Virus record (IMG/VR): IMGVR_UViG_3300050821_013430
Coordinates: 310,001-374,000 of that record
Reading direction: 5' to 3' (one strand)
Length of the DNA: 64,000 bases
This document shows positions 1-64,000 of the stretch, in pieces (positions within the stretch are counted from its first letter, which is position 1; every line of letters starts with the position of its first letter). The position numbers and the translations under genes were made by a program. The notes under the pieces were generated by a model. It was not told the DNA's origin, made no database searches, and worked only from the letters and a program-made list of their open reading frames with translations.

Positions 1-111
1 CCGTATAACAATGATATGCCGTGGGGTGTATTCTTGCGCGCCATTGATACTTGGGTTTCAGTAAGTCGTCAGTCAGACTGGCTTGGATCAGTGAAGTAAG
101 TTTGCGTAGGG

Positions 112-570
112 TCATCTAACGGTCATCCAGACTATCGGGATCAGAAAGAGAAGGTGAGTGAATTGATCGATGGCGATCATCAGGATGGCTCCAACCGGCT
201 CTTGGATGGTGGTGCGAAAGGCTCGGATATCTGCTTCATCAATCCGCCAACGAAACTTCATGTCAGTCATGGCAGCAAAGGCGGGGGCCTTGCGGATATA
301 CTTCATCCACATTACTGTTGAGTAGTAAGTGTCAATGGCGTGATGACTAACGAACAGGATGGCAAGTGATGCCAGTATCTTCCACCAGCACATTCCAAAC
401 ATGAGGAGTACTGGTAGGAAGAGAAGCGCGTAGATGGCACAATGCTTGGTGCGGATGCGGAAGTTGGTACTCTTGTTAATAGCCTCAAAGTGAGACTGAG
501 GTATCCAATCACTCAACACATGCACAAATGCATACCACGCGAAGTATCCACCAGCGATACCGTAGATCAT
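112..570 (-). CDS. DUF3307-like membrane protein
   Basis: VHVLSDWIPQ...HCAIY...SHHAID...DQFTHL pattern with hydrophobic helices. Confidence 0.6.
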   Translation of the reverse strand: MIYGIAGGYFAWYAFVHVLSDWIPQSHFEAINKSTNFRIRTKHCAIYALLFLPVLLMFGMCWWKILASLAILFVSHHAIDTYYSTVMWMKYIRKAPAFAAMTDMKFRWRIDEADIRAFRTTIQEPVGAILMIAIDQFTHLLFLIPIVWMTVR

Positions 571-824
571 AGTTCGTCCTCTTTCTCCGTCTCATCCCGC
601 TCGAAAAACTGACACCCCATATGCTCGTACGAAAGAAGCCCTGCTCGCTCCGAAAGAGGATTCGTACAGACACCCCAGTCATATCCCTCATCACCTTTCA
701 ATGGATGAAAGTGTTTGCACCCACACGAGCAATCAGGTTTCTCGTGGTTATCAGTATCGGTGCCAGCCTTATAGGCTTCTTGATCTCGACACACTTTCCA
801 TAGTTGCAAGTGCGTAGCCATCAT
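567..824 (-). CDS. Small Cys/His-rich hypothetical protein
   Basis: DCSCGCKHF...WGVCTNP...GCQFF; overlaps neighbours. Confidence 0.5.
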   Translation of the reverse strand: MMATHLQLWKVCRDQEAYKAGTDTDNHEKPDCSCGCKHFHPLKGDEGYDWGVCTNPLSERAGLLSYEHMGCQFFERDETEKEDEL

Positions 825-1009
825 TCATCTCCTACCAGCCACAACTCGTTCTCTACCACTGGCAACTGCATGTAGTAGCAGCGCATCGTAGTAGCAGCAA
901 GGAGAGCAGCCTGCACATTGTCGGTCTCGACGACCAAAGTCTTCTTGCCCAACACCATAGTGATTGAGCACTGAAACTCTTGATCGCCTACTTGGATGGG
1001 GAAAGTCAT
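821..1009 (-). CDS. Hypothetical protein
   Basis: ATGA-type overlap, operon context. Confidence 0.45.
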   Translation of the reverse strand: MTFPIQVGDQEFQCSITMVLGKKTLVVETDNVQAALLAATTMRCYYMQLPVVENELWLVGDE

Positions 1010-1492
1010 TGGCTACCGCCGAATGATGAGGTAGAGGATGATTCCAACCATCAATACCAAAGCCGTAATCTCTGCGCCGTATTGTCTAAGCATGTACAGT
1101 CTCCATTAGTTGGGCGTCGATAGGACGCCAATGCACTTCCATGATGTCCCGCCCGTCCAGAGTATGGACAAACGGCAACCCCTCTTGACTGAGACGGATA
1201 TCCACCTTCTCTCCTTGGTAGAAGCGAGAGCGATGCCATTCCGATCCCAGGTAGCGATGATTGAGTTTGACGAAGAGGAACTCCCCCTTAGCCTGTACTG
1301 TCCGTTTCATCTGCCTTGGCATCTGCTCGAACATAGTTGTCTCCCCAGGCGATAGCCGCAGCATCGTCCTTGAAACCTGCCTGCTCGAATAGCAGTACCC
1401 CGTCCTTGTAGATGAATAGCCAGGTGCCATGATTACCATCCAACATTACGAGAGCGTAGGTAGTGTCGCCTATCTGAATCGTCTTCTCTCGG

Positions 1493-1765
1493 TTACGCAT
1501 TGAACACCAATCCATCGTGGGTATGGATACTGACTACCTGATCATTTGAGTTCAGATACACCAAGTCTCCGGTGTTGTACTTGATGGATGTACGACCAAT
1601 ACCGATGATGGCGGTCTCCTCAGCACCATTGGCATAATGCTTGATGACCAGATCGCTCTCCTTCAACTCATCTTCCTGGTGTCCCTTATGCCACTCACGG
1701 CACTTGGGGACATCGCATTCCAGGAATCCGTCAGCGTGCCAAGTCCAATGAACCGTTGAAACCAT
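1493..1765 (-). CDS. Hypothetical protein (MVSTVHWTW...)
   Basis: AAGGA SD before ATG at 1765. Confidence 0.5.
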   Translation of the reverse strand: MVSTVHWTWHADGFLECDVPKCREWHKGHQEDELKESDLVIKHYANGAEETAIIGIGRTSIKYNTGDLVYLNSNDQVVSIHTHDGLVFNA

Positions 1766-1783
1766 CGTTATTCCTTTGCTTAT

Positions 1784-3065
1784 CACGTCGCAACTTCGCG
1801 ATTTCATTTGGTAATCAGGGCATAATGGTGCATCCACTTAGACCCATGATGACCTTCAAGTACAAACTCTACAAGAGCCATAAGTTTGGCTACTTAGAGG
1901 CACTTTTGCCCATCGCCTGCGATATCTACAACTGGGTGCTTTTGACCAAACGGGAAGCATATTCATGGGATAAGACCAACATCAGCCTTTATGAGATGCA
2001 GAAAATGGTCAAGGACAGGCGGAACGAGTCTAATTCGGCGTGGAAGATGATCGGCTCGCAAGCCGTAGAGCAAATCATCGATCGTATCTACAATGGCTAT
2101 GAGCGTTTCTTTGGCGATCTGAAACGGGGCGTGAAAACTTCTCCTCCTAAGCTCAAAAAGACACCTAAGTATCGGAGCATCACATTTAGACAGGGCAGGG
2201 GCTACAAACTACTCGATAACAACATCATCTACATCAGCGGACAAGGCTGGAAAGGACGAGGAGGCAAAACATTCAGGTTTCACAAACACCGAGATTGGCG
2301 GGGCCAGATCAAAACCCTTACCATCAAGAAAAACAACTTAGGCGAATGGTTCATCTACATCACAACGGACTATGAGGGAAAACTTCCAGAGCCAACCAGA
2401 ACGGGTAAAAGCGTCGGTTTGGACTTCGGGCTCAAAACATTCCTCACCACATCCGATGGTCAGATGATTCAATCTCCTCAGTTCTTCAAGCAAGGCCTTC
2501 GAGAGATCAAGAGACTGTCAAAACTGTTGAACTCGAAGAAGAAAGGCAGCAACAACTGGGAGCGGGCGAGACTAAACCTTGCTCGGGCCCACGAGAGCAT
2601 AACCAACAAGCGGAAAGACTTCCACTGGAAACTAGCAGTCAAACTTTGTCAGCAGTATGAGTTCATCTGCTTAGAGATACTCAACCTCAAAGGAATGAAA
2701 GCTTTATGGGGTCGCAAGGTTTCCGATCTGGGCTTTTACCAGTTCGTTCAGATACTCAAATGGGAGGCCCAGAAACACGGATGTAGGGTGATCCAAATTG
2801 ATCGTTGGTATCCTTCGTCGAAAGAGTGCGGTGCTTGTTGGCACATCAATCAAAGCCTTTCGTTGCGAGATCGAGAGTGGAACTGCGTTGCCTGCAACGC
2901 CCATCACGATCGTGATCTCAATGCTGCTCAGAACATACTTAGAGTGGGGTTAGCCACTCTTGCAGGAGCCGATGTCAGACCTCTCAAACCCTTGCGGAAG
3001 CAGGGCAAGAAGGCATTCGGCGTTGATAACACAAGATCGAAGCGACACAAATCGCTTCGGATCAA
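1784..3065 (+). mobile_element. Non-autonomous IS200/IS605-type element (tnpB only)
   Basis: tnpB antisense to the operon; subterminal hairpin then TCAA (3062-3065); TTAT at 1780-1783 as candidate left junction; no tnpA. Confidence 0.55.
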
Positions 3066-3069
3066 CTAA
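1825..3069 (+). CDS. tnpB: TnpB RNA-guided endonuclease
   Basis: RuvC motifs VGLDFGLK, ICLE, HDRDLNAAQNI; CxxC...CxxC Zn finger; start 1825 or 1846. Confidence 0.93.
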   Translation: MVHPLRPMMTFKYKLYKSHKFGYLEALLPIACDIYNWVLLTKREAYSWDKTNISLYEMQKMVKDRRNESNSAWKMIGSQAVEQIIDRIYNGYERFFGDLKRGVKTSPPKLKKTPKYRSITFRQGRGYKLLDNNIIYISGQGWKGRGGKTFRFHKHRDWRGQIKTLTIKKNNLGEWFIYITTDYEGKLPEPTRTGKSVGLDFGLKTFLTTSDGQMIQSPQFFKQGLREIKRLSKLLNSKKKGSNNWERARLNLARAHESITNKRKDFHWKLAVKLCQQYEFICLEILNLKGMKALWGRKVSDLGFYQFVQILKWEAQKHGCRVIQIDRWYPSSKECGACWHINQSLSLRDREWNCVACNAHHDRDLNAAQNILRVGLATLAGADVRPLKPLRKQGKKAFGVDNTRSKRHKSLRIN

Positions 3070-3085
3070 CACAGCCGATCAGAAG
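2945..3085 (+). ncRNA. Putative omega-RNA of TnpB, overlapping the tnpB 3' end
   Basis: Similar to the 3' end of the second tnpB, with covarying GNRA hairpin; terminal hairpin gatcgaagcga/tcgcttcggatc. Confidence 0.6.
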
Positions 3086-3214
3086 GAACGGCAGGGCTGC
3101 CATCGCAGCGATGAACGCCGTTAGACCAATCGCGTACCAATAGGCCGAGGGGTCTTCGGGGATGCGGACGACTTCGATTCCACGCTTCGCGTCTTGTACC
3201 AGTAGTTTCTTCAT
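3062..3214 (-). CDS. Small membrane protein
   Basis: MKKLLVQD..., C-terminal hydrophobic helix; its stop lies in the IS right end. Confidence 0.5.
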   Translation of the reverse strand: MKKLLVQDAKRGIEVVRIPEDPSAYWYAIGLTAFIAAMAALPFLLIGCVS

Positions 3215-3231
3215 GATCGGTCTCCTTGTTG

Positions 3232-3510
3232 TTAGTGTGGTAAGTAGCATTGAGGACATACGGCTTGCTTGATCTCGGAGGCTGCGACGTACCAGAGTTT
3301 GCTGGCCCTGTACTTGTCTTCCAGACCCTCGAACTTGTCGTAAGGCTGCCAGAGCCAGCCATGACCGTTTTGACTAAGGACGATGTAGCCGGTGTCATAT
3401 GCCTGCGGCGATAATGCATTAGTTGAATTGTAGGCTACGATAGTGTGAAACTGGCCACCACCGGTATCGAAACGAACTTCAATGGTGTCGCCAATTGAGT
3501 ACTTGTGCAT
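3232..3510 (-). CDS. CxQCxxxH-tail protein, SH3-like N-domain (family A)
   Basis: MHKYSIGDTIEV...VCPQCYLPH*. Confidence 0.75.
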   Translation of the reverse strand: MHKYSIGDTIEVRFDTGGGQFHTIVAYNSTNALSPQAYDTGYIVLSQNGHGWLWQPYDKFEGLEDKYRASKLWYVAASEIKQAVCPQCYLPH

Positions 3511-3518
3511 AGTCGCTC

Positions 3519-3776
3519 CTAAGGATGGTTTTGCTTGCACTGCGGACAAACTTCTTCTACCACTGAGCCTCGGCTAACCCAGTAGAGTTTCTCGTTCTTG
3601 TACCTCTCATCCAATTCCTGGATTTCCTTGTAGAGGGTGGGGTTGCTTTCCTTCGTCCATCCATTCAACGGATTGAGAACAAAATACCCGCCATATCCAC
3701 GGCCAACGATGATATGGTAATGGGTATCGGCTACATAATGGCCCAACCGTACATGCGTTCCAACTGCGTATTCCAT
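3519..3776 (-). CDS. CxQCxxxH-tail protein, family A
   Basis: MEYAVGTHVRL...VCPQCKQNHP*. Confidence 0.75.
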   Translation of the reverse strand: MEYAVGTHVRLGHYVADTHYHIIVGRGYGGYFVLNPLNGWTKESNPTLYKEIQELDERYKNEKLYWVSRGSVVEEVCPQCKQNHP

Positions 3777-3779
3777 AGT

Positions 3780-4040
3780 CTATACTCCGTGGTGTTTGCC
3801 GCACTGAGAACAACGATCTTCGGTAATGACTTCTCCTCTGATCCACCAATACCGATGTCCATGATACTCTTGCGGCATCGCCGTGATCTTTACGTCTTCC
3901 ATCTCAAACCAGCCATCGTCTTGCAAGACCAGATATCCCTCTTCGCGATTGTAGATGGCATGCGCAGCGATCTTTTTCACCCCGGGCCCAATGCAGGTCG
4001 CATTACTGACATAGACCATCATTCCGATCGGATACTTCAT
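3780..4040 (-). CDS. CxQCxxxH-tail protein, family A
   Basis: MKYPIGMMVYV...RCSQCGKHHGV*; ATGA overlap. Confidence 0.75.
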   Translation of the reverse strand: MKYPIGMMVYVSNATCIGPGVKKIAAHAIYNREEGYLVLQDDGWFEMEDVKITAMPQEYHGHRYWWIRGEVITEDRCSQCGKHHGV

Positions 4041-4327
4041 CGCTTCACCTGCATGAGGATCACCCCTTCGTTGAGCCAAGCCAATAACTGCTTCCACTGC
4101 GTTTCCCCCAACGGAACAATCCGTTGCCAGTCCTTCTCGGACGCTTCTACCTCCGCCTCGAAGGCAAGCCAATCTTGTTGAGGCTGACCCCATGACGGGA
4201 CGCCCTTGATGAACTCGGAGTGTATAGTAGGGCTCAGGTTCAATAACCAAAGCCGAACAGCGATCAACTTCTCATCGTGATAGGCTAAGTGGTTAGTGCC
4301 TGGGATAGTAAGGTAGATAGTAGCCAT
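4037..4327 (-). CDS. Hypothetical protein
   Basis: Coupled overlaps at both ends. Confidence 0.55.
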   Translation of the reverse strand: MATIYLTIPGTNHLAYHDEKLIAVRLWLLNLSPTIHSEFIKGVPSWGQPQQDWLAFEAEVEASEKDWQRIVPLGETQWKQLLAWLNEGVILMQVKR

Positions 4328-4449
4328 TAGTATTCAGGAGTCCCCCTCTTACCACACCTGGTGCAAACATCGTAATAGACCTCTCCCCACTCATACCATC
4401 CTGCTTGTTTCCAATCATGGCCAAACAGCAAACAGTATAGGCGCTTCAT
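4327..4449 (-). CDS. DUF1660-like small Zn-binding protein (not in ORF track)
   Basis: MKRLYCLLFGHDW...CTRCGKRGTPEY*; TGATG/TAATG overlaps. Confidence 0.6.
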   Translation of the reverse strand: MKRLYCLLFGHDWKQAGWYEWGEVYYDVCTRCGKRGTPEY

Positions 4450-5222
4450 CAGAACTCACTGACCATAACGCCAAACTTCTTGCTATGTTCCTGATCGGTA
4501 ATCGCATCCTCGGGAAACTCGGTCTCGGCAAGAAGGGTCTTGATCGCAGTCTTCTCGGCTTCTAAGGCAGCAGCAGAGAAGGATTTTGACCACCACTGCT
4601 TAGAACAACCAGAGCATTCCACGCCCTTGAAACCACCGTCGTAGAACATCCAGGGGACAAGAGCGCATCTGCATTCCGGGCACCGCATTCCAACGTCTTG
4701 TTTCGATGTCTCGATCCAATACCTGCGTGTCTCTCTTTTGAGAGCAGCATTCCACGCCCTATCTTCCAGGACACCGCCCAACCTCTCAATGATACGATAG
4801 GAGGCTATGTTGTCATCGGCGCAGGTCAATAACGCCTTCTCAATGCCAAGGGCCTCGCAGATGGGCAGTGCTTGCTGCATCATCTCAGAGCCATATCCCT
4901 TGCGACGGAAGCGCTCTGCTACTGCATAGCCAATATGGCCACCATAGACTTTGAGGGATTCGGTAAGGCGATGTCGGATGCTGAGACGACCAACGATGGC
5001 TTGTCCCACGAAACCATAGAGCACGGTATGGGGGGCCCAGCCTTCGGGCAAGTCTTCTCCGACCTGATGCTTTTGCAGCAGGGAGAACAACTCCTTGTAG
5101 GTCATTCCCTCTCGCCAGGATGGGGCATACCAATGCTGGTCTTCGGGTTTCCAGTCTTTGAGACCGAGAAGCCAGGATTGTTCGTCAGTTTCGGTGAGGG
5201 GTCGTAGAACGAGTTTGGTCAT
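4449..5222 (-). CDS. GNAT acetyltransferase with C-terminal Zn-ribbon extension
   Basis: GHIGYAVAERFRRKGYG, LTCADDNIASYRIIERLGG; then CPEC...CSGC. Confidence 0.85.
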   Translation of the reverse strand: MTKLVLRPLTETDEQSWLLGLKDWKPEDQHWYAPSWREGMTYKELFSLLQKHQVGEDLPEGWAPHTVLYGFVGQAIVGRLSIRHRLTESLKVYGGHIGYAVAERFRRKGYGSEMMQQALPICEALGIEKALLTCADDNIASYRIIERLGGVLEDRAWNAALKRETRRYWIETSKQDVGMRCPECRCALVPWMFYDGGFKGVECSGCSKQWWSKSFSAAALEAEKTAIKTLLAETEFPEDAITDQEHSKKFGVMVSEF

Positions 5223-5225
5223 TGT

Positions 5226-5510
5226 CTATCCGTGAATGGGGCAGCCGCGGCTGGTGTATTGTTCGCAAGAGCAGCGAGGATCGGTTTTGACTGCCTCACG
5301 CTTACCCGTGTAATCTTTCAACGCTTGACTGATCGTTTCCTCTACTGCGTTGTTGATGTCCTGCGCATAGTCCTCATCCAACTCCCCACTCTTGTCCTTG
5401 ATCATCTTGGATAGGGCGTCGAAGAGTTTCTGCATCGCTTCGTTGTAGTCGTCTCGATCCCGCCAACTACCGACTTGGGTAGCAGTCCAGAGTTTCTTCC
5501 GCTTACTCAT
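5226..5510 (-). CDS. Hypothetical protein ending CxC...CPIHG
   Basis: ORF track, operon context. Confidence 0.55.
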   Translation of the reverse strand: MSKRKKLWTATQVGSWRDRDDYNEAMQKLFDALSKMIKDKSGELDEDYAQDINNAVEETISQALKDYTGKREAVKTDPRCSCEQYTSRGCPIHG

Positions 5511-5721
5511 CGTTGTCTTCGCCCTTCTTTGCCCGATCTTCCTTCTCTTTGGCTCGACGCTCGCCCTGCTTATGCAAGCCTTGACCTGACTTGAACTTTA
5601 CGGCAAGGGCCAATTGGCTCCTGGCCTTCTTCTGCTTGCGCGGTTTCTTCCGTTTGGTTCTGCGCTTGTGCATCGTTCCGCACTGCCTCGCTATGATCAT
5701 AACAGCCTCAAATCTGAGGCG

Positions 5722-6579
5722 CTATTGCCTCAATTGTCGAGTGTGTTTGTAGATGGATTCGATCTGATCGAGAAATTCATCGAGTGTCAGATCACTCTTC
5801 ATCCAGTTGCATATCTTGCAACATGGCACCACATTATCGATGATGTGGCCCTTAGAACTATCGATACGATCGATGCCGTTATAGATGAACGGTTCAGCTT
5901 TTTGGTCGTCGCCCTTCAAATTGAAGGAGTTGCTGGGTGGGCGCCCGCAATAATAGCACTGTTCCTGTGAAAGGCTATAGAAAGAGTCAAAATCAAGGAT
6001 CTCATCTCCGTACCCTCTATCTTTTTCGCGGGATCGATAACCCCTCCACACGATCTTTGCAAGAGCCACGATAGGCGTATACCTTGTCTCAAATCGATGA
6101 GACTTGGGGCTGGTATGTAGCGTCGCGCGATGTTCGGCTGCCATACAACCACAACTCTTATTACGCCCGCCTTTCACATCGGCTGGGGTCGCAAGCGTCT
6201 GATTACCACAATCACATTCAACTTCCCATAGTACACCGTCACGACGTCTTTGTTCTGTTGGTTTGAGAAACTTGAGTCGATGGATTTTGATCTCGGTCAT
6301 ATCCAAATTGGTTCGAGTTTTGCCGGGGAGCGTGGCCGCTTCAGCCGGAGCGCCAGCCTTTTGGTGAATAGGATTGCAACAACGCAAATTACCACAGGTA
6401 GGGAATACATAAGCACCATTAGGAACAGTCCCGTGAACCACCAAATAAATCGCCCTCCTATTATAGGCGTTCGTTTTTCTGCTCACGCTACCTATGTATT
6501 CCCAGCATTCGTTCTCACCACAAATACCTATCCGTTTCCCGAACCGTTCTTTGATCTGTGCCAGTATGTCTTTGTCCAT
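5722..6579 (-). CDS. HNH homing endonuclease
   Basis: CYYCG...GIDRIDSSKGHIIDNVVPCCKICNWMK; CDCG..KSCGC domain; degenerate N-terminal HNH. Confidence 0.85.
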   Translation of the reverse strand: MDKDILAQIKERFGKRIGICGENECWEYIGSVSRKTNAYNRRAIYLVVHGTVPNGAYVFPTCGNLRCCNPIHQKAGAPAEAATLPGKTRTNLDMTEIKIHRLKFLKPTEQRRRDGVLWEVECDCGNQTLATPADVKGGRNKSCGCMAAEHRATLHTSPKSHRFETRYTPIVALAKIVWRGYRSREKDRGYGDEILDFDSFYSLSQEQCYYCGRPPSNSFNLKGDDQKAEPFIYNGIDRIDSSKGHIIDNVVPCCKICNWMKSDLTLDEFLDQIESIYKHTRQLRQ

Positions 6580-6639
6580 ACTGAATCATATATCGAGCGA
6601 TCCAGAGATGTTATCCTAACGATTGGATTTCGATGAGGA

Positions 6640-6939
6640 TTATCGGTGTCTTCCTCCTCCGCCATGAAAACCGCCTCTAAATCCGCTATGATACCCTCTC
6701 CCGTGAAAGTGATACTCGTGATACCGTCCATACCACTCATGGCCGGGGCCTATCCATCCATATCCTGGGTGATAGTAATACACCACACCATTGTATCCGG
6801 TGTAATACTGCACCTGATAACAGGCGCCGGTCTCATCACAATACTGCGTGTATCCACGAGGATAGTCCGCATCATACGGATACACCACACACCCACTCAG
6901 CATCAAACACGCACTCAGTGCCAACAGTAGTCTCTTCAT
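6640..6939 (-). CDS. Putative lipoprotein with Tyr/His/Gly-rich tail
   Basis: MKRLLLALSACLMLSGC lipobox. Confidence 0.6.
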   Translation of the reverse strand: MKRLLLALSACLMLSGCVVYPYDADYPRGYTQYCDETGACYQVQYYTGYNGVVYYYHPGYGWIGPGHEWYGRYHEYHFHGRGYHSGFRGGFHGGGGRHR

Positions 6940-6952
6940 AGTCTTCTTCCTT

Positions 6953-7204
6953 TCAATGCAGGACGATACATTGGTCTTTCTGGTACTTGACTGCGAACTG
7001 AATGAATACTGGCTTTTGAGTATCGGGGTCGATATAGAAACGGCTTTCTGCTATCCCATACACTGATGGTACTGGTGCGCCGGGCCCAACATATCCCGTA
7101 TCTACGAAGCACATTGTCCCATAGTATGAGGGCGTTATATACGGTTGCCTTTGAGAAGCACATCCGAACATACACGCACTCAACGCAATCAATAGCTTCT
7201 TCAT
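6953..7204 (-). CDS. Putative lipoprotein
   Basis: MKKLLIALSACMFGC; signal similar to neighbour. Confidence 0.55.
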   Translation of the reverse strand: MKKLLIALSACMFGCASQRQPYITPSYYGTMCFVDTGYVGPGAPVPSVYGIAESRFYIDPDTQKPVFIQFAVKYQKDQCIVLH

Positions 7205-7382
7205 CGTACTACTCCTATCGGAAGGTTTGGATACGCTTCCATTGGTTCAACATACACGCCCTTGTCGCGACTATCCGGATGCCTTCTGCAATTGGGGCAT
7301 CCTGATCCGAAGAACACTCGGGTGCAGGTACCGCAAATGGCAGCGTTACATACCGGATGTGTGGTGATGCGGTAGGGACTTT

Positions 7383-7574
7383 TCACGGGATGAACTTGGT
7401 CTTAGAGCAGACCAAACACTGCTCATAGTGATCGTTCTTCTTGAACCAGCGATGTCCCTTGAACTCGCAGGCCAAATTACGGATGGCTTGAATTGAGCCA
7501 GGCCCTTCCTTCTTCGGCTTGTCCTTCTCTTTGCGGAGCAGTTTACCGAGGAACGTGTCCTTATCGATGTTCAT
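7383..7574 (-). CDS. DUF1660-like small Zn-binding protein
   Basis: LACEFKGHRW...CLVC. Confidence 0.5.
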   Translation of the reverse strand: MNIDKDTFLGKLLRKEKDKPKKEGPGSIQAIRNLACEFKGHRWFKKNDHYEQCLVCSKTKFIP

Positions 7575-7971
7575 GTCTATACCTCTTCTCTCAGGTCTTC
7601 CAACACTGAGTAGGCATAATCGAATGCCCACTCGTCATGCTCGTAGGCTTCCATCGGGGAGATGCTGCTGGGAAGATCGTCGATCCCTTGACCGACCACC
7701 TCCAATAACACCTTATCCACTTCCTGCTTCCATTGTTCAAAGGTCATCGCACTTCTCCTGGCTTTTTCATTGAGTTGTCTTGGATCTTGGGATGCTTACA
7801 GTTTACGTGCCACCAGTTGTAGTTATGACTATGACTGAAATGCATCTCGTTCAGTACCAGACAGGGACGACAGATCAGAAAGGCGCTGGTCTCCTGATAG
7901 TCATGGAGCCAGTCAGTCTGATCGGGAACGATCTCTTGTTCGCAGTTAGAGCAGCGATATTCCATGTCAGG

Positions 7972-8298
7972 CTACCCCTTCAACGGTTGGATATGCAGTC
8001 GGAACCATCGTGTTCCGTCGTTCTTTGGTTCTGACCACTCCCATATCTCGATAGCATCGCCCTCTTTGATCTGACCTGAGACGGTGATGTGGGGAGCCTT
8101 GGCGCAGAACTTCAACCACTGCTTGGGGCCGAGAGTTTTGGGACGCACCTTCTGAAAGGCGATGTAGAAGGCATCATCGTTCCATCGCTCAATGACTTGG
8201 GCGATATAGTGGATGGAGTTAGAGGCTGGCCCGCTGATGTACTTCTTAGGTGGCAATGTCCTGACAGCAAGTTGCTTGGTTGGCTTGGTAGGTATCAT
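7972..8298 (-). CDS. Hypothetical protein
   Basis: GAGGAG SD before MIPTKPTK. Confidence 0.5.
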   Translation of the reverse strand: MIPTKPTKQLAVRTLPPKKYISGPASNSIHYIAQVIERWNDDAFYIAFQKVRPKTLGPKQWLKFCAKAPHITVSGQIKEGDAIEIWEWSEPKNDGTRWFRLHIQPLKG

Positions 8299-8519
8299 AG
8301 GTCTCCTCATTGGCGACGGAATGAATGGGAAGCACGGTGCCATGACACTTAGGGCAGGCGTCATAGACGGGGTAGAAGGAATAGACGGGGTTTTCCGCCC
8401 GTTTTCCACCCCAAGAACATGCAATGCACTTCACTCGGAATTTGGAACTGGCTGTTTTCATTGATGATCCTGTCTGGTAATAAGGGGGCATCCAAATAGA
8501 CCCCTCTTAGGAGCCCCCA

Positions 8520-9278
8520 ATGGTATCTCTCCCCCAACTCTCTGCAAAAGTCGTCTTCTGGTTCAATCCCGCGGATGGCATTATGGTGCAAGCAGGCACC
8601 GGCGTTTCCAGTCTTTTAGACAGCGCCAACGGCTATGCCCTCACCCAACTCACCGTCGCTAATCAGCCTACACTAAACATCAATGGGATGCAGTCAGGCC
8701 CGCAGCAAGTGGTAGGTACTACCTACTTCAACTGCAACTACGACCTCAACTTCGTCCTTGCCTCAACTCAGTACATGACCAATAATAATATTGGAACTGC
8801 ATTAAGCCAACAAGACTTCACTATCTGTTGGGCATCGAAAGTAACAGCAATTGCTGGCGCCACCGGCGATGTTTTTTCGTTAGGTCATTCAACAATTGGC
8901 GGAAGTATTGCGGTCGGATTCGGTGGTGGGAATGTTACTATTGGTGCATTAAATGACGCACATAGTGGTGGTGGTGTTTCGACTACTGCGACAAATGACG
9001 GTTTGGCACACGCTTACACCTTAGTCAAGCATGGATCTAACCTAACCATTCGACAAGATGGTGTTCAGAAAGCCCAACTCACCACTCTCTCGGGTACATA
9101 CAGTTTCGACACCTTCACCCTCGGCGCTCTCGCAAGAGGCGGAGTGGTCAATACCCCATTCGGTGGGGACATTCTCCAAATCGCTGGTTGGTTTGGCGCA
9201 GTTGATACTCCCAAGCCAGTAGAGACCTACCTAATGGGTCAATGCGGAGTGTCCAATCTCGATTGGAACATGGGCTAA
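8520..9278 (+). CDS. LamG/concanavalin A-like beta-sandwich protein
   Basis: AGGAG SD; VVFWFNPAD, LGALARGG...FGGDILQIAGW pattern; G/T/N-rich. Confidence 0.6.
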   Translation: MVSLPQLSAKVVFWFNPADGIMVQAGTGVSSLLDSANGYALTQLTVANQPTLNINGMQSGPQQVVGTTYFNCNYDLNFVLASTQYMTNNNIGTALSQQDFTICWASKVTAIAGATGDVFSLGHSTIGGSIAVGFGGGNVTIGALNDAHSGGGVSTTATNDGLAHAYTLVKHGSNLTIRQDGVQKAQLTTLSGTYSFDTFTLGALARGGVVNTPFGGDILQIAGWFGAVDTPKPVETYLMGQCGVSNLDWNMG

Positions 9279-9282
9279 TCGC

Positions 9283-9642
9283 TCAGACGAACTCCACTTC
9301 CACATCGTGCTTAGCGAAGATCTCCTTCACCGTTTCCTCACGCTTATCCTCAGCGATAGCGAGAGTATCGTTGGCTATCGTCAATTGATAGCACTCTTCC
9401 GAGACATTGAACACGTTGCCACCAAAGAGCCACTTTGCCGCTTCGATGGGGAATAGGGTATCCTTGTACAGGGCCTCAATACCAATCGGGGACTTGACGT
9501 CGGTCAGTTTCCCAGAGTCCAATCCGAGAGCCGCGCAGTAGAAACCGAGACAGCACTGCTTACCATCCTCCTTACGACGGAGATAGGCGTTGGTACTGCC
9601 TTCGCCTCGGAGCCAGGTAGATCGATCAATGGTGAGTTTCAT
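9283..9642 (-). CDS. Phage hypothetical protein (CCLG motif)
   Basis: WLRGEG...QCCLGFYC...ANDT. Confidence 0.55.
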   Translation of the reverse strand: MKLTIDRSTWLRGEGSTNAYLRRKEDGKQCCLGFYCAALGLDSGKLTDVKSPIGIEALYKDTLFPIEAAKWLFGGNVFNVSEECYQLTIANDTLAIAEDKREETVKEIFAKHDVEVEFV

Positions 9643-10067
9643 AGCGGTGTAATCCTTTCGATATGGCATGAGCCGTTAGGCCATGCGAAGGTATAGCGTT
9701 CGATGTTCTCACGAGAAAAGCACCTCAGGTAGCGGACAGCCTTCCGATTAGTGATTCGCCTCTGGTAGAAGGGATCATCAACGGAAGTGATGTTGATCTT
9801 GGGTTTGCCGTATTGAGAGTGGGTCAGATCGAAGATACGGCCTTCGTGCTCGACCCAAGCATGCCCGTTCTTTGGATCGGTAAAGTACTTGCCTACTACC
9901 AGGGTAGGCTGAAAGTCCATCTGCCTCAGTCTCAGGAAAAGCGAGTAGGAAGCAACTGAACAAGCGCCTTTGAGGGTCTGAGGCGAGAAACCTGCTTGAT
10001 GGGCTATTCGGGCGCAGGCGAGGCGAATGTCGGGGCCCAATTGCTTTTTGACCAGATGGTCGATCAT
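9639..10067 (-). CDS. Transglutaminase/papain-like fold protein
   Basis: GAC...GHAWVEHEGRIFDLT suggests a Cys-His-Asp triad. Confidence 0.5.
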   Translation of the reverse strand: MIDHLVKKQLGPDIRLACARIAHQAGFSPQTLKGACSVASYSLFLRLRQMDFQPTLVVGKYFTDPKNGHAWVEHEGRIFDLTHSQYGKPKINITSVDDPFYQRRITNRKAVRYLRCFSRENIERYTFAWPNGSCHIERITPL

Positions 10068-10074
10068 GGGCTTG

Positions 10075-10734
10075 CTACTTGGCTAAACCGTTGGGAGTAA
10101 TGGTTTGATGCTTCCAATGTACATCGGTCTGCACATGATCTTTGCGTACCCACTTCTGCACACACTGAGGAAACTCCTCATCGGAGAACTCTCGTTCTAC
10201 ACGGACAACCACACCTTCTCGAATAGTACCCAGAGCAGATGGCTGCTTGGCGAGATTGAGAATAAGGTCTTTCAATGTCTTGGCGGTATCCACCTTACCC
10301 TCAAACAAGACTGGTACAGTAGGCAGTCCAAGTAGGGAACAGAATCGACATACTGCACTCCAACGCAGCCAATTATCGTTGATCCTGATGCCGAACATCA
10401 TGAGGTAGCCGGGGAGTTTGTCGTAGGCTAAGGAATGCTTGGCGTAGGCGTATTCGCCAAACCATTGAGAGTCAGGAGGAATGTCGTGCTTGATGGTAGC
10501 GTGTAGGGCTTTCAACAAGTCGAAAGAAGGATGGATGGGAGGGCCCGAATGAGAACGGGCAAACACTCCGTCATGCTCTAAGCAGACATTGGAGCCATCA
10601 ATCTTCTCCGTAATGACAATGGGAACATTGAGCAATGCTTCTACACTGTCAGCGATCTTGTCGTCGTTGGTGGCACCTTCCGAGAAAGGTAGGTGCATGG
10701 TGCGGGGATACTTAGGGCTGGTCATGACTGACAC
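10075..10734 (-). CDS. ATP-dependent RNA ligase family protein
   Basis: KYPRTMHLPFS, TEKIDGSN (motif I), EGVVVR, KWVR. Confidence 0.85.
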   Translation of the reverse strand: MSVMTSPKYPRTMHLPFSEGATNDDKIADSVEALLNVPIVITEKIDGSNVCLEHDGVFARSHSGPPIHPSFDLLKALHATIKHDIPPDSQWFGEYAYAKHSLAYDKLPGYLMMFGIRINDNWLRWSAVCRFCSLLGLPTVPVLFEGKVDTAKTLKDLILNLAKQPSALGTIREGVVVRVEREFSDEEFPQCVQKWVRKDHVQTDVHWKHQTITPNGLAK

Positions 10735-10903
10735 ACTGCTTAGGGATCGGCTCGCAGATACATCCCTGCACGGCGGAATAACTCTTCATATGCTGGCCTT
10801 GTTGATTACAGACCCCAGCGCAAGCCCTTATGTTGATGGCATCGTTCATACCTACACCATCACACGCGCACAGACACACCAGCGCAATCAATAGGTATCG
10901 CAC
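10712..10903 (-). CDS. Small Cys-rich lipoprotein-like protein
   Basis: MRYLLIALVCLCAC... Confidence 0.45.
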   Translation of the reverse strand: MRYLLIALVCLCACDGVGMNDAINIRACAGVCNQQGQHMKSYSAVQGCICEPIPKQCVSHDQP

Positions 10904-11081
10904 GGTTAGTTTCTCCTCGGGCGGAAGTCCTGCGCCTCGATCTCGACCGGCTCGACCTTACAATCAATACCTTCCTCTCGGAACACCTTGTCGCCGTATT
11001 GATCGGCCTCTTCCTTGCGGATGGTTTCCAATCGAAGTCTTCCGTTCTCACCAGTTTCGCGAACATAGTAGCAAGTGATCT

Positions 11082-11357
11082 TCATTGAGAGATGCCTTTC
11101 GTTGAGTGGAATTGACCGCATTGTGGGCAGAGACAAGCCTTCAATGTATCGAGAGCCGCGAAGATCGGATCTGGATTACCAGCGGCATCTTCGGGATCAG
11201 GATACCAGCCCATTCCGTCATAGTGATCGTACCAGTAAGGAGACACCTTCCCATAATCCATCAGAGGGCGCGCTGCTGTATCGCAGTACTGGCATAGGAT
11301 GATTGGGGCTTCCGAACGGTAGGTAAGCGTCTTGGCGCAAACAAGGCAGTCGCTCAT
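11082..11357 (-). CDS. CxQCxxxH-tail protein, N-terminal CxxC..CxxC finger (family B)
   Basis: MSDCLVC...CQYC...CPQCGQFH. Confidence 0.75.
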   Translation of the reverse strand: MSDCLVCAKTLTYRSEAPIILCQYCDTAARPLMDYGKVSPYWYDHYDGMGWYPDPEDAAGNPDPIFAALDTLKACLCPQCGQFHSTKGISQ

Positions 11358-11587
11358 TGGTGATATCCCTTACACTGAGGACAGAGTGAGGCTCGTGTTG
11401 CTAACACCCTGTCTTGGTTTTTCGAGGTATTAGCCCAGCCATCTCCGCCATACCTTTCCCAGTAAGAGCGGATATACTCACAAACGGTGTCTCCCAGCCT
11501 ACGAGCATCAATTTTAGCGCAGGAGGCGCAGATCACAAGCGACTTTGTTTCGTACCTGCACTCTCGATCACAAACTACGCAGATCAT
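11354..11587 (-). CDS. CxQCxxxH-tail protein, family B
   Basis: MICVVC...CASC...CPQCKGYHQ*. Confidence 0.75.
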   Translation of the reverse strand: MICVVCDRECRYETKSLVICASCAKIDARRLGDTVCEYIRSYWERYGGDGWANTSKNQDRVLATRASLCPQCKGYHQ

Positions 11588-11829
11588 GGATGCACCTGCT
11601 TGCATTGAGGACAGAGGGCCAACTTCAATTGGACTGCCTTTATTCTCTCTCGCATCATTAGCGTATCCAAGAATCCGTTCCCGTCATGCTCCGCCCACCA
11701 ATTACGAAGGTGCTCAGATGGTTCTTTCCCTTGCAAGCGTTCATCGATCTCATCGCAAGCGGGGCAGAAGAACAATGGCAATTCGAGGCCATACCTACAC
11801 TCGCGTTCGCATGCTGCACACTTTCTCAT
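11584..11829 (-). CDS. CxQCxxxH-tail protein, family B
   Basis: MRKCAAC...CPAC...CPQCKQVHP*. Confidence 0.75.
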   Translation of the reverse strand: MRKCAACERECRYGLELPLFFCPACDEIDERLQGKEPSEHLRNWWAEHDGNGFLDTLMMRERIKAVQLKLALCPQCKQVHP

Positions 11830-12086
11830 AGGTGAAACTCTCCACATTGAGGGCATTGAGTGTTCCACTGCTTTGAGTGATTCCAAAAGGCAACCCAATC
11901 TTTCAGGCAATCGCACGCAGCATGCGCGAGGGTCGACCTCTCATTGGGGTCTCCCTTGGCCTTCAATTCCACCTTCGCCCCACACACCGAACATATGGCG
12001 GGCACCCTGACCTTGGCAAACTTCTTGCTGCCCACTGCTTTCAGGCCAAACCAACTCGGGTTGACCCAATACTCTAAGAACTCCAT
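11826..12086 (-). CDS. CxQCxxxH-tail protein (MEFLxYW subgroup)
   Basis: MEFLEYW...CSVC...CPQCGEFHL*. Confidence 0.75.
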   Translation of the reverse strand: MEFLEYWVNPSWFGLKAVGSKKFAKVRVPAICSVCGAKVELKAKGDPNERSTLAHAACDCLKDWVAFWNHSKQWNTQCPQCGEFHL

Positions 12087-12346
12087 CAATGCACCTCACC
12101 ACATTGTAAGCACAACTCGTTCCATTCCTTGCACATAGCCCACGCATCAGAGACATTGTGGACATGTTCGCATCTATCAGACGTCAGATAGGAACGCTCA
12201 CTTTTAGACCCAGGCTGCAACAACTTGATGGGATACTTGCAGATAGGGCATTCGGTTGGCATTCTGATCTTGATCGGTCTGCGAGGCATGCCTTCTGGCA
12301 AGACTCGAATAGCCCAAGAGTTGATCCAGTAGTCTAAGAACTCCAT
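12086..12346 (-). CDS. CxQCxxxH-tail protein (MEFLxYW subgroup)
   Basis: MEFLDYW...CPIC...CLQCGEVH*; tandem paralog of previous. Confidence 0.75.
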   Translation of the reverse strand: MEFLDYWINSWAIRVLPEGMPRRPIKIRMPTECPICKYPIKLLQPGSKSERSYLTSDRCEHVHNVSDAWAMCKEWNELCLQCGEVH

Positions 12347-13003
12347 TCATCGCTCCACGAAGGTAGAAGGTAAGACCGGATCGCCCACGTAGTAGAAGGC
12401 AAACCCGTAGAAGGTATGGTAGGTGCCGTAGCACTCACTACTACTCGGGTCGGTGGTCAGGAAGAAGAACTCCTTCCCGGGCCACTGATCCCCAATCAGG
12501 AATACACTGTCAGTAATAGCCGCGTCTTGCTTGTAGGCATCCAAACCTACGTACGGCATGATGGGAACATCCCCATTCATCTTGACAAGGGCAATTGGCT
12601 GAGAGCAGCCAGGATCCGCAAAGAGGAAGTTGGTCGTTTCATTGTTGGGAAGACACCGCTCTAAGTCATCAGCGGCCAACCCCCAGTTGCAAGTGATCTG
12701 CAATTGGCTATCGAAGTAGTGGTCAAAGGTGATCACGTTGTTGGAATCGACGCAATCCACCTCAGTCAATCGGGGGTATTCGGTTGGACGAACAACGGTA
12801 GAGACGCAGTAGTTATAGGGAGTGCTGACATCACCAGCATCATCAGAAGCGGTGGCATCCACTCCCATATCATCAGAAGTAGCGTCATTGGAAGTGGCAT
12901 CGGGAGAGCCATCGGATGCTGATCCGGCATCAATAGCCGGGTCAGCAACCACAATGGAACTGCAAGCCAGTAAGACAAGACAAGCAACGATGAGTTTGCG
13001 CAT
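12347..13003 (-). CDS. Secreted or exported protein with D/A/S low-complexity linker
   Basis: Signal peptide MRKLIVACLVLLACSS; DA(T/G)SxD repeats. Confidence 0.6.
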   Translation of the reverse strand: MRKLIVACLVLLACSSIVVADPAIDAGSASDGSPDATSNDATSDDMGVDATASDDAGDVSTPYNYCVSTVVRPTEYPRLTEVDCVDSNNVITFDHYFDSQLQITCNWGLAADDLERCLPNNETTNFLFADPGCSQPIALVKMNGDVPIMPYVGLDAYKQDAAITDSVFLIGDQWPGKEFFFLTTDPSSSECYGTYHTFYGFAFYYVGDPVLPSTFVER

Positions 13004-13398
13004 CAGACTTCGAGCCTTGACAGCATCTCCGTCTTGGTGGCGGGCTTCTCATGAGCCGCTTCCAAAGAAAGCAACTTGGCCTTGCACTTCCTCAATTCCT
13101 CTTCCACCTTGGGCAAGTCTTTCTTGGCCCAAAGCATCGGCAGGTAATTGACGTCATCCTCTGCCAACATCTGTACGTAGTTTGGATGAATGGCTACATA
13201 CAGGTTAGAGGGCCCAAGCCAACGACACCGAGGGCGATGCTGCTGCAAAACGGTGCCTTCCTTCTTACCAGTTTGAGCACCGCAGAAGATGCACATGTTG
13301 CCGTTATTGAGGTTGCGCTGCCAGTAGGCACTAAACTTGTACCAGTAGCGATGGATGAGGGAATTGAGAGACCAGAGGAATTGGAGGATGAGTTTCAT
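13003..13398 (-). CDS. Hypothetical Zn-finger/coiled-coil protein
   Basis: CIFC...H.P.C; ATGA overlap. Confidence 0.5.
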   Translation of the reverse strand: MKLILQFLWSLNSLIHRYWYKFSAYWQRNLNNGNMCIFCGAQTGKKEGTVLQQHRPRCRWLGPSNLYVAIHPNYVQMLAEDDVNYLPMLWAKKDLPKVEEELRKCKAKLLSLEAAHEKPATKTEMLSRLEV

Positions 13399-13709
13399 GA
13401 CGACTTTCCCTTCTTGGACAGACGAGTGGCAGACTTCTCTTTGGCCACGCGCTCCTTGTTCTTCTCGGAACGATCGGCGTTGGCAGCGCCACGCTTGTTG
13501 GCGATTACTGCCTTGGCATCCGCATCCCCGCTCTTGGATTGGGAACGCATGTACTGCTTGAAAGAGAGGTGGGAATTGGCCTTGCGCCAACGGGACTTCA
13601 ATCGCGATGACGGAGTACCAGTACCGAGAACGCCGCTACTGTTGCGGGCAGAGGTGCTGCTAATGGTACTGACGGTGCCACTGGTAGTCGTCGTGTTTTC
13701 TTCGCTCAT
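13395..13709 (-). CDS. Basic low-complexity protein
   Basis: K/R/S/T-rich. Confidence 0.5.
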   Translation of the reverse strand: MSEENTTTTSGTVSTISSTSARNSSGVLGTGTPSSRLKSRWRKANSHLSFKQYMRSQSKSGDADAKAVIANKRGAANADRSEKNKERVAKEKSATRLSKKGKSS

Positions 13710-14008
13710 TTGGACTTCTTGCCTTTGGTCTTGGGTTTGGACTTGGGTTTCTTGCCGGAGGTGAGGTCGTCGAACAATTTCAGAGACTGCTTGGGGACTT
13801 CACCCTTTTGCTTGGTCAGGTTAGTCCTGACCTTCATCAGGTCGGTATAGGAGGAGTTTCCGATGATCCGGATCAGATGCTGCTCCATTCGCTTGTAGGT
13901 CGGAGTAGAATAGTATGGGATCTTGGGATTGGTGCCAGTGGGCTTTTGGAGGGAGATGATGGAAAGTTGATCCAGAAGGAAAAGACGGGTATCGACCAGA
14001 TTACTCAT
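13706..14008 (-). CDS. Basic hypothetical protein
   Basis: GAGG SD, Lys-rich tail. Confidence 0.5.
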   Translation of the reverse strand: MSNLVDTRLFLLDQLSIISLQKPTGTNPKIPYYSTPTYKRMEQHLIRIIGNSSYTDLMKVRTNLTKQKGEVPKQSLKLFDDLTSGKKPKSKPKTKGKKSK

Positions 14009-14227
14009 CTCGTGCCTCCCAATACTGTGTGATCTTGGCCCTGATCTTACCGTCAAAGTCAATCCAGTAGTTGTAATCGCGTTCATCGCCAAAACATCCA
14101 CCTTGTTCATAGGTATCGCGCAGTATCAACCCACAAGGACGACATACCAGAGCACAGTAAGTTTCATCAGGTGGGAAGGAGAGATGGACTTTCCTTTCGC
14201 ATCCGATACAGTAAGAGACATGAGTAC

Positions 14228-14515
14228 TCATCGTTCGTCCTTGATCATCAGGGACTTCTCGTAAGCCTCTACATCCTCGAAGCCGTTGGCGATGGCATCT
14301 TCCTTGCGTTGCTGATTCCAAAGACGGAGGCCTTCCTCGTTGGTATTGAGGGTCTTGGCAATTTCCCAACCAGAAGCAATCTGGGTGTTGAGAAAGTCTC
14401 CGTCCTCGTTCTTGACCCAGCGCCAGTAGGATTTAGAACGACGCTGAACAATTACTTGCTGGCACTTCTGGCCCGGCCGAGACATCTTCTTCTGTACCTG
14501 ATCGTAAAACATCAC
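14228..14515 (-). CDS. Hypothetical protein
   Basis: Coupled to neighbours. Confidence 0.5.
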   Translation of the reverse strand: MMFYDQVQKKMSRPGQKCQQVIVQRRSKSYWRWVKNEDGDFLNTQIASGWEIAKTLNTNEEGLRLWNQQRKEDAIANGFEDVEAYEKSLMIKDER

Positions 14516-14776
14516 TCACACTCCTTCGTGGTTTTCACCACACTGACGACATCTTCCGCGGCACTCAACAATCACATCATCCCACTCACTGCCCTTGGCA
14601 ATGGCAGATCCATAGTCTATCTGTATGCGTTTCATACCAGCATTGGGTATGCTGCCGTACATCACAATGCAAACTAATTCCGAGCACTTAGGGCACAGAT
14701 AGTGATAGCGGACGCCATCCTGCGTGCCACCAATGTAGTCGAAGTTAGCATCACAAACGGCGCAGGTTTGATTCAT
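14516..14776 (-). CDS. CxQCxxxH-tail protein, family B
   Basis: MNQTCAVC...CPKC...CRQCGENHEGV*. Confidence 0.7.
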   Translation of the reverse strand: MNQTCAVCDANFDYIGGTQDGVRYHYLCPKCSELVCIVMYGSIPNAGMKRIQIDYGSAIAKGSEWDDVIVECRGRCRQCGENHEGV

Positions 14777-14777
14777 C

Positions 14778-14975
14778 TCAGTACCACGACCTGCTATCAG
14801 TGGTATTCTGGCGGTAGGTCAGATATCCACGCGTGCGCCAGCAACGGCCGCAAAAGTCGCCTGCTCCGTATAGGTGCTTCCAGTTATGCCCCCTCATCAG
14901 ACAAGCAATCAGCCTGTACAAGAAGAAGGCCCAACTCACCATCATGATCCGCATTCTCTCGATCTGCCAGTTCAT
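14778..14975 (-). CDS. DUF1660-like small Zn-binding protein
   Basis: LIACLMRGHNW...CGRC. Confidence 0.5.
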   Translation of the reverse strand: MNWQIERMRIMMVSWAFFLYRLIACLMRGHNWKHLYGAGDFCGRCWRTRGYLTYRQNTTDSRSWY

Positions 14976-15824
14976 CTCAACACCTTCCTGAGTAGAAGAG
15001 TCCAATCATTCCACCGAACACCAACACACTGGTGAGAGTTAGCGGCACCCAGGTGCCAAACCGATCGTTCAGGTAGTTCAGCAGTTTGCTGAACAGAAAG
15101 AGCATCAACACTCCCCAGGAGATTAGACAGTACCACAGAACGGCTCTCGGCATGCTATCGAGGATATGGTCGATCATCAGTTTCGATCTCGGGCGACCAA
15201 CAGCAATTCCTTCCCGTTCTTTCGGGCCAAGGAGATCATCTCTCGCTCGACTTCCTGTTGAGAGAGGGCACGATTCCACAAGAGGTTAGCGTAGGACGCC
15301 ACCTGATAGTGATTTAGGCTGGTGGCCTTGCTAACGGAGGCAATCCAATCGGGAGTCAGTTTGAGTTTGCTCACGTGTCGATCCTATCAGTTATGTAGAG
15401 GGTGATACGGCCAGAGAGATACAACGGAATGGTTAGAGTCCCAAGACCTAACCAGAAGGCGGTATAGGCGATCCTCCGAGGGGAAGACCAGGCGTGCAGA
15501 TGCTGAGCCATCTCGAAGGAGATGGCGGTGGGGCATCCTGCTGCCATCATCAACAAGCCAGTGTTTTCAATCGTTCGTTTGAGTCGCATAGTCCAAGTGC
15601 CTTTCCTAAGGAGGTAAACCCTGACCCCATCTGTTGTAGGGTCTGCTCAATCACTTCCGTCTTGAATCGAGTGGCGTAAGGAGTCGAGGCGGGAAGTAGA
15701 TCTCGAAACTCTCCACAAAAACATCCATACACCCAGCAAGCAAACCAATGGATTTGATCTGGCTTAGCCAGATCCTTGATCATAGCGTGATGCTTGGATC
15801 GCTTATGCTTGCACTGGCAGATGT

Positions 15825-16115
15825 CTATGGATGCGTTTTGCCGCATTGGGGGCAGACCTCCACTGAATCGAGAGAGACCCAAAAGACTCGTCGACCATTG
15901 TATTGTTGATCCCATTCACGAGCGATGCTACTATCTACAAGCACCCAGCCCCGATCGTTGAGTACGATATACCCCTCTTGGGAGAGATAGACGCCATAGC
16001 CAACGATAGTGGTCGGTCTGGTTTGATTCGTGTTTGGACTCGGCCGCTCTAATAGGCTGCCAGCAGCGGATGCACCAATTCTAACCTGAGTGCCGATGGG
16101 GAGTTTGGTGATCAT
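15825..16115 (-). CDS. CxQCxxxH-tail protein, family A
   Basis: LPIGTQVRI...TIVGYG...GYIVL..RGW...CPQCGKTHP*. Confidence 0.75.
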   Translation of the reverse strand: MITKLPIGTQVRIGASAAGSLLERPSPNTNQTRPTTIVGYGVYLSQEGYIVLNDRGWVLVDSSIAREWDQQYNGRRVFWVSLDSVEVCPQCGKTHP

Positions 16116-16355
16116 CTTAGCCTTCCAAGATCACAGAGGGCTTCTTGTACTTGGTCGGATCCAGTTTCTTGCAGGTCGAAAGGGAAGCGTCAATCCATGC
16201 CCAGCCTGCGATCTTCCTCGCGGCGGGGACACAATCCGCAGCCACGATCATCTCTGTTGGCACCATATGGAAGTCCATACACCAGGAGATATGATCCTTA
16301 GGGGCGAGGTGGTAGATGTTCATCGGCTTCTTGGTTGCCTTGACTTTGGACTTCT

Positions 16356-16625
16356 TCATGGATGTTCCTTTCCACATTGGTGGCAGAGGGAGGGGTCGAT
16401 GACGATCTGCCTAATCTCGGAGGCGCGCATCGTACCTGTCTCCCAGAAAGTCCAGCCATGATCCGTCGAGAAGCAGTCATCAATCGATCGATTGACCCAC
16501 ACTTGCAGTTGATCGGCACAAACCAGGAAACACGCCCGACAGATGATGATGCTGCCGTAGCGGATCTCACTCTCCCAGACATTGGGAATGGACTGATGGC
16601 AGCGAAGACAATTGGTGGTCGTCAT
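16356..16625 (-). CDS. CxQCxxxH-tail protein, family B
   Basis: CLRC...CRAC...CHQCGKEHP*. Confidence 0.75.
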   Translation of the reverse strand: MTTTNCLRCHQSIPNVWESEIRYGSIIICRACFLVCADQLQVWVNRSIDDCFSTDHGWTFWETGTMRASEIRQIVIDPSLCHQCGKEHP

Positions 16626-16628
16626 GGG

Positions 16629-16898
16629 TCAATGCACCTTTCCACACTGAGAACAAGGATAGAACGGAGAGAGGGAGAGCAAGAGCGTCCACTTCTCCTG
16701 ACACTCCTTCGGAAGAGACCAGTAGTATGGGCCCCAGAAGGTATAGCCAGAGGATGTCGAGTGCAACTCATCTGAGGGGCGGAAGATGTCAGCCAGCGTC
16801 AGGCAAGAGCGTTGATCGAGACAACATGCCCTACACCAGATCATCCAATCCTTTTGCATCGTACCATTCACCTGGGCGTTGCAGCGATGGCAATTCAT
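16629..16898 (-). CDS. CxQCxxxH-tail protein, family B
   Basis: MNCHRC...CRAC...CSQCGKVH*. Confidence 0.75.
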   Translation of the reverse strand: MNCHRCNAQVNGTMQKDWMIWCRACCLDQRSCLTLADIFRPSDELHSTSSGYTFWGPYYWSLPKECQEKWTLLLSLSPFYPCSQCGKVH

Positions 16899-16901
16899 GG
16901 C

Positions 16902-17171
16902 TCAGTGTTCCTTCCCGCATTGGGGGCAAAAGAGGCCAAACAGGCCTAAGATGGACGACCATATCTCCTGGGCCGTGCGTAGTTCTTCGGAGAAGAAGGT
17001 AGCGCCTTCCTTGATGAAGTGGGCCGCATCAATACTGTCCCAGAGTCCAAATCGTTTGAGTTGGTTTTTGACAGGAGTACAGCATTCCACGCAAAACCAG
17101 TGGAAGTCTTTGCCGAGGACGCGGGCTTTCGGCAAGTGCTTTTTGCAGGCACGGCAATAGACCATTTCCAT
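16902..17171 (-). CDS. CxQCxxxH-tail protein, family B
   Basis: MEMVYCRAC...CVEC...CPQCGKEH*. Confidence 0.75.
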   Translation of the reverse strand: MEMVYCRACKKHLPKARVLGKDFHWFCVECCTPVKNQLKRFGLWDSIDAAHFIKEGATFFSEELRTAQEIWSSILGLFGLFCPQCGKEH

Positions 17172-17175
17172 TCGA

Positions 17176-17436
17176 TCAGCCTTCCACGATCTTGACCACC
17201 GGACTGGTGATGGTGGTGGGAAGAGAGCCTTCGACCGGCGGTGGCTGAATGTCGCTCGTCCAGACAATCATCACTGACCGTCCGACTTCGATGCCACTGA
17301 GGATAGCATCGTAGTGTTTCCACTCACCATCCTTGCCCTGACGAGGGGTAGGATCGCTTGCGCCATTGAGACGACGGACTTGCTTGTCGATCTCATTGAC
17401 CTCGTAGAGAGAGCCGCTTTCAGTTTGGAATCGCAT
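17176..17436 (-). CDS. Phage hypothetical protein
   Basis: MRFQTESGSLYEV...TITSPVVKI. Confidence 0.6.
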   Translation of the reverse strand: MRFQTESGSLYEVNEIDKQVRRLNGASDPTPRQGKDGEWKHYDAILSGIEVGRSVMIVWTSDIQPPPVEGSLPTTITSPVVKIVEG

Positions 17437-17449
17437 AGGGTAATCCTTT

Positions 17450-17710
17450 CTAAGGGTGAGTGCCGAAGCATTGGGGGCAATAGATGTCTGATGGGCAAAC
17501 CGCAAGAATGCGCTTACCATCGTGAGTTGTCCAAAGAGTGAATCCGTTTCTGTCTATCCAATGCTTGTCAGTCCATGTCCAAGTATCCCCAAGTATCGGA
17601 GCCCGACTAACAGCGCACGCAGCACACATGATGAGAGTAAACTCACCTCCCATATGGCCATCATAGATGAGACCGTCCTTAGCACACCACGAACATCGAT
17701 AGGTAGTCAT
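17450..17710 (-). CDS. CxQCxxxH-tail protein, family B
   Basis: MTTYRCSWC...CAAC...CPQCFGTHP*. Confidence 0.75.
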   Translation of the reverse strand: MTTYRCSWCAKDGLIYDGHMGGEFTLIMCAACAVSRAPILGDTWTWTDKHWIDRNGFTLWTTHDGKRILAVCPSDIYCPQCFGTHP

Positions 17711-17976
17711 GAATGGACATCTCCGCATTGAAGACAGATCTGATCGAGCGGTGGCAACTGACAAAGCCGGTCGCCATGATCCTCCGCAGCACGAAACCAA
17801 GTGTGCCCGCGCGTCTCTAACAGGTAGTCATCGCTTTCCGTCTTCCAGATGCCAAGTCGGAGTAGACTCTTCCTTTCTCGAAGAGAGCAGACTTTGCACC
17901 AGACAGGTATTTCGGCAATTGAACTGGTCGAGACAGAAACACTAACACCGCAACGCCAACACTTAGTGGGATGCAT
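17707..17976 (-). CDS. CxQCxxxH-tail protein, family B
   Basis: MHPTKCWRC...CKVC...CLQCGDVHS*. Confidence 0.75.
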   Translation of the reverse strand: MHPTKCWRCGVSVSVSTSSIAEIPVWCKVCSLRERKSLLRLGIWKTESDDYLLETRGHTWFRAAEDHGDRLCQLPPLDQICLQCGDVHS

Positions 17977-18218
17977 TAGTGATGTACCTTTCTGCACTGG
18001 GGGCAAGAACCTTTGAGAGGTAAAGCGTTCAACTTCCGCAGATTGAAGTCCGCGCTCCAATCCATATAGCCCTTACTCTCGACATACTCATCGTTGATGG
18101 TGATGTCGTTGGCGATTAGGAGAGGTCTTTCGGATCGATAGCAGTCAGCGCACCAACAAACAGTGTAGCAACCTCCGGACTGCTGCATGCCTGTACAACG
18201 ATCGCAAGTGGGAGGCAT
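17976..18218 (-). CDS. CxQCxxxH-tail protein, family B
   Basis: MPPTCDRC...CADC...CPQCRKVHH*. Confidence 0.75.
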   Translation of the reverse strand: MPPTCDRCTGMQQSGGCYTVCWCADCYRSERPLLIANDITINDEYVESKGYMDWSADFNLRKLNALPLKGSCPQCRKVHH

Positions 18219-18221
18219 TGG

Positions 18222-18914
18222 TTAGTGCCTCTTGCCACATTGAGAGCAGATAGGATCAAGATGATGGACTGGGGCCGCGACCTCTTCGTCATCATCGTCC
18301 TCGTCCTCATCAAACTCCTCTTCCTCTTCCTCTTCCTCTTCCTCTTCCTCTTCGCAAGAACAGCATTCGATTAGGTCGCCACACTCGTAGCAAGTACAAT
18401 CGCCAGAGCAACCGCAAGTATCACAGTCGCTGCACGGCCCTTCGCAGTTAGATTCGCCACACTCACTACAACACTCGCAATACTGCGGACAGTTATCGCA
18501 ACCCTCACAAGTGTCGCAAGGGGCACAACAATAGGAGCAGCACTCACAATCAGATTCTGGCTTGTTGCATTCTGGGCACTCGGGTTCGGCGAAGAAGTCA
18601 TCGTCCAACGGATTCGGTGCTTCGACTTCGATCTCAGCCTCTACGCCAGCAATCTCGATCTCGAGATCACCGCCACCATTCTCCTGAATGAAAGCCTTTA
18701 CCGCCTGTTTCCATTCGCCATTACGAATCAGATCATTGATATCCTTGCCAAGTTCCCGATCCTCTGGCTGATCCATATTGAAGTTCTGTTCGATACAACT
18801 CACGATGGTATGGCATGCGGCTTTGGCAGCCAACTCCTCCGTCTTGTAGATGGAAACTTCGGGTTCGTCGTAGCAGGCACTGCTGTCTTTGGTCGTAAGC
18901 ATCCAAGTCTTCAT
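18222..18914 (-). CDS. CxQCxxxH-tail protein with metallothionein-like Cys block and poly-Glu tract
   Basis: About 26 Cys in about 75 aa, E/D run, ends CSQCGKRH*. Confidence 0.75.
   Translation of the reverse strand: MKTWMLTTKDSSACYDEPEVSIYKTEELAAKAACHTIVSCIEQNFNMDQPEDRELGKDINDLIRNGEWKQAVKAFIQENGGGDLEIEIAGVEAEIEVEAPNPLDDDFFAEPECPECNKPESDCECCSYCCAPCDTCEGCDNCPQYCECCSECGESNCEGPCSDCDTCGCSGDCTCYECGDLIECCSCEEEEEEEEEEEEEFDEDEDDDDEEVAAPVHHLDPICSQCGKRH
18317..18352. repeat. (CCTCTT)6 microsatellite encoding poly-Glu
   Basis: Six perfect hexamer copies. Confidence 0.9.
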
Positions 18915-18926
18915 AAGCAATTCTCC

Positions 18927-19298
18927 TTAGCAAGCGTATAGATTCCAGGGTCGATGATCAGCGTCCAATTCAGGAAGTGGATCATCGTTCGGTGATATAT
19001 GGGTCAAAACACCGTTGGTGTGTCGAGCGATGGCATGGTCGCACGCATAGCACCAGCCACTCTGCACACGGAAGTACGGACGCACGGAGGCAAAGACCTC
19101 TTCGTCAAAGTCCGGCAGTCCCATCCACACCACATTGAAAGAGGCGGAATACTGCGTCCAAAGTTGCTGAGCCTGCATCGGAGAGACATCATAGTCTCGA
19201 TCTCGGAAGACCCTGACGATCCGATCACACTCACGTGGATGCGTGATGGTGGGGGCAGGAGTATGAAGTTGGATGGATTTCAATGGGCTTCTCCGCAT
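18927..19298 (-). CDS. Phage hypothetical protein
   Basis: ORF track, GGAG SD. Confidence 0.5.
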   Translation of the reverse strand: MRRSPLKSIQLHTPAPTITHPRECDRIVRVFRDRDYDVSPMQAQQLWTQYSASFNVVWMGLPDFDEEVFASVRPYFRVQSGWCYACDHAIARHTNGVLTHISPNDDPLPELDADHRPWNLYAC

Positions 19299-19501
19299 TG
19301 AGGGCAGACATTGTAGAGGGTCATCGGATTACTCCAACCATACTCTACGCACTTCTCAGCGTGAGCCTTGCGCAATCGAACGAGGCAAAAGTCGCCGCGG
19401 CCGCTGATGGTGGTGTAGAAGGCCATGGTGGCAGGATCGTGGCCACTATTCCGACAACACGCACGATAACCGTTTTGATCGCAGTCGAAGTAGATGTCCA
19501 T
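19280..19501 (-). CDS. CxQCxxxH-tail protein (family D, C..CC..GxH)
   Basis: MDIYFDC...ACC..SGHD...CPQCGEAH*. Confidence 0.7.
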   Translation of the reverse strand: MDIYFDCDQNGYRACCRNSGHDPATMAFYTTISGRGDFCLVRLRKAHAEKCVEYGWSNPMTLYNVCPQCGEAH

Positions 19502-19518
19502 TGTAGTCTCCAACAAGC

Positions 19519-19552
19519 AAAAAGCCCGCAGACCTTTTACAGCCTGCGGGCT
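19519..19552 (-). terminator. Rho-independent terminator
   Basis: agcccgcag/ctgcgggct stem followed by 5 U on minus strand. Confidence 0.7.
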
Positions 19553-19580
19553 CAGCACTTCGATCCCTAATTAGGATGGC

Positions 19581-19868
19581 TTACCAGCCGAGGTCGCTCT
19601 CGATTTCGATAATCGCATCCACCTTGCAGTCCTTATGGAAGGAGTAGGTTTTCTCGTTGATCTTCATGGTGATGATCTTGTTGCGAGGTGCGCCCTTCTC
19701 CTTGCATACAAAGCACTTAGGCTTCGCCAATTCCCGCGCGTGAGCCGTTTTGATGAACTCTTCCAGAGCGGTTGCCTGCTGGGAATTGTCGAGGTATTCG
19801 GCCACTATTTCGAGGGGCTCATCGCCCAACTCTTCACTGTACTTGTTGATGATCTCTAAACTGTTCAT
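19581..19868 (-). CDS. Acidic protein with C-terminal Zn finger
   Basis: PKCFVC...LGW*; paralog of next ORF. Confidence 0.6.
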   Translation of the reverse strand: MNSLEIINKYSEELGDEPLEIVAEYLDNSQQATALEEFIKTAHARELAKPKCFVCKEKGAPRNKIITMKINEKTYSFHKDCKVDAIIEIESDLGW

Positions 19869-19893
19869 ATGCGTATTCTCCTTGTAAGTCAAT

Positions 19894-20373
19894 TCAGTTC
19901 CAACCCAGTTTCTTGGCAGCCATATCGAAGACCGCCTCTCTGCAACACTCGCTCTCGCAATAGCGCAGGGTCTCGTCTCCGTTGATGGTATGGACATCGC
20001 CTTCGTCAAACTTCTCTTCGCACTCGGAGCACTTCGGACGATCCAACTCTTCCTTGTAGCGTTCCTGCATGAACTCGTCAAACTGGGCAACCATACCCTG
20101 CGTCTCATCGATGAACTCTTCGATCGTCTCACTGGCATCCATACACCACGATCCGTTCTCGTACTGATCAACCAGATCAGATACCGACTTGATCTCGTTC
20201 TGATCCTCTTTGACCTTCTTCTCGAAGAACTTCGTCAAGAGATTCAGACGACTCTTGTCCTCATCGATGAATGCTTCCATGTCTTCCCAGTTGCCATCGT
20301 AGAGCATGATGCCCTCGTTTTCCAACTTCTCGATCACATCAGCGACCGTCTTACACACCTTGTTTGTACTCAT
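19894..20373 (-). CDS. Acidic protein with C-terminal Zn finger
   Basis: PKCSEC...LGWN*. Confidence 0.6.
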   Translation of the reverse strand: MSTNKVCKTVADVIEKLENEGIMLYDGNWEDMEAFIDEDKSRLNLLTKFFEKKVKEDQNEIKSVSDLVDQYENGSWCMDASETIEEFIDETQGMVAQFDEFMQERYKEELDRPKCSECEEKFDEGDVHTINGDETLRYCESECCREAVFDMAAKKLGWN

Positions 20374-20422
20374 TGCTATTCTCCTTCATAAGCCAAGCGT
20401 AATTGCCAGGCAACATCTTCGT

Positions 20423-20653
20423 TCAGTGCATTAGCCCACACTGAGGGCAAGCACACTCGTGTAGGGTCAAGGGGTGAGTGCTCCAGCCGTATTCACGCGC
20501 GTGCGCTATCTGATCCGCACAAAGCAAGACCACTTCCTTGCCCCTAATATCAGTGCGATACACCCTTTGGGTATGCTTATCGTGTCTACCTCGTCCCTTG
20601 CAACAGGCGTGGGGCGCGTCAGCACAGTCCCAATTGATCTTGACTTCGGTCAT
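20423..20653 (-). CDS. CxQCxxxH-tail protein, family D
   Basis: WDC...ACC.GRGRHD...CPQCGLMH*. Confidence 0.7.
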   Translation of the reverse strand: MTEVKINWDCADAPHACCKGRGRHDKHTQRVYRTDIRGKEVVLLCADQIAHAREYGWSTHPLTLHECACPQCGLMH

Positions 20654-20850
20654 CAGTGTATCTCGCTGCACTGAGGACAAGCCAATACGGCAGGACCTTT
20701 CCATCCATATCCACGCCAACCATCAACCCACTGCTGACAAGACTTGACGCAGCAGTCATTACCGACTGAATTGATCACTCGATACAACTGTATCTGATGG
20801 GTGCTATGATCACTCAGTCCACAGGAATACTGTCCACGATAGTCTCTCAT
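20653..20850 (-). CDS. CxQCxxxH-tail protein, family D-like
   Basis: ends ACPQCSEIH*; shares YGW motif with neighbours. Confidence 0.7.
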   Translation of the reverse strand: MRDYRGQYSCGLSDHSTHQIQLYRVINSVGNDCCVKSCQQWVDGWRGYGWKGPAVLACPQCSEIH

Positions 20851-20986
20851 ACTAAGTCTCCATTAGGGCGAGAATGGGGCGATAGCCTTTCGACCACCGC
20901 CCCTCAGTTCGCTACTTACGATTCTTCCACTTGTCCAGGATCAGTTTGAGCAATTTGGCCAAAGCGTCTATGATGTCATTCATTGT

Positions 20987-23900
20987 TCAGTTCTCCATTG
21001 TCTTGGGCGTTTCGGTTTCTTCGGACTCGGATACTGTTTCAATCGACTCTTCCGCGCAGACACTTGCGCCTACGGTAGATTCCGCCTTCGGAATCCCCGA
21101 GAGGGATTCGCTAATCACCGGCAGCAACTGCTCCAAAGCCATCTCAATCATCGAGTTGCCGATGACCGAAAGACTCTGCACTCTAAACTCAGTGGCCAGT
21201 CGTTGCGCCTTTTGATGCTCAGAGAGTTTAGGGGCGTAGGTAAAGAGCAGACCCAGAATGGCGCTAACCAAAGCATCGCCAGCCTCCGTCTCCATCAATC
21301 CCTTGATGGATTCGACCATCTGACTGTTCTTGCCCTGTTGTGTTAGCATTCGGACAATCCCGGCCTTGGCCGCTGCATTGATCTGAGTTGCTGCAACTCG
21401 GTATAGAGCCGAGGATGCGTCTTCTTTGATCATGGCACCGAAAGGAGTACGATGGATAGCGACTGCTGCGGCCGTGGCCGCAACGGCTGCCGTTGCTTCT
21501 GGCACAAACTTGGGTTTGGTCTCTATCGGGGCGGTACCAGTAGAGGGACGGAAGCAATTGGCTTCGCTCTCCAATCCAGTGACGAACCAGGTGCGTCCGC
21601 CTTTGGCCTGTTCGACATATGCGGGATCGATGAAACCCGCGCCGCAGTCATTGTGCCATGAATGGCCTCTGGAATCGAGAGGAAGACTCAGCAGATAGCC
21701 AGGAGCGCTAGTGTTAGTCCTGATTCCAATGACGGTGGCTCGTACACTACTGCGAGTTTCGTCTCGCTTTGACTGCGAGTGATAGCAGTAATGCCCATCA
21801 TCCGCGACGAAGAGGTCTACCTTGTCGCCAACCTTGGTGGTCGGGATATACTTCGGCTTCTCTTCCTTCTTGACTTCGACCGGCTTGGGCTTTTCTTCGA
21901 GAGGCGGAGGGGCGTCTGGATGTACTTTCTTGAAGGCATCGGCGATGTTGATATACCAGCATCGAGTGCCTTTTTCCATCACCATCTTCTTGTAGACGAG
22001 ATCGACTTCTTTGAGGCGTCCCTGATAGTCAGATATTGGCCAACCGATGTTCTCCTTAGTCTCGAAGTTGACTAGGATCTGACCTTCACCGACACCGACT
22101 ACGGTTGCTAAAACGGTCTTTGGAACGGCTGCGTCGCTGGCGGTAATCGAACACAGACTTCCGTTGTTGTTTTGGTAGACCTCGATTACATCTCCCACCT
22201 TGACTCCAAGAACGGTCTTGGACTTGCGGAAGAACTCCTCGTCGTTGATCCAGTAAAAGGACTTGCCTTTGGACTTCTCCCGGTATTCGGGAGTGATCCA
22301 CGAAAACTGAGTCCCATAACTATGGCCATATCCCAACGAGGGATCCAGCATCGCCATCGGCTTACCATTCGTATCGAAGCCGCAGATGGTGGCCTTGATA
22401 GGAGACAGGGTGATATCCGGATCGTAACCCAGATCAACCAATCCTCCGGGGGAGCGGCGGAAGATCTCGATCTCATCGCCAACCTTCAATCCGTAGTTGC
22501 CTTCGAGGACATAAGTGACTCCCGTTTTGGCAGGCTCGGCCGGAGTTTCCGCGACAGGTTTCTCTTCCTTGGCTTCGGCCTTTTCAGTCTCCGTCTCGGC
22601 CTTCTCCTCTACTTCTTCATCAGGAGCGCTGGCTTCCGACTGACCCTCCTCGGCCTCAGTCTCTTCCGTTTTGGGCGAAGGGACTTTGGTGCCAAACAGG
22701 AAGCCAACCTTCTTGAAGGCATTTGCCGAAGAGAGTTCCCAGCAGTCCTTATCTTTGACCTCTTCCAAATATCGAGGGTCAATGTTGTACTGCGTACCAC
22801 CCTTAGAATGACCAGAGTTGACACCGGCTGCTTTCTTGTCAAAGACAGCCACCGGATAGCCATGAGTGCTGAAGGCGACGACGGTAGCACGGACGGGCGT
22901 CAATGACTTATCGCCTACCGATCCATCAGCGAGATACTTCTCGGTCTTCCGATCAATCGCGATCACATCTCCGATTCTGACCCCAAGAGAGGTTCTCTCG
23001 AAGGCTTTCTCTGAGTAGATGAATTGGAAGAACTTCTCATCATAGTCATCGACATCCAGACCGAAATCATTGGGGCTATGACGACAGTAATGGTCGTCGC
23101 TATCATAGGCTACGACTGGGCGTCCAGCCGAGAAGGCAACCACCTTGGCAGGAAGGGCCTCCTGATTGAGATCAGGCTCCTCGAACATATCGATGACTTT
23201 ACCGTCCGAGTCCTTGCGAAGATAGACCTTATCTCCGACTTTGAGACCCAAGGTCTTGTCCGTCTCACCGAGCGTAAACACACTATTGGCGGTCAGTCTA
23301 TGAATCGCAGCGTTTCGCTTCTGCGCTTCCCTGGCGTACTTGGGATCGATCTCGAAGTCGAGATACTCCTGATTGGTGTTTTGGAAGTCTTTGGAATCCA
23401 GCATGGCAAGCGGATTGCCATCGAAGAATCCAACGATGGTGGCCACTTCCGAGCCCACGGCGTCTTTCGCCAGGCTGGTTTCGTCAAAGCATTCGCCATC
23501 CTTATTGACCTTGATCTCGACCCGATCTCCGATCTTGAGTCCGAAAGAGTCCAACTGCGGCTTCTCGACCACTACGAAGTCAGCCCGATCAAACAGAGGC
23601 CAGAAGGACTTGTCCTTGAACTCTCCCTTGACCCTCTCCTCTATGCCGAGGTCTTCCATCGAGTCTTCGAGACCATCGTTGATGCTGGAATCGAAGGCGA
23701 CAAGGGGTCGATCCTCACTATCGAATCCAGCAACTACAGCCGGGATCCTCTCGGACTCCTTGTCCGCAGTGTAATCCTCGTTGATCAGATCTCCGTCCTC
23801 ATCGCGGTACATCTCGATCTTGTCGCCGATCTTGAGACCGAGCCTGATAGAGGGTTGACCCAAACGTCTGCAAAGACGCTTGTCAGTTTCGGGGCCGAAG

Positions 23901-24646
23901 CAAGACTTGCTATCCAACTCCCAGAGGGGGCCGTATTCCGATTCCTCGATATACTCCTCATCAATTTCGTAGTCTTCGCCGTGGTTGCCGTTGCCATCGT
24001 TGTTTTCCGCATCATCCAACAGAACGACCGGCTTGCCTTCCTTAGTGAAAGCGACAACAGTGGCAGTTTCGGTCTCGTACTCTTCGTCCCGCTCTTGATC
24101 ATCTTGGCAGAGATCACCGTCCTCATTGCGGAAGACTTCGACTCGATCTCCGATCTTGAGACCAAAGGTTTTCTCGGGGCTGTACTTGGGACTCACCTCG
24201 AAAGCATCCTTATGAATAAGGCCCCAGAAGGACTTGCCTTCGGTCTCGCCTTGGTACTGTTGGGCGACGTTGAGACCTGCTGGTGTTCTTGACAAACTGA
24301 GACTGCTGAAATCGAGATCCAACATGGTCAATACGGCGGGACCACTGAATCCAACGACAGTAGCGGTTGCGGGGGCGAAGGCCTCCTTGTTAGCCGGAGC
24401 GCCGTTGTCGCAAAGCAGATCCGTTCGATGTCGCCAGATCTTGACCCGATCTCCGACCTTGACTCCCAGTTTGGGAGAGGCATAGGACATGGCATCTTCG
24501 AGAGTCTCATAGCCGTTTCCGTCAGTAGACCCATCACATGCTTCGCAGATATTGAAGTAGCGTTCGCGGGCGGAGGAGCCATACTTGCCCCAATCCTTGC
24601 ACGGGGCTCCGCAAGCGCAACAGTTGGTCATAGGTTTAGTGGCCAT
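20987..24646 (-). CDS. 1219-aa protein: N-terminal Zn finger, 9 SH3-like repeats, helical C-domain
   Basis: Nine (G)(L/V)(K/R)(V/I)GD(R/K/V/E)(V/I) starts about 95 aa apart with AT(V/I)VG(F) and FW motifs. Confidence 0.85.
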   Translation of the reverse strand: MATKPMTNCCACGAPCKDWGKYGSSARERYFNICEACDGSTDGNGYETLEDAMSYASPKLGVKVGDRVKIWRHRTDLLCDNGAPANKEAFAPATATVVGFSGPAVLTMLDLDFSSLSLSRTPAGLNVAQQYQGETEGKSFWGLIHKDAFEVSPKYSPEKTFGLKIGDRVEVFRNEDGDLCQDDQERDEEYETETATVVAFTKEGKPVVLLDDAENNDGNGNHGEDYEIDEEYIEESEYGPLWELDSKSCFGPETDKRLCRRLGQPSIRLGLKIGDKIEMYRDEDGDLINEDYTADKESERIPAVVAGFDSEDRPLVAFDSSINDGLEDSMEDLGIEERVKGEFKDKSFWPLFDRADFVVVEKPQLDSFGLKIGDRVEIKVNKDGECFDETSLAKDAVGSEVATIVGFFDGNPLAMLDSKDFQNTNQEYLDFEIDPKYAREAQKRNAAIHRLTANSVFTLGETDKTLGLKVGDKVYLRKDSDGKVIDMFEEPDLNQEALPAKVVAFSAGRPVVAYDSDDHYCRHSPNDFGLDVDDYDEKFFQFIYSEKAFERTSLGVRIGDVIAIDRKTEKYLADGSVGDKSLTPVRATVVAFSTHGYPVAVFDKKAAGVNSGHSKGGTQYNIDPRYLEEVKDKDCWELSSANAFKKVGFLFGTKVPSPKTEETEAEEGQSEASAPDEEVEEKAETETEKAEAKEEKPVAETPAEPAKTGVTYVLEGNYGLKVGDEIEIFRRSPGGLVDLGYDPDITLSPIKATICGFDTNGKPMAMLDPSLGYGHSYGTQFSWITPEYREKSKGKSFYWINDEEFFRKSKTVLGVKVGDVIEVYQNNNGSLCSITASDAAVPKTVLATVVGVGEGQILVNFETKENIGWPISDYQGRLKEVDLVYKKMVMEKGTRCWYINIADAFKKVHPDAPPPLEEKPKPVEVKKEEKPKYIPTTKVGDKVDLFVADDGHYCYHSQSKRDETRSSVRATVIGIRTNTSAPGYLLSLPLDSRGHSWHNDCGAGFIDPAYVEQAKGGRTWFVTGLESEANCFRPSTGTAPIETKPKFVPEATAAVAATAAAVAIHRTPFGAMIKEDASSALYRVAATQINAAAKAGIVRMLTQQGKNSQMVESIKGLMETEAGDALVSAILGLLFTYAPKLSEHQKAQRLATEFRVQSLSVIGNSMIEMALEQLLPVISESLSGIPKAESTVGASVCAEESIETVSESEETETPKTMEN

Positions 24647-24767
24647 CGTTATTCCTCTTTCGCTAAGGGAAGTTCACTCACTCTACAAACGGCGAATCGG
24701 GCGCGGCAGATTGGACTTACATCCAATCCACCGGCCCGACCAACCGACAATCAACTACAACTGGTTA

Positions 24768-26393
24768 TCAGTTGACGTGATTGACCTTGGGGGAAGCCGT
24801 TTCCTCTTCCACCACTTCCGTCTCCGTCGTTTCGCCGATACGACCCTTTTCAGTCGTGGTCGTGCTGGGCAAGTTGCTCAGCGCCGAGGTCAGGACAGGG
24901 AGGAAGTGTTCGACAGCGGCGCCGATCACTTCGTTGCCCACGATGGTCAACGACTGAGTACGGAACTCACCTGCCAACTTCTGAACCCGGGGATCATCGC
25001 TGATCTTGGGCATGTATGTGAGAGCAAGACCGGCAATGGCATCCACCAAAGCGGTTCCGATCTCCGTCTCCAAGAGATCCTTGACAGCGGCCATCTTGCC
25101 ACCATCGAGGCCCTTGCTTTCCATCAGACGCAAGAGAGCGACTTTCACTCCCTTGGCGATCTGGGTGGAAGCCACACGGTACGCCGCGTTTTCGGCGTCG
25201 CCCTTGAACATGTCCATGAACGTCTGCTTGTCGCTGGTCTCACTCATTGTCTTGCTCTCTTTCTTGGTTGCTACTTTGCTGGTTGTCTTGGTTGTTTTGG
25301 TTCCGAAACCCTTCTGCTTCAGTTTCTTCCGGCGATCATCATTGATGCCGGGAAGTTCTTTGTACGTGCCCTTCTTGATTCGATCCGTTGTTTCCGCTAC
25401 GTTGACCTCCGGGAGCATGGAGAAGATCACTCCGTCCTTCTTCATTGCCAACATGTTGACATCGGCATCCTCCGTACCAGGCGTCAGCGGCGTGGTCAGA
25501 GTGTTGTTCCCGACGACAACATCCATCATCACCTCATACCCGTTTTTGGAAACGGAGTAGAGAGGCTTGGTGGTAATGTCCTTGCCTTGGCCATCCTTGG
25601 CATAGGAGACGAAGTTGACCTTGAAACCTGCGGCCTGCAACTTGGAGACGTAGTTGTTCGGCTCCTTACCTGCCATGAACAGATTGACGTCAACGAAGTC
25701 CTCGTTTCTGATCTGGTCTCTGACCACTCCGCCGTAGAAGTAGTCGGTGTTTTCCAGATGCTTGAGCATCTCCGCGACAATCGTCTGACGCTGGGTCTTC
25801 TTGACGATGGCCTTCTCGTTCTCCACTTTGGAGTCCACCTTCTTGAAGGACTCCTTGGAACAGAGATACCAGAATCGACGCTTGGTCGGATCGGGACACA
25901 ACTCCTTATCCACGAAGGGATGGTAGAGAGTTGCTTCCGTCATACCACCGACGAAGCCTTCGTCAATCATGACGACCGGCTGCTCCTTGGTATTCCAGCC
26001 CACTACCGTGGCAGTGGCACGATGCTGAGTCTCGTTCCAACTGGAATCGCACAGTCGGGTCAACGTGTTATCTGTGTATGGAAGCTCCACACGATCTCCT
26101 ACTTTCAACGCATAGTCCGCTTTTGCCATTGTCTTCTCCTCTTTGATCTGGTTCTTGTAGCAATCCGAGTAGTTCCGATAATGCTCACAGGCATTCCCAT
26201 TGAACCAGAAGTTCTGGCCATCTCTGGTGCCTGCTCCGCCTAACGATGGTAAGGCTTTGGAACATAGAGGGCAAACCTTTGGCAGTTTGACTGCAACGCC
26301 CTTAGTCGGACTAAGATGCGTTTCCACATGTTCTTGTAGCCATGTCCTGCTGATGAACACCGATACGGTGTCAATGATCTGAGTTTGACTCAT
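24768..26393 (-). CDS. Multidomain protein: Zn finger, SH3-like repeat, nucleotidyltransferase (CCA/polyA-head-like) domain, helical C-domain
   Basis: YALKVGDRVEL; YGGVVRDQIRNEDFVDVNL; C-domain homologous to 20987..24646. Confidence 0.75.
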   Translation of the reverse strand: MSQTQIIDTVSVFISRTWLQEHVETHLSPTKGVAVKLPKVCPLCSKALPSLGGAGTRDGQNFWFNGNACEHYRNYSDCYKNQIKEEKTMAKADYALKVGDRVELPYTDNTLTRLCDSSWNETQHRATATVVGWNTKEQPVVMIDEGFVGGMTEATLYHPFVDKELCPDPTKRRFWYLCSKESFKKVDSKVENEKAIVKKTQRQTIVAEMLKHLENTDYFYGGVVRDQIRNEDFVDVNLFMAGKEPNNYVSKLQAAGFKVNFVSYAKDGQGKDITTKPLYSVSKNGYEVMMDVVVGNNTLTTPLTPGTEDADVNMLAMKKDGVIFSMLPEVNVAETTDRIKKGTYKELPGINDDRRKKLKQKGFGTKTTKTTSKVATKKESKTMSETSDKQTFMDMFKGDAENAAYRVASTQIAKGVKVALLRLMESKGLDGGKMAAVKDLLETEIGTALVDAIAGLALTYMPKISDDPRVQKLAGEFRTQSLTIVGNEVIGAAVEHFLPVLTSALSNLPSTTTTEKGRIGETTETEVVEEETASPKVNHVN

Positions 26394-26497
26394 CGTCCTC
26401 CACTCTAACTAAGGGGCAGTTTCATTGGTCAAACCTTTCGTATTCAACAGTCCGATTTCACGACTAAACCGCGGGATCGACGGATATAAAGGGCGTT

Positions 26498-27256
26498 ATG
26501 GACGAGAACTTTATCACTGAACGTATCTTACCGAACATCAAGATCACGCCAACTGGTTGTTGGATATGGCAACTATCCACTACCAATGGTGGATATGGCC
26601 AAATTTCCTTTCGAAGGAAACCACAAGCAGTACATCGTGTAGTGTATTTGATGACGCACGGCGTCATACCAGAAGGACTGTATGTTTGCCATCTATGCGA
26701 CGAGAAACTCTGCTGTAATCCGGAACATCTTGATGCTCTCACCCCAAAAGAGAACACTATGGACTGCGCTCGGAAAGGTCGTCTCAACCATGCCACGTAT
26801 CAGCATGGACACGAAAAGTGCACTCCTGAAAACTTCTGGGAGAGAACGACCAAACGAAAAACGGGGTGTTGGGAATGGAATCGTTCAACCGACCATAAGG
26901 GATACGGTCAAGTGAAATTCGATGGTAAAACCAGAAGAGCCCATCGAGTGGCTTATACGCTGATCCACGGTAGCATCCCAGAAGGAATGCTTATATGTCA
27001 TGCGTGCGACAACAAACTTTGCTGCAACCCAGCACATTTGTTCCCTGGAACGGCATCAGACAATGCAAGAGACTTGGTGAAAAAGGGACTACACAAACGT
27101 GTAGCGGCCAAACTTACCGACAGACAAGCGGTACGGATTAGAGAGTTGTACTCCGATGAGTCGTACACCTATCAAGAGTTATCTGATGAGTTCAATATGT
27201 CGCTAACTGCCATTGGCAACATCATCCGCGGTACAAGCTTCAAGCACTTACTATAA
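26498..27256 (+). CDS. Homing endonuclease with two HNH domains
   Basis: Twice CWxW...GYG...HRV.Y...G.IPEG..(V/I)CH.CD.K.CCNP.HL; HTH tail. Confidence 0.9.
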   Translation: MDENFITERILPNIKITPTGCWIWQLSTTNGGYGQISFRRKPQAVHRVVYLMTHGVIPEGLYVCHLCDEKLCCNPEHLDALTPKENTMDCARKGRLNHATYQHGHEKCTPENFWERTTKRKTGCWEWNRSTDHKGYGQVKFDGKTRRAHRVAYTLIHGSIPEGMLICHACDNKLCCNPAHLFPGTASDNARDLVKKGLHKRVAAKLTDRQAVRIRELYSDESYTYQELSDEFNMSLTAIGNIIRGTSFKHLL

Positions 27257-27281
27257 GTGAGGTGGTTCTGCCGGATTGATG

Positions 27282-27306
27282 GGGCTCCCGACAAGGGAGC
27301 CCTTTT
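27282..27306 (+). terminator. Rho-independent terminator
   Basis: gggctccc-gacaa-gggagccc-tttt after HNH stop. Confidence 0.75.
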
Positions 27307-28004
27307 GGTAATCGCACCGGCAGATGGGACGGACTAAACCGCCTCGCGCTCACGGCGCGCTTCGAGGTAGTTCTTGATTTTGTCCGAGACCACGCTCTGA
27401 ATCGCCGCGCTGGCGATATTGACGAGCACGAAACTGAGAGCCTTCTTGATCATTGATCGATCCATTGTTGTCTCCTTGTTAGGGGTTGAAACGCTCAGTT
27501 GACGTTGAGCGTTGTATCCGTGGAACTACCACGGCTTTTCACGGCCATACGCCGTTTCACCTTCTCGTTGACCAGTGTACGAATTGCCTGATCAACCGCC
27601 GAGTATGCTACGAGCACACCCATCTGAACCAGAAACTGTCTGAGCATTCCACGCCAGTTATCCATTGTCGTTCTCCTTGTTTTCGTTGTTGAACCACTCC
27701 AAAACGACGCGGGTGATCAGCGATGTTATCACCGTGATCTTGGTGTCCCGAAGGACTCCGCGTCCAATCTTCTTCCAATCCATCAGTTGTCTCCGTTCTC
27801 TTTGCGTTCTTTGCGAGCCGCAACCCATTTGCGGACGCTTCGTACCGTTAGCCATGTTGCACCAATCAAGTTGATCAGCACCGAGATTACCAGAGCGATC
27901 AGGGCATACTTATGCGACCACATTTCGAGTAGCATGAAGATGATGTTGATCAGCGCAATGATGGCGTTGATGATCTTGACGATCAGTTTCATGGGAGACT
28001 CCTT

Positions 28005-28406
28005 CTATCGGGTGATGAAGATGGTTCCAACAACCATCATCGCAAGTCCTACGCACTTCTGCCATGAGAAACTCTCATGCAGAAAGGCCACTGCCAAGAA
28101 GAAGGACAACATCGGATACAACGCAGTCGTGCTAATGGCCGAACTAACGCTGGTACGCATCGCCAGAACAGTATAGGCCAGGACTGCGGTGCAAACGCAA
28201 ACTGATGATGCTACTATCCATCCCACCCCTGTCCAACTCGTCTTGAACGACTTGACCATCGGTAGATAGAACGGCACCATTATGAAGTTGGACATCATAC
28301 CGATCATCATCGTTAGGTACGGATCCACTCGCTGAGTGGCTAATCGATTGAAGATCGACCAGAGGGCCCATCCAACGATGGCAACGATGATCAGGAAGAT
28401 GTTCAC
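28005..28406 (-). CDS. EamA/DMT family transporter
   Basis: GWALWSIFNRLA...ALYPMLSFFLAVAFLHESFSWQKCVGLAMMVVG; GTG start. Confidence 0.8.
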   Translation of the reverse strand: MNIFLIIVAIVGWALWSIFNRLATQRVDPYLTMMIGMMSNFIMVPFYLPMVKSFKTSWTGVGWIVASSVCVCTAVLAYTVLAMRTSVSSAISTTALYPMLSFFLAVAFLHESFSWQKCVGLAMMVVGTIFITR

Positions 28407-29248
28407 TTGGGAACAGGCTCCTTCACAAGGAAGAAGAGCACGGTACAGGCAATGACGCAGGACACATTGAGAGCGAAGAAACTCCAATGCTTGCTCATCA
28501 AAGAGGATGAGCCCAATAGGAAGTTGATGATACCGAGGACTAAGAACGTCCACTTGCTGCCACAGATACGATCGATCATGATGTTGCCTCCACTTCTTCT
28601 TGTCCACGAGGAGTGATCTTCAGATGGCAGACGTTTCGATCGTCTACCAGCACGTTCTCCCATCCGATGTATCCGCAGCATCGCAGATAGAACACCGAGT
28701 CTACGGTATGATCGCCAAACTCTTGGACGAGATAACTAAGAGCGAGAGAGGATTGATGCAGCCGTTGCAGCACTGCCAATTCGCGTGTATGCATGCTCGT
28801 CCTTACATCCGTAGGATGTTGCCATAGGCGGTACGACGGACTCGGGCACCATCCCAAGCCTGCGCCAAGTTATAGGCCTCTTGATCGGAGTGAAAGTAGC
28901 GAAGCGGCTCGATCACGGCACCATCGGAGAGATGGACTTTGACCGATGACACCTTGCCACCTTGCTTGATGACTTCGGTATGATCGACTCGAAGTTCTTG
29001 GGCCTCCTTGACTTTGACTTCGACTTTGGGTTTGGGGCCCATCCACAACGAGATGAGCCAGGCCTTGAATTGCAACAGCCAGAAAATGACCCACGACATG
29101 GTATACCTCTCACTCTCTATCGAACAGTTTGGGGAATCGGCGGAGGGTTTTGCCCTTACGACGGTGCTCTTGCAAGAGACGCTCCTCTTCTTCCTCATCA
29201 TCATCGAAGGTGAAACCTTGCGGCTTCAACTCCTGCTCAGCCTCTTTC

Positions 29249-29479
29249 TTAGTCTCTTCGCTCATGACTTGTACTCTCAGGTAAGAGAAGTTTGGTACGC
29301 ATCAACTCCAACAACTCAACTTGTCCGCACCACTTGCATCGCCGAGAGTTTCCGGCCCAACAAGGGACGAACATCCAATCGTGTCCTTTCAGTTTGCAGA
29401 TCAATCCAATGGTGATGGTTTTCGCATAGCGCTTGGCAAGCCTGCCAAGGTGAGACACGTTTTGTCGCCAGGAGTGCAT
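29249..29479 (-). CDS. DUF1660-like small Zn-binding protein
   Basis: LICKLKGHDW...CKWCG. Confidence 0.55.
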   Translation of the reverse strand: MHSWRQNVSHLGRLAKRYAKTITIGLICKLKGHDWMFVPCWAGNSRRCKWCGQVELLELMRTKLLLPESTSHERRD

Positions 29480-29489
29480 TGGTCTTTCC

Positions 29490-30113
29490 TCAATCGCAGT
29501 AGGCGGTGGATTCAACGTTGCAGCCGTAATAGGCGCATAACTCAGTCATGTCGTTCTTATCGAGACACTTGGTGCCGGTGTACTTCCGATACATCACGTC
29601 CTTACTATCGCCCGAATCTCGAAGCCACAGCATATGGCCAAACTCGTGAAGAGCAACCTGCTCGAACATGTACTGATCAGTTATCCTGGGGCTGATCAGG
29701 AACATCCTCTGCGGCTTGGTATGATCCGTCTCGTCATGATCCGTGAGCGCGACCACCTTGGCACCGGCAGTGTAATCCGCCCGATCAACCAACTCAGTGT
29801 GTTCTGTCGCCAATCTCAGGATCATGTTCTGATCCTTGAGCCTATTGATCGAATTGATCGAAGTGAAGTCTAAGTCATACTCGATCACAATCACTACTGC
29901 CTCATGGGAGCGCCGCGTCCATTCATCACCCGCACTGTCCAATGCCCAACGCTCACCAGGAGTGAAAGCGGTATCAGCATGTAGGATGAGAGGCACATGA
30001 GGATGTTCGTGCGTGGGAGAGACTGGCAATTTAGTCTCTCCGCACGCAAAGGTCAATCCTGCGCAGATGGATAGGACGACAGCAGAGCAGAACGCCTTAT
30101 AGGCAGATGCCAT
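29490..30113 (-). CDS. Matrixin-like zinc metalloprotease, exported
   Basis: ALHEFGHMLWL...DVMY (Met-turn); signal/lipoprotein N-terminus. Confidence 0.75.
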   Translation of the reverse strand: MASAYKAFCSAVVLSICAGLTFACGETKLPVSPTHEHPHVPLILHADTAFTPGERWALDSAGDEWTRRSHEAVVIVIEYDLDFTSINSINRLKDQNMILRLATEHTELVDRADYTAGAKVVALTDHDETDHTKPQRMFLISPRITDQYMFEQVALHEFGHMLWLRDSGDSKDVMYRKYTGTKCLDKNDMTELCAYYGCNVESTAYCD

Positions 30114-30285
30114 AGCGCTCCCCCGGATCCTTTGAGCAGAAGGCGGGCCATTGGCATTCGGAATCAGCAGAGCAGTTGTAGTTGCGCTGGATGGGAGTTG
30201 TCTCCTGATCGCGCAAAGAGGTATCGTGAGTGCTGGCGCAATTGAGACAGGAGAGGGTGAGGATACAGAGGAGGAGAGTTTTCAT
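30097..30285 (-). CDS. Small Cys-rich lipoprotein-like protein
   Basis: MKTLLLCILTLSCLNC...CSADSEC. Confidence 0.5.
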   Translation of the reverse strand: MKTLLLCILTLSCLNCASTHDTSLRDQETTPIQRNYNCSADSECQWPAFCSKDPGERYGICL

Positions 30286-30295
30286 GGGGAGCCTT

Positions 30296-30466
30296 TTAGG
30301 AATGGAGGGAGCAACGGTTCGTGTAGTGGCATTGACATTCTGGGCAATAGATGAGGGTGGCATCATCCAGTTTGCGGAAGCGCGGTGGTTTGTATCCGCA
30401 GCGATAACAGTCCTTCCGAGAATCGAACTTGCTATCACCACAATTAGGACAGGATTCATCTGACAT
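30296..30466 (-). CDS. Small Zn-finger protein
   Basis: MSDESCPNCG...CYRCG...CPECQC. Confidence 0.55.
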   Translation of the reverse strand: MSDESCPNCGDSKFDSRKDCYRCGYKPPRFRKLDDATLIYCPECQCHYTNRCSLHS

Positions 30467-30522
30467 CAGTGTATCTCTCCGCATTGAGGACAGGAACGAT
30501 CGCAGCAACCACAAGAGGTCAT
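30466..30522 (-). CDS. 18-aa tail-only micro-ORF MTSCGCCDRSCPQCGEIH (not in ORF track)
   Basis: ATGA overlap upstream, TGATG overlap downstream, perfect tail. Confidence 0.6.
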   Translation of the reverse strand: MTSCGCCDRSCPQCGEIH

Positions 30523-30755
30523 GCTTGATGCACCTTCCCACACTGCGAGCATTGGGCTTTGAGTTTGACCAACGCCTCTTCGTATGCAGGCGTGCGCAGG
30601 AATGAACATCCACCTTTGGATTCCCAGTAGGTGCGATCGAAACTATGCATCCCAATCATCTCGTGCACCTTCTCGCCGCAGTCCGTACAGAACAACAGGT
30701 CATCTCCCCAACGAACACGAGAGAGAGGCGTTTGGCAGTGATCGCAACGGTTCAT
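30519..30755 (-). CDS. CxQCxxxH-tail protein, family B
   Basis: MNRCDHC...CTDC...CSQCGKVHQA*. Confidence 0.75.
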   Translation of the reverse strand: MNRCDHCQTPLSRVRWGDDLLFCTDCGEKVHEMIGMHSFDRTYWESKGGCSFLRTPAYEEALVKLKAQCSQCGKVHQA

Positions 30756-30994
30756 AATGAGTGCTCCTTACCGCACTGGGGACAGATCTTTTTCTCCCTG
30801 AGGAGGAGAGCGTACGAGTAGTAGGCGCCAGTAATCATGCCTGGGTATGGTCGATGATTGATGTTCTGTTCGGCTAACTTGGGATGCGCGGCTCTCTGCA
30901 CTGCAACATTGCAACACTTGCACATGTTGTACGTTCTGGAATCAGGTTGGGGCAAACTGACTGGTTGGTTGCAGCAGAAACACACGCTACTCAT
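30752..30994 (-). CDS. CxQCxxxH-tail protein, family B
   Basis: MSSVCFCC...CPQCGKEHSL*. Confidence 0.75.
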   Translation of the reverse strand: MSSVCFCCNQPVSLPQPDSRTYNMCKCCNVAVQRAAHPKLAEQNINHRPYPGMITGAYYSYALLLREKKICPQCGKEHSL

Positions 30995-31226
30995 GGGTAG
31001 CACCGCACTGAGGGCATATCTTGCCCTTCAACTGATTGACATAGGTGATGTACTTGCCTTCGAAGGAGAGTTGGATGGCGTCTTCCTTTCGGACTTCTGA
31101 CCAAGGAGGATCGTCAAACAGTGCGCCAGCCGCATTGGCACAAGTGAAGCAGATCAGGTACGAATACTTGGGATCGCAGTTCCTGAAAGGGAGTTGCTTG
31201 CCGCAGCAGTAGCAAGTGCTGGTCAT
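30987..31226 (-). CDS. CxQCxxxH-tail protein, family B
   Basis: MTSTCYCC...CFTC...CPQCGATHE*. Confidence 0.75.
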   Translation of the reverse strand: MTSTCYCCGKQLPFRNCDPKYSYLICFTCANAAGALFDDPPWSEVRKEDAIQLSFEGKYITYVNQLKGKICPQCGATHE

Positions 31227-31462
31227 GAGTGAAACTCTCCGCATTGGGGACAAGCCCCATTATCTCGACGCACTTTGGCTATGGCACGAAGTCGGTCTGG
31301 CTGATCTCCAAAACCAAAGGCGTCATAACTCAGATGCGCAGTAATGGGTATCTCGCCCAAAGCCTTCCAAACCTTGGAAGCACAATCCCAACATACCATT
31401 ACACAGCCCTTCACGTCGTCTCGTGTATAGGTGGCGGGACAGCAGGCACATCGTTTGGTCAT
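31223..31462 (-). CDS. CxQCxxxH-tail protein, family B
   Basis: MTKRCACC...CWDC...CPQCGEFHS*. Confidence 0.75.
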   Translation of the reverse strand: MTKRCACCPATYTRDDVKGCVMVCWDCASKVWKALGEIPITAHLSYDAFGFGDQPDRLRAIAKVRRDNGACPQCGEFHS

Positions 31463-31690
31463 GGCACACCATAGAGTGAAAGGTTGGGCAGTTTGGTTTC
31501 GTCAGACTTGCCCATAAACCCGGCCTCGCTGGTTTTACGACTCCACCACTTCCAAGGCCAAAGCCGAATACGGTGTTCGTCGCCTATCTCGTTTTGACGC
31601 CTAACCGATTGACGCTGTAATGAGAATGACCAGGACGAGATAGGTGATCCTGACCACTGGCCCACCAACGATACGGGAAGGCGTAAAGTG

Positions 31691-32029
31691 CTAACTGGCG
31701 AAGGCTGCCAGAGCAGGGCCCATCGTCTTGATCTTGGCAACGGCTCCGCTCTTGGAAACCAGTTCGCAGGCCTGCAATGCGGCGTTCTTTCGATCCTCTT
31801 CCGAGGCGGAGGCGGAATTGGCCTTGCTGACCAACTGCTCCAACTTGACAGGATCGATGCCCAATAGCATCTTGACCATGAATGCGTGCTTCTTGAACTT
31901 GGCTACGATCTCTCCTTGAAAGACCGTGGTGGCCGCTTCCAAGGCTGCGGCCTTCTTCTCCTCTTCCGTCGCGTTGGACGAGTTGGTGATGTTGAGGAGT
32001 TGCTCCAACTTGTTGACGTCGATGTTCAT
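31691..32029 (-). CDS. Small helical protein with two internal repeats
   Basis: ID..KLEQL......A.EE..K.AAL.A twice. Confidence 0.65.
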   Translation of the reverse strand: MNIDVNKLEQLLNITNSSNATEEEKKAAALEAATTVFQGEIVAKFKKHAFMVKMLLGIDPVKLEQLVSKANSASASEEDRKNAALQACELVSKSGAVAKIKTMGPALAAFAS

Positions 32030-32707
32030 GACTTGGTTCCTTTCAGGAGAGAGACGAGGTACTTGGCGAGTTTGTAGAGTTGAGCAATCGCTATGATGCC
32101 CAATAGGAAGAACGGGAACAGCAGGATCATCAGGAAGACGTGCATGGCTACACCTCTCCGTCGACGACCACGATGTCAGCCGAAGACTGCTTCTTAGCCT
32201 TCATCGACTGCTGGCGGTTTTGAGTTTTGCGAAGAGACCGAGACATCGAACGCTTGTAATCGGTCTTGCGTTTGCCGCGAGACTTGCGCTGTTGCTTGGT
32301 CAACTTCTTCATGGTGCCTTTCTTCATCAGTGCCTCCGAACAATCAGCACGACTACGATCATCACAACGAACAGGAAGACGCACATGACTTACCGACCCT
32401 TTCTGAGGAGCAAACGGTTGAACCAGTATCTGACGACCAGGAACGAGAACGCGCATCGATAGTAGAGCGTCAGACAGAACATCTGCCATCGACTGAGAGG
32501 GAAACCTGCTACTCTCCCGGCCGTACTGGCGCCGAGATGAAAGACCGCTTTACCCATTGGGATCCTCCTTCGGATCGTTCTTGATCACCTTGACGGAATC
32601 CGTCAGGCGATTGTTGAGGACTTCGACATCCTTCTCGGAGTCGCGACCCTTGATGGGTTGCAGATCAATGGTGCCATCGTCATTGGGAAGGACTTGGTAG
32701 GTGGTAA

Positions 32708-33136
32708 TCACGAAGCAGTCTCCTTGGTCTTCTCTTCGGGGACAACGATCTCGTATGGCTGATAGTCTTTGGGGGCGGTATGAGCGAGTATGATGTACTT
32801 GCCTTTACAGCCCTTGTAGGACGGATCGGAATCTGCGACTTTGCAAGTATAGTGGCTGTGGTGATACCGAACCAGATCACAATCGCAAAGTGTGATCCCT
32901 GTGGAATGCCAGCCTCTGCTGCAATAGGGACAATTCCACCCTTTCTTCCATGGATCGTCGCAGTGAATTACCCTCTGACGTCTCGACAGAGGCGCACTTT
33001 CCAATTCTAGCCTCGCCAACTCTTGATCAACTTCGGCAGCAGTCTTACGCTTAGGCCGTTTAGAGATGAACACTCGCGACCATACCCAGCCTGCGGTGAT
33101 GCTGGTGCTAACGAGAGCAAGGGTTTCGAGGATCAT
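32708..33136 (-). CDS. Membrane-anchored Cys/His-rich protein
   Basis: N-terminal TM; CPYC...C.C...H.H..C; paralog of 43403..43711. Confidence 0.6.
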   Translation of the reverse strand: MILETLALVSTSITAGWVWSRVFISKRPKRKTAAEVDQELARLELESAPLSRRQRVIHCDDPWKKGWNCPYCSRGWHSTGITLCDCDLVRYHHSHYTCKVADSDPSYKGCKGKYIILAHTAPKDYQPYEIVVPEEKTKETAS

Positions 33137-33139
33137 AGG

Positions 33140-33694
33140 CTAATGCAACTCCGTCATCGCGATCAGCGCTTCGAGCGAAATGGGTTTGTATTCATGAACG
33201 TCAACACCTACGTTGATCATCTTGTCTTTCCGAAGCCATGCTTTGTGCACGTGGCCACAAATTAGGTAGCCACCATCGTTCTTCGGGCGCCACTCAGGAA
33301 AACGAGCCTCATGCCCTGTATCATCGTCCTTCATGTACGGTAGGTGATTGACAAGGAAACGCTCAACACGTGTCTCCATCATCACATCCTTGAATCCATA
33401 TCCGATGTATCGCTTGATGGCTTCTTCGTGGTTCTTACGACCAGCGAAAGTGCGATCATGGTTGCCAGAGATCAGGTACTTGATACCTTTGAGAAGGGGA
33501 ACAACGATCGGTACGATGCTCTCCTTCATAGAGAGGTCTCCCACATTATACACCACATCATCATCTTGCACTACGGCATTATAGCGGGCGACGAGTTCTC
33601 GGTTCATCTCGTCGATGTTGCGGAAGGGTCGCTCACTGTACTCGATAATCCGAGCATGCGATAGGTGGAAATCACTCGTAAACCTCGTTGTCAT
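33140..33694 (-). CDS. Calcineurin-like metallophosphoesterase
   Basis: SDFHLSH, VGDL, GNHD, H, GHVH. Confidence 0.9.
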   Translation of the reverse strand: MTTRFTSDFHLSHARIIEYSERPFRNIDEMNRELVARYNAVVQDDDVVYNVGDLSMKESIVPIVVPLLKGIKYLISGNHDRTFAGRKNHEEAIKRYIGYGFKDVMMETRVERFLVNHLPYMKDDDTGHEARFPEWRPKNDGGYLICGHVHKAWLRKDKMINVGVDVHEYKPISLEALIAMTELH

Positions 33695-34158
33695 CTCGTC
33701 ATCCACTCCCAACATCGTTGCCACCAGGGCTTCTGCGACGAATGAGCAACCAACGGCCCCTCAGGCTCATCTTGATCCTTAGGCTGGTTATCCACCCACT
33801 CTTTGATCGTTTCCTTCGACAAGGCAGGCAAGATGTACTTCGCCCGCAGTCTTTGTCCAATCGCATAGACGTCCTTGTCGTACTCTTTGCTGACGTCTTC
33901 CATCTTCATGTCGTCAAAGCCATACCAGATGGAATACACCTGCGAGTAGCCGAGCCTCACACCCAACAAGATCGAGAAGCAATCAACGCTGGTGTCGAAG
34001 TGTTCATTCTGGGAATTGAGTAGGGCGGTGATGGGGCAGCACTCATTGCCATTGTTGCTACTGAAACGCTTGTCGATGATCTTGCCACCAGCGGAGATAT
34101 GCTTGTCCGCCGCTTCGGTCAGCAGTCGTTCCAACTTGTTCAACTGTTCGGGCGTCAT
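33691..34158 (-). CDS. Hypothetical protein
   Basis: ORF track; CCP motif. Confidence 0.5.
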   Translation of the reverse strand: MTPEQLNKLERLLTEAADKHISAGGKIIDKRFSSNNGNECCPITALLNSQNEHFDTSVDCFSILLGVRLGYSQVYSIWYGFDDMKMEDVSKEYDKDVYAIGQRLRAKYILPALSKETIKEWVDNQPKDQDEPEGPLVAHSSQKPWWQRCWEWMTR

Positions 34159-34312
34159 GACTTCCTCCATCCCAGCATACGGAATACCCACTGCCAGAAA
34201 CCGGATGGCTTCTTGCCTGCTTCTACCTGCCAGGTATGCAGCAGATAGCGCGGAACGCAAACTAACTCTCGCTCTTCGTGGGTGAGTTCTTTGGGCATGG
34301 CTATTACCTCGG

Positions 34313-34591
34313 TCAGTGAATCAGCCCGCATTGAGGGCAGGCATTGACATCAATCAGAAAGCACTCGGCGGATTGCATGATGTAAGCGCCTACCGTAAAC
34401 CCCGGCATGTCGGAAAAGGTTGGACACGTCAGTGGGGTGGTAATCTCGCCCTCTTTCCAAGCGATGAAACTGCCACTTTGGAAGATGGTGCCAACGATGC
34501 TGCCATGCCCTTCATCCTTCATGGCGAAGTTGCTTCCTCCGCCGCGCCATACTCGAACACGAGTTCCGTCTTTGACTTCACGGAGTCTCAT
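34313..34591 (-). CDS. CxQCxxxH-tail protein, family A subgroup
   Basis: EVKDGTRVRV...WKEGE...NACPQCGLIH*. Confidence 0.75.
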   Translation of the reverse strand: MRLREVKDGTRVRVWRGGGSNFAMKDEGHGSIVGTIFQSGSFIAWKEGEITTPLTCPTFSDMPGFTVGAYIMQSAECFLIDVNACPQCGLIH

Positions 34592-34878
34592 GTTGCCACC
34601 TTTTGATGGATCAATCCGCACTGGGGGCAAGCGTTGTCCAGAGGATGCACTTTACAACTACTCCATACAGCCGCTTTCACACAGCCGAAGGCGTTTGGAG
34701 GACTTCCGCAAGTGATCTGGGGGGTCTCTTCGCCATCCTTCCATCCCACATAGGTGGGGCCAAGAACGATGACTTCGGTACTCCCGAAGCCTTTATCCAT
34801 ATCTGAGATGAAGCGTTTCTCAGAAGTCGACCAGAACAACTTGACCCTGGTACCCGGTTTGACGTCTTCAATCTTCAT
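34588..34878 (-). CDS. CxQCxxxH-tail protein, family A subgroup
   Basis: DVKPGTRVKL...WKDGE...NACPQCGLIHQKVAT*. Confidence 0.75.
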   Translation of the reverse strand: MKIEDVKPGTRVKLFWSTSEKRFISDMDKGFGSTEVIVLGPTYVGWKDGEETPQITCGSPPNAFGCVKAAVWSSCKVHPLDNACPQCGLIHQKVAT

Positions 34879-35086
34879 ACTGCAACCTCTTTCCCTAAGC
34901 ACTCTCGCACCACGATCTTGTCGCATTCCGGGTCTTTGCACTTCCAGACAAAGGTGGTTTGACCAAAGGTGTATGCCTGCATTACCAGATCACTCGGCGT
35001 CCATAGATATGCATCGATCTGTCCAGCCGGAACTGGTGCGGCATAGGTCTTTCTGACCAAGATCAGTTCGTGTTTGTGGAACCAAC

Positions 35087-35356
35087 TCACTTGGACTTGA
35101 CCTTGGTGCCATCTTCGGCAGCCTTACGCATCCACTTCTCAGCCAATTTACCTCCGGTGTCTTCGGAGTAATCTACCTTGCGAAGGTTGGACGGGGCGAG
35201 GAGATAGGCGTCATTCCCGTAGGAAACCGAAAACAGGCCATCACTGGTACGACCCACGATCTCACCGATAGCATTGGTGCCACGGAGATTGGGATGCTTG
35301 TCCCCGACATAGCGCACATGATCGAATACGTTGAGAACCTGCTGATGCTTATTCAT
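35087..35356 (-). CDS. Small SH3-like protein
   Basis: FDHVRYVG...GEIVG...SVSYG...NLRKV. Confidence 0.5.
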   Translation of the reverse strand: MNKHQQVLNVFDHVRYVGDKHPNLRGTNAIGEIVGRTSDGLFSVSYGNDAYLLAPSNLRKVDYSEDTGGKLAEKWMRKAAEDGTKVKSK

Positions 35357-35856
35357 TGAGTGATGCTCCTTGTCTGATTGATGGCTGACTTCTTGGTAGC
35401 GCCGGTGGGCCACGATCCCACAAGAGCATTACTGCCCAGCAGTTTTTGAGACTGCCCTGTATTCCAATTCCAGCACGGCGCCATACGCTTCTACTTTCTA
35501 CCGTGTAGTCTCTCCAACGCTTCATGCACCATTCCAATCAACATCCAAACTGGTGCCAGAATGAAAAGGAGTGGCCATGCCAGAGTGGTAAACCCACCTC
35601 GCCAAGTCCAAGACTTGGTTAGCCAATCAAAGGCCAGTATCACTACCGTCCCTGTGATGTACGCTATCAGTATGTATCCCAGCATCATCTCACCAACTTC
35701 CCTTCGTCTCCACCAGATGGTCTCTTACCACCCCATCCTCACACTTCACCAACAACACCAATCCACCAGTCTTCAACGTCCATCCATGACAGATGGAAGA
35801 GATAGGCTCCTTGGCGGGGTCTTTGTTCTTGGCGACTTCGGCCTTGACTTCGCTCA

Positions 35857-36297
35857 CTACGCGCTCTCCACCCATTGCTTCGCCGTACAGACCAGGCACT
35901 TCTCCGTATCGCTTCTCTCCAAGCAAGTGCGGAGTTTCCAATCGATGAAACGGACTTCCTTGCAAGCAACGCTGGGCTCTAAGGCTTTGACAAAGGCCTT
36001 TGCCCTGGCCAACTGCTTTCGCATGTCCTCCAATTCCTTGGAAGGCTTGGTAGCCTCGGCCTTGGCCTCGGCCAATTGCTGACGAAGGCTTTCCAACTCC
36101 TCCGGTGGCTTCTTGGCTTCGCAGAGTTGCGAACGCAGTTTTTCCACCTCATCGGAGCATTCCGACTGCGGGTCTTCGGTATCCTTCAACACTTTGCCGA
36201 TGATCTTGGGATGCTCTTCCTGAAACCGTTCGAGGGCTCCGCGAGCAATGGCGAGTTTCTCTCGGGCTGAACAGCCCCACACGTTAGATGTCTGCAT
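35857..36297 (-). CDS. Coiled-coil protein
   Basis: E(V/L)E.(L/M)R.QL..AK repeats. Confidence 0.55.
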   Translation of the reverse strand: MQTSNVWGCSAREKLAIARGALERFQEEHPKIIGKVLKDTEDPQSECSDEVEKLRSQLCEAKKPPEELESLRQQLAEAKAEATKPSKELEDMRKQLARAKAFVKALEPSVACKEVRFIDWKLRTCLERSDTEKCLVCTAKQWVESA

Positions 36298-36557
36298 AGT
36301 CTATGTCCTCTCAGTGTATCGTTGCGTTTGACGATAGGCGAAGTGTCTACCATCCGTGTATCCATCGTAGTACGCGTCTTTCCATTCCGCCCGAGACTTC
36401 TCAATAGCGGAGAGTTTGGCTTGTATGGCTGCCTTCTCCTTCTCCCAATCTTGCCGCTGAAACCAGAAGCGAGAGCGGAGATGGAAAGAAGGATCGGGTT
36501 TGGGTAGCCCAACCTGCTTAGGACGAAAGAGGTGTTTCAGCCAATCAAACATCGCTC

Positions 36558-36905
36558 TCACTCCGGGCAATCGCAAGGCAACAGAATGGTGCAACGGACG
36601 CAGTAGTTATCCCTTGCGCCCAGCAACTTCTTCCTGACCTGAGCCTCTATCTGATCCAACATCTCCTCAACCACTTCGTTGGGAGGAGAGATGACATGCA
36701 AACCAGTTTCCTCTTCTGCGTTGTCTGCGTCTCCGAACAGGATCTCACGAACACGAGTAGGCAGGTAATCGATGTCCTCTTCCAGCATCTCCCAGATGTC
36801 AGTACCACGCTCGCACTCGTTGAACATAGCGCTCATACAACACGCCTGCACACGAGGATCAGCGGCGACGATGGCGATCTGTTCCGTGATCTCTCTTCGC
36901 AGCAT
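36558..36905 (-). CDS. Hypothetical protein
   Basis: AAGGA SD, C-terminal CxxC..CxC. Confidence 0.5.
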   Translation of the reverse strand: MLRREITEQIAIVAADPRVQACCMSAMFNECERGTDIWEMLEEDIDYLPTRVREILFGDADNAEEETGLHVISPPNEVVEEMLDQIEAQVRKKLLGARDNYCVRCTILLPCDCPE

Positions 36906-37066
36906 TGTCCTTATCCTTCTTTGCCCATGCCAGAATGGTCTTAGCATGAGGGAATGAGATGCCATCCGATTGGAGAGCAACCAGAATAAACAGGTCGCAA
37001 ACCCCAACAGCAACAGCAGCCTTGCTATCCCGAATCGCTTGCACCAGCATCAACTTCTTCACGGCA

Positions 37067-37420
37067 TTACCTCGGCAGACAGAATGGCTTGAACCAGTGT
37101 TGACCACGAGAGTCAATCACCACATCCACCTGGCACAACTCCCTTCGAAGGGAGCGATAGGCATCGGAATTGATGCCGTAGGTTTCAATGACCATCTGCA
37201 ATCTGAGTGCTTCATCCTTGACCTCCTGAAAGAGTCGTGCATCCCGCTCGGCCGGAGTTAGCAGGCGAGGAGCGCGATACACTGGGACGGGCTGATGCAG
37301 CGTAATCTCTTGCTCATCGGAAGGTGGTAGATACTCGGCCGGATTGACTGCGGACTGCTGAACGGGCCTGGTAGTACAGGCGACCATGGAGAGAGCGCAC
37401 ATCAGAAGAACGGTTTTCAT
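37067..37420 (-). CDS. Putative lipoprotein
   Basis: MKTVLLMCALSMVAC. Confidence 0.55.
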   Translation of the reverse strand: MKTVLLMCALSMVACTTRPVQQSAVNPAEYLPPSDEQEITLHQPVPVYRAPRLLTPAERDARLFQEVKDEALRLQMVIETYGINSDAYRSLRRELCQVDVVIDSRGQHWFKPFCLPR

Positions 37421-38341
37421 GACGACACCTTCTTAGGGATGGTGGTTATTGGGACGCTATCTTGGCGAAAGAACGCATGATGGGGTGATTGATGTTGTAG
37501 AAGGAGCAAGCACGCCAGATATCATTGGCATCCAACATGGCTCCGTCCTTGACCTTGCATTCATCGCACCACACCACATGGATGGTTTCGACAAAGAAGC
37601 CATAACAGGGATCGGTGATATCGACCGGCTTCTCGCAATGGTCGCAGAAAGTGGTGGTCATAGGGTACCTCCCAAGGCAAGAATGCGTTCGCGGTAGTAA
37701 GGGATCTTGGTCGTCGCCAGCATCTTCTTACGCTGACGGAAAGAACGAGAGTCGTCGAATTGGAGGGATATGATGCGGCTATGGCAGAAGGACTCTTCCC
37801 AACAGGCAGCGTTGAGTTTTTCTTGCCAGTAAGAAAGGTCTCGCATAACACACTCCGGAAGTTGATTGGACACCTACGTTTAGAGACCGGGTGTCCGGAC
37901 GGTCTTTCCATGGCTGGGATCGTTCTTGGGGAGAGAACGATCAACCAGCCTTGGAGAGGCTACTGAGCCAAAGATGGCTGCGCATTGAGCCAAGACTTTC
38001 TTTGCTCGACGATGATCCGTTTGGCCCCACATCCCGGGCACACGTGCTCGTAGGTGCCTGGCTGCAAGACGATATAGCCGGGAGGGTTATGTTCGGGATG
38101 CAAGCAGGGCTGTTGGTGCCAGGTTCGTTCGTCTGCGATTCGTCTGAGTGTCATTGAGTAGGCTCCATAATTCGGTTCTTCATCAGAGCGAGGACAGGCC
38201 ATGCCAGCCACCAGAAGAAACTGACGATGATCAGTTTCCATTCAGGAGCGGCTCGGTTAGGGAAGAGGACTCGCCACAAGAGGTAGGTAATGGCGGTTCC
38301 GGTAAGTTCGATACCACCAGCGATGAGTAGGATGTTCGTGT

Positions 38342-38611
38342 TCATTGGACGATGGCTTCTCTTTCGATGTTGGGGTGGAGACGACCACACTGAGGACAGA
38401 GATGCTCTTTCAATCTGGCTGGCATCTCTGGTTTGCCATAAGACCACCAACCACCATATTCACCTGCACGGTTATAGATCCCATCTCCCACCAATTTGCG
38501 GTCTACCAGGTTGTAAAGGGTGGTGCTACAATCAGGACAGAGATAGGTGTAGAGAGGCTCTTCGTTCGTTTTGAGCACGGGCTGTTTGCAGAGGACACAG
38601 TTAGGGGTCAT
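38342..38611 (-). CDS. CxQCxxxH-tail protein, family B
   Basis: MTPNCVLC...CPDC...CPQCGRLHP (10-aa extension). Confidence 0.75.
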   Translation of the reverse strand: MTPNCVLCKQPVLKTNEEPLYTYLCPDCSTTLYNLVDRKLVGDGIYNRAGEYGGWWSYGKPEMPARLKEHLCPQCGRLHPNIEREAIVQ

Positions 38612-38814
38612 AGGTGAAGCCTTCCGCATTGAGGGCAACAGATCTTCTTGAACTCAGCGTGGGCACTACCATCCTTGTAGATGGCAATGGAGGTTGACCG
38701 ATCATTAGGCCAACGATACCTACAGCAATCACCGCAAAGGAAGATGATGCCGGAGACTGAGCCATTCTTACGATCAGGTAGTGGCTTGTTGCAGTAATGG
38801 CAATAGGGGATCAT
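38608..38814 (-). CDS. CxQCxxxH-tail protein, family B
   Basis: MIPYCHYC...CGDC...CPQCGRLHL*. Confidence 0.75.
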   Translation of the reverse strand: MIPYCHYCNKPLPDRKNGSVSGIIFLCGDCCRYRWPNDRSTSIAIYKDGSAHAEFKKICCPQCGRLHL

Positions 38815-39023
38815 GGGTGTCTCTTGCCACACTGAGGGCAAAGTAAGGGTTTGAGGTCGTTGGGCACATCATAGAATGGATAGCCACCAGTACCTGTACC
38901 AGTACTGAAACAGTGCTTACTACCATAGGCAATGACAATACACTCCGTGCAATACCAAGAGTAGTTTGCTTTCGGGCATAAGGGAAGCGGTTTGTCGCAA
39001 GCAGCGCATACAACGTCCATCAC
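38811..39023 (-). CDS. CxQCxxxH-tail protein, family B
   Basis: VCAAC...CTEC...CPQCGKRHP*. Confidence 0.75.
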   Translation of the reverse strand: MMDVVCAACDKPLPLCPKANYSWYCTECIVIAYGSKHCFSTGTGTGGYPFYDVPNDLKPLLCPQCGKRHP

Positions 39024-39374
39024 TTCTTCACCAGTCTTTTCAGGAAGCCAACCACGTTATCCAGCGCTTTACCACCAGCCTCTACTACATCCTTACCCGC
39101 ATCGGTCGTCTTCTTGACAGTCGCAGCCGCTTTGGCTTTCAATGCCTCTTTGGCCTGCCGCAACTTCTCTTCTCTCTCTTCTCGTTCTCGTTCCCTATCC
39201 TTCTCTTTCAGATGACGGATCAGGAAGAGGCCCAACATCCCGCAGAAGCAGGAGGAGCCAATGACAACGGCGAAGGATGGCTCGAATAGGATGAAGCCGA
39301 GAATAGCTCCGCCCACCGTAAAGACAAGCACCACATTCAGTGTCTTGACTTGCAGCCACATGAGAATAGTCCTT

Positions 39375-39677
39375 TCAACTCCACTTGAGTCGTTCTTGTT
39401 CGACCAATACTCGACGTTCTTGTTCCTTCTCGTACTCTTCGTCTCTGAGTTCGATATGGGCAATGATCTGGTCAGCGGCCATGGAAGAGTAGTCAGGCTG
39501 CTTCTTGTTCGGCTCCACGCACGATTCTACCTCCCCCACATAACGCAAATCGTCCCAGAGACTGTTGGCGGTCTTCTCTTTGGTGACTTCGGTGATCTGC
39601 ACTCGTTCGCCCTTGTCATTGAGGTAAACGGCAAAACCGAATCGATCCGCAGCGTACTTGGAATACCAACCATGCAT
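39375..39677 (-). CDS. Hypothetical protein
   Basis: VQITEV...WDDLRYVGEV. Confidence 0.5.
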   Translation of the reverse strand: MHGWYSKYAADRFGFAVYLNDKGERVQITEVTKEKTANSLWDDLRYVGEVESCVEPNKKQPDYSSMAADQIIAHIELRDEEYEKEQERRVLVEQERLKWS

Positions 39678-39683
39678 GACTAC

Positions 39684-40025
39684 TTACCTCGCTTTACCGC
39701 AATTCAATGAGCCACACTGCGGACATGGATTAGCCATCGGCACATATGGACGAACGCATGCACAATCGGGATTGTATGCGTGCGCCTCGACAATTCCCCA
39801 CTTCTCCCACTCAGGGAGGATCTTCCTCGAAGAGGAGTTTGTGGGAGGCTTCTCTCCGGACTTCCACCCTAAGATGGTTTCACCGGGAGCATTGGATAGC
39901 ACCATGGCAGGGATGCTCCGAGTGGTCGGAGCGATATTAGCGTACCCCTTCTCTTGTAGGTACATCTCAATAGTCTCGCCAACTTCGCAATCACGAAACC
40001 TGGGCACGACGACCTCCACAATCAA
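39684..40025 (-). CDS. Variant-tail protein (CPQCx4C), family A-like
   Basis: LGWKSGE...CPQCGSLNCGKAR*. Confidence 0.65.
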   Translation of the reverse strand: MIVEVVVPRFRDCEVGETIEMYLQEKGYANIAPTTRSIPAMVLSNAPGETILGWKSGEKPPTNSSSRKILPEWEKWGIVEAHAYNPDCACVRPYVPMANPCPQCGSLNCGKAR

Positions 40026-40320
40026 CGCGATGGCATTGAGGACAATGCTCCATCAATCGGAGTATCTTGGTTTGTCGGGCTGAGTAGTACCACCCAATCG
40101 GCTGGGATGGATCGAAACCAAACTCCCTTGCCTTGTCTTCCAATCCGGAGAGTTGGTGGAGATTGGACTTGGCCTCAGTCTCTGTGTTGTAGTAGGGGGT
40201 GTCGAGGGCAAACTTACGAGTGCCACCATCAATACTGCCAATCAGCGTCGCCAATCTCTTCTCTCGTCCCTCAATCTCGATTTCCACCACGTCGCCAACT
40301 TTCAGTTCCGTTATCTCCAT
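39991..40320 (-). CDS. Variant-tail protein (CPQCx4C), family A-like
   Basis: ELKVGDVVEI...ATLIG...CPQCHRVDCGG. Confidence 0.7.
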   Translation of the reverse strand: MEITELKVGDVVEIEIEGREKRLATLIGSIDGGTRKFALDTPYYNTETEAKSNLHQLSGLEDKAREFGFDPSQPIGWYYSARQTKILRLMEHCPQCHRVDCGGRRAQVS

Positions 40321-40334
40321 GGCTCGTCTCCTAA

Positions 40335-40750
40335 GTTAGGGAGCCCCGTTAGCAGCGCTGCCTTGTACCTTTGTCCTTCTCACCACGGGGCGACGATGAG
40401 AAGTGAGACCGATATGGGGTGGCTATTCTCGGTCTATCCTGTTCGTGTGCCACCATACGGAGCCCACCTTTTGGGATGGGCGTCATTAGAGGTCATCAGG
40501 CGTGGCAGCTATTCCACGGTCTCCTGCGGGAGCAACTCATTACCCAACCAGGCAAGTCAGATGCCGCAGCACGTTGCCTGAGAGTTGAATAGCAAGTCCC
40601 TGATGACCAGAGGGAATGGCAAGGTTCGCATCTTGCTTTCATCGAACAGGTGATCCACCACGAGCCTGTCCGACTATCTTCCTCGCGAAAGGAGAGCGAG
40701 GCATTCCCAACACCATCGGTTTAGACTCCAAGATGGCCTAAGGAGTTTGA
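40335..40750 (-). ncRNA. Candidate structured ncRNA or leader (about 400 nt); strand inferred
   Basis: No credible ORF; many nested perfect stems and a pseudoknot. Confidence 0.55.
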
Positions 40751-40951
40751 GGAGGATGTTCCCTGGCTTAGAGGGTATCTACATCGTCCTCGTTTCATCG
40801 GTCGCCTCCGTGGGCGCCGATAACTCGTGAGCATGGCACTTCTTGCCGAACTTGGCATGCCACCAGAGATGCCATCGTCGGAAGTAGTATCCAACGAAGG
40901 GGATGGCAGACATCAGAGCATAGGCTTCATCTTGACAGAAGTGCATCGAAA

Positions 40952-41314
40952 CTACCGCTTGCTGAGATAGGTTCCCAGTGCGCGAAGAGCCTTTCTCGTA
41001 GGCTGCACCACGTACTGATCACCCAACACCGCGGCCACGGCGAGAAACTCCTTGCCAGTTTCGGCGAGAGGCTTTTCGGTAGAAGGAGTGGTGGTCGTTT
41101 CCAGAGCCTTGAACTCGGGAACATATTCCACCTTGATGCTGACCCCATCGACCAGGGTGGGGAATCCGGTAGGAACCGAATCCACCCCATTGAAAACGAC
41201 GCGGAGAGCATTATTGCCATCCGTGTCCTTGGTCAATCCCACGGTCAATTCGGGATAGGTCTTGAGCAGCGTTTCCTTGGCAGCCTGGGCTGCCTCTTTG
41301 GTAATCTTCGTCAT
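40952..41314 (-). CDS. Stand-alone homolog of the Nal1-like protease prodomain
   Basis: TVGLTKDTDGNNALRV...VDGVSIKVEYVPEFKAL resembles SVGITRKGKENILAL...VGGECEFKVIPEMCAF. Confidence 0.6.
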   Translation of the reverse strand: MTKITKEAAQAAKETLLKTYPELTVGLTKDTDGNNALRVVFNGVDSVPTGFPTLVDGVSIKVEYVPEFKALETTTTPSTEKPLAETGKEFLAVAAVLGDQYVVQPTRKALRALGTYLSKR

Positions 41315-41419
41315 TGGTTGAGTCTTTCTTGGGTTAGGGTGAATTTACTGAGAGGTGAGGATATAGAATGTGGTAGGGGTGATTTGGGCAGTAGTAAAAC
41401 ACGAGTAATTGAGGATGAG

Positions 41420-42409
41420 ATGACGAAGAGCAGGGGCATTAGGAAGCCGTTTACAGAAGAGGAACAGAACGCAATCTGCGTAGAATACAGTGGTGGCGCG
41501 CTTATGGGCAGTCTAACAGAGAAATACAGGCGTTCTGCGAATACGATTAGGAAGTGTCTTGTAGCACACGGTGTTCAGAGTATTGATCATCACGTTGGTC
41601 CATCCAAGTACATCTATAACACGCAAGTCTTCACCAACGAAGATGACATCAGCTACTACCTGCTCGGAGTATTCATGACCGATGGATGTGTTCGGTTAGA
41701 CGTTCAGAAACGGAAGGGCAAAGAGTACCCCTACTATCGCGTCTCTTTGACCAGTAAAGATGGGGATTGGATGGAAACCATCACCGATCTCATTTGTACG
41801 GGGAGAAAACCAACCGAACGCAAAACTCGCAACTGCTACGAAGTAGAGTTCAACTCCGGTGAGATAGCACAATGGTTGATGAGTAAGGGATGTTTGCCCC
41901 GGAAATCTCTTACTTTGCAGTTCCCAGATGTTCCGCCTCAATATCTACCTGACTTCTTGCGTGGTGTAATCGATGGTGATGGTATGGTTTCAATGACTAA
42001 ACCAGGACGCATAATGACAATGCGTTGCGCCGTATTCACGGGAAGTCTTGATTTCGCTAATGGTATTGAAACAGCGATCAGAACACTTGGTGTTGAAAGC
42101 AAGATACTCGTCCGCAAGATGCAACCCAGACTCATTGGAGATCGAATGGTTCTCTCTGAGAGAGATAACTATGCGGTGCGTCTGAAAAACGGTGAGAACG
42201 CCTGCAAGCTCCTAAAACTCGCCTATTACTCAGGACATCGGCTTGCCTTAGCGCGTAAGGCAAAGACAGCCCAAGAGCTGATCGCATATTGGGAACGAGA
42301 GTTCCGATGCGTTGATTGCGATCAGCTCTTGGTCATTGGCAAGAGATCGCGTTGCACGAAATACTGCGACGGATGTCGCATCACACGCACAACGACCAGG
42401 ATTCAGTAA
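41420..42409 (+). CDS. LAGLIDADG homing endonuclease with N-terminal HTH
   Basis: YLLGVFMTDGCV and DFLRGVIDGDG; GAGG SD before ATG 41420. Confidence 0.88.
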   Translation: MTKSRGIRKPFTEEEQNAICVEYSGGALMGSLTEKYRRSANTIRKCLVAHGVQSIDHHVGPSKYIYNTQVFTNEDDISYYLLGVFMTDGCVRLDVQKRKGKEYPYYRVSLTSKDGDWMETITDLICTGRKPTERKTRNCYEVEFNSGEIAQWLMSKGCLPRKSLTLQFPDVPPQYLPDFLRGVIDGDGMVSMTKPGRIMTMRCAVFTGSLDFANGIETAIRTLGVESKILVRKMQPRLIGDRMVLSERDNYAVRLKNGENACKLLKLAYYSGHRLALARKAKTAQELIAYWEREFRCVDCDQLLVIGKRSRCTKYCDGCRITRTTTRIQ

Positions 42410-42412
42410 GCC

Positions 42413-43351
42413 TTATCCTATGATCTCTACGCCAAGAGTCTTGACTACGGCGTCCATGTAATTCAGAAGCGTAATCTGGCCCCCGCCCGCATATAACAAC
42501 CCAAATGGCCGATTACTGCCATTCATCACACAACAACTTCCCGAGTCGCCTCCGGAACTATACAGACCGCCGATGCCCGTCACTTCGATCTGATCCTTGA
42601 ATCCAAGGACTCCGCGTCGTCCGTAATTGACTCGCACATTGTCCAGCTCAATAGCGGTAATGTGGCCCAGAGTCTTTCCGGTGGTACGACCGAACTTGGC
42701 CACTTCCTGGCCCGGCTCGATCTCGTCATGGTGCATGACTCGCTTGTCCAACTTGCCCAAACCATGGACAGTGGAAGGATCGTACTTGACTCCATCCACC
42801 AATGTCGCCACTGCGGCGTCGACGACGTTTCCACGGCTCTGCAACTTGACCCACTTGGTCAGCTTGGCCACCGTATCGGACTCCTTGCCACCGTCATGCT
42901 TGCCGGGCTGATAGATAGCATCTCCCTCCTTGGCATAGTCGCAATTGGCGAGCACGTGATTGTTGCTGAGAACGAAAACGGTCTTGCCCTTCTGAGCAAA
43001 GCATCCGGTTGTTCCTGCCGTGATCTCGTAGTGCCCGATGCTGGCACCGATTCGGAGCGGACGATTCTTGCGCTGTCTCCAATCGGGGAGATCATCCGGA
43101 TTGCCGAATGCACACATCTCCGGAATCACCTTGAACTCGCATTCACCACCGACCAACTTGTGCACCAAGCCAGCCACCATTCCGAACGCACTCGCCTTGT
43201 CCGCTCTCAGGGCCAGGATGTTCTCCTTACCCTTGCGCGTGATTCCGACCGAGACGCTTCCGAAACCCATCGGGTTGGTGGTCATTGCCACCATCGAAGC
43301 CACCTGAGACAACACCTTGGATTTGCATTCGCGAACTGATTCCATCTTCAT
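42413..43351 (-). CDS. Trypsin-like (S1, Nal1-like) serine protease with prodomain
   Basis: LSNNHV (His), VDAAVA (Asp), GGDSGS (Ser), GRTTG. Confidence 0.88.
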   Translation of the reverse strand: MKMESVRECKSKVLSQVASMVAMTTNPMGFGSVSVGITRKGKENILALRADKASAFGMVAGLVHKLVGGECEFKVIPEMCAFGNPDDLPDWRQRKNRPLRIGASIGHYEITAGTTGCFAQKGKTVFVLSNNHVLANCDYAKEGDAIYQPGKHDGGKESDTVAKLTKWVKLQSRGNVVDAAVATLVDGVKYDPSTVHGLGKLDKRVMHHDEIEPGQEVAKFGRTTGKTLGHITAIELDNVRVNYGRRGVLGFKDQIEVTGIGGLYSSGGDSGSCCVMNGSNRPFGLLYAGGGQITLLNYMDAVVKTLGVEIIG

Positions 43352-43402
43352 GATCGTTCCTCTTTCCTTGTTAGGCCGCACTAAGGCAGCACTTGTTGCG
43401 TT

Positions 43403-43711
43403 TCACTTGTCGTCTGCTGTTCGCATGATGGCTTCGTACTTGCACGAATTACACTTGTAGTGGAAGTGCGATCTTGGGAAGCAGAAGTCATCGCAGAGTG
43501 GATAATCCGTTCCATTGCAGGCGATTGATCTGCACTTGGGACACCCGTACCCAACATAACTATGACCACGCTCTACATAGTCCTCCCATAGGAACTTGTG
43601 GGAGAACGGCTCCTCAATCTTGGGCTTCTTCCACTTCGACCAGCCTTTACTCATACTGAGGGTAGAGACTACACCAGCCGCGTAGCAGATGGTATCAACC
43701 AGGATAGTCAT
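43403..43711 (-). CDS. Membrane-anchored Cys/His-rich protein
   Basis: CPKC...C...C..SHFHYKCNSC; paralog of 32708..33136. Confidence 0.6.
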   Translation of the reverse strand: MTILVDTICYAAGVVSTLSMSKGWSKWKKPKIEEPFSHKFLWEDYVERGHSYVGYGCPKCRSIACNGTDYPLCDDFCFPRSHFHYKCNSCKYEAIMRTADDK

Positions 43712-43971
43712 GGGTGTTGTTCTCCGCATTGGGGGCACACCTTGCTTTTGAGACGGGCTCGGACTGTCTCGATGCCTGAATTGCGTCTTGCGCAAAGACC
43801 CTCACCACCCATCGATTGCCAGTGTTCCCGCCGATACTCCTCGATTTCAAGGCCCATCTCATTGAACACCAACTCAGCGCAAGATGGGCATGCCAGGGTA
43901 TAACCACTGCCTGGCAGCCCATACTCACACTCAATCAGTTTGCCGCAGACTGCACACGGGCGCGGGCTCAT
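43708..43971 (-). CDS. CxQCxxxH-tail protein, family B
   Basis: CAVCG...CPSC...CPQCGEQHP*; coupled to Clp stop. Confidence 0.75.
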   Translation of the reverse strand: MSPRPCAVCGKLIECEYGLPGSGYTLACPSCAELVFNEMGLEIEEYRREHWQSMGGEGLCARRNSGIETVRARLKSKVCPQCGEQHP

Positions 43972-46187
43972 GTCAGTACCAGTTTCCCATCCACCACATC
44001 CACCAATACCGTCCTGCCATTCTCGAAACGACCAGCCACGATCAATTCGGAGATGGGGTCTTGGATGTTCTTCATGATGGAACGCTTCAACGGGCGGGCG
44101 CCGAAACGCGGCTCGTAGCTGATATCCACCAACATCTGCTTGGCTTCGGGAGTCAGGTTGACCTTGGTCTTCCTGTTCTCCAACACCTTCTCCAAGTTGC
44201 GTAGTTGGATATCCACGATGCCCGTCAGATTCTCCTTGGTCAGCGGCTGGAAGACCACGATGTCATCAATACGATTGATGAACTCCGGTCGAAGGTGCTT
44301 CTTCACCTCTCCCAACAGGGTCTCCTTCAATTCCGCCACTCCTTCCGCCGAAGCGAAAGTCTCTGGGCGTTCTTTGGCCACATCCAAGATCAGCGGAGTG
44401 CCGATGTTGGAGGTCATGATTACCACGGTGTTGGAGAAGTCCGCAGTCTTACCACGACCATCGGTGAGTCGCCCATCATCCAGAACTTGGAGCAGGAGAT
44501 TGAACACGTCCGGGTGCGCCTTCTCCACCTCGTCGAAGAGGAGAACGGAGTATGGACGCTTCTTGACCGCCTCGGTAAGGTGGCCACCGGCCTCCGAATC
44601 GGCATAACCAGGAGGCGCACCAATCAACCGTTGAGCCATATGACGCTCCTGAAACTCCGACATGTCGAATCGAGTGAGAGCCTTCTCATCATCGAAGAGG
44701 AACTCAGCGAGTGCTTTGGCCACTTCCGTCTTTCCGACACCGGAACTTCCCAGGAAGAGGAAGGATCCAATCGGTCGGGTGCCCTCTCTCAATCCAACGC
44801 GAGACCGACGCACCGACCTCGATACGGCTCCGATGGCTTCGTTCTGTCCAACCACCCTCTTGCCGAGAGTGCCTTCCATCTTGGACAACTTCTCGTTCTC
44901 CGCTTCCATCATCTTGGATGCAGGGATGCCAGTCCAATCCGAGAGAACGGATGCCACGTCGTTATCCTCCACCAATTCGGCGGATCGGATCCGACACTTA
45001 GAACCCGCTTCGTCAATCAGGGAGAGGGCGGATTCCGGCAGGAACTTGTCCTGCACGTATCGCTTGGCCAGTTTGACTGCTGTTCCTGCCGCAGCCTCAT
45101 CGATCCTCAGACTATGGAAGATCTCGTATCGAGGGTAAAGAGCCTTGACGATCTCGGTGGCGAAGTCGAGAGAAGGCTCCTCGATGTTGAGCACGGTAAA
45201 GTGCTTCAACAGATTGGTATCCTTCTCCTGCACCTTCTTGTAAGAGCCCGGAGTGGAAGAGGCAAAGAATCGCGTCTTGCCGTTCATCAGGATGGGTTTC
45301 AGACAATCAGAGAGGTTGCCAATGGCTGCTCCCTGATTGACCACCGCTTCGATTCCGTCTATGAACAGGATGACATCGTTCTTCAACAGAGCGACAACTT
45401 GCTTGATCCTCTCATCAACTTCGCCTCTGGCCTTGACGCCTGCGAAGAGTTCGTTCATCTCCAATTGCAGAATGGAGACGTGTTTCAGATTGGGCGGGAC
45501 GTTGCCGGAGTTGATCGCCTTGGCCAGAGCCATGACGATGGTGGTCTTGCCCACGCCATACTCACCCACCAGGATAGGGTGGTTCTTGGAATGACGACCC
45601 AAGATTTGGATCAGCCGCTTCAACTCCTTCTCTCGACCTACCAATGGATCGGTATCCGTCTTGGCCAGAAGAGACAAGTCCTTGGTGTACTTGCCTACTC
45701 GGGAAGCCTGCTCGCGCTTACCCTGTAAGAACTCGTTGAATGGATCGAAGGCTCCCTTGTTGAGCGAGAAGGTCTTCAACAAGGTATTGGCCGCACCATT
45801 GACTTCGGCTGAAACCAGAGAGAGGAGATCCTCGATCTGAATCGGATTGCCATCCTTCCGCTTCTCGATCTTGGAGAAGAGGGAGAGGAGACGACCGGGC
45901 CAATAGGCGTGCTCGTTTTGCGTCTTGGGAAGAAGAGTGAGCGAGCTCTTGATGGCTGCTTCGCATACCAGCAGATCAATGCCGAGCCTCTCCAAGATCT
46001 CCTTGACCACATCCATCTCGAAGAGACAGGCGAAGATATGGATCGGGTCGACGACTTCGTGGCGATTCTTGTCCGCCAGTTTCTCCGCCTTGACCATGAT
46101 CTCTCGTGCTTCTCGCGCGAAAGTCTTCAAGTCAAGCGACTTGACCTTCTCAGTCGCAGTGCCGTTCTGGGTAGCGTTGTTCTCCAT
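43968..46187 (-). CDS. ClpA/ClpB-family AAA+ ATPase, atypical
   Basis: Clp N-domain; GEYGVGKT; GSSGVGKTE; LLFDEVEKAHPDVF; FRPE-like and GARPL motifs. Confidence 0.92.
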   Translation of the reverse strand: MENNATQNGTATEKVKSLDLKTFAREAREIMVKAEKLADKNRHEVVDPIHIFACLFEMDVVKEILERLGIDLLVCEAAIKSSLTLLPKTQNEHAYWPGRLLSLFSKIEKRKDGNPIQIEDLLSLVSAEVNGAANTLLKTFSLNKGAFDPFNEFLQGKREQASRVGKYTKDLSLLAKTDTDPLVGREKELKRLIQILGRHSKNHPILVGEYGVGKTTIVMALAKAINSGNVPPNLKHVSILQLEMNELFAGVKARGEVDERIKQVVALLKNDVILFIDGIEAVVNQGAAIGNLSDCLKPILMNGKTRFFASSTPGSYKKVQEKDTNLLKHFTVLNIEEPSLDFATEIVKALYPRYEIFHSLRIDEAAAGTAVKLAKRYVQDKFLPESALSLIDEAGSKCRIRSAELVEDNDVASVLSDWTGIPASKMMEAENEKLSKMEGTLGKRVVGQNEAIGAVSRSVRRSRVGLREGTRPIGSFLFLGSSGVGKTEVAKALAEFLFDDEKALTRFDMSEFQERHMAQRLIGAPPGYADSEAGGHLTEAVKKRPYSVLLFDEVEKAHPDVFNLLLQVLDDGRLTDGRGKTADFSNTVVIMTSNIGTPLILDVAKERPETFASAEGVAELKETLLGEVKKHLRPEFINRIDDIVVFQPLTKENLTGIVDIQLRNLEKVLENRKTKVNLTPEAKQMLVDISYEPRFGARPLKRSIMKNIQDPISELIVAGRFENGRTVLVDVVDGKLVLT

Positions 46188-46440
46188 TGGTCTTTCCCTT
46201 TCAGGTTGGGGTAGTCAGATCACCAATAGCGTTCCAGATGGATGATTGGTGTTTGGTGTAGTCCTGGTAGGCAGATGTACCTGCGATGATCTTTCAGGTA
46301 GAGGCGATGGACGCGAGCAAGACACTTGCGGCAGCGTCGAACATCAGGCCCCGAGGTATCGAGGAACAGGTATTGGCACACCCATCGAAAGAGATGGGAG
46401 AACCATTGGAAGATGGCTTGCATTGAACTGCCCTAAGTGG

Positions 46441-46764
46441 TTAGAGATTAGCCACAATAGCGTTCAGAACTTCACGCACATAGGTGGCGTTGGATCCGAA
46501 TAGCGCTGACTTTACGAGGGTGATACTCTGGCCAAGAGCGGCCATCGGGGGCATTCTCTTATGGGCAATCTCGTTCTCATTCAGAACCCGAATCTTGCCC
46601 TTCAAGTTCTGAATAGCGGCTTGACGACTCTTCTCGGGGATGCGGCCCAACATAAAGCGAATCACGTCAGCAAGATAGCGGCCGGTCAGTGCGGAAGCCG
46701 TAGCACCCTGAGAAACAAGGCCATACTTGGTCTCCATCTTCGCTGCTAAGTCTCTGACACCCAT
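46441..46764 (-). CDS. Phage hypothetical helical protein
   Basis: AGGA SD; ORF track. Confidence 0.6.
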   Translation of the reverse strand: MGVRDLAAKMETKYGLVSQGATASALTGRYLADVIRFMLGRIPEKSRQAAIQNLKGKIRVLNENEIAHKRMPPMAALGQSITLVKSALFGSNATYVREVLNAIVANL

Positions 46765-46785
46765 ATCCTAATGCCGAGTTATCCG

Positions 46786-46974
46786 TCAGTGAAACTGGCC
46801 ACACTGAGGGCAAAGAGTGCCTCGTTCATCGCGGAAGTACTGTACCAGACTGGGAACGAAGACGCCGTTTTCACAAGGCCAATGACACCAAGCGATCGGA
46901 TCATCGGCGTAATGAGAGCCATAGTTCTCACCACAAGCCAAACACTTGGTGTCCATCGGTATATTGACCTTCAT
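46786..46974 (-). CDS. CxQCxxxH-tail protein (CxxC..GxH subgroup)
   Basis: CLACGENYGSHY...CPQCGQFH*. Confidence 0.7.
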   Translation of the reverse strand: MKVNIPMDTKCLACGENYGSHYADDPIAWCHWPCENGVFVPSLVQYFRDERGTLCPQCGQFH

Positions 46975-47747
46975 TGCCGTTCCTTCTCCTCCAACTTGCC
47001 CCATTGCTCGTAGAAGTCTGCTGATAGATCGAGTTTGGTTGCCTTCGTCTTCATCATCTGATCAATGGCGTAAGCATACTCATTGATGAACCATTGCCGT
47101 TCGAAGGAGCGACCAGACTTGATCGCGAACTTGGACGTCTCCTTGCGGGACTTCCTTATCTCCCACTCCCCCATCATCCAATGACAAGCGTCTCGAATGA
47201 TCTCGCCGAGTCTGCATGCTGGCCCTACGAACACTTGACGCCACGCTTCCGATAGAGACCTGCGTTGCTTGCTCCATAGTCCCGAGAAGTCCCGATAGTC
47301 TATCGACCAGGTGTTAGAGTGAGGCAGGCGATACGAGACCAGAGGGGCTCCGAGTTTCACCATCGCTTGCTTCCACGCATCTCCATGTCCGTGCTCATGA
47401 GAGAGAAGATGGGCTACCTCATGCCGCATCAAACGCTCATCCCATATCTGCTCCAAGTGAGGGAAACAGATCACTCCGGATTCAGAATGAGCGTGGGCCA
47501 TATGCTCATCGTACTTCCACGCGGTCTCCACATCGTAGTAGCAACTGCCGATATGAATCACCTTCAACTCATCGAAGGCTTGCAGGTATCGAGGCCACTG
47601 CTCTCTTGATAGAGGGTATCGGTAAACGACTATCTTCGTTCGCAGAGGGTCGGGACTAATGGACAGCGTATACCATCCCCACCAAAGCAGGAACCACGCT
47701 GCGAGAAAGGCAGCAGATTGGACGATGATGCGGAGTTCGTAGGTCAT
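46971..47747 (-). CDS. SprT-like zinc metalloprotease with N-terminal TM
   Basis: LMRHEVAHLL...HGHGDAWKQAMVKLGA. Confidence 0.65.
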   Translation of the reverse strand: MTYELRIIVQSAAFLAAWFLLWWGWYTLSISPDPLRTKIVVYRYPLSREQWPRYLQAFDELKVIHIGSCYYDVETAWKYDEHMAHAHSESGVICFPHLEQIWDERLMRHEVAHLLSHEHGHGDAWKQAMVKLGAPLVSYRLPHSNTWSIDYRDFSGLWSKQRRSLSEAWRQVFVGPACRLGEIIRDACHWMMGEWEIRKSRKETSKFAIKSGRSFERQWFINEYAYAIDQMMKTKATKLDLSADFYEQWGKLEEKERQ

Positions 47748-48041
47748 AGGTACCTGACCTCAGTTGTCCTTCTTGGGAGTGTAGAGATCAGGAAAAGCGT
47801 TCGGCGTAGACACCATCGATCGGTAAAGCGGAAAGTGCTGTACCAGTTTGACGTCCCCATCTCGCTTCTCTTGCACCTTGGCCTTGGCTCCTTCGAGGCA
47901 GAGACCGAGACACTTGGCTACGCGTTCATCAGGCGTCATTGGAACTTCTCTTTCAGCCACATCGCCAGTAGCGTGCATCGTACCCGAAGCCACACCTTGA
48001 ACAGACTCCAACGAGACCAATGCTTGGTCAGCTCAGACCAC

Positions 48042-48299
48042 TTACGATGGCCCATGAATCCCTCCGCACTGCGGACACAATAGCGACTCGATTCGTTTGG
48101 CTGGTGGAGAGCCACGGCCCTGCCACGCAAACCCCTGTCTCTTGGAATATCCGTCATCATCGTAGTCCTGTACGTCTTTGATCAGATGGCCATGCTTGAC
48201 ATAACAAGCACGACACCAGATGATGTCTTCGTCATTGGCATGACAAGTGGCCAACGAATTGGTGATGACTGCTTGGCAGAGATTGCAGGATGCGCTCAT
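48042..48299 (-). CDS. CxQCxxxH-tail protein, family B
   Basis: CNLCQAVI...WCRAC...YDDDG...CPQCGGIHGPS*. Confidence 0.75.
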   Translation of the reverse strand: MSASCNLCQAVITNSLATCHANDEDIIWCRACYVKHGHLIKDVQDYDDDGYSKRQGFAWQGRGSPPAKRIESLLCPQCGGIHGPS

Positions 48300-48544
48300 A
48301 GGTGCAGCCTTCCACATTGGGAACAGCACAATGGCTGAATACTCCACCAAGTCGTTGCATTGCGACTCCACCAAGCAAACCCGTGTCTGCTGGAAAAGCC
48401 ATCGTCATCATAGGTCAGGAAGTCCTTGATCAGATGGTAGCGCTCCACGAAACAGGTACGGCACCAATTGACGATGTTGGAATGATCGAAAGCCAATGGC
48501 CCAATGATGGTGGCTTGGCAGATCTGACAAGTAGCAACACTCAT
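48296..48544 (-). CDS. CxQCxxxH-tail protein, family B
   Basis: CQICQATI...WCRTC...YDDDG...CSQCGRLHL*; tandem paralog. Confidence 0.75.
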   Translation of the reverse strand: MSVATCQICQATIIGPLAFDHSNIVNWCRTCFVERYHLIKDFLTYDDDGFSSRHGFAWWSRNATTWWSIQPLCCSQCGRLHL

Positions 48545-48801
48545 AGATGAATCCTTCCACATTGAGGACAAACCTCAGGGTCTTGATCGAAGAAGTTGCC
48601 TGGACTTTTGTTCGGCAGCAACTCTCTCACTCGTGCGTCCAAACATCCGAGCACGCCCGCCACTTCTTTGGCCTGATGCCAGGTCAGCGGCTCAGGATTC
48701 TTAGGGTCTTGCAAGCCGTTATGAAAGGGGAAACGACGGTTAGTCCAACGATAACTGCCATCATAGTTCTTGACCCAAACTCCAAACACTCGTGTACTCA
48801 T
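48541..48801 (-). CDS. CxQCxxxH-tail protein (family C, FxVW..RWT)
   Basis: VFGVW...RWT...RELLP..SPGNFFDQDPEVCPQCGRIHL*. Confidence 0.8.
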   Translation of the reverse strand: MSTRVFGVWVKNYDGSYRWTNRRFPFHNGLQDPKNPEPLTWHQAKEVAGVLGCLDARVRELLPNKSPGNFFDQDPEVCPQCGRIHL

Positions 48802-48832
48802 AGATGCACCTTTCTGGCACTAACGAAGTTGA

Positions 48833-48946
48833 TGCGGCTCTTTGATTGGGAGCCGCAAGACCAATCTTCCCTGGCCGGAGAAGAGGGTGCATCGAGATAC
48901 CGGAGCGACCGGCGCGAGCCTAACACGTAGCAACATCCCAATCAAA
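48833..48946 (-). ncRNA. Stem-closed structured element upstream of family C gene
   Basis: tttgattggga/tcccaatcaaa 11 bp; competing tgcggctc/gagccgca hairpin. Confidence 0.45.
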
Positions 48947-49398
48947 CCGGCAAAGAGTGTTGGCTTCTGCCAGCCCGCAATTGGAACGCTTCTCTCGATG
49001 ACGACAGGTTGTCCGGCTATTCACGTACCGGACTGAAAGGCTACTCGACCCAGAGCGGTTAGTCGTTCGCCTCAACGGATGGACTGCGTGTCTATCGGAC
49101 GCCATGCTTGACCTAAGAGCATGGGAGGACTTGGGAAAATTGGCGAGGAAGCAAGAGCCCTAATATCCATGTTTGAGAAGGAAGGACTCTTTGGCTCGCC
49201 TAACATTGACGGTGGGGAAGCAGAGACCGTAGGTTCATTATCTTCGTGCCCATAAGAGACCGTTCCTTTCTGAGTGAATTGAAGAGGCTTCCGGCCAACT
49301 TGTCGATTGCCCACCAGCCATCCAATCCCCATCACAGAGATTGGCGTGCCGGGCCCAAGGCCCGGTGCTAATGGATCGGTTTACCGGCGAAGCCTCAG

Positions 49399-49481
49399 TT
49401 GGAGATGATGGAATCGAACCATGCGACCTCCCTCTTTCGCATTGCTGCGACGAGGGTGCTCTGCCACTGAGCTAATCTCCA
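49399..49481 (-). tRNA. tRNA-like RNA with anticodon loop replaced by a GCAA-capped hairpin; no encoded CCA
   Basis: Acceptor TGGAGAT/ATCTCCA, D-arm GCTC-AGTGGCA-GAGC, AC stem CCCTC/GAGGG, variable AGGTC, T-loop TTCGATT. Confidence 0.8.
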
Positions 49482-49688
49482 AAGCGCCCCGTGTGCTCAT
49501 TGAGCATGATTGTCTCTCCTAAACCCACGGGGCCACGGGTCAAGAGGTTAGTCGAGGTTAGAGTGGCGACGCTCGACCTTCGTTCTTTCAGCCACCATAG
49601 CAACCGGCATTCTGCCGATGATAGCACCCATCTACTTATGGCCAAGGCCTCGCCAGCGGCTTTCATGGGTGCGGCGTCTTGTAGTCTC

Positions 49689-49889
49689 TCAATGGTACCT
49701 GCTGCATTGAGGACAACGATCTACATCCTTGCGGGCGGTTCTCCCCGAATCGATGAAGGATGTTCCTTCCATGAACCTGTTCTTGAATCGTGGCCCGTTA
49801 TTCGCATCTTGTGGACACCACCCACTCCTGCAAGAGTGTTCTCCTCTTCGGAAACTGCACAGATTGCAAACGGCATCGCGAGTGTTCAA
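49689..49889 (-). CDS. CxQCxxxH-tail protein (CxxC..GxH subgroup)
   Basis: TTG start; CNLC..RGEH...CPQCSRYH*. Confidence 0.7.
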   Translation of the reverse strand: MNTRDAVCNLCSFRRGEHSCRSGWCPQDANNGPRFKNRFMEGTSFIDSGRTARKDVDRCPQCSRYH

Positions 49890-50107
49890 TGATACCTCCC
49901 ACACTGAGGACATCTCGGTACGCCTATGGTAGCCTCAGTCTTACCGGAAGAGACGAAGGCGGTAATGGCATACCCAGATTCGGGGTAAGTGTCTTTGGCA
50001 GACGGGCACACGGTAGTGCCAGCGGTCTTGCTGCCATGAGAGTAGTGCTTGCCGCGAGCGAACAAGCAAACAGAGCAGACGGTATCGTAAGGACTATCGT
50101 CGATCAT
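49886..50107 (-). CDS. CxQCxxxH-tail protein (CxxC..GxH subgroup)
   Basis: CSVC..RGKH...CPQCGRYH*. Confidence 0.75.
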   Translation of the reverse strand: MIDDSPYDTVCSVCLFARGKHYSHGSKTAGTTVCPSAKDTYPESGYAITAFVSSGKTEATIGVPRCPQCGRYH

Positions 50108-50343
50108 GGGTGCAGGTTTCCGCACTGCGGACAGTTTGGATCGGTCTCGAAAAAGCGACCTCGCGATCCATCAGCGAGCACTTCCCTAACTTCACACCTT
50201 GGATGCGGCGTGATCTCCTTCACCCACTTCGCTGCTTCTTGGTAGGTAAGTCGTCTTACACTCCCAGGGCCCTGGCCGTAGTTAGTCCAACGCTCAGGCC
50301 CGTTTGCGGGATAGCACCAGACATTGAAGACGATGCTACTCAT
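50104..50343 (-). CDS. CxQCxxxH-tail protein, family C
   Basis: VFNVW...RWT...REVLADG..G.FF...CPQCGNLHP*. Confidence 0.8.
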   Translation of the reverse strand: MSSIVFNVWCYPANGPERWTNYGQGPGSVRRLTYQEAAKWVKEITPHPRCEVREVLADGSRGRFFETDPNCPQCGNLHP

Positions 50344-50585
50344 GGGTGCAACTCTCCACATTGATGGCAAGTGGGGTTTTGCGTGAAGACGTTGCCTGGG
50401 CTGCCATCCGTAAGGACTTCCCTGATCACCGGATGACGATCATTGCTGATCGAAGCCATAAGTCTCGCTGCCTCAACATAGGTCAGTCGGTTTGGGTTTT
50501 CAGGATCGTTGCCACCAGCGATAGTCCAACGAGAGACTGAGGTATCGTTCTTCTTCGGGGTTTGCAACCAGACATTGAATCGCAT
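50340..50585 (-). CDS. CxQCxxxH-tail protein, family C
   Basis: MRFNVW...RWT...REVLTDGSPG...CHQCGELHP*. Confidence 0.8.
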   Translation of the reverse strand: MRFNVWLQTPKKNDTSVSRWTIAGGNDPENPNRLTYVEAARLMASISNDRHPVIREVLTDGSPGNVFTQNPTCHQCGELHP

Positions 50586-50614
50586 GTGTATCTCCTAAGA
50601 TGGGAAAGGGATTC

Positions 50615-50691
50615 CAGAGAGACCAACGGACTAATTGAGAGCGTGTCGCGGGGGAGCGGAGACACACCCTCATACACCGTCAGTCTCTCTG
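50615..50691 (-). ncRNA. Stem-closed structured element upstream of family C gene
   Basis: cagagagac/gtctctctg closing stem with inner acgg/ccgt and gtgtc/gacac stems. Confidence 0.4.
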
Positions 50692-50846
50692 AAAACTGGG
50701 GTCAGCCTGCATAGGTCGTGAGATCGCTACACGTCTCTTGCAGGTCGATCATATCGGCCTCTCGTTCCGTTGAGCCTATCTCAGTACGGGCCTCGATCAT
50801 CTCCTTGACCCGACGAATGGCATCGGTGATGATCTTGATCTCCTGC

Positions 50847-51104
50847 TCAGTGAGCATCGGTAGAGATCGGCTCGTAAGCGATCGACTCGGCGTTGATGAC
50901 TCCTTCCGGAATCAGTCCTTCGATCTCTTCGAGGTACTTGGCACCCTCTGCCTCGGCGAGAGCCAACAACTCTTCCATGTCCTCTTTCCATTCGGGCATA
51001 CCCTTAGGGAAACGAGCATCGAGGCCTCGCAGGATGGCGATGGCGCTCTTGGCCGCAGTTTCAATCAGGGTCTTGGTCTGTTCGCGTTCAGTCGTTGTAA
51101 GCAT
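50847..51104 (-). CDS. Hypothetical protein
   Basis: AAGGA SD. Confidence 0.5.
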   Translation of the reverse strand: MLTTTEREQTKTLIETAAKSAIAILRGLDARFPKGMPEWKEDMEELLALAEAEGAKYLEEIEGLIPEGVINAESIAYEPISTDAH

Positions 51105-51122
51105 CGTTAGTGTCCTTTCAGG

Positions 51123-51740
51123 TTATGGGTTAGAGGTATTGTCTGCTTCATCGGCCAGGAGTTTGGCCTCGTCGAGGAGAAGGATAACCAGATCGTACAG
51201 ACCGTTGTATCTCTCACCCGAGTTTGCGGGAGTTCGTGCCCTGATTGAATCGCGGGCACGGAGAATGCCGAGTTGTGCCTGCGTTCTCTCTTCGTCGGTG
51301 AGAGTGTCTTGCTCGTCCGGACAGGCACTATCTTGTTGAGAGTATGGAGGCAACATCCCTTCCAAGAGTTTGACCAACTGCTCCATGTATCCCTGGCTCG
51401 ACTCTTCCAGCAACTCGAACCAAGAGAAGATGGCAAGCCTTCGCTGCTCTTCGTTGGAATTGCGGTCGATGATGCTTTTCAGCGTGAAAAGCAAGCCTTC
51501 CCCGACAGCCGCGATGCTCATCTTGGTCATCAGTCTTTCCGACCAAGTAAGTGGAGAACTCTGAGCCTCCACTTGCTGCTCGGCCTCAATCAGGTCGAGC
51601 AACTTTTGGAAGCGCTCGTTGCAATACTGTCCAATCTCGCACAAGGCTTCTTGCCTCTGCTGGGGAGGACGGGACTTGAGACTCGCGTAAAGCGAATCAA
51701 CGCAAGTGTCAATGGTCTTCTTCTCGTGCTCGGTAATCAT
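51123..51740 (-). CDS. Hypothetical helical protein
   Basis: AGGAG SD. Confidence 0.55.
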   Translation of the reverse strand: MITEHEKKTIDTCVDSLYASLKSRPPQQRQEALCEIGQYCNERFQKLLDLIEAEQQVEAQSSPLTWSERLMTKMSIAAVGEGLLFTLKSIIDRNSNEEQRRLAIFSWFELLEESSQGYMEQLVKLLEGMLPPYSQQDSACPDEQDTLTDEERTQAQLGILRARDSIRARTPANSGERYNGLYDLVILLLDEAKLLADEADNTSNP

Positions 51741-51920
51741 GGTAGTCTCCTTATGGCTTCATTACACAGTGGTAGAGATGGGCAGACGGGAGACACCCAT
51801 CCGGCCCCGACATGCAGTCGTAGGTATGAGCCATGGTCTTCCCATTACCATCCGCCCAAAAGCAGACAGCGCTGAGAAGGAGGTAGAAGTAGAGGCCATA
51901 CTTGACCACTTGACGATCGT

Positions 51921-52283
51921 TCATGACGGTTGCTCCTCTGAAACGGTTTCGACTATTGCTGCCGTTGCCTCATCACCCAATACCACGGGCGCTTCGACAA
52001 CCTTCTCCTTGATGCGGAGGTCTTTCATCAACTTGGCGTGGTCTTCGGCATTGGGCATGACAGGGCAACCCATACGAAACCACGCTTTCCTTCTCGTGTG
52101 ATAGTTCGGATGATTGACCGTCTCATCCGGCTTCTTTGGATTGAAGATGGCCAACGGGTTGCTCATGTCGAGGAATCGTTCGGGGGGCAGGGCCCCGGAA
52201 GCGATGGCTCGCTCCGCTTGCATGCGCGTGTACTGACGAGCGGGTTTGACTTTGACGCGGTTCTTCTTCTTGCTTTCGGACAT
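51921..52283 (-). CDS. Hypothetical protein
   Basis: GGAGG SD. Confidence 0.6.
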   Translation of the reverse strand: MSESKKKNRVKVKPARQYTRMQAERAIASGALPPERFLDMSNPLAIFNPKKPDETVNHPNYHTRRKAWFRMGCPVMPNAEDHAKLMKDLRIKEKVVEAPVVLGDEATAAIVETVSEEQPS

Positions 52284-52318
52284 GGCTTCCTCCTGGCCTT
52301 AGCCAATTGGGTTTGGAA

Positions 52319-52564
52319 TTACGGATGTATCTGACCACACTGAGGGCAACAACCCGGATCTTGTTCGTAGACTTGTCCGCAGGTATTGTCGGGTAGCAGT
52401 TCTCGAATGCTGAGTTCGTGCTGTTTCCATCCAGCACGACGGAGAGACGCCATCAATATCTCGGCTTCCTGATAGGACTTTGGAATAGGGGTTTCTTGGG
52501 ACTGACCACTATTAGTCCATCGATTGGCTTCGGGGATTGATACCCAGACATTGAAAACCATCAA
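52319..52564 (-). CDS. CxQCxxxH-tail protein, family C
   Basis: VFNVW...RWT...RELLPD...QDP.CCPQCGQIHP*. Confidence 0.8.
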   Translation of the reverse strand: MMVFNVWVSIPEANRWTNSGQSQETPIPKSYQEAEILMASLRRAGWKQHELSIRELLPDNTCGQVYEQDPGCCPQCGQIHP

Positions 52565-52794
52565 TGCACCTCACCACATTGAGGACAATAATCGGGGTCT
52601 TGGTCGTAGAAGGCGCCGGGAGATCCATCGGGAAGCACTTCTCGAATGCGAGGTTTCAACTCAACAAGGATGCCTCCTAACTTCCCCTTGACTTCTTTCC
52701 AGGTGAAGGGTTTTGGCGAGTTGGCAAACTGGCAACCAGAAGCAATCGTCCAGCGTTCCTTGCTACCATCGATGACCCAGATATTGAAGCGCAT
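52561..52794 (-). CDS. CxQCxxxH-tail protein, family C
   Basis: MRFNIW...RWT...REVLPDGSPG.FYDQDPDYCPQCGEVH*. Confidence 0.8.
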   Translation of the reverse strand: MRFNIWVIDGSKERWTIASGCQFANSPKPFTWKEVKGKLGGILVELKPRIREVLPDGSPGAFYDQDPDYCPQCGEVH

Positions 52795-52814
52795 AGATGA
52801 CCTCGTTGATTGAA

Positions 52815-52911
52815 GAGTGTCGTGCTGTGGCTACTTCGCTCGGTTTCGGGCATGAAACCGCTAGTCCTACTCCATCCATGACGATGCGGCCTGGCAGCAA
52901 ACACGACACTC
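52815..52911 (-). ncRNA. Stem-closed structured element upstream of family C gene
   Basis: gagtgtcgtg/cacgacactc 10 bp; inner cggtttc/gaaaccg hairpin. Confidence 0.45.
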
Positions 52912-52913
52912 AG

Positions 52914-53019
52914 TGGAATCCCCTTGAATCGAACAAGGACTCTAACCTCCTACTTGCCCCTTTTACACCGCGGAGGGACTTTCGGGAATCGATTAGAGAG
53001 GCTGTACCATCCTGATCCC
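52914..53019 (-). ncRNA. tRNA-like RNA resembling the tRNA-like domain of tmRNA (G3:U70, A73)
   Basis: GGGATC/GATTCC acceptor plus A; T-arm CCTTG-TTCGATT-CAAGG; 8-bp CTCTAATC/GGTTAGAG stem enclosing a 43-nt insert. Confidence 0.55.
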
Positions 53020-53241
53020 GTAAGCCCCCACCGTTGTTTTACGGGCTGAGGGGGCGATAGGCCCGGATGCACCGTTGCCAGTGCATGCAGCCTTCGTTGC
53101 CTTTACAGGCAAGCCCGGCTATCGGCCCGCGCCGGTATTTACATACCATGCGGAGAGGGCCAGTGCCATTGGATTGAAGTCATCTCACCAATGGCTTGCA
53201 ACATCTTTACTGCGGGGAGTTGCCAGACCCCTATTCCAGAA

Positions 53242-53667
53242 TCAGACCGCTTCCGCAGTCTTGCTCGACTTCTTCTCGACCGGCATATCCTCGCCATGCT
53301 CCATGTAATAGGCGAGGCTTTCTTCGTTGCGAATCGTGCAACCGCCTTTTCCACGACTAATGCGGAAGCGCGGATTGCTGCGCATACGCTCGACCACGCG
53401 ACGCTCGATCTCCTGAATCGTATCCGCCGAGGTCTCGATCTCCTTCATGGCAAGACCACGCCACACGGGAACCGTATAGCCCTTGTCATGATTCGCATCG
53501 GCGAGCTGATTCAGCACCTCGTCGATTCGCTCATCATTGGCAGCCTGCAACTCCAACCACGAATCGAGTTGCGACTCAAACTTGGCGATCGTCGCATTGC
53601 GATCAATCTCCTTAGTCTGATCATCACGCTCAAAATTGCTCACATCAAACGAAAACGTTGCGCTCAT
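53242..53667 (-). CDS. Hypothetical protein
   Basis: AGGA SD; basic C-terminal RISRGKGG hairpin. Confidence 0.6.
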   Translation of the reverse strand: MSATFSFDVSNFERDDQTKEIDRNATIAKFESQLDSWLELQAANDERIDEVLNQLADANHDKGYTVPVWRGLAMKEIETSADTIQEIERRVVERMRSNPRFRISRGKGGCTIRNEESLAYYMEHGEDMPVEKKSSKTAEAV

Positions 53668-53768
53668 GTTCCTATCCTGCTTTCTCTGTCTTGTTGTTGC
53701 CGTATCCTTGGGCCACGCATAATCACACCATGCGATCAGTTTGGCTTGCCAGCGAACGAGAGCGAACC

Positions 53769-54092
53769 TTAGCGTTCGTAATCTCGATCGCGTCGTCTGT
53801 CCTCATACCTTTCACGAGGAGGGGCTGCGGTCTTATTCACATCCTCCTCAGCAATGGGAGCGAAGCCAATCTTGGGCGTCGCAACCCAACGATTGGATCG
53901 TACGGTAGGAGACGGGGTGGAGCCAACGAAGAGGCTGATAGGAATCTCCGTCAGACCCACATAAGAGAGACCCTTCTGTCCCTCCTTATAGAAGACCTTA
54001 CACACCAAGCAGTTCTTGTTGACCGTCGAGTTTCTGACGGGCTTGACAAAACGATCCTGATCGATCTCATCGCGGAATAACTGGTTGAGCAT
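53769..54092 (-). CDS. Hypothetical protein with CxxC
   Basis: TAATG overlap. Confidence 0.5.
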   Translation of the reverse strand: MLNQLFRDEIDQDRFVKPVRNSTVNKNCLVCKVFYKEGQKGLSYVGLTEIPISLFVGSTPSPTVRSNRWVATPKIGFAPIAEEDVNKTAAPPRERYEDRRRDRDYER

Positions 54093-54499
54093 TACCGCTT
54101 CTCCTTCTTCTTGGTCTTCTTCTTGTCGCTCTTCTTCTCGGTTTTCTTGGCAGCCTTCTTCGCAGCCTTGGCTTCCTTCTTGGCCTGCTTTGCTATGCGC
54201 GCTTCCGCCTCTTCCAATGCCACCCTATCGGCATCTTCCTTGGCCCGTCTGCGAATCTCGACTTCCAATTCATCCGCCAATTTGAGCGCTTCCCCTGCGA
54301 GGTCTCGCAAGTGATCGGCATACAACTCACGGCTCAATGCAACGGAAGCCTCGCCGTTGTTGTAGTCAACGAGGAAGGACTCGGTAGAAAGAGTGATCTC
54401 CGCATGGTCGGTGCCAAACTGATTCCGAGTCTTGCGAAGTACCATGAGGGTATTACCCCAGCCGGGAGTGAATCGGATCTCATCGAGTTCGTTCGTCAT
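54092..54499 (-). CDS. Hypothetical protein with Lys/Ala-rich tail
   Basis: AGGA SD before MTNELD. Confidence 0.55.
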   Translation of the reverse strand: MTNELDEIRFTPGWGNTLMVLRKTRNQFGTDHAEITLSTESFLVDYNNGEASVALSRELYADHLRDLAGEALKLADELEVEIRRRAKEDADRVALEEAEARIAKQAKKEAKAAKKAAKKTEKKSDKKKTKKKEKR

Positions 54500-54792
54500 T
54501 GGAGTGTTCCTTGATGTAGTTGACCACATTGCGGGCAACATTGGAGGGCTTGTTGCCATTGCTGTCCGCGACAACAATCGGTAAAGGTATAGCCATCTTG
54601 TTCGAAGAGAGTCGTATCGGCACTACCCAACAGAGACTGAATAGCCGAATGCTTGCCACAGTCCGCGCACAAGAAGAAGAAGGGGGTCGATAGATGACCG
54701 GCATTGTTCTCATCCACCATCAGAGACTTGGAACATCCGACGCAGGGCTCTTGGTAGAGCGGCGTACCATACTTGGCTGATCGTGCAGTCAT
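54496..54792 (-). CDS. CxQCxxxH-tail protein, family B
   Basis: CVGC...CADC...CCPQCGQLHQGTLQ*. Confidence 0.7.
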   Translation of the reverse strand: MTARSAKYGTPLYQEPCVGCSKSLMVDENNAGHLSTPFFFLCADCGKHSAIQSLLGSADTTLFEQDGYTFTDCCRGQQWQQALQCCPQCGQLHQGTLQ

Positions 54793-55161
54793 GAGAAGAC
54801 CTTCTTTGCTGCCATCCAGGCTTGCTTGAATGCCATCAGAACAATGACCAAGATACCGAGGGGCCAGCCGAAGGTAAAGAGGGGCCATCGTTCAATGGGG
54901 ACACTCAATGTTCCCCATGCTATGAAACCAACGGCTGCCCCCACCACATAAGTGGTGCAGAGTCCTGCGATGGTGTCGTGGCTCATAGGAAGACCTTCTT
55001 GAAAAACGCTACGATGATCCCCCAGATGGTAAGAGCATATGCCTTGATGATGAGCCACGCCATTTTGATCTTGTCCATTGGGCTAATCCTTTTCTTTTGA
55101 GGGCTGCGGAATTTGGCTCGTTCCTGAGTCAAACCGGAAAGGCCGGGATATAGAAACCAGC

Positions 55162-56202
55162 ATGAGAAAACGAAGCGTGGAAGAACGATTCTGGGAAAAG
55201 GTGCTGAAAACTGAGGAGGGGTGCTGGCTATGGACTGCCGGTAAGTTTCCGTCAGGGTATGGGGCCTTCGCCATATCACACCGAAAAACGGTGAAAGCGT
55301 CCCGTTATTCCTACGAACTACATCACGGCCCATTCCAAAAAGACCTCTTCGTTCTCCATACTTGCGATCAGCCTTCTTGCGTCAACCCATCCCATTTGTT
55401 CTTGGGTACTCATCAAGACAACATGGATGACCGTACCGCTAAGGACAGGAACCACAAGAATCGTCCTAATCCACCACCGATACTAATCACCCTACCAACT
55501 CGTAGGCCAACTCTCGAAGAGAACTTTTGGAGTATGGTAGAAAAGACAGATGGTTGCTGGGTTTGGAAGGGTCAGGTCAGACATGAAAGTGGAAAGGTAA
55601 GAGGGTGTTTCTACATCGGGAGAGAGGTTGGGGTACTTCCTCAACGGTTCTCATATGAACTACATGCCGGAATTACCGTTGATCCGAACAAGGATCAAAT
55701 CATCCAATCGTGCGGCGAACGACTATGCGTCAATCCAGATCACTTGTCTCTTCGTAAGCGCTACATGGACAAGGACGAAAGGTTTTGGTCTAAGGTGGAT
55801 AAGACAGGAGAGTGTTGGGTATGGACTGGCTACAAGCCAGAAGGCTATGGCCGCTTCTCGTATTGCGAAAACGCAGTAAGAACAAACATACCGGCTCATC
55901 GATATTCTTGGGAACTACACAGCGGCAAAATACCGGAAGGTATGTTCGTTTGTCATCAGTGCGATAATCCACCATGCATCAGACCTGAACACCTTTTCTT
56001 AGGTAGCAACATCGACAACATAGTCGACAGCATCGAGAAGAAGAGGCACAGTTTCGCGAAACTCACTATTGACCAGGTGAAACTAATACGCTCACCTGAA
56101 TTAGCAACTCATAGCAGCCAGGAACTCGCAACCATGTTTGGTGTTTCTTCATACACCATTAGCAAGGTTCTGGATAGAACAACTTGGGCTCATCTACCAT
56201 GA
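55162..56202 (+). CDS. Homing endonuclease with three HNH repeats
   Basis: Three FW.(K/M)V.K...CW.W units; second lacks the conserved His; HTH tail. Confidence 0.9.
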   Translation: MRKRSVEERFWEKVLKTEEGCWLWTAGKFPSGYGAFAISHRKTVKASRYSYELHHGPFQKDLFVLHTCDQPSCVNPSHLFLGTHQDNMDDRTAKDRNHKNRPNPPPILITLPTRRPTLEENFWSMVEKTDGCWVWKGQVRHESGKVRGCFYIGREVGVLPQRFSYELHAGITVDPNKDQIIQSCGERLCVNPDHLSLRKRYMDKDERFWSKVDKTGECWVWTGYKPEGYGRFSYCENAVRTNIPAHRYSWELHSGKIPEGMFVCHQCDNPPCIRPEHLFLGSNIDNIVDSIEKKRHSFAKLTIDQVKLIRSPELATHSSQELATMFGVSSYTISKVLDRTTWAHLP

Positions 56203-56990
56203 TTAGACCATGGTCCTACAACCCGCGTCTGCACCGTTTTTTGCCCTGCTTTTAGAGACTTCGTGGTTTTACTGGGCACTCGACAAATCGCCCCCTTCTT
56301 CTTAGGGAAGATGGTTGAGAAGGCATCGGTTCGATTGATCTCCGTCTTGATCGGAGAATCGAAACAATTCACCACCTCACCACGAGTGCCATCGCCACGA
56401 GCCACCAGCACACGACAACCCTTTCGATAGGCTTCTTGGAAGGTTGCGTAATGCCACAGCATCGGAGTATGGATTTCGATCTTCCGCTGCTTGCCGGTCT
56501 CTTCATCTTCTTCGATCTTGTAGGTGATCTCGACGCCAAGGCTTTCGGTTTCGATGCCGAGTGAATCCACCTCTTTCGTCCATACCGAAACGCAATAGCC
56601 ATCGGTGAATCCAACCTCCGGGGATACCACCCGAATCAGATCCGCCTCTTGCTTCTCTTTGGCCCTCTGCACCGCTGCATCCGTTGCCTTGGACTTGCAT
56701 TCCAGGAAATAGGCATAGAGAGCCTCATGAACGCATTGACGGGCCTGAGTCGGAGCAATGACCTGCTCACGATACGCCTGCAACACCCCATGCAAGAAAG
56801 AGAACGATTCGAGATACGCTTGGTGCTTGGCCAGAAACTCATCACTCGGAGTCTTGCCCTTGGACGGATCACAACTACGGATGAATTGGAGAAGCGATCT
56901 TGGTCTCTTAGGCTTCTCCTCGCCCAACAGATCATCCAAATCGGCCACAGGCTCCGACGGTTCCAGCATGTCCAGAATTGATTCGGTCAT
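56190..56990 (-). CDS. Phage hypothetical protein
   Basis: GGGAG SD; 266-aa ORF. Confidence 0.65.
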   Translation of the reverse strand: MTESILDMLEPSEPVADLDDLLGEEKPKRPRSLLQFIRSCDPSKGKTPSDEFLAKHQAYLESFSFLHGVLQAYREQVIAPTQARQCVHEALYAYFLECKSKATDAAVQRAKEKQEADLIRVVSPEVGFTDGYCVSVWTKEVDSLGIETESLGVEITYKIEEDEETGKQRKIEIHTPMLWHYATFQEAYRKGCRVLVARGDGTRGEVVNCFDSPIKTEINRTDAFSTIFPKKKGAICRVPSKTTKSLKAGQKTVQTRVVGPWSNHGR

Positions 56991-57479
56991 GTTCTCCCTC
57001 GCTTGTTTCAGCAGACACCATTATCCGCTGCATTGAATTGGTTGCCCCGAGTCCTCGCCGATCTCGTTTAGAGGGCCCCTCCATAGAGGAGCGCTAATGC
57101 GGCGCGATTCATTCGTCTTACAGACAAGGGGCAAATTTGGAGGCAGTGTCATCGGTTTCCCAATGCAAACGCAGAGTCGACACCTTAGCGACCACCGCCA
57201 TAACTCCTACTTGGCCAGCCTAACTATCAGTAGGATGATCATCATCAGCACTGTGCTGGCGAACATGAAAGCAACGAAGTGTTCTTTGGTAGGAAGCATC
57301 CTTCGTTCAACAGGCAGTCCCCAGGACAAACATCGATCCACCAACCAACAGAGACAAGTTAGAGGCAAGCCGGGAAGACACAAGATGAACATGACGGTTA
57401 GTTTGATGTTCTGTTTGGTCATCGGCTTGCCTCTGTTGAATTGGCCCCAGCGTCTCGTTTAGGGAGCAAATCATTGACG

Positions 57480-57900
57480 GTTGGTACCATTAGTCAATGA
57501 TGCCGCTGGGATGATTAGGTGGGAAGCGGAGAGAACTTCTACTTGGCGGTCTGCCTATTGGCGGACATCTTGCCCATTAGGTGCGAAGTTCTCCGCTTCC
57601 CGAATTAGCGGCTCTCTATACGAGAGCCATTGATAGATGAGCGAGGTGGGGGCAAGCATCTTGTGGCTCACTCTTTCCTCTGGTTAGGCGGTCGATTAGT
57701 CCGTGGTCGATACCAGCGACCATGTGAGAAGGCTTTGCCTTCCGGGTTTATCGTCTCCTTCGTTTCCACTCTCGCTCGGCATTCGGAGATTGATGAGGCA
57801 CCTATCAGCATTATCGGGGCGGTGTGCCTTTTGGGTAATCTCAAACCGAATACGGCTGTTTTGCGAAACAGCCAAAATCGAAATCCCTCGGCAGCAGTCC
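57480..57900. ncRNA. Candidate structured ncRNA
   Basis: No credible ORF; long hairpin 57521-57601 and several perfect stems. Confidence 0.45.
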
Positions 57901-58669
57901 TCTCCTCTTACACCTCACGAGGCCAAGAAGAAGAACCGAGAGGCAGGAAGACCGAACACGGTCTGAGGATAGCATACTGCAAACACAATGCTACCTTCGC
58001 ACCCTTACCCATCAAGCGCTCATCAGAGCAGTGGGTTCTGCCAGAACTTGTTTAGGCGGACTTTTTGCCCATCTGAATGTATCGGATGAGGAAGGTTGCG
58101 ACCAGAAAGAATCCGGCCAGAAACACTATCATCGGATAGGTTGGCGTGAGATGGAACAACCTAACTATGAGGTAGGAACTCAACGCACCGCCGAAAAAAC
58201 CGGAAGTCGTTTCTTGGAAGGCGGAGAGAAACGCAGTCTTGAATCGAGAAGTGTTCATGTGATGTCCTTTCGTGTCTAAGTGTCCGACGCCTTGGAATTG
58301 AACCAAGCTCGAAGATCCGGGGTTATAAGCCTCGCGGCACTACCTTGTGCCTTGCGTCGGTAAGTCTATCTCTTCATCAACAGCATCGCCCCAAGCACCA
58401 CCGCTGCCAATCCAACCGGCACTACCAGATACCTTACCCACCAACGCGTCCTCGGAAAGACGACATGGTTGAGAACCGGCGCTACAAAGAACATGATCGC
58501 GAACACGACGATGCTTTGCTTATCCATTAGTCCATTCTCCCACGCGTCTTATACAGCCTCACCACACTCTTCCCAATCAGCAGCAACCATGTTGTCGAAC
58601 CGCTGATCCATTCGATCTTCCGAATCCCCAACCACTCGAAACCGAAAGTCTGTATGGTAAGATGTGGGC

Positions 58670-59341
58670 TCATCCCCCCTCTATCCCGTAGTACCTGGCT
58701 ATCTTCTCCGCAGCCAATCTTGCTTCGTGAATCCGAATCCTATCTCTGGTAGATGGCAAACCTGGCGTGTATGTCTTGCTACCTTCCGGCAGACTATACC
58801 GATTGCCTTCTTTGCCAGCGCTAACTGGTTTCAATCTGAGTTGCGCTTCTCTTCGCAGGTTATCGAAGGCGCTGGCGAATGAAAGGCCCTGAGAGATGTA
58901 CTTGCCACCACCGTTCGCTAATACCAACGGTCGAAGAGACTTGTTCTCTACATAGAGAGAGGCCCTCATAAAGTCCTCATCCCCTAAAACATGCGCTTGA
59001 CAGAACAAAACCGGAGCAGCCTTACGACTCTCCGGTCTGTAATCGAGGTCTATCGATGTAGAGGACTTGCGAGTATATGAGCGAGTAGGCTTGTCTTCCT
59101 TGATGCGGGCTTCTTGGCGAGCCCTTTCCTTGGCACTTTCGAGAAGATCAACAATGAACGAAGGCAACTCCTCTTGCGCAGGTGTTTCGATCTCTTCCTT
59201 TGGTTTGGTATAGGATGCACCTGCACTTGGAAGTCTGGGTTTGGGTGAGGAGAACGAACTACTTGTTTCTTCGGTTTCGATCTTGGTATCTGAATCGTTG
59301 GTAAGGGATGTTGAGATGGGAAAGTAGTCCGTCGTTAGCAT
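58670..59341 (-). CDS. Hypothetical protein
   Basis: AAGGA SD before MLTTDY. Confidence 0.55.
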   Translation of the reverse strand: MLTTDYFPISTSLTNDSDTKIETEETSSSFSSPKPRLPSAGASYTKPKEEIETPAQEELPSFIVDLLESAKERARQEARIKEDKPTRSYTRKSSTSIDLDYRPESRKAAPVLFCQAHVLGDEDFMRASLYVENKSLRPLVLANGGGKYISQGLSFASAFDNLRREAQLRLKPVSAGKEGNRYSLPEGSKTYTPGLPSTRDRIRIHEARLAAEKIARYYGIEGG

Positions 59342-60092
59342 TAGGTGTGATTCCTTTCGCGGCGTTTCGTGAAACGGAAAAAGAGAAGGGAGAGAAACGG
59401 GACGGTCTGTTTCGAGGGGGACAGACAATGTAAGGCTCGGCCTGAATCCGCGCCACCTGGCATGGATATTGCTTCGGGGGCGCCCACCCCCAGGTAGGCA
59501 AGACGCCTACATGGCCATACTCCCCCGCGCTCGGCAAGGGAGGGGTGCAACGCATAACCTAAGCATTCTGCCGCGCGGTGCAAGGGGGTGTGGCAAAGAG
59601 ACGCGCCGGAGACAAAACCCTGACGCGGTGCAGCAACGGGGGCTTGGCATGCTTCTTGCTACGGCGCGGCGGATTGTCCTACATGGTAGGACGGACGGAA
59701 CGGCGAGGAGGGGGGCTGAGGTAGGTGCTGGTAGGGGAAGGTGCGGGCCAGTCAAACCCACTTTGTAGGCCAATGTGCGCTGTTATCCTACCCACACGCC
59801 CTACATCGCTTGCAAACACGCCACGAGCGTGCCTTTTCAATAGCGCAATGCACCGTATCCCTTATCTTGATGCCGCAATGAGTGCGCGCCCAACCGTCAA
59901 TATGACCATCGATCTTATGGATCGAAGGCAAAAACTCGGCTCGTTTGGGTGGTTGGACGAGAAACCAAGGCTCGATTCGATTACGCTTGTTCATCGGCAT
60001 CCTCTTCTTCCTTCTCGTAGTCCTCAGGTTCCAATTTCTCGGAGTAGAAACTGATCGGTGGTTTCGTGATATCGGCGAGGACGCTCATTGAA

Positions 60093-60614
60093 TCAAACCT
60101 CCACATAGTCGCACTTCTTAGCCACCCCAACGCCCATAATATGGGTTGCCGCGGCCTCGATAGATCGTTCGATGCGTCTGCGAGGAGAGCACTTTGACAG
60201 AACATGCATAGCACCGAGAGCGACTGGTGCCCCGTTTCCAATGCAATGGAACTCAGCCTTCACACGATGCCACCCAGCAATATTGCCCATATACACGATC
60301 GTTGTGTTTTGAGCCAGAAGTAGTTCGCCATTGCCAGTCGAACTGGCTGTTTCTTTGAGCAGATTGAAGACGTCCAGCAAACTACCATCATCGGTAGAGA
60401 TGTCTATTGTCGTGAAGCCGGTTTCCGGTTTGATTAGCACTTCCTCAATTGAGTTTTGCAACGCCAATGCTCCAGAAAATCCGACAACTACACCAGACGG
60501 AAACCTCTTCAACTTTTCTCCGTTCAAATGAACGCCACCAAATGAGTTTGAGATCGCATGATCCGCACCCATATGAACCTTACCATCGTTTCGCAAAGCA
60601 ATAATGCACGTCAT
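60093..60614 (-). CDS. HslV/proteasome beta-like Ntn protease
   Basis: N-terminal M-T-C-I-I-A, GAD, GFSG, IGNG...ALGAM. Confidence 0.72.
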   Translation of the reverse strand: MTCIIALRNDGKVHMGADHAISNSFGGVHLNGEKLKRFPSGVVVGFSGALALQNSIEEVLIKPETGFTTIDISTDDGSLLDVFNLLKETASSTGNGELLLAQNTTIVYMGNIAGWHRVKAEFHCIGNGAPVALGAMHVLSKCSPRRRIERSIEAAATHIMGVGVAKKCDYVEV

Positions 60615-60711
60615 CTTGATCGATTCCCTTCTGTCATTGGTAGTGTTCTCACCTCTCCCGCCATCCCACGAATAGGACAGCGGAAGCGGTCAGAACCCTA
60701 CTTATTCGTAG

Positions 60712-61425
60712 TCATACTTCTTTCGTTGGCAGTATCCAATATCCATCGATGATGGCTGTTCCATCCTCCGAAGGATCGAACGTGTCGTGGATCACACCGT
60801 CTATGACTGCGACATAGTGTTCAGGAATAGAAACCACCAATCTCCCCATTGGAAGATCGCCCGCGCGAAGCCGCGTGTTCTTTCCTTTGCAATCCACATA
60901 CACCCATCCACGAGATTCAAGATATGGTTCATACAGATCGGGAGCGCACCCATTATCCAGATTAGAGCTAAACCATACCTCATGCAGAACGACCGCAGCA
61001 TCATTTCTTTCTGGATCGTCGCTTCGACCACATCGAACCTCACTTGCGAACACAGGATCAATGCCCTCAAGTTCTCGCATCTGATCTTCAACTTCTCCTT
61101 GATGAATATTTGTTAGGCCAGAACGGACGTCCAGATACGGCAAGTGGTTAGCTATAGCGATGGCACGATTTACACAATCGCTTTTGTATTCGCCAAGACC
61201 AGCCCCAGCCCTACCACCATCGTTCAGAGAGAACGGCATAGTCTCCCACCGTTCTTTGCAGTGAGATAGTAATTCTTCGACAGACATGCAGTTATCTTCT
61301 GCTTGCTGTGGTATATCGTCCTCCCGCACCACACGAGAGTAGACGTTGGGCAGTTTCATCATGGCGAGAACGCCTTCTGGAAGTTCCCCCAGGTCCAAAG
61401 GAGTCTCAATACGGAACATCTTCAT
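60712..61425 (-). CDS. Papain-like (C39-like) fold protein
   Basis: DCVNRAIAIA...HYVAVIDGVIHDTFD. Confidence 0.55.
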   Translation of the reverse strand: MKMFRIETPLDLGELPEGVLAMMKLPNVYSRVVREDDIPQQAEDNCMSVEELLSHCKERWETMPFSLNDGGRAGAGLGEYKSDCVNRAIAIANHLPYLDVRSGLTNIHQGEVEDQMRELEGIDPVFASEVRCGRSDDPERNDAAVVLHEVWFSSNLDNGCAPDLYEPYLESRGWVYVDCKGKNTRLRAGDLPMGRLVVSIPEHYVAVIDGVIHDTFDPSEDGTAIIDGYWILPTKEV

Positions 61426-61709
61426 GATCAACCTCATTTTGGTAGTCAGCTTTGGGACGGGGCAGAAGACATTCGGCCCCGTAGTCAAAACTAACTACGC
61501 CTATCATCAGAACTAGGACGACCACGTGGGTGGCATGCGTAATGGACGACACGACAGTTACTTAGTTCTGTCCGACCGCCAAGGCTCATATCCTCCCGGC
61601 GGTTTGCAGTAATGCGTTTTTCGGCGGTGGGGTACCCCGTATCAAACCAGAAGTGGCTCTGTTGCGAAGTTCTATCGGTCGATAGGGATGTTCATTCATT
61701 GTCCTTCTC

Positions 61710-62207
61710 CTATCGGATGCATTGGCTGGCATCCTTGATTCCGATGCTTCGAGCGAAGCCATCCACATCGTTCCTATCCGGCACTTCTACCACTTTGATG
61801 TCGGTCATATTGGCAAACGGCATATCCGGGCCTTTCACATAGAGTTTGCCACTGCCATCCGCCTGAGTCTGCGGAGAGACCACCCAACAACGAACCACCG
61901 CATCGTCAGCGCCATACCGCGCCACCAAATATCCCATCTTGTTGATGCGCTGGTTATTCTCCTGCACTTCTCTTTTCAGAGCCTCACCCAGACACGCTGC
62001 GCCCAAAACGAAACCGATGGCAATCCCACCCCATATCGCAGACCAGAACGCCACCTTTCTTGTCGAACGCCAGAACGGCGACCAATCCTTCTTCGGCTTG
62101 GGGGCGGGCGGTTCTTCGGGGATATCCATTGCAGCGGGCTCCCTATAACTCGTCGTTGCTTCCACTTCGCCGGAACCGTTGCAATCGAGACACTTTTGCT
62201 TACTCAT
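61710..62207 (-). CDS. Membrane protein with N-terminal CxxCxGxG motif
   Basis: CLDCNGSG; TM segment. Confidence 0.55.
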   Translation of the reverse strand: MSKQKCLDCNGSGEVEATTSYREPAAMDIPEEPPAPKPKKDWSPFWRSTRKVAFWSAIWGGIAIGFVLGAACLGEALKREVQENNQRINKMGYLVARYGADDAVVRCWVVSPQTQADGSGKLYVKGPDMPFANMTDIKVVEVPDRNDVDGFARSIGIKDASQCIR

Positions 62208-62389
62208 GATTACACCTTCCCTTTCTTCCAACAGGCATTCCGAAACTCGGTCTCATCGAACTTTGGGTTGTCCCTGAACAGATCGACGAAGGCGTTGATG
62301 ACATCCAACTTATGAACGCCGCAGCAAGCAGGCCCAATGATGTTGGCAATCTTGATGGCCTTGTCAAAGTCCTTTTGGCTGCTCATCGG

Positions 62390-62701
62390 TCATTGCCCTT
62401 TCAGAACGGCATCGACGCGCACCAACGCTCGTTCATCATCAGCCTTGTCGTTCTCTACATCCAAAGAGCCGTGGAAAACGATGCAGTCTCGGGCAACGAC
62501 CAAAGCATCGCGCATTCTTTCAGTCTTCTCCTGCTCGTTATCCAAGGCATTGACCAATTCGACGGTATGTCCATCCGCAGCAACTTGCAACAGACGCACC
62601 TTCTCTCGCAGTTTCAGTATCTCCCGAGCCATCTCGTGGCCCTCATAGGGGCCAAAGACTTCGGCCAACTCGACGAGTCGGTCTTCGGATACACCTTTCA
62701 T
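62390..62701 (-). CDS. Ead/Ea22-like coiled-coil phage protein
   Basis: EDRLVEL...EMAREIL.LR. Confidence 0.45.
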   Translation of the reverse strand: MKGVSEDRLVELAEVFGPYEGHEMAREILKLREKVRLLQVAADGHTVELVNALDNEQEKTERMRDALVVARDCIVFHGSLDVENDKADDERALVRVDAVLKGQ

Positions 62702-63007
62702 TGTCTCGCTCCTTACTTGCTTGCCTTCATCAGAATCGGAACCAATCGACAAGTCAGTTTATGATCCTCGAATGTCTTAGGGTAGGAGAGAAATTCTCGA
62801 CAATCTGGGCAGAAACCAGACAACTCCCCGTAATACCCAACCTCAAAGGAGAGGTAGAGTTTGACCAGCATCTCGATGGTCTGCTCCGGGGTGAGCGAAG
62901 GTAGGCCGGTCGGGTGTTCTAACTTGCAGTTTGGCCGAAAGAACCAATGCCCAGATTCTTCCTGTCTGCATCCTTCGGGATGAGTGTTCATTGTCTTGCT
63001 CCTCGGG

Positions 63008-63262
63008 TTAGGGTCGGTAGTTGAAAGTGATAGACATCCCGGTGGTGTTGGGCTCGGTGCAGATATACACCTTCGACTTCCAGGGATAACAGCAGCGGAT
63101 GAATTTGCAGGACAAGGATTGGTCAGGCGTTTGGTAGATGCCCTTCTCGTAGTCGAAGGTACCCGCACACCCGCACATGCTCAACAACACCAATAGACCG
63201 ATATACCTCACCCAATAATGCGGGGCTATTCCTTGCGGACGTGTAGAAGCATCCGACACCAT
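63008..63262 (-). CDS. Lipoprotein-like small protein
   Basis: LLVLLSMCGC; starts right after the IS right end. Confidence 0.45.
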   Translation of the reverse strand: MVSDASTRPQGIAPHYWVRYIGLLVLLSMCGCAGTFDYEKGIYQTPDQSLSCKFIRCCYPWKSKVYICTEPNTTGMSITFNYRP

Positions 63263-63264
63263 TG

Positions 63265-63395
63265 GTGATATACTCTCCGAATGGTTTTAGCCGTTCGAGA
63301 TTGTGCCATCAACGCTGAGAGCCTGCTTGCCACGCTTGCGCGTGGGCTTCGCAGGTCTTACCTCAACTCCGACAAGGGTTGATATCCCAACCCCG
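63265..63395 (-). ncRNA. Putative omega-RNA / right end of second TnpB element
   Basis: Similar to 2945-3066; terminal hairpin then TCAC. Confidence 0.55.
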
Positions 63396-64000
63396 TTCTT
63401 GCTTTTCAGCAAGGACATACCTTGTGTATGAATGTTGATCGCGGCATTCGCATCACGATCGTGATGCGTGCCGCAGTTTGAGCAATCCCATTCTCGATCT
63501 TTTAGGTCGAGAGTCTCATTGATATGCTGGCAGCAAGAACAAGTCTTGCTGCTCGGATAGAAACGATCAATGAAGATCACCTTTGAGCCATACTTGCTGG
63601 CCATATAGACCAGTTTCTGAACGAAGGAGTAGAGGCCTAAGTCTCCAATCTTGCGACTACATAAGGCTTGCATCCCTTTCAGGTTGAGGGTCTCTAAGCA
63701 AATTGTCTCGTAGGTTTGCACCAATTGGTAAGCCAACTGCCAGTGAAAGTCTTTTCGTTGGTTGGCGATGTCGTCATGAGCCTTGGCAAGCGCACGAAGT
63801 GCGCGCTTGCTATTCCCACTACCCTTGACCTTACTATCTAACTGCTGATTGAGTCTCCTGATCTTCTTGCTGCTTTGCTTGAAGAACAAGGGAGATTGGA
63901 TCGCTGTACCATCACTTCCTGTCAGGAAGTTTTTGAGCCCGAAGTCGAAACCGACGCTTTTACCCGATCTGGTTTCTTGTTTGGACGCTTCCTGAAAGTC
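63287..64000 (-). CDS. tnpB: TnpB RNA-guided endonuclease (5' part outside window)
   Basis: In frame to window edge: VGFDFGLKNF, ICLE, HDRDANAAINI, Zn finger. Confidence 0.93.
   Translation of the reverse strand, partial: DFQEASKQETRSGKSVGFDFGLKNFLTGSDGTAIQSPLFFKQSSKKIRRLNQQLDSKVKGSGNSKRALRALAKAHDDIANQRKDFHWQLAYQLVQTYETICLETLNLKGMQALCSRKIGDLGLYSFVQKLVYMASKYGSKVIFIDRFYPSSKTCSCCQHINETLDLKDREWDCSNCGTHHDRDANAAINIHTQGMSLLKSKNGVGISTLVGVEVRPAKPTRKRGKQALSVDGTISNG

Follow-up and report, generated by a model that had tools for sequence, protein, structure and literature searches.

Unrelated small proteins of a huge soil phage share a C-terminal, probably metal-binding tail

Why would dozens of small proteins from families that display no detectable relationship to each other end in the same few residues? 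The question is raised by a 64,000-nucleotide stretch of viral DNA (hereinafter, the window), in which an earlier note, based on the sequence alone, described 44 minus-strand ORFs ending in C-x-Q-C, 42 of these with a His exactly four residues after the second Cys and two with a C-x4-C variant, and interpreted the tail as a shared docking or sorting signal. Here, we asked whether this pattern is real, whether it is confined to the termini of these proteins, how far it extends beyond the window, and which of the possible explanations is best compatible with the evidence. The observation is confirmed and is stronger than originally described, whereas the interpretation is only partly supported.

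All 45 C-x-Q-C motifs in the minus-strand reading frames of the window lie within 14 residues of a stop codon. One of these is an 8-aa ORF nested within another gene and is probably spurious, which leaves 44, the number originally given, with 42 His-containing tails and 2 C-x4-C variants (Table 1). The plus strand contains no DNA match to the full motif. As a control, we examined 79 other, Clp-bearing viral contigs (1.42 Mb, 12,334 ORF segments), which contained no CxQCx3H ends and only 5 CxxCx3H ends. The tail genes use 15 different codon combinations for the Cys, Gln, Cys and His residues and 4 Pro codons, so that selection acts on the protein, as the earlier note had argued from the free codon wobble. 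The described arrangement of the genes was also confirmed, with neighbors often being paralogs and with 24 of 42 tails followed by an ATG that overlaps the stop codon by 1–8 nt, mostly as ATGA. Minor corrections are required: a few starts are shorter than previously assigned (namely, 48042–48299 and 11584–11829), and the purported “SH3-like” group of 8 ORFs splits into at least three families (A, G and singles) that are not demonstrably homologous to each other.

Table 1. Tail genes and other features of the window discussed in the text. Letters denote families of tail proteins; folds are predictions.
Coordinates	Strand	Length	Family	Remarks
3232..3510	-	92 aa	A	tail gene; predicted small beta barrel; tail CPQCYLPH
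3519..3776	-	85 aa	A	tail gene
3780..4040	-	about 86 aa	A	tail gene; start uncertain
11082..11357	-	91 aa	B	tail gene; CxxC..CxxC, predicted helical; 7 residues after His
11354..11587	-	77 aa	B	tail gene; modelled with AlphaFold2
11584..11829	-	81 aa	B	tail gene
11826..12086	-	86 aa	E	tail gene
12086..12346	-	86 aa	E	tail gene
14516..14776	-	86 aa		tail gene; CxxC..CxxC type
15825..16115	-	96 aa	A	tail gene; no Cys or His outside the tail; modelled as a beta barrel
16356..16625	-	89 aa	B	tail gene
16629..16898	-	89 aa	B	tail gene
16902..17171	-	89 aa	B	tail gene
17450..17710	-	86 aa	B	tail gene
17707..17976	-	89 aa	B	tail gene
17976..18218	-	80 aa	B	tail gene
18222..18914	-	230 aa		tail gene; N-domain, about 75-aa Cys-rich (metallothionein-like) stretch, poly-Glu/Asp linker, then the tail
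19280..19501	-	73 aa	D	tail gene
20423..20653	-	76 aa	D	tail gene
20653..20850	-	65 aa	D	tail gene
30466..30522	-	18 aa		mini-ORF (Cys-rich stub plus tail), ATGA-coupled to the gene upstream; reality unproven
30519..30755	-	78 aa	B	tail gene
30752..30994	-	80 aa		tail gene; CxxC..CxxC type
30987..31226	-	79 aa	B	tail gene
31223..31462	-	79 aa	B	tail gene; 63%-identical homologue (P0033) keeps the tail
34313..34591	-	92 aa	G	tail gene
34588..34878	-	about 96 aa	G	tail gene; 5 residues after His
38342..38611	-	89 aa		tail gene; tail followed by a 10-residue extension
38608..38814	-	68 aa		tail gene
38811..39020	-	69 aa	B-like	tail gene
39684..39965	-			variant tail CPQCG-x3-C-G-K (Cys in place of His); same variant conserved in related phage locus L333
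39991..40320	-			variant tail CPQC-x4-C; start uncertain
43708..43971	-	87 aa	B	tail gene; ATGA-coupled to the Clp ATPase gene
46786..46974	-	62 aa		tail gene
48042..48299	-	85 aa	B	tail gene
48296..48544	-	82 aa	B	tail gene
48541..48801	-	86 aa	C	tail gene; FNVW..RWT
49689..49913	-	66-74 aa	F	tail gene
49886..50107	-	73 aa	F	tail gene
50104..50343	-	79 aa	C	tail gene
50340..50585	-	81 aa	C	tail gene
52319..52561	-	80 aa	C	tail gene
52561..52794	-	77 aa	C	tail gene
54496..54792	-	98 aa	B-like	tail gene; 5 residues after His
20987..24646	-	1,219 aa		tail-less; one B-like N-domain, about nine tandem family-A domains, C-terminal ~130-aa domain of unknown function; candidate hub or comparator
24768..26393	-	541 aa		tail-less; one family-A domain and the same C-terminal domain
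9639..10067				weak transglutaminase-like hit
42413..43381				serine-protease-like gene, GDSGS motif
43968..46187				Clp-type ATPase gene

The window is part of a 472,749-bp viral contig that encodes at least 92 such proteins, and diverged relatives (loci L332 and L333; 44% GC against 52%) carry the same tail on several families. The consensus is C-[P]-Q-C-[G]-x-[I/V/L/F]-H, followed by 0–1 residues in about 77% of cases. In the window, Gln is present in 41 of 49 terminal CxxC motifs but in only 2 of 110 internal ones, both of which are near-terminal tails. Among 159 non-redundant tail proteins that were chosen without requiring Gln, this residue is present in 158 and His in 156, whereas the other CxxC motifs of the same proteins contain Gln in 6 of 266 cases. 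The only tolerated change of the His is to Cys with shifted spacing (CPQCG-x3-C), and this variant is conserved between this phage and L333. No tail protein matched any Pfam or PHROGs family, and no match to the shared tag was found in the PDB or in the literature, the nearest PDB sequence matches to a tail peptide being ordinary CPxCG knuckles.

The tail is independent of the domains to which it is attached. There is no conservation at positions −30 to −1 relative to the tail, and BLASTP and profile–profile (hhalign) comparisons of at least eight tail-stripped families revealed no homology (hhalign probability of 20% or less), in agreement with the claim that the N-terminal domains are unrelated. 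The AlphaFold2 models of two families also differ: the family B protein is helical, with the tail modelled at pLDDT of about 80, whereas the family A protein is a beta barrel, with the last six residues at pLDDT 60. Furthermore, one tail is located behind a long poly-Glu/Asp linker. By contrast, the same A and B domains occur without tails as tandem repeats in giant proteins, namely, the 1,219-aa protein in the window and proteins of 3,226 and 3,283 aa elsewhere. Of the 97 small family B hits in a search of 1.84 billion representatives, 96 end in the tail, whereas the giant proteins with 17–19 B domains have none, and the loci of the giant proteins P0002 and P0003 hold no tail genes. For family A, however, homology between the small proteins and the repeats of the 1,219-aa protein is only moderately supported (hhalign E = 7e-5, probability 63%).

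Thus, we propose that the tail is a self-contained C-terminal metal-binding knuckle, most probably for Zn2+, that supplies three ligands (Cys, Cys, His) and is attached as a tag to free-standing small domains of many unrelated folds. The three invariant ligand-type residues with knuckle spacing, along with the Pro and Gly typical of rubredoxin-type knuckles, and the His-to-Cys variant, which is what would be expected of a metal ligand, make metal binding likely. The tag itself would leave one coordination position open. In families H and G, a single invariant upstream Cys could fill this position, whereas families A and C have no conserved fourth ligand, and one family A member has no other Cys or His at all, so that the position would be filled in trans. 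In this view, the tag is a connector that clasps free-standing modules to each other or to a common partner, replacing the covalent concatenation of the same A and B modules that is seen in the tail-less giant proteins of this phage and of sister phages. The analysis establishes the motif, its specificity, its independence of the N-terminal domain, its conservation across diverged phages and its absence from the concatenated copies; metal binding, the open fourth position and the connector role are all inferred, and the complete scenario, including the connector role, remains tentative. No metal, oligomer or partner has been observed, and every functional step is inference. Indeed, if any tail could pair with any other, about 100 proteins would form uncontrolled heteromers, and the family B tail might pack against the N-terminal Cys4 knuckles of its own protein. 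The invariant Gln need not be a recognition residue either: it could be purely structural, for example, a second-shell residue orienting the His. Of the three conditions that had been set in advance as refuting the docking interpretation, none holds as a general statement: CxQCx3H ends are absent from the other viral contigs examined, the N-terminal domains are not all homologous, and completion of the site within a single molecule could apply to families H and G but lacks a conserved ligand in A and C. The effector or anti-defence roles suggested in the earlier note are pure inference, because no tail protein matches a Pfam or PHROGs family.

Alternatively, the tail could be an intramolecular cap, a minimal zinc (or other metal) knuckle that only rigidifies or protects the C-terminus of very small proteins, with the fourth ligand provided by a family-specific Cys, His, Asp or Glu, by water or by the terminal carboxylate, and with no function in trans. 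The exactly one invariant upstream Cys in families H and G would give a complete Cys3His set, families D, B, E and F have further conserved Cys or His residues, the family B tail is modelled with fairly high confidence, and the His is usually the last or second-to-last residue, so that the carboxylate is nearby. However, the occurrence of tail-less A and B domains within the giant proteins, the absence of a conserved ligand in families A and C and the acidic linker all speak against this possibility, and an invariant Gln along with one identical motif across at least eight folds are hard to explain by independent local stabilization; we consider it less likely than the connector reading. Less likely still is a sorting or turnover signal read by one dedicated machine, such as a phage unfoldase/protease (the Clp-type ATPase and the serine-protease-like gene product), a capsid-loading site or an export route, which would set the timing or location of about 100 early proteins. 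A shared terminal tag on unrelated proteins is how degrons, capsid-targeting peptides and encapsulin cargo peptides work, a tail gene is ATGA-coupled to the Clp ATPase gene, the protease-like gene lies next to it, and a Nal1-like protease gene is also found near the giant protein in L335, a locus of another lineage. Nevertheless, the Clp-degron idea has no specific support: the phage Clp ATPase lacks a ClpP-docking [ILVM]-G-[FL] loop in its second AAA domain, the residues after the His are not conserved and the distance to the C-terminus varies from 0 to 10 residues, the L335 lineage has the protease-like gene but no tails, Clp-bearing viral contigs in general lack the tail, and no receptor was identified.

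Other chemistry appears improbable. CPxC motifs can be redox-active or can bridge Fe-S clusters, as in CPxC scaffold proteins, and one could further envisage Ni, Cu or heme binding or post-translational modification of the invariant Gln and Cys residues. Weak, sub-threshold Fer4 matches cover one tail, the weak transglutaminase-like hit lies in the window, and simple zinc binding does not explain the invariant Gln, but all these database hits are below threshold, there is no thioredoxin fold or maturase context, and the His-to-Cys variant and the knuckle consensus best fit a simple metal site. Finally, the possibility that the tail is a by-product of constraints at the nucleic acid level, that is, a DNA repeat or a ribosome-binding or overlap cassette for the next gene, is effectively refuted by the codon analysis. 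Such constraints do contribute: 18 of the 24 coupled tails contain a Shine-Dalgarno-like 4-mer in tail codons 4 to the end, the residue after the His is set by the ATGA overlap, and part of the terminal position of the tail and its Gly-Glu/Lys codons also serve gene packing and ribosome binding for the next gene. However, the Cys, Gln and His codons are not Shine-Dalgarno-like, uncoupled tails keep the motif, and the motif is conserved at the protein level in phages with 44% GC.

Among the known systems, the rubredoxin-type zinc knuckle or zinc ribbon (CPxCG), as in the C-terminal ribbons of topoisomerase I and in HVO_2753-type small zinc-finger proteins, shares with the tail the C-P-x-C-G turn with two Cys ligands, and CPQCG pairs occur inside 700–960-aa cellular proteins that are presumably topoisomerase I-like. 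However, a ribbon needs two knuckles (four ligands) inside a folded domain, whereas the tail is one knuckle plus a His at +4, sits at the extreme C-terminus, has an invariant Gln at the normally free x position and occurs on proteins with no second knuckle (families A and C). The mechanism proposed here is, by analogy, that of intermolecular zinc sites, namely, the Rad50 zinc hook, with a CxxC from each of two chains, and the CD4/CD8–Lck zinc clasp, in which a short Cys motif that cannot complete tetrahedral coordination alone joins two polypeptides; but the hook sits at the apex of a coiled coil and has no His, the clasp uses CxC plus CxxC from two specific partners, and neither is a terminal tag shared by about 100 proteins. 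Dockerin–cohesin cellulosomes, encapsulin cargo-loading peptides, the T4 capsid-targeting sequence, poxvirus ankyrin/PRANC adaptors and ssrA-type degrons offer only a functional analogy, that is, one short terminal module on many unrelated proteins, implying one reader, with both repeat-rich giant proteins and free modules present in the same lineage; none of these is a Cys2His motif, and no reader was found here. The retroviral CCHC zinc knuckle (C-x2-C-x4-H-x4-C) and the ZAS anti-sigma motif (H-x3-C-x2-C), the latter being the mirror image of C-x2-C-x3-H, are compact Cys2His-containing metal motifs with similar local spacing, but the spacing or order differs and the fourth Cys is absent from the tail proteins, which either stop right after the His or continue without a conserved fourth ligand. 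The D-P-C-x-x-C-x-x-H motif of [NiFe]-hydrogenase large subunits is a Cys-x2-Cys-...-His metal motif that ends up at the very C-terminus of the mature protein, but its spacing is x2 rather than x3, it is one of two halves of a catalytic site and is exposed by proteolysis. There is no hydrogenase context in the present case, and the name “HypA/HybF” that one database source gives to a family B homologue is a generic zinc-finger mislabel.

The 472,749-bp viral contig IMGVR_UViG_3300050821_013430, in which window position x corresponds to about position x + 310,003, bears several marks of a huge bacteriophage. Nearly all genes lie on the minus strand and are densely packed, with 93% coverage by ORFs; Shine-Dalgarno sequences and ATGA-type overlaps are present; and the window carries two tRNA genes, TnpB, HNH and LAGLIDADG mobile genes, and a two-ring Clp-type ATPase. 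No close relative among reference phages was detected by megablast, and the Clp ATPase is at most 47% identical to anything in the phage collection and at most 38% identical to its counterparts in other IMG/VR contigs. By contrast, near-identical strain variants occur in other metagenomes and differ in their homing-endonuclease genes, one of them (L082) having two extra HNH genes and another (L081) a shorter HNH. The features discussed here are collected in the table.

Features of the window and of loci from related phages (L333, contig from a phage with 44% GC; L335 and L336, loci of the giant repeat proteins)
Sequence	Coordinates	Strand	Feature
Window	1756-3069 and 63287-63889	+ and -, respectively	Full-length TnpB (OrfB_IS605 / Cas12f-like TNB domain) gene and a second, shorter copy at the other end of the window
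Window	10075-10734, 4449-5222, 5722-6579, 28005-28607, 29490-30113, 33140-33724	-	RNA ligase, GNAT acetyltransferase, an HNH/endonuclease VII-like protein, an EamA-type transporter domain, a matrixin-like zinc metalloprotease (just upstream of a tail array) and a metallophosphoesterase
Window	11354-11587	-	Family-B tail gene, modelled with AlphaFold2
Window	15825-16115	-	Family-A tail gene, modelled with AlphaFold2
Window	18222-18914	-	230-aa tail protein with an about 75-aa stretch holding about 30 Cys (metallothionein-like), then about 35 Glu/Asp, then the tail
Window	19280-19501	-	Family-D tail gene
Window	19522-19553	-	Strong intrinsic-terminator-like hairpin (13-bp stem, T run) just upstream of the family-D tail gene
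Window	20987-24646	-	1,219-aa giant repeat protein
Window	24768-26393	-	541-aa repeat protein
Window	26498-27256, 41318-42409, 55162-56202	+	Homing-endonuclease genes (two HNH, one LAGLIDADG) in gaps of the minus-strand gene array
Window	30466-30522	-	18-aa ORF consisting of a Cys-rich stub plus the tail
Window	50340-50372, 30752-30787	-	Examples of tail codons 4-8 forming the Shine-Dalgarno sequence of the next gene
Window	35394-35482 and 58282-58360	-	tRNA-Leu(CAA) and tRNA-Ile(TAT) genes
Window	42413-43381	-	322-aa protein with a GDSGS serine-protease motif (Nal1_C-like, below threshold)
Window	43968-46187	-	Two-ring Clp-type ATPase without a recognisable ClpP-docking loop
L333	12077-13991 and 14045-15125		Kelch-repeat beta-propeller proteins and DUF723 proteins next to tail genes
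L335	10001-19852		3,283-aa giant repeat protein
L336	10001-19681		3,226-aa giant repeat protein

The observation made in the earlier note, that 44 small minus-strand ORFs end in C-x-Q-C, mostly followed by His, holds. All 45 C-x-Q-C motifs in minus-strand frames of the window lie within 14 residues of a stop codon, and removal of one nested 8-aa ORF leaves 44, of which 42 have His at +4 and two have C-x4-C, whereas the plus strand contains no match to the full motif. The four fixed residues use 15 codon combinations and Pro uses four codons, indicating that selection acts on the protein; together with the empty plus strand, this leads us to reject an origin as a DNA repeat. A general phage property or chance is likewise rejected, given that 79 other viral contigs carrying a Clp ATPase (1.42 Mb, 12,334 ORF segments) have no such tail. 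In at least 120 cellular-genome loci, CPQCG pairs are mostly internal to large proteins, with a single isolated 50-aa ORF segment (locus L321) ending in the motif, and no locus has a tail array. Within the window, a terminal CxxC has Gln in 41 of 49 cases, compared with 2 of 110 for an internal CxxC.

The tag is eight residues long and nothing more: an alignment anchored on the tail shows less than 0.6 bit of information at each of the 30 upstream positions. Among 159 non-redundant tail proteins, collected without requiring Gln, the consensus is C-[P 79%]-Q-C-[G 74%]-x-[V/I/L/F or K]-H, with Pro in 126, Gly in 117, Gln in 158 and His in 156 of the 159 sequences, and with 0 or 1 residue following His in 123 of 159. 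The other CxxC motifs of the same proteins have Gln in only 6 of 266 cases.

Hidden common ancestry of the domains preceding the tail is not supported. With the tails removed, BLASTP yields many separate clusters, and hhalign comparisons between eight families give probabilities of 20% or less, the only shared piece being a 13-column CxxC knuckle between families B and E. The AlphaFold2 models also differ. The family-B protein, modelled from a 39-sequence alignment, is predicted to be helical behind N-terminal knuckles (pLDDT 72), and Foldseek found no significant match for it in the PDB; the CxxC-x13-20-CxxC part of the N-terminal 40 residues of this family gives weak, non-significant PDB profile matches to LIM half-domains and to the N-terminal zinc-binding domain of ClpX (E 0.005-0.06). 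For family A, which the earlier note included among SH3-like proteins, the model is a predicted beta-rich small barrel (pLDDT 80.5, pTM 0.75) whose last six residues drop to pLDDT 60; the best Foldseek matches, to chromo-barrel and ribosomal-L19-type barrels, are weak (E of 0.18 or higher), and the tandem family-A repeats of larger proteins show partial SpoVT/AbrB Pfam matches. None of the 29 distinct tail proteins scanned reached a Pfam-A or PHROGs threshold, the hits being limited to sub-threshold generic zinc-finger or ferredoxin matches; the Cys-rich, metallothionein-like stretch of the 230-aa protein, seen directly in the sequence, has no family match either.

Loci from other parts of the same contig add at least 48 further tail genes, so that the genome has at least 92, spread over contig positions of about 241-392 kb. 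A profile of 39 family-B members searched against 1.84 billion representative proteins gave 155 hits, of which 97 are small, and 96 of those end in the tail; only 23 are proteins already known from this phage. Two source contigs come from phages with 44% GC instead of 52%, namely, L332, with 6 tails in 12 kb, and L333, with 10 tails in 20 kb, in which the tails sit on several families, including non-B ones, and include the CPQCG-x3-C variant. Thus, the tag is conserved across a diverged clade, whereas within orthologous pairs the free positions of the tail vary. The Kelch-repeat and DUF723 proteins encoded next to the tail genes of L333 are unusual content for a phage. By contrast, a search of 5.8 billion proteins with a family-C protein returned only the protein itself, and scans of IMG/VR and JGI metagenomes with two-tail DNA patterns recovered only this phage and its strain variants, although these scans proved insensitive to the AT-richer relatives, which were reached only through the profile search.

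The same domains exist without the tail when they are fused. The 1,219-aa protein consists of a B-like N-terminus, about nine tandem family-A domains and a C-terminal domain of about 130 aa, and its 541-aa neighbour has one A domain and the same C-terminal domain. Profile comparison of the small A proteins with the repeats is colinear over 64 columns (E = 7e-5, probability 63%), which provides moderate support for this relationship. The top two hits of the B profile are proteins of 3,226 and 3,283 aa with 19 and 17 matched family-B stretches, respectively, neither of which has a complete tail motif, internal or terminal, although one of them, P0003, has one internal C-x-Q-C without the His. 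Their 21.6-kb and 30-kb loci contain no tail gene. In one B subfamily, the tail follows an I-P-K motif, whereas in P0003 the repeat ends with I-P-K and runs straight into the linker. Thus, the tail is not needed for these folds but correlates with the domain being free-standing. All four repeat proteins end in the same, probably helical, C-terminal domain, for which searches of the PDB and PHROGs returned nothing and which may be an anchoring or targeting domain.

With respect to potential ligands, families A and C have no conserved Cys or His outside the tail, and the modelled family-A protein has none at all; families H and G have one invariant Cys, so that a complete Cys3His set is possible; family D has one Cys and one His; and families B, E and F have a separate four-ligand site. 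The tail is thus a constant three-ligand unit whose fourth ligand is not constant. Its Pro and Gly fit the C-P-x-C-G consensus of the rubredoxin-type knuckle, and PDB knuckles are the nearest matches, but the second knuckle, or two further ligands in the same domain, that a zinc ribbon requires is missing in families A and C. Retroviral-type CCHC knuckles have C-x2-C-x4-H-x4-C spacing with a fourth Cys, whereas here the spacing is C-x2-C-x3-H and the protein mostly ends within one residue of the His. In the Rad50-type zinc hook, CxxC lies at the apex of an antiparallel coiled coil, with Zn shared by two chains; the tail follows predicted beta-barrel or short helical domains, without a coiled coil. 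The C-terminal motif of [NiFe]-hydrogenase large subunits, D-P-C-x2-C-x2-H/R, occurs together with an N-terminal R-x-C-G-x-C in a subunit of about 60 kDa; the tail has x3 spacing, the tail proteins are 18-230 aa long, and Pfam shows no hydrogenase domain in them.

The interpretation offered in the earlier note, namely, that the tail is a docking or sorting signal for one partner, possibly a Clp degron, is supported only in part. Whereas the motif, its distribution and the variation of the attached domains can be read directly from the sequences, metal binding, the joining of polypeptides and any role in degradation are inferred. Metal binding appears likely, given the ligand chemistry, the knuckle consensus, the His-to-Cys variant and the generic-knuckle PDB matches. 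The reading we favor, more tentatively, is that the tail acts as a connector, based on the correlation between free-standing domains and the tail, the families that lack any fourth ligand, and the placement of the tail behind a poly-acidic linker in the 230-aa protein, which itself could buffer or deliver metal for the many tail proteins. The main rival is a purely intramolecular cap. A sorting or degradation signal is possible, but the residues after His vary in identity and number (0-10), contrary to the conserved extreme C-terminus expected of a Clp degron, and the phage Clp ATPase has no ClpP-docking [ILVM]-G-[FL] loop in its second AAA domain, even though the gene for the protein with the serine-protease motif lies next to it and a similar protease-like gene lies near the giant protein in L335. 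The invariant Gln may be a recognition residue or a second-shell residue orienting the His.

A more far-reaching and, on present evidence, unlikely possibility is that the tail is the plug of a zinc-clasp assembly system, a non-covalent counterpart of a cellulosome, in which each Cys2His tail would be completed by a single Cys offered by a hub. Candidate sockets are the lone loop Cys found at the same or an adjacent alignment column in 6 of 10 tail-less family-A domains of the 1,219-aa and 541-aa proteins. In this view, about 100 different binder modules could be mounted interchangeably on a scaffold carrying the conserved C-terminal domain as an anchor, whereas sister phages would achieve the same by fusing 17-19 modules into one protein of about 3,200 aa.

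The chemistry reuses an already described element, the CPxCG knuckle. However, a terminal Cys2His half-site with an invariant Gln, shared by about 100 proteins of unrelated fold per genome, fits no family or system that we could test or find, and a literature search for the motif and for related concepts returned nothing relevant. If the tag is a metal-dependent connector, it would represent a new way for a virus to build a large combinatorial set of small binding modules, and an eight-residue, genetically portable zinc-dependent docking peptide would be of direct interest for protein engineering. Even if it is only a structural cap, it would define the smallest known autonomous Cys2His unit with an invariant second-shell Gln, and would mark a large unexplored family, with at least 159 distinct sequences. 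Furthermore, the contrast between free modules with tails and the same modules fused without tails gives a direct way to ask what the giant repeat proteins of huge phages are for.

The tail also contributes to gene organisation. In 24 of 42 cases, the next ATG overlaps the stop codon of the tail gene, and 18 of those 24 carry a Shine-Dalgarno-like 4-mer inside tail codons 4 to the end, commonly codons 4-8, whereas the usual residue after His (P, L, S or Q) is simply the NNA codon that creates the ATGA overlap. The tail region therefore also serves as the ribosome-binding site of the next gene, which helps explain the Gly-Glu/Lys preference and the terminal position, but not the invariant Cys, Gln and His. 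The 18-aa ORF is ATGA-coupled upstream, with a Shine-Dalgarno-like sequence, and coupled downstream and, if translated, is a tail-only peptide. A sigma-70 promoter scan of the 3-21 kb region showed no enrichment. The terminator-like hairpin just upstream of the family-D tail gene suggests that this gene probably starts a new transcription unit.

What the first reader, a model, noticed from the sequence alone, without database searches (positions are those of the whole stretch)
20987..26393. The same modules reappear in two giant proteins: a 9-repeat SH3-like array and a shared helical C-domain
Seen in sequence: the 1219-aa protein has a family B-like finger, nine diverged repeats of about 95 aa and a C-domain. 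The repeats resemble the single N-domain of family A (xxGDxVxV...TIVG...VL...Y...(F/Y)W). The adjacent 541-aa protein has a finger, one repeat, a nucleotidyltransferase-like domain and a clearly homologous C-domain (YRVA(A/S)TQI...ETE.G.ALV.AI.GL..TY.PK.S......LA.EFR.QSL..(I/V)GN). Inference: a mix-and-match toolkit in which the SH3-like unit is used singly with the zinc tail or in arrays with the helical C-domain. The two large proteins may hetero-oligomerise through that domain and could be the scaffold for tail proteins.
Basis: partly seen in the sequence, partly recalled or inferred. Interest (0 to 1): 0.62.

Follow-up and report, generated by a model that had tools for sequence, protein, structure and literature searches.

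The report
Shared C-terminal handle in jumbo-phage proteins
Two neighbouring genes of a 473-kb soil phage carry the same undescribed C-terminal helical module behind different front ends (nine SH3-like barrels in one, a degenerate nucleotidyltransferase in the other), and that module defines a large family of jumbo-phage proteins whose function is still unknown.

Summary
The 1219-aa protein has a Cys4 finger, nine diverged ~95-aa repeats and a C-domain. The neighbouring ORF has one repeat, a class II nucleotidyltransferase head-like domain and a homologous C-domain (45% identity, E 6e-38).

The repeat folds with confidence as an SH3-like small beta-barrel. It is probably a remote homologue of the window's small "family A" proteins (hhalign E 5e-5; shuffled controls far lower).

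The main result is the C-domain. It is a confident four-helix module followed by an acidic tail. It matches nothing in Pfam, PHROGs, NCBIfam or the PDB. It marks at least 1113 protein clusters, always at the extreme C-terminus of proteins of 153-3283 aa. These occur as 2-8, often tandem, paralogues in jumbo-phage genomes, behind interchangeable front ends: SH3-like arrays, nucleotidyltransferases, fingers, or none.

So "mix and match" is right and reaches far beyond this genome. Hetero-oligomerisation has only weak in-silico support, and the "scaffold for zinc-tail proteins" idea was not tested. The 541-aa protein's finger may not be translated with the rest, and its transferase has Asn in place of a catalytic Asp.

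My best reading is that the C-module is a common docking handle, but its partner is unknown.

The parts
20987..24646 (-). Gene for the 1219-aa protein (P0001). pI 4.7, net charge -71.
   Evidence: ORF and translation. Charge. A syntenic orthologue of at least 995 aa with nine or more repeats lies in L005.
24485..24646 (-). N-terminal Cys4 finger (aa 1-54; C9, C10, C12, C16 ... C34, C37), of family B type.
   Evidence: Cys positions. hhalign of giant-protein fingers against family B fingers: probability 96.6%, E 5.8e-10, shuffled control scores <=9.6. Conserved in the orthologue P0006.
22703..24484 (-). SH3-like repeats R1-R6 (aa 55-648).
   Evidence: HMM domain hits and alignment. Model of R2: pLDDT 87.4. 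Fold matches.
22511..22702 (-). E/K/P/T-rich acidic linker (aa 649-712, net charge -12).
   Evidence: Sequence and charge.
21542..22510 (-). SH3-like repeats R7-R9 (aa 713-1035), with a short Pro/Lys/Glu linker at aa 908-935.
21077..21448 (-). C-terminal four-helix module (aa about 1067-1190).
   Evidence: Family HMM match E 1.8e-48. 45% identity to the P0002 module. Best-scoring stretch in the exhaustive search.
20990..21076 (-). Acidic tail ending ...PKTMEN (aa 1191-1219).
24768..26393 (-). The 541-aa ORF (P0002). The public gene call is the 453-aa form that starts at M89.
26130..26393 (-). N-terminal 88 aa: a CPxC...CEH finger-like unit homologous to five small proteins. It lacks their CPQCG tail and may be a fused or separately read unit.
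   Evidence: jackhmmer E 1e-18 to 1e-30. Weak genome match. Absent from the orthologue P0004.
25824..26129 (-). Single SH3-like repeat (aa 89-190). The alternative start codon M89 is at 26127-26129, with GAGGAG six bases upstream.
25284..25823 (-). Class II nucleotidyltransferase head-like domain (aa 191-370). It has GGVVRD...DVN (the second catalytic Asp is Asn) and DADVN.
   Evidence: phrog_1614, E 0.013. Motifs. Profile against the PDB finds only CCA-adding enzymes and poly(A) polymerases. PolyA_pol in two relatives.
24849..25217 (-). C-terminal four-helix module (aa 393-515; helices at aa 392-426, 431-441, 444-460 and 468-506).
   Evidence: Model with pLDDT about 97 over the module. Family HMM match E 2.9e-59.
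24771..24848 (-). Disordered acidic tail (aa 516-541).
   Evidence: pLDDT 53-65. Tail statistics.
3232..4040 (-). Three tandem family A genes (3232-3510, 3519-3776, 3780-4040): one SH3-like-looking N-domain plus a CPQC..H tail.
   Evidence: jackhmmer, alignment A3, hhalign against the repeats.
15825..16115 (-). Fourth family A gene (96 aa).

Best explanation
P0001 and P0002 are tandem paralogues of a large, so far undescribed family of jumbo-phage proteins.

What defines the family is a compact C-terminal four-helix module with strongly conserved polar residues (K, Y-R, Q, E-F-R, G-N). A short R-V/I motif follows, then an acidic disordered tail that usually ends in K-x-A/M-x-A.

I read this module as a common docking handle. 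It would take whatever is fused in front of it to one conserved partner or site in the infected cell.

The front ends are interchangeable payloads:
- In P0001 the payload is a Zn finger plus nine fast-evolving, very acidic SH3-like barrels joined by flexible linkers. This would act as a long multivalent binding or spacer array.
- In P0002 the payload is one barrel plus a CCA-adding enzyme / poly(A) polymerase-type nucleotidyltransferase head. It has Asn at the second metal-binding Asp, so it is probably a binding-only or impaired enzyme.

Shown: the anatomy, the homologies, the fold classes, the family's size and its strict C-terminal position. Inferred: the docking role and action inside the cell. 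Unknown: the partner.
For: Family size and position:
- An exhaustive profile search found 1113 cluster representatives at E<=1e-3 (620 at <=1e-10). The best stretch was the C-module in nearly all of the top 150, in proteins of 153-3283 aa.
- In all 153 sequences checked, the module ends within 39 residues of the C-terminus.

Front ends among 151 members:
- 28 carry the SH3-like repeat (1-9 copies).
- 29 carry the nucleotidyltransferase.
- 16 carry an N-terminal Cys4 finger.
- 16 are stand-alone modules.

Conservation:
- The C-module is far better conserved than the payloads. It is 45-60% identical, with R22, G62 and G71 invariant and K13, Y21, Q27, E92, R94 and N103 in at least 90% of sequences.
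- P0001 and its orthologue are only 24-30% identical, and only 2 of 9 repeats pair one-to-one.
- The conserved repeat positions are Gly or hydrophobic core positions, not a shared polar site.

Structure and distribution:
- The module model has pLDDT about 97 over four helices, and the tail is disordered.
- The family occurs in IMG/VR jumbo-phage records of 198-428 kb, with 2-8 copies per record, often in tandem.
- The neighbourhoods are non-structural: RNA ligase, SpoU methylase, PNKP, DnaJ, release factor, homing endonucleases.
- In this genome the genes lie about 200 kb from the terminase region.
Against: - No partner was identified. No gene is consistently adjacent across 26 loci. A ClpB-like neighbour recurs in only one of four other records.
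- The module has no informative structural relative. Foldseek against the PDB gives E>=1.1. The best VIA Z is 7.5 at rmsd 10 A, below the noise level for helical models. The Atlas search gives TM<0.4.
- There are no expression data; only soil DNA runs hold the sequence.
- Intracellular action rests only on gene neighbourhood, and jumbo phages scatter their virion genes.
- A conserved module could itself be the effector rather than a handle.
Confidence: 0.45

Rival explanations
1. The C-module plus tail is a capsid-loading and ejection signal. Family members would be packed into the head through a scaffold, portal or core partner and delivered with the DNA, so the transferases and barrel arrays would be injected cargo.
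For: - The logic fits: a conserved terminal handle on diverse payloads, with tandem paralogues.
- From my own knowledge, giant-phage head-internal proteins (phiKZ inner-body paralogues, T4 internal proteins with a capsid-targeting sequence, MuF-toxin fusions) follow this logic.
- An R-[VI]-x-[ED] motif follows the last helix in about 45 of 99 tails that have R[VI]. This resembles a T4-type prohead-protease site.
Against: - The genes lie among non-structural genes, far from the head and tail modules.
- P0001 has net charge -71, which is awkward beside packed DNA.
- The motif is absent from P0001 and P0004.
- tblastn found no member in any cultured phage record, so no virion proteome can be consulted.
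Confidence: 0.2
2. One reading: the two C-domains hetero-oligomerise, and the SH3-like array then serves as a scaffold for the many small proteins with a zinc tail.
For: Complex prediction of the two C-modules gave weak support:
- Score 0.39; the best of 3 controls scored 0.00.
- The mark was reached by 58 of 80 solved complexes and 2 of 110 mismatched pairs.
- At 0.60 or under, it was reached by only 7 of those 80 solved complexes and by both mismatches that passed.
- The three runs agree in at least 0% of their contacts.
- The partner's pLDDT is at least 62.

The genome also holds 74 ORFs with a CPQCG-type tail, in the same 210-392 kb region and on the same strand.
Against: - The three runs share no contacts, and such a pass is more often wrong than right.
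- The monomer model is already compact and confident.
- Other phages hold 2-8 paralogues or stand-alone modules, so a specific heterodimer is not the family's rule.
- No binding of tail proteins to the repeats was tested.
- The repeats have no conserved polar surface positions.
Confidence: 0.12
3. The C-module is itself the active part, for example by binding and blocking a host protein. The N-terminal arrays would only tune avidity, solubility or timing.
For: - 16 of 151 members are stand-alone modules with only the tail.
- The module carries the family's conserved polar residues.
Against: The recurrent fusion to an enzyme domain with an intact DxD motif in most members suggests that the payloads do work of their own. 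Nothing found identifies a host target.
Confidence: 0.13
4. The array is decaying repetitive DNA or a gene-calling artefact with no function.
For: The repeats diverge fast and have shuffled relative to the orthologue.
Against: - The 3.66-kb ORF is intact.
- All nine units keep the core residues of the fold.
- An orthologue with nine or more units keeps synteny in another metagenome.
- Related arrays of 3-8 units occur elsewhere.
- An independent contig is 99.985% identical.
Confidence: 0.03

Closest known systems
SH3-like small beta-barrels (Tudor, PWWP, CAP-Gly, KOW, chromo-barrel)
   Same: The repeat model (pLDDT 87) aligns with these domains over 55-75 residues at rmsd 2.1-3.3 A and Z 4.8-5.9. 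The top of both structural lists contains almost nothing else.
   Different: Z stays below 6 and Foldseek E is at least 0.16. The repeat has an extra helix and two extra strands (about 95 aa, against 55-70). It lacks the CAP-Gly GKNDG motif and the SH3 ALYDY motif. Pfam SH3_2 scores only E 0.037, below its cut-off.
SpoVT-AbrB / MazE antitoxin domain (Pfam PF04014) and other GD-box cradle-loop barrels
   Same: The motif G-L-K-x-G-D-x-V at the start of every repeat matches profile positions 18-38. The summed E-value is 4.6e-15. Designed double-psi barrels match the same stretch weakly.
   Different: Only about 20 of 48 profile positions match. The model is an SH3-like barrel, not a swapped-hairpin dimer. 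What is shared is a local beta-turn motif, not the domain.
Class II nucleotidyltransferases (CCA-adding enzyme, bacterial poly(A) polymerase; Pfam PF01743 head domain)
   Same: The GGxVRD motif, the first catalytic Asp and a DADVN motif at the place of motif B are present. The profile finds only these enzymes in the PDB, and the match to human TRNT1 covers 120 residues.
   Different: P0002 and P0004 have DxN instead of DxD. P0002 itself gave no Pfam PolyA_pol hit even at E 10. The neck, body and tail domains that hold tRNA are replaced by a Lys/Thr linker and the C-module.
Phage and secretion systems with a conserved handle on variable payloads (MuF/SPP1 gp7-toxin fusions, T4 capsid-targeting sequence, Bartonella BID domain plus charged tail). 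Recalled from my own knowledge, not tested here.
   Same: The logic is the same: one conserved module at a fixed terminus, many unrelated payloads, several paralogues per genome, and (as in BID) a helical domain followed by a charged tail.
   Different: No sequence or fold similarity was found. The handle here is C-terminal and its tail is acidic. No link to a capsid or a secretion machine is shown.

Membership tests
SH3-like small beta-barrel fold class | A five-stranded, strongly bent barrel of about 60 residues that superposes on known members. | tested here: met
   The model has pLDDT 87.4. The top 50 VIA matches are almost all Tudor, PWWP, CAP-Gly, KOW, chromo or SH3 domains, at Z 4.4-5.9 and rmsd 2.1-4.0 A over 51-75 residues. 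The Z values are modest, so this holds at fold-class level only.
SH3 domain proper (Pfam SH3_1/SH3_2) and CAP-Gly | The family profile scores above its gathering threshold, and the signature motifs (ALYDY; GKNDG) are present. | tested here: not met
   SH3_2 scores E 0.037, 14.2 bits against a cut-off of 21.8. Neither motif is present.
SpoVT-AbrB / MazE (PF04014) | A full domain of about 45 aa that forms a swapped-hairpin barrel. | tested here: not met
   Only profile positions 18-38 match in each repeat. The predicted fold differs.
Family A of this genome (single barrel plus CPQC..H tail) | The N-domain is homologous to the repeat. | tested here: inconclusive
   hhalign of 45 repeats against 4 family A proteins gives probability 67%, E 5.1e-5 and score 27.4 over 67 columns. 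The reversed control scores 10.5 and 20 shuffles score 14.2 or less. The repeat HMM alone gives E 0.23.
Family B finger of this genome | A C-x2-C ... C-x2-C unit homologous to the N-terminus of P0001. | tested here: met
   hhalign probability 96.6%, E 5.8e-10, score 35.8, against shuffled scores of 9.6 or less. Shared Cys spacing inflates such scores somewhat.
Class II nucleotidyltransferase head (PF01743) | The GGxVRD motif and a helical turn before the catalytic strand. | tested here: met
   P0002 aa 221-226 read GGVVRD. Profile A7 matches positions 12-49 of the Aquifex poly(A) polymerase and positions 23-143 of TRNT1.
Class II nucleotidyltransferase head (PF01743) | The two catalytic Asp residues of the DxD motif. 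| tested here: not met
   P0002 has D-V-N and P0004 has D-L-N, whereas the other ten members aligned in A7 keep DxD.
Class II nucleotidyltransferase head (PF01743) | The Pfam gathering score is reached. | tested here: not met
   P0002 aa 185-400 gave no PolyA_pol hit at E<=10. Two relatives reach E 6.1e-5.
New C-terminal four-helix module family (defined here) | A module of about 120 aa with the Y-R, Q, E-x-R and G-N residues conserved, placed at the extreme C-terminus and followed by an acidic tail. | tested here: met
   P0001 scores E 1.8e-48 and P0002 E 2.9e-59 against the family HMM. Position. Tails.
Any curated family covering the C-module (Pfam, PHROGs, NCBIfam, PADLOC, PDB) | A significant profile or fold match. 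| tested here: not met
   profiles; folds. BFVD finds only uncharacterised phage proteins.

The most novel reading that the evidence does not exclude
The C-terminal four-helix module with its acidic tail is a cargo-addressing signal peculiar to jumbo phages. It would load a changing set of effectors (nucleotidyltransferases, SH3-like arrays, finger proteins) into one phage-built structure, such as the capsid interior for injection or an intracellular compartment. That would make it a phage counterpart of the BID, MuF or encapsulin cargo tags.
Probability: 0.2. Interest if true: 0.8.

Novelty: new variant of a known kind. Interest (0 to 1): 0.5.

Why it matters
Jumbo and mega-phages are full of large proteins with no annotation. 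This work defines a module that ties together more than a thousand such protein clusters. It shows that they are built by shuffling a few units (SH3-like barrel, Cys4 finger, CCA/poly(A)-type transferase head) in front of one conserved handle.

If the handle's partner were found, the location and likely role of the whole family would follow at once, including several intact nucleotidyltransferases that may act on host or phage RNA. The module is small, folds confidently and has stand-alone versions, so it is easy to test at the bench.

Tried and rejected
- Nucleotide search of the 5.4-kb region against GenBank phages found no match.
- tblastn of two C-modules against the same phage collection found no match even at E 0.1.
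- The word-index protein search with P0002 gave only three hits. That is why I used the exhaustive search.
- The word-index search with the repeat profile found one stand-alone 103-aa homologue and no family A protein.
- The word-index search with the C-module profile gave nine unnamed proteins. Cluster look-ups gave no names.
- The scan of prokaryote genomes with a consensus-like member found no relative.
- Fold searches for the C-module in the PDB, BFVD, the ESM Atlas and VIA-wide were uninformative.
- A HEPN-like reading of the helical module next to the transferase was considered and dropped. The R-x(4-6)-H motif is absent and no HEPN structure appeared in the fold lists.
- A membrane-anchor reading was dropped. 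The maximal 19-residue hydropathy has a median of 1.35, and only 16% of members reach 1.6.
- A Clp-degron reading was dropped as a general rule. A ClpB-like gene is present in only one of four other records.
- Neighbour clustering over 26 loci found no universal partner gene.
- PADLOC gave nothing relevant.
- Promoter and terminator scans were at shuffle level.
- Only soil DNA runs hold the sequence, so I did not use read laying and the start codon of P0002 could not be settled.
- The genome reads well under the standard code, so no other code was used.


Full report
**Setting.** The window is bases 310001-374000 of a 472,749-bp IMG/VR virus record judged complete. The genome reads well under the standard code. 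It encodes a large terminase subunit about 27% identical to those of cultured tailed phages, collagen-like and pectate-lyase-like fibre proteins and a PHP-type polymerase. It is therefore a very large tailed phage. The only public runs that hold the region are soil metagenome DNA. A second soil contig is 99.985% identical over 20.5 kb.

**The observation.** Both ORFs exist as described.
- The 1219-aa protein (P0001) has nine units of about 95 aa. They are anchored by G-L-K-x-G-D-x-V, A-T-V-V-G-F and F-W-x-L...A-F, and are 20-36% identical to one another.
- An HMM built from these units finds all nine, plus one unit in the neighbouring ORF, at i-E 1e-24 to 1e-34. It finds nothing else in the genome at E<=1.
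- The two C-domains are 45% identical over 123 residues, E 6e-38.
- P0001 begins with a Cys4 finger. This finger and the fingers at the N-termini of 15 related proteins align with the genome's small family B fingers at hhalign probability 96.6%.

**The repeat.**
- With a 20-row alignment, AlphaFold2 gives a confident model (pLDDT 87.4). It is a small barrel followed by a helix and two short strands.
- Foldseek finds nothing significant (best E 0.16). VIA-align gives Z 4.4-5.9. Both lists consist almost wholly of PWWP, CAP-Gly, Tudor, KOW, chromo-barrel and SH3 domains. "SH3-like" is correct at fold-class level. Membership of SH3 proper or of CAP-Gly fails.
- The strong Pfam MazE/AbrB score (E 4.6e-15) comes from nine copies of a 20-residue GD-box turn, not from the domain itself.
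- The conserved positions are Gly or hydrophobic core residues.
- P0001 is very acidic: pI 4.7, net charge -71.

**Family A.** Four small proteins in the window (3232-4040 and 15825-16115) share I-G-x-x-V, I-V-G, Y-x-V-L, G-W, Y and W-V, followed by a CPQC..H tail.
- Against a profile of 45 repeats they score hhalign probability 67%, E 5.1e-5, score 27.4 over 67 columns.
- A reversed control scores 10.5, and twenty column shuffles score 14.2 or less.
- Remote homology is likely but not proven.

**The 541-aa ORF (P0002).**
- The public gene call starts at M89, giving 453 aa. Both M1 and M89 have Shine-Dalgarno-like sequences upstream.
- Residues 1-88 are homologous to five small proteins of the genome that end in a CPQCG-type tail (E 1e-18 to 1e-30). 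The copy here lacks that tail and runs in frame into M89. The 57%-identical orthologue P0004 has no such extension.
- An HNH homing endonuclease gene sits divergently just upstream.
- I read this as a recent in-frame fusion whose translation is unproven.
- The middle domain has GGVVRD, a first catalytic Asp and a DADVN motif. A 12-row profile finds only CCA-adding enzymes and poly(A) polymerases in the PDB (E 9e-4 to 7e-2; the match to TRNT1 covers 120 residues).
- The second Asp of DxD is Asn in P0002 and P0004. The other ten members aligned in A7 keep DxD.

**The C-domain, the main result.** The word search had left the protein open, with only three hits, so I ran the exhaustive profile search.
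- It found 1113 cluster representatives at E<=1e-3, 620 at <=1e-10 and 210 at <=1e-30. The best stretch was the C-module in nearly all of the top 150, in proteins of 153 to 3283 aa.
- In all 153 sequences checked, the module ends within 39 residues of the C-terminus.
- A 140-row alignment shows R22, G62 and G71 invariant. K13, A19, Y21, Q27, G44, P78, L89, E92, R94, G102, N103, P115, L124 and P125 are present in at least 90% of rows.
- The model is very confident (pLDDT about 97): helices at residues 8-42, 47-57, 60-76 and 84-122 of the module, then a disordered tail.
- The tail has a median length of 38 residues and is 25% acidic. It usually contains R-V/I soon after the last helix and ends K-x-A/M-x-A.
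- No Pfam, PHROG, NCBIfam or PADLOC family covers the module. No solved or Atlas structure resembles it above noise. BFVD returns one uncultured-phage family member and several uncharacterised proteins, mostly of phages I recall as T5-like.

**Architecture and distribution of the family.**
- Of 151 members, 28 carry 1-9 SH3-like repeats, 29 the transferase domain, 16 an N-terminal Cys4 finger, and 16 are stand-alone.
- The largest members contain other small barrels, with weak FeoA, CusF, Cul7-CPH and DUF4314 hits.
- In IMG/VR the family lies in records of 198-428 kb. Four such records hold 7, 8, 2 and 3 copies, and tandem arrays are common. This genome has two copies plus a 73-aa remnant.
- A syntenic pair (P0004, then a protein of at least 995 aa with nine or more repeats and two fingers) occurs in another metagenome. 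The giant proteins are only 24-30% identical, and only repeats 1 and 5 pair one-to-one. The P0002 orthologues are 57% identical.
- Neighbourhoods are non-structural. No neighbour is universal.

**Interpretation.** The module's strict position, its high conservation (polar residues included) and the free exchange of what precedes it point to a common docking handle with interchangeable payloads. That much is inference, and the partner is unknown.
- A capsid-loading signal, a hetero-oligomerisation domain and an effector in its own right all remain possible.
- Complex prediction for the two modules gave weak support only. The score was 0.39 and the best of 3 controls was 0.00. The mark was reached by 58 of 80 solved complexes and 2 of 110 mismatched pairs. 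At 0.60 or under it was reached by only 7 of those 80 solved complexes and by both mismatches that passed. The runs agree in at least 0% of their contacts, and the partner's pLDDT is at least 62.
- The scaffold-for-tail-proteins idea was not tested.

**Novelty.** The barrels, the finger and the transferase head are known kinds of unit. The C-module is a large family without description in the libraries and the papers I searched. I rate the whole as a new variant of a known kind (modular phage proteins) and of moderate interest.

Noticed in passing
G000 210-392 kb, including much of the window (e.g. window 3232-4040, 11082-12346, 15825-16115, 30519-31253, 38608-38841): 74 ORFs of at least 40 aa end in a C[PS]QC[GKYH] motif within their last 16 residues. 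All are on the minus strand. 36 of them also carry an upstream CxxC...CxxC finger (family B). This is a very large lineage-specific expansion of small zinc-tail proteins.
   Followed up: partly
window 11826-12089 and 12086-12346 (-); G000 281497-282355: Five small proteins (86-101 aa) are homologous to residues 1-88 of the 541-aa ORF and end in a CPQCG/CLQC tail. The copy fused to P0002 has lost that tail.
   Followed up: partly
window 26498-27256 (+), 55162-56202 (+), 41318-42409 (+): Two HNH_3 homing endonucleases and a LAGLIDADG protein. The first lies divergently next to P0002 and may be linked to the local fusion.
   Followed up: no
window 1756-3069 (+) and 63287-64000 (-, runs on to 64522 outside the window): Two TnpB-type genes (OrfB_IS605 plus a Cas12f1-like TNB domain) lie at the two ends of the window. 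A TnpB gene also lies near the related giant protein in L034.
   Followed up: no
window 43968-46187 (-): A ClpB-like double AAA+ ATPase (AAA_2, ClpB_D2-small). A 62%-identical copy sits next to the C-module gene cluster of a 428-kb phage. It is absent from three other records.
   Followed up: partly
window 10075-10734 (-) and 33140-33724 (-): An RNA ligase (PF09414, E 8e-27) and a calcineurin-like phosphoesterase. RNA-repair genes also neighbour family members in other loci.
   Followed up: no
G000 376973-377194 (-), 3 kb beyond the window: A 73-aa ORF that matches only positions 32-72 of the C-module profile. It is a remnant of a third paralogue.
   Followed up: partly
whole window: G+C is 0.49-0.545 in the window against 0.453 for the genome. 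The small-gene region differs in composition from the structural and replication part.
   Followed up: no
L005 11502-14486: The orthologous giant protein has a second Cys4 finger inserted between repeats 1 and 2, so the finger is itself a mobile unit within these arrays.
   Followed up: no

What the first reader, a model, noticed from the sequence alone, without database searches (positions are those of the whole stretch)
40335..40750. About 400-nt densely folded non-coding region with a pseudoknot next to a start codon
Seen in sequence: domain 1 is closed by ggtcatcagg/cctgatgacc (40491-40608) and contains caactc/gagttg, aggcaa/ttgcct and cgtgg/ccacg. Domain 2 is closed by gggaatg/cattccc (40612-40708) with three hairpins. 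An H-type pseudoknot (cttctca/tgagaag crossed by gccccgt/acggggc, 40343-40403) ends about 20 nt before the ATG at 40320. I see no tmRNA, RNase P, SRP or group I signature. Inference: a novel large phage ncRNA or regulatory leader.
Basis: partly seen in the sequence, partly recalled or inferred. Interest (0 to 1): 0.62.

Follow-up and report, generated by a model that had tools for sequence, protein, structure and literature searches.

The report
Non-coding leader in a soil megaphage
The stretch is a real 460-630 nt gap without genes in a 472-kb soil phage, and the described helices are there, but it folds only modestly better than the rest of this genome, matches no known RNA family and cannot be traced in any relative, so a new structured RNA is possible but unproven.

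Summary
It is the gap 40321-40951 between two minus-strand genes, p120 and p109; 458 nt remain if a 55-codon ORF is real. The window lies in a 472,749-bp IMG/VR soil virus record.

Rfam 15 and ARAGORN find nothing. On the minus (sense) strand the two multi-helix domains fold well (z -3.9 and -3.0). However, local structures with z below -3 occur 1.5-1.8 times per kb per strand in this genome, and 108 multibranched ones with z below -3.3 lie in 200 kb, many far stronger. The gap ranks in the top 2-9% of windows on the minus strand and has no such structure on the plus strand. The pseudoknot geometry is rarer: 17 cases in 472 kb.

No covariation test is possible. One copy is identical. An 89%-identical relative loses homology exactly at the p120 stop. 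A 433-kb relative lacks the whole locus.

My best reading is a lineage-specific non-coding spacer or 5' leader of p109 in a hypervariable locus that also holds a homing endonuclease. A functional leader or a free-standing ncRNA remains a minority possibility.

The parts
40321..40778 (-). Non-coding stretch, the core of the finding. It extends to 40951 if orf55 is not a gene.
   Evidence: No ORF with coding signal and stops of all kinds in all frames. JGI gene calls leave 40321-40951 empty. No Pfam or PHROG match in any frame.
40612..40708 (-). Domain 2: 7-bp closing helix and three hairpins (cloverleaf-like outline).
   Evidence: Minus strand: dG -38.6, z -3.0, MFE is 55% of the ensemble. Plus strand: -35.9, z -2.7. 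RNALfold z -3.4.
40491..40608 (-). Domain 1: perfect 10-bp closing helix, one long arm and two short hairpins.
   Evidence: Inverted repeat I1. Minus strand: dG -51.6, z -3.9. Plus strand: -44.0, z -2.9.
40343..40403 (-). Candidate H-type pseudoknot. Hairpin CUUCUCA(40403-40397)/UGAGAAG(40383-40377); its loop GCCCCGU(40391-40385) can pair with ACGGGGC(40349-40343). Loops of 5, 1 and 27 nt.
   Evidence: Sequence. The hairpin is in the MFE. The geometry is rare genome-wide: 17 in 472 kb, and this is the only one in the window. The pseudoknot itself is not predicted by any tool used and competes with a 3' hairpin.
40328..40332 (-). Shine-Dalgarno AGGAG of p109, 7 nt before the ATG at 40320 and 10 nt after the last pseudoknot arm.
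   Evidence: Sequence.
40741..40745 (-). CUCCU that pairs with the Shine-Dalgarno sequence in the whole-region MFE and centroid. A local GUCUC at 40408-40412 does the same in a 100-nt fold.
   Evidence: A given 5-mer is expected about 0.4 times in 450 nt by chance, so this is not significant.
39991..40320 (-). p109, the gene downstream of the stretch: small beta-barrel-like N-terminal part and a C-terminal CPQC...C zinc-ribbon motif.
   Evidence: Its only relatives are repeated modules inside very large proteins (best E 9e-9).
40779..40946 (-). orf55, a possible small gene with a hydrophobic segment. It starts 5 nt after the p120 stop and has no clear SD.
   Evidence: Coding score per codon is similar to the neighbours. 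It has no family match and is absent after p120 in relative L082.
40952..41314 (-). p120, the gene upstream of the stretch. It is complete.
   Evidence: The 120-aa product is 99% identical in L082. A soil metatranscriptome contig lies on it.
41420..42409 (+). LAGLIDADG homing endonuclease gene. The insert spans about 41346-42422.
   Evidence: Pfam LAGLIDADG_3 1.9e-9 and phrog_4645 2.8e-27. Absent from relative L082 and from the X4 contig.

Best explanation
The stretch is a lineage-specific non-coding spacer in a hypervariable accessory locus of an uncultivated 472-kb soil phage. It most likely travels on the minus-strand message as the long 5' untranslated leader of p109, and as the trailer of p120/orf55.

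Its RNA folds into two compact multi-helix domains, plus a hairpin that could form a pseudoknot just upstream of the p109 ribosome-binding site. At most this would modulate mRNA stability or access to the ribosome-binding site. The amount of structure lies in the upper tail of what this genome shows everywhere. Nothing shows a discrete, conserved ncRNA gene.

Shown: it is non-coding; the helices exist; folding is better on the minus strand; it matches no known family; the neighbourhood varies between relatives.

Inferred: co-transcription with p109, and any regulatory effect.
For: - Non-coding.
- All flanking conserved genes read on the minus strand, and p109 has its own AGGAG and ATG.
- No sigma-70-like promoter and no convincing intrinsic terminator in 39500-41800.
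- No repeated regulatory word in the gap.
- Structure is strand-specific: 54-65% of the stretch is covered by z<-3 local structures on the minus strand and 0% on the plus strand, which puts it in the top 2-9% of windows.
- The background is high: 1.5-1.8 such structures per kb per strand; 108 multibranched structures with z<-3.3 in 200 kb, reaching z -7.5; 150-nt windows in the gap are ordinary.
- The locus varies between relatives. The homing endonuclease next door is present here but absent in L082 and X4. In L082 (ClpB 89%, p120 96% nt identity) homology stops at window 40948, the p120 stop, and an unrelated convergent ORF follows.
- The 433-kb relative G001 (terminase 63% identical) has no protease, p120, p109 or domain 1/2 match.
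- No Rfam family.
Against: - A gap of 460-630 nt is long for a phage.
- Four consecutive z<-3 structures on the sense strand and none on the other strand is what selection on RNA structure would also produce.
- Domain 2 is unusually well defined: its MFE is 55% of the ensemble.
- A two-stem H-type pseudoknot with perfect 7-bp stems is expected only about 0.01 times in a stretch of this size, yet one sits 10 nt from the ribosome-binding site.
- Absence from relatives says little, because those relatives also lack the flanking genes, or their contig ends 121 nt past p120.
Confidence: 0.5

Rival explanations
1. It is a functional cis-acting leader. The pseudoknot and/or long-range pairing of CUCCU (40741-40745) or GUCUC (40408-40412) with the Shine-Dalgarno sequence controls translation of p109. 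p109 itself may bind the pseudoknot, in the manner of the T4 gene 32 autogenous operator.
For: - A rare pseudoknot geometry lies 10 nt upstream of the SD.
- The SD is paired in the MFE and centroid of both the whole region and the 100-nt leader.
- Structure is enriched on the sense strand.
- p109 has a small barrel plus a zinc-ribbon motif, which is compatible with nucleic-acid binding but no more than that.
- In T4, gp32 represses its own mRNA through a 5' pseudoknot (PMC535899, PMC3014915).
Against: - The immediate 100-nt leader has an ordinary nested fold (z -0.9).
- The pseudoknot competes with a 3' hairpin.
- Five-base anti-SD words are expected by chance.
- There is no long unstructured A/U-rich tract between the pseudoknot and the start, unlike gene 32.
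- No conservation data exist, and the function of p109 is unknown.
- 400 nt is far more than such an operator needs.
Confidence: 0.2
2. It is a free-standing, novel large structured ncRNA of the phage: two cloverleaf-like domains plus a pseudoknot, with a function of its own, in the sense of the large ornate bacterial and phage RNAs.
For: - Non-coding stretch with two adjacent, well-defined multi-helix domains on the sense strand.
- Four z<-3 structures in a row.
- No known family.
Against: - No second copy in the genome.
- No match with single-sequence covariance models in the phage's terminase relatives or in 1.4 Mb of ClpB loci.
- No promoter or terminator found.
- No RNA contig over it.
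- z-scores are ordinary for this genome.
- The nearest relative diverges at its upstream border.
Confidence: 0.1
3. It is a relic: a decayed gene, intron or mobile-element remnant, or a recombination scar left by traffic of homing endonucleases. The folding is incidental.
For: - A LAGLIDADG gene that comes and goes lies 400 nt away.
- The window holds several other endonuclease and transposase genes.
- Homology with L082 breaks exactly at the gap's border.
- Tandem paralogues with a CPQC motif lie just downstream.
Against: - No frame of the gap matches Pfam or PHROGs.
- There is no convincing similarity to p109, p113 or p70: the best is z 3.1 in one of 18 tests, and that alignment contains a gap and a stop.
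- No group I or group II match.
- No terminal repeats and no other copies.
Confidence: 0.15
4. It acts as DNA, for example as a replication origin, a packaging site or a protein-binding site built on the 10-bp inverted repeat.
For: A perfect 10-bp inverted repeat with arms 98 nt apart.
Against: - No iterons and no AT-rich tract.
- No repeated words.
- No change in GC skew here.
- Folding is clearly better on one strand, which points to RNA rather than DNA.
Confidence: 0.05

Closest known systems
T4 gene 32 autogenous translational operator (5' pseudoknot plus downstream binding tract)
   Same: An H-type pseudoknot lies in the 5' leader of a phage gene, a few tens of nucleotides upstream of the start codon. 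The regulated gene encodes a small protein with a zinc motif (PMC535899, PMC3014915).
   Different: There is no long unstructured A/U-rich tract between the pseudoknot and the start. p109 is not a gp32 homologue. The stretch is about 400 nt longer than such an operator. No binding or conservation is shown.
Large ornate bacterial and phage ncRNAs (GOLLD, ROOL, raiA, OLE, HEARO)
   Same: Several hundred nucleotides, multi-domain, non-coding, and in a phage genome that also carries tRNA genes.
   Different: No covariance-model match to any of them. It is a single occurrence with no relatives, whereas those classes were defined by wide conservation and covariation (my own knowledge of that literature).
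Group I intron with a LAGLIDADG endonuclease
   Same: A folded non-coding RNA-like stretch lies near a LAGLIDADG gene.
   Different: The stretch interrupts no gene. p120 ends at the same stop in an endonuclease-free relative, and p109 has its own SD and ATG. The endonuclease is on the other strand, 670 nt away, and behaves as a free-standing intergenic insert. There is no Rfam intron match.
tRNA-like elements and tmRNA
   Same: Domain 2 has a 7-bp closing helix, three arms, a 4-nt link before the last arm, and a 5-bp last arm that abuts the closing helix.
   Different: ARAGORN finds nothing at default settings. Only at 85% or 70% thresholds does it give mutually inconsistent calls, such as a permuted tmRNA on the plus strand with an atypical tag. 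There are no Rfam tRNA or tmRNA matches. The first arm starts without the usual 2-nt link, and the last loop has 8 nt and no T-loop sequence.

Membership tests
Any Rfam 15 family (incl. tmRNA, RNase P, SRP, 6S, GOLLD, ROOL, raiA, OLE, HEARO, riboswitches, ribozymes) | Covariance-model score at or above the family's gathering threshold | tested here: not met
   0 matches in the whole window at gathering. In 40100-41000 at E<=10 there were only two noise hits, 15-18 bits against thresholds of 35 and 100.
Group I intron | Match to the group I intron covariance models | tested here: not met
   No hit even at E<=10.
Group I intron | Interrupts a host gene whose exons join into one reading frame | tested here: not met
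   The p120 product is 120 aa and 99% identical in relative L082. p109 starts with its own AGGAG-N7-ATG.
Group I intron | P3-P7 pseudoknot with a guanosine-binding site in P7 | not tested
   No tool here models it apart from the Rfam models, which gave no hit.
tmRNA / tRNA-like | tRNA-like domain recognised by ARAGORN, with a plausible tag reading frame | tested here: not met
   None at default thresholds. At relaxed thresholds the calls are inconsistent, lie on both strands and give an atypical tag.
Pseudoknot translational operator (T4 gene 32 type) | H-type pseudoknot in the leader, close to the ribosome-binding site | tested here: inconclusive
   Two perfect 7-bp crossing helices with sterically feasible loops lie 10 nt from the SD, and the geometry is rare by genome-wide count. 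Formation is not shown, and the pseudoknot competes with a 3' hairpin.
Pseudoknot translational operator (T4 gene 32 type) | Unstructured tract between the pseudoknot and the start for cooperative binding of the repressor | tested here: not met
   Only 10 nt (UCCCUAACUU) separate the pseudoknot from the SD.
Pseudoknot translational operator (T4 gene 32 type) | The downstream gene product binds its own leader | not testable with these tools
   p109 has no informative family: Pfam and PHROGs gave none, the Atlas model has pLDDT 0.52, and its remote relatives are repeats in giant proteins.
Conserved structured ncRNA (general criterion) | Homologues with compensatory base changes in the helices | not testable with these tools
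   No homologue was found. The only other full copy is 100% identical. L082 ends 121 nt past p120 and is unrelated there. The covariance models R1 and R2 hit only themselves.
Conserved structured ncRNA (general criterion) | Thermodynamic stability beyond the genome's own background | tested here: inconclusive
   Top 2-9% of windows on the minus strand. The individual domains are ordinary and the sliding windows are ordinary.

The most novel reading that the evidence does not exclude
A lineage-specific structured RNA of about 400 nt in a 472-kb soil megaphage: two cloverleaf-like multi-helix domains followed by an H-type pseudoknot that abuts the ribosome-binding site of a zinc-ribbon protein gene. 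It would belong to no described RNA family and would act as a large translational control element or as an ncRNA in its own right.
Probability: 0.12. Interest if true: 0.55.

Novelty: new member of a known kind. Interest (0 to 1): 0.25.

Why it matters
If the fold were real and functional, it would be a large structured RNA element from an uncultivated megaphage with no described family. That would add to the short list of big phage RNAs and give a handle on gene control in such phages.

As it stands, the value of the result is calibration. In this genome, stretches that look densely folded to the eye are common, so hand-found helices need a genome-wide background and homologues before they count.

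Tried and rejected
- **Another genetic code:** rejected. The gap's frames carry TAA, TAG and TGA alike.
- **Hidden or decayed protein gene:** no Pfam or PHROG match for ten stop-to-stop frames. Smith-Waterman of p109, p113 and p70 against six frames gave one marginal score (z 3.1). Its alignment has low identity and includes a gap and a stop.
- **Repeat or MITE:** no other copy in the 472-kb genome by blastn or nhmmer. Only short chance repeats.
- **Group I or II intron, tmRNA, tRNA-like:** no Rfam or default ARAGORN support. Relaxed ARAGORN calls were judged false.
- **Homologue hunt:**
  - Phage database blastn: none.
  - IMG/VR with p109, p120 and the protease: none.
  - 80 ClpB loci at about 35% identity: neither the region nor its neighbours.
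  - 5.8-billion-protein search: p109 found only itself; p120 found one 99% relative on a 5.6-kb contig; p100 relatives had no useful contigs.
  - JGI metagenome scan with p109: one identical copy and one motif-only hit.
  - Terminase relatives searched whole with covariance models and proteins: nothing.
- **Reads:** contigs from four runs show near-identical strains only, with no RNA contig over the gap. The single difference listed away from contig ends, 40752 G>A, carries no weight.
- **Repeated promoter-like word in the gap:** none. No sigma-70 promoter or good terminator.
- **My own Markov gene caller:** it left about 30% of the genome uncalled, so it could not show how unusual a 631-nt gap is.
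- **Function of p109:** Atlas and representative searches gave nothing informative.

Full report
**Setting**

The window is bases 310,001-374,000 of a 472,749-bp IMG/VR virus record, rated complete, about 51% G+C. Near-identical sequence occurs in several soil metagenomes. Most genes read on the minus strand. The plus-strand genes I checked are mobile: a TnpB-like transposase, an HNH endonuclease and a LAGLIDADG endonuclease.

Gene order around the finding, read along the minus strand:
- ClpB-like ATPase, 43968-46187
- serine-protease-like gene, 42413-43381
- LAGLIDADG endonuclease on the opposite strand, 41420-42409
- p120, 40952-41314
- a 631-nt gap, 40321-40951
- p109, 39991-40320, preceded by AGGAG-N7-ATG

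**Observation**

The 10-bp perfect inverted repeat was recovered independently.

MFE folds reproduce both closing helices, the three hairpins of domain 2, and aggcaa/ttgcct. cgtgg/ccacg appears in the minus-strand fold only. caactc/gagttg is in neither MFE.

The crossing helices allow an H-type pseudoknot with loops of 5, 1 and 27 nt. Its last arm ends 10 nt before the Shine-Dalgarno sequence.

The stretch is non-coding. TAA, TAG and TGA stops lie in all frames. JGI's gene caller left it empty. No frame matches Pfam or PHROGs. A 55-codon ORF (40779-40946) right after p120 has a coding score like its neighbours.

**Is the folding more than chance?**

- The whole region gives z -2.2 on the minus strand and -1.6 on the plus strand.
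- Cut at their closing helices, domain 1 gives -51.6 kcal/mol (z -3.9) and domain 2 gives -38.6 kcal/mol (z -3.0, MFE 55% of the ensemble) on the minus strand. Both are weaker on the plus strand. These borders were chosen after the fact.
- 150-nt windows tiled over 15 kb have mean z -0.4 and sd 1.2. Those inside the gap run from about -2 to +1.5.
- An RNALfold -z scan of 200 kb of the same genome finds non-overlapping local structures of 60 nt or more with z<-3 at 1.5-1.8 per kb per strand. It also finds 108 multibranched structures with z<-3.3, reaching z -7.5. Taken singly, the two domains are ordinary for this genome.
- The gap does hold four consecutive z<-3 structures on the minus strand. 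Its coverage by such structures is in the top 1.9% (631 nt) to 8.7% (416 nt) of windows on that strand. Coverage is zero on the plus strand.
- The pseudoknot geometry with two perfect 7-bp stems occurs 10 times on the minus and 7 times on the plus strand in 472 kb. This is the only one in the 64-kb window.

Together this is a modest, strand-specific enrichment. It is not more than a reader picking the most folded-looking spot in 64 kb would be expected to find.

**Known families**

Rfam 15 gave no match at gathering thresholds in the whole window, and only two noise hits at E<=10 in 40100-41000. ARAGORN finds only tRNA-Leu(CAA) and tRNA-Ile(UAU) elsewhere in the window. At relaxed thresholds it produces mutually inconsistent calls in the gap, which I discount.

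The stretch interrupts no gene. The p120 product is 120 aa and 99% identical in a relative that lacks the endonuclease, and p109 has its own start signals. An intron is therefore excluded.

**Relatives**

- No second copy exists in the genome.
- A 52.9-kb metagenome contig is 100% identical over 10.3 kb.
- Contig L082 carries ClpB (89% nt identity), the protease (79%) and p120 (96%).
  - It lacks the LAGLIDADG gene. The same break is seen in run X4 at 41341.
  - It loses all similarity at window 40948, the p120 stop codon. Its remaining 121 nt are unrelated and carry a convergent ORF.
- The closest near-complete relative by terminase (63% identity, 432,844 bp) has none of the protease, p120 or p109. 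It also gave no match to single-sequence covariance models of either domain.
- The models also found nothing in 1.4 Mb of ClpB-linked loci.

Covariation therefore cannot be tested. What little comparison exists shows that the gap's upstream border is a breakpoint in a variable locus.

**Expression**

Only assembled contigs were available. One soil metatranscriptome contig lies on p120 (41037-41287), and none lies on the gap. This is far too sparse to count as absence.

**Interpretation**

I take the stretch to be a lineage-specific non-coding spacer, carried on the minus-strand message as the 5' leader of p109 (confidence 0.5). Its structure is in the upper tail of the genome's background. Co-transcription is inferred from gene orientation and from the lack of recognisable promoters, terminators or repeated words.

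In the MFE the Shine-Dalgarno sequence is paired, either with CUCCU at 40741-40745 or locally with GUCUC at 40408-40412. Such 5-mers are expected by chance.

The main rival is a real translational control element. The pseudoknot next to the ribosome-binding site recalls the T4 gene 32 operator (PMC535899, PMC3014915). However, the spacer tract is missing, p109 is unrelated to gp32, and nothing shows binding.

The other rivals are a free-standing novel ncRNA, a decayed gene or mobile-element relic, and a DNA-level site. Each has less support.

**Verdict**

If real, it would be a new member of a known kind, a structured phage leader, rather than a new class. Interest is low to moderate.

Noticed in passing
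window 41346-42422 (gene 41420-42409, +): The LAGLIDADG homing endonuclease gene is a presence/absence polymorphism. It sits between the protease gene and p120 here. In relative L082 the two genes are 34 nt apart, and the contig from run X4 diverges at 41341.
   Followed up: partly
window 1756-3069 (+) and 3018-3121 (+): A TnpB-like transposase gene (phrog_506, E 7e-91). A very stable local RNA structure lies at its 3' end and just beyond (z -5.1, 0 of 200 shuffles), where a guide (omega) RNA would be expected. There is no Rfam match.
   Followed up: partly
window 37880-38020 (both strands): The most stable local fold in the 15 kb scanned: z -5.3 on the minus strand, multibranched. It lies at the junction of two small minus-strand ORFs (37561-37944 and 37960-38241) and is stronger than anything in the reported stretch.
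   Followed up: partly
genome 396697-396817(-), 379330-379453(-), 409983-410089(-) (outside the window); window 63362-63483(+), 50581-50710(-), 32554-32672(+): Multibranched local structures with RNALfold z from -5 to -7.5. On thermodynamic grounds they are better ncRNA candidates than the reported one. I did not examine them.
   Followed up: no
window 38811-39023, 39684-40025, 39991-40320 (all -): Three neighbouring small ORFs end in the same CPQC(G/H)...C zinc-ribbon-like motif, a tandem family of small proteins. p109's body resembles a module repeated 3-5 times in giant proteins of 560-3226 aa (best E 9e-9).
   Followed up: partly
window 40772-42409 (+): The endonuclease's reading frame stays open for 545 codons. 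It runs antisense through all of p120 without a stop or a canonical start before 41318. I take this as chance or a by-product of codon bias.
   Followed up: no
window 41037-41287: A 255-nt contig from a soil metatranscriptome run (X3) matches p120 with 8 mismatches and a 1-nt gap. A close relative's p120 is therefore probably transcribed in soil, although DNA carry-over is not excluded.
   Followed up: no
window 35394-35482 (-), 58282-58360 (-): Phage-borne tRNA-Leu(CAA) and tRNA-Ile(UAU).
   Followed up: no
window 55162-56202 (+), 5722-6579 (-): Further HNH / endonuclease VII-type homing endonuclease genes. The window is rich in selfish elements.
   Followed up: no
L082:5480-5614 (-): In the 89% relative, a convergent ORF of unknown kind overlaps the end of p120, where this phage has orf55 and the gap. 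The contig ends inside it.
   Followed up: partly
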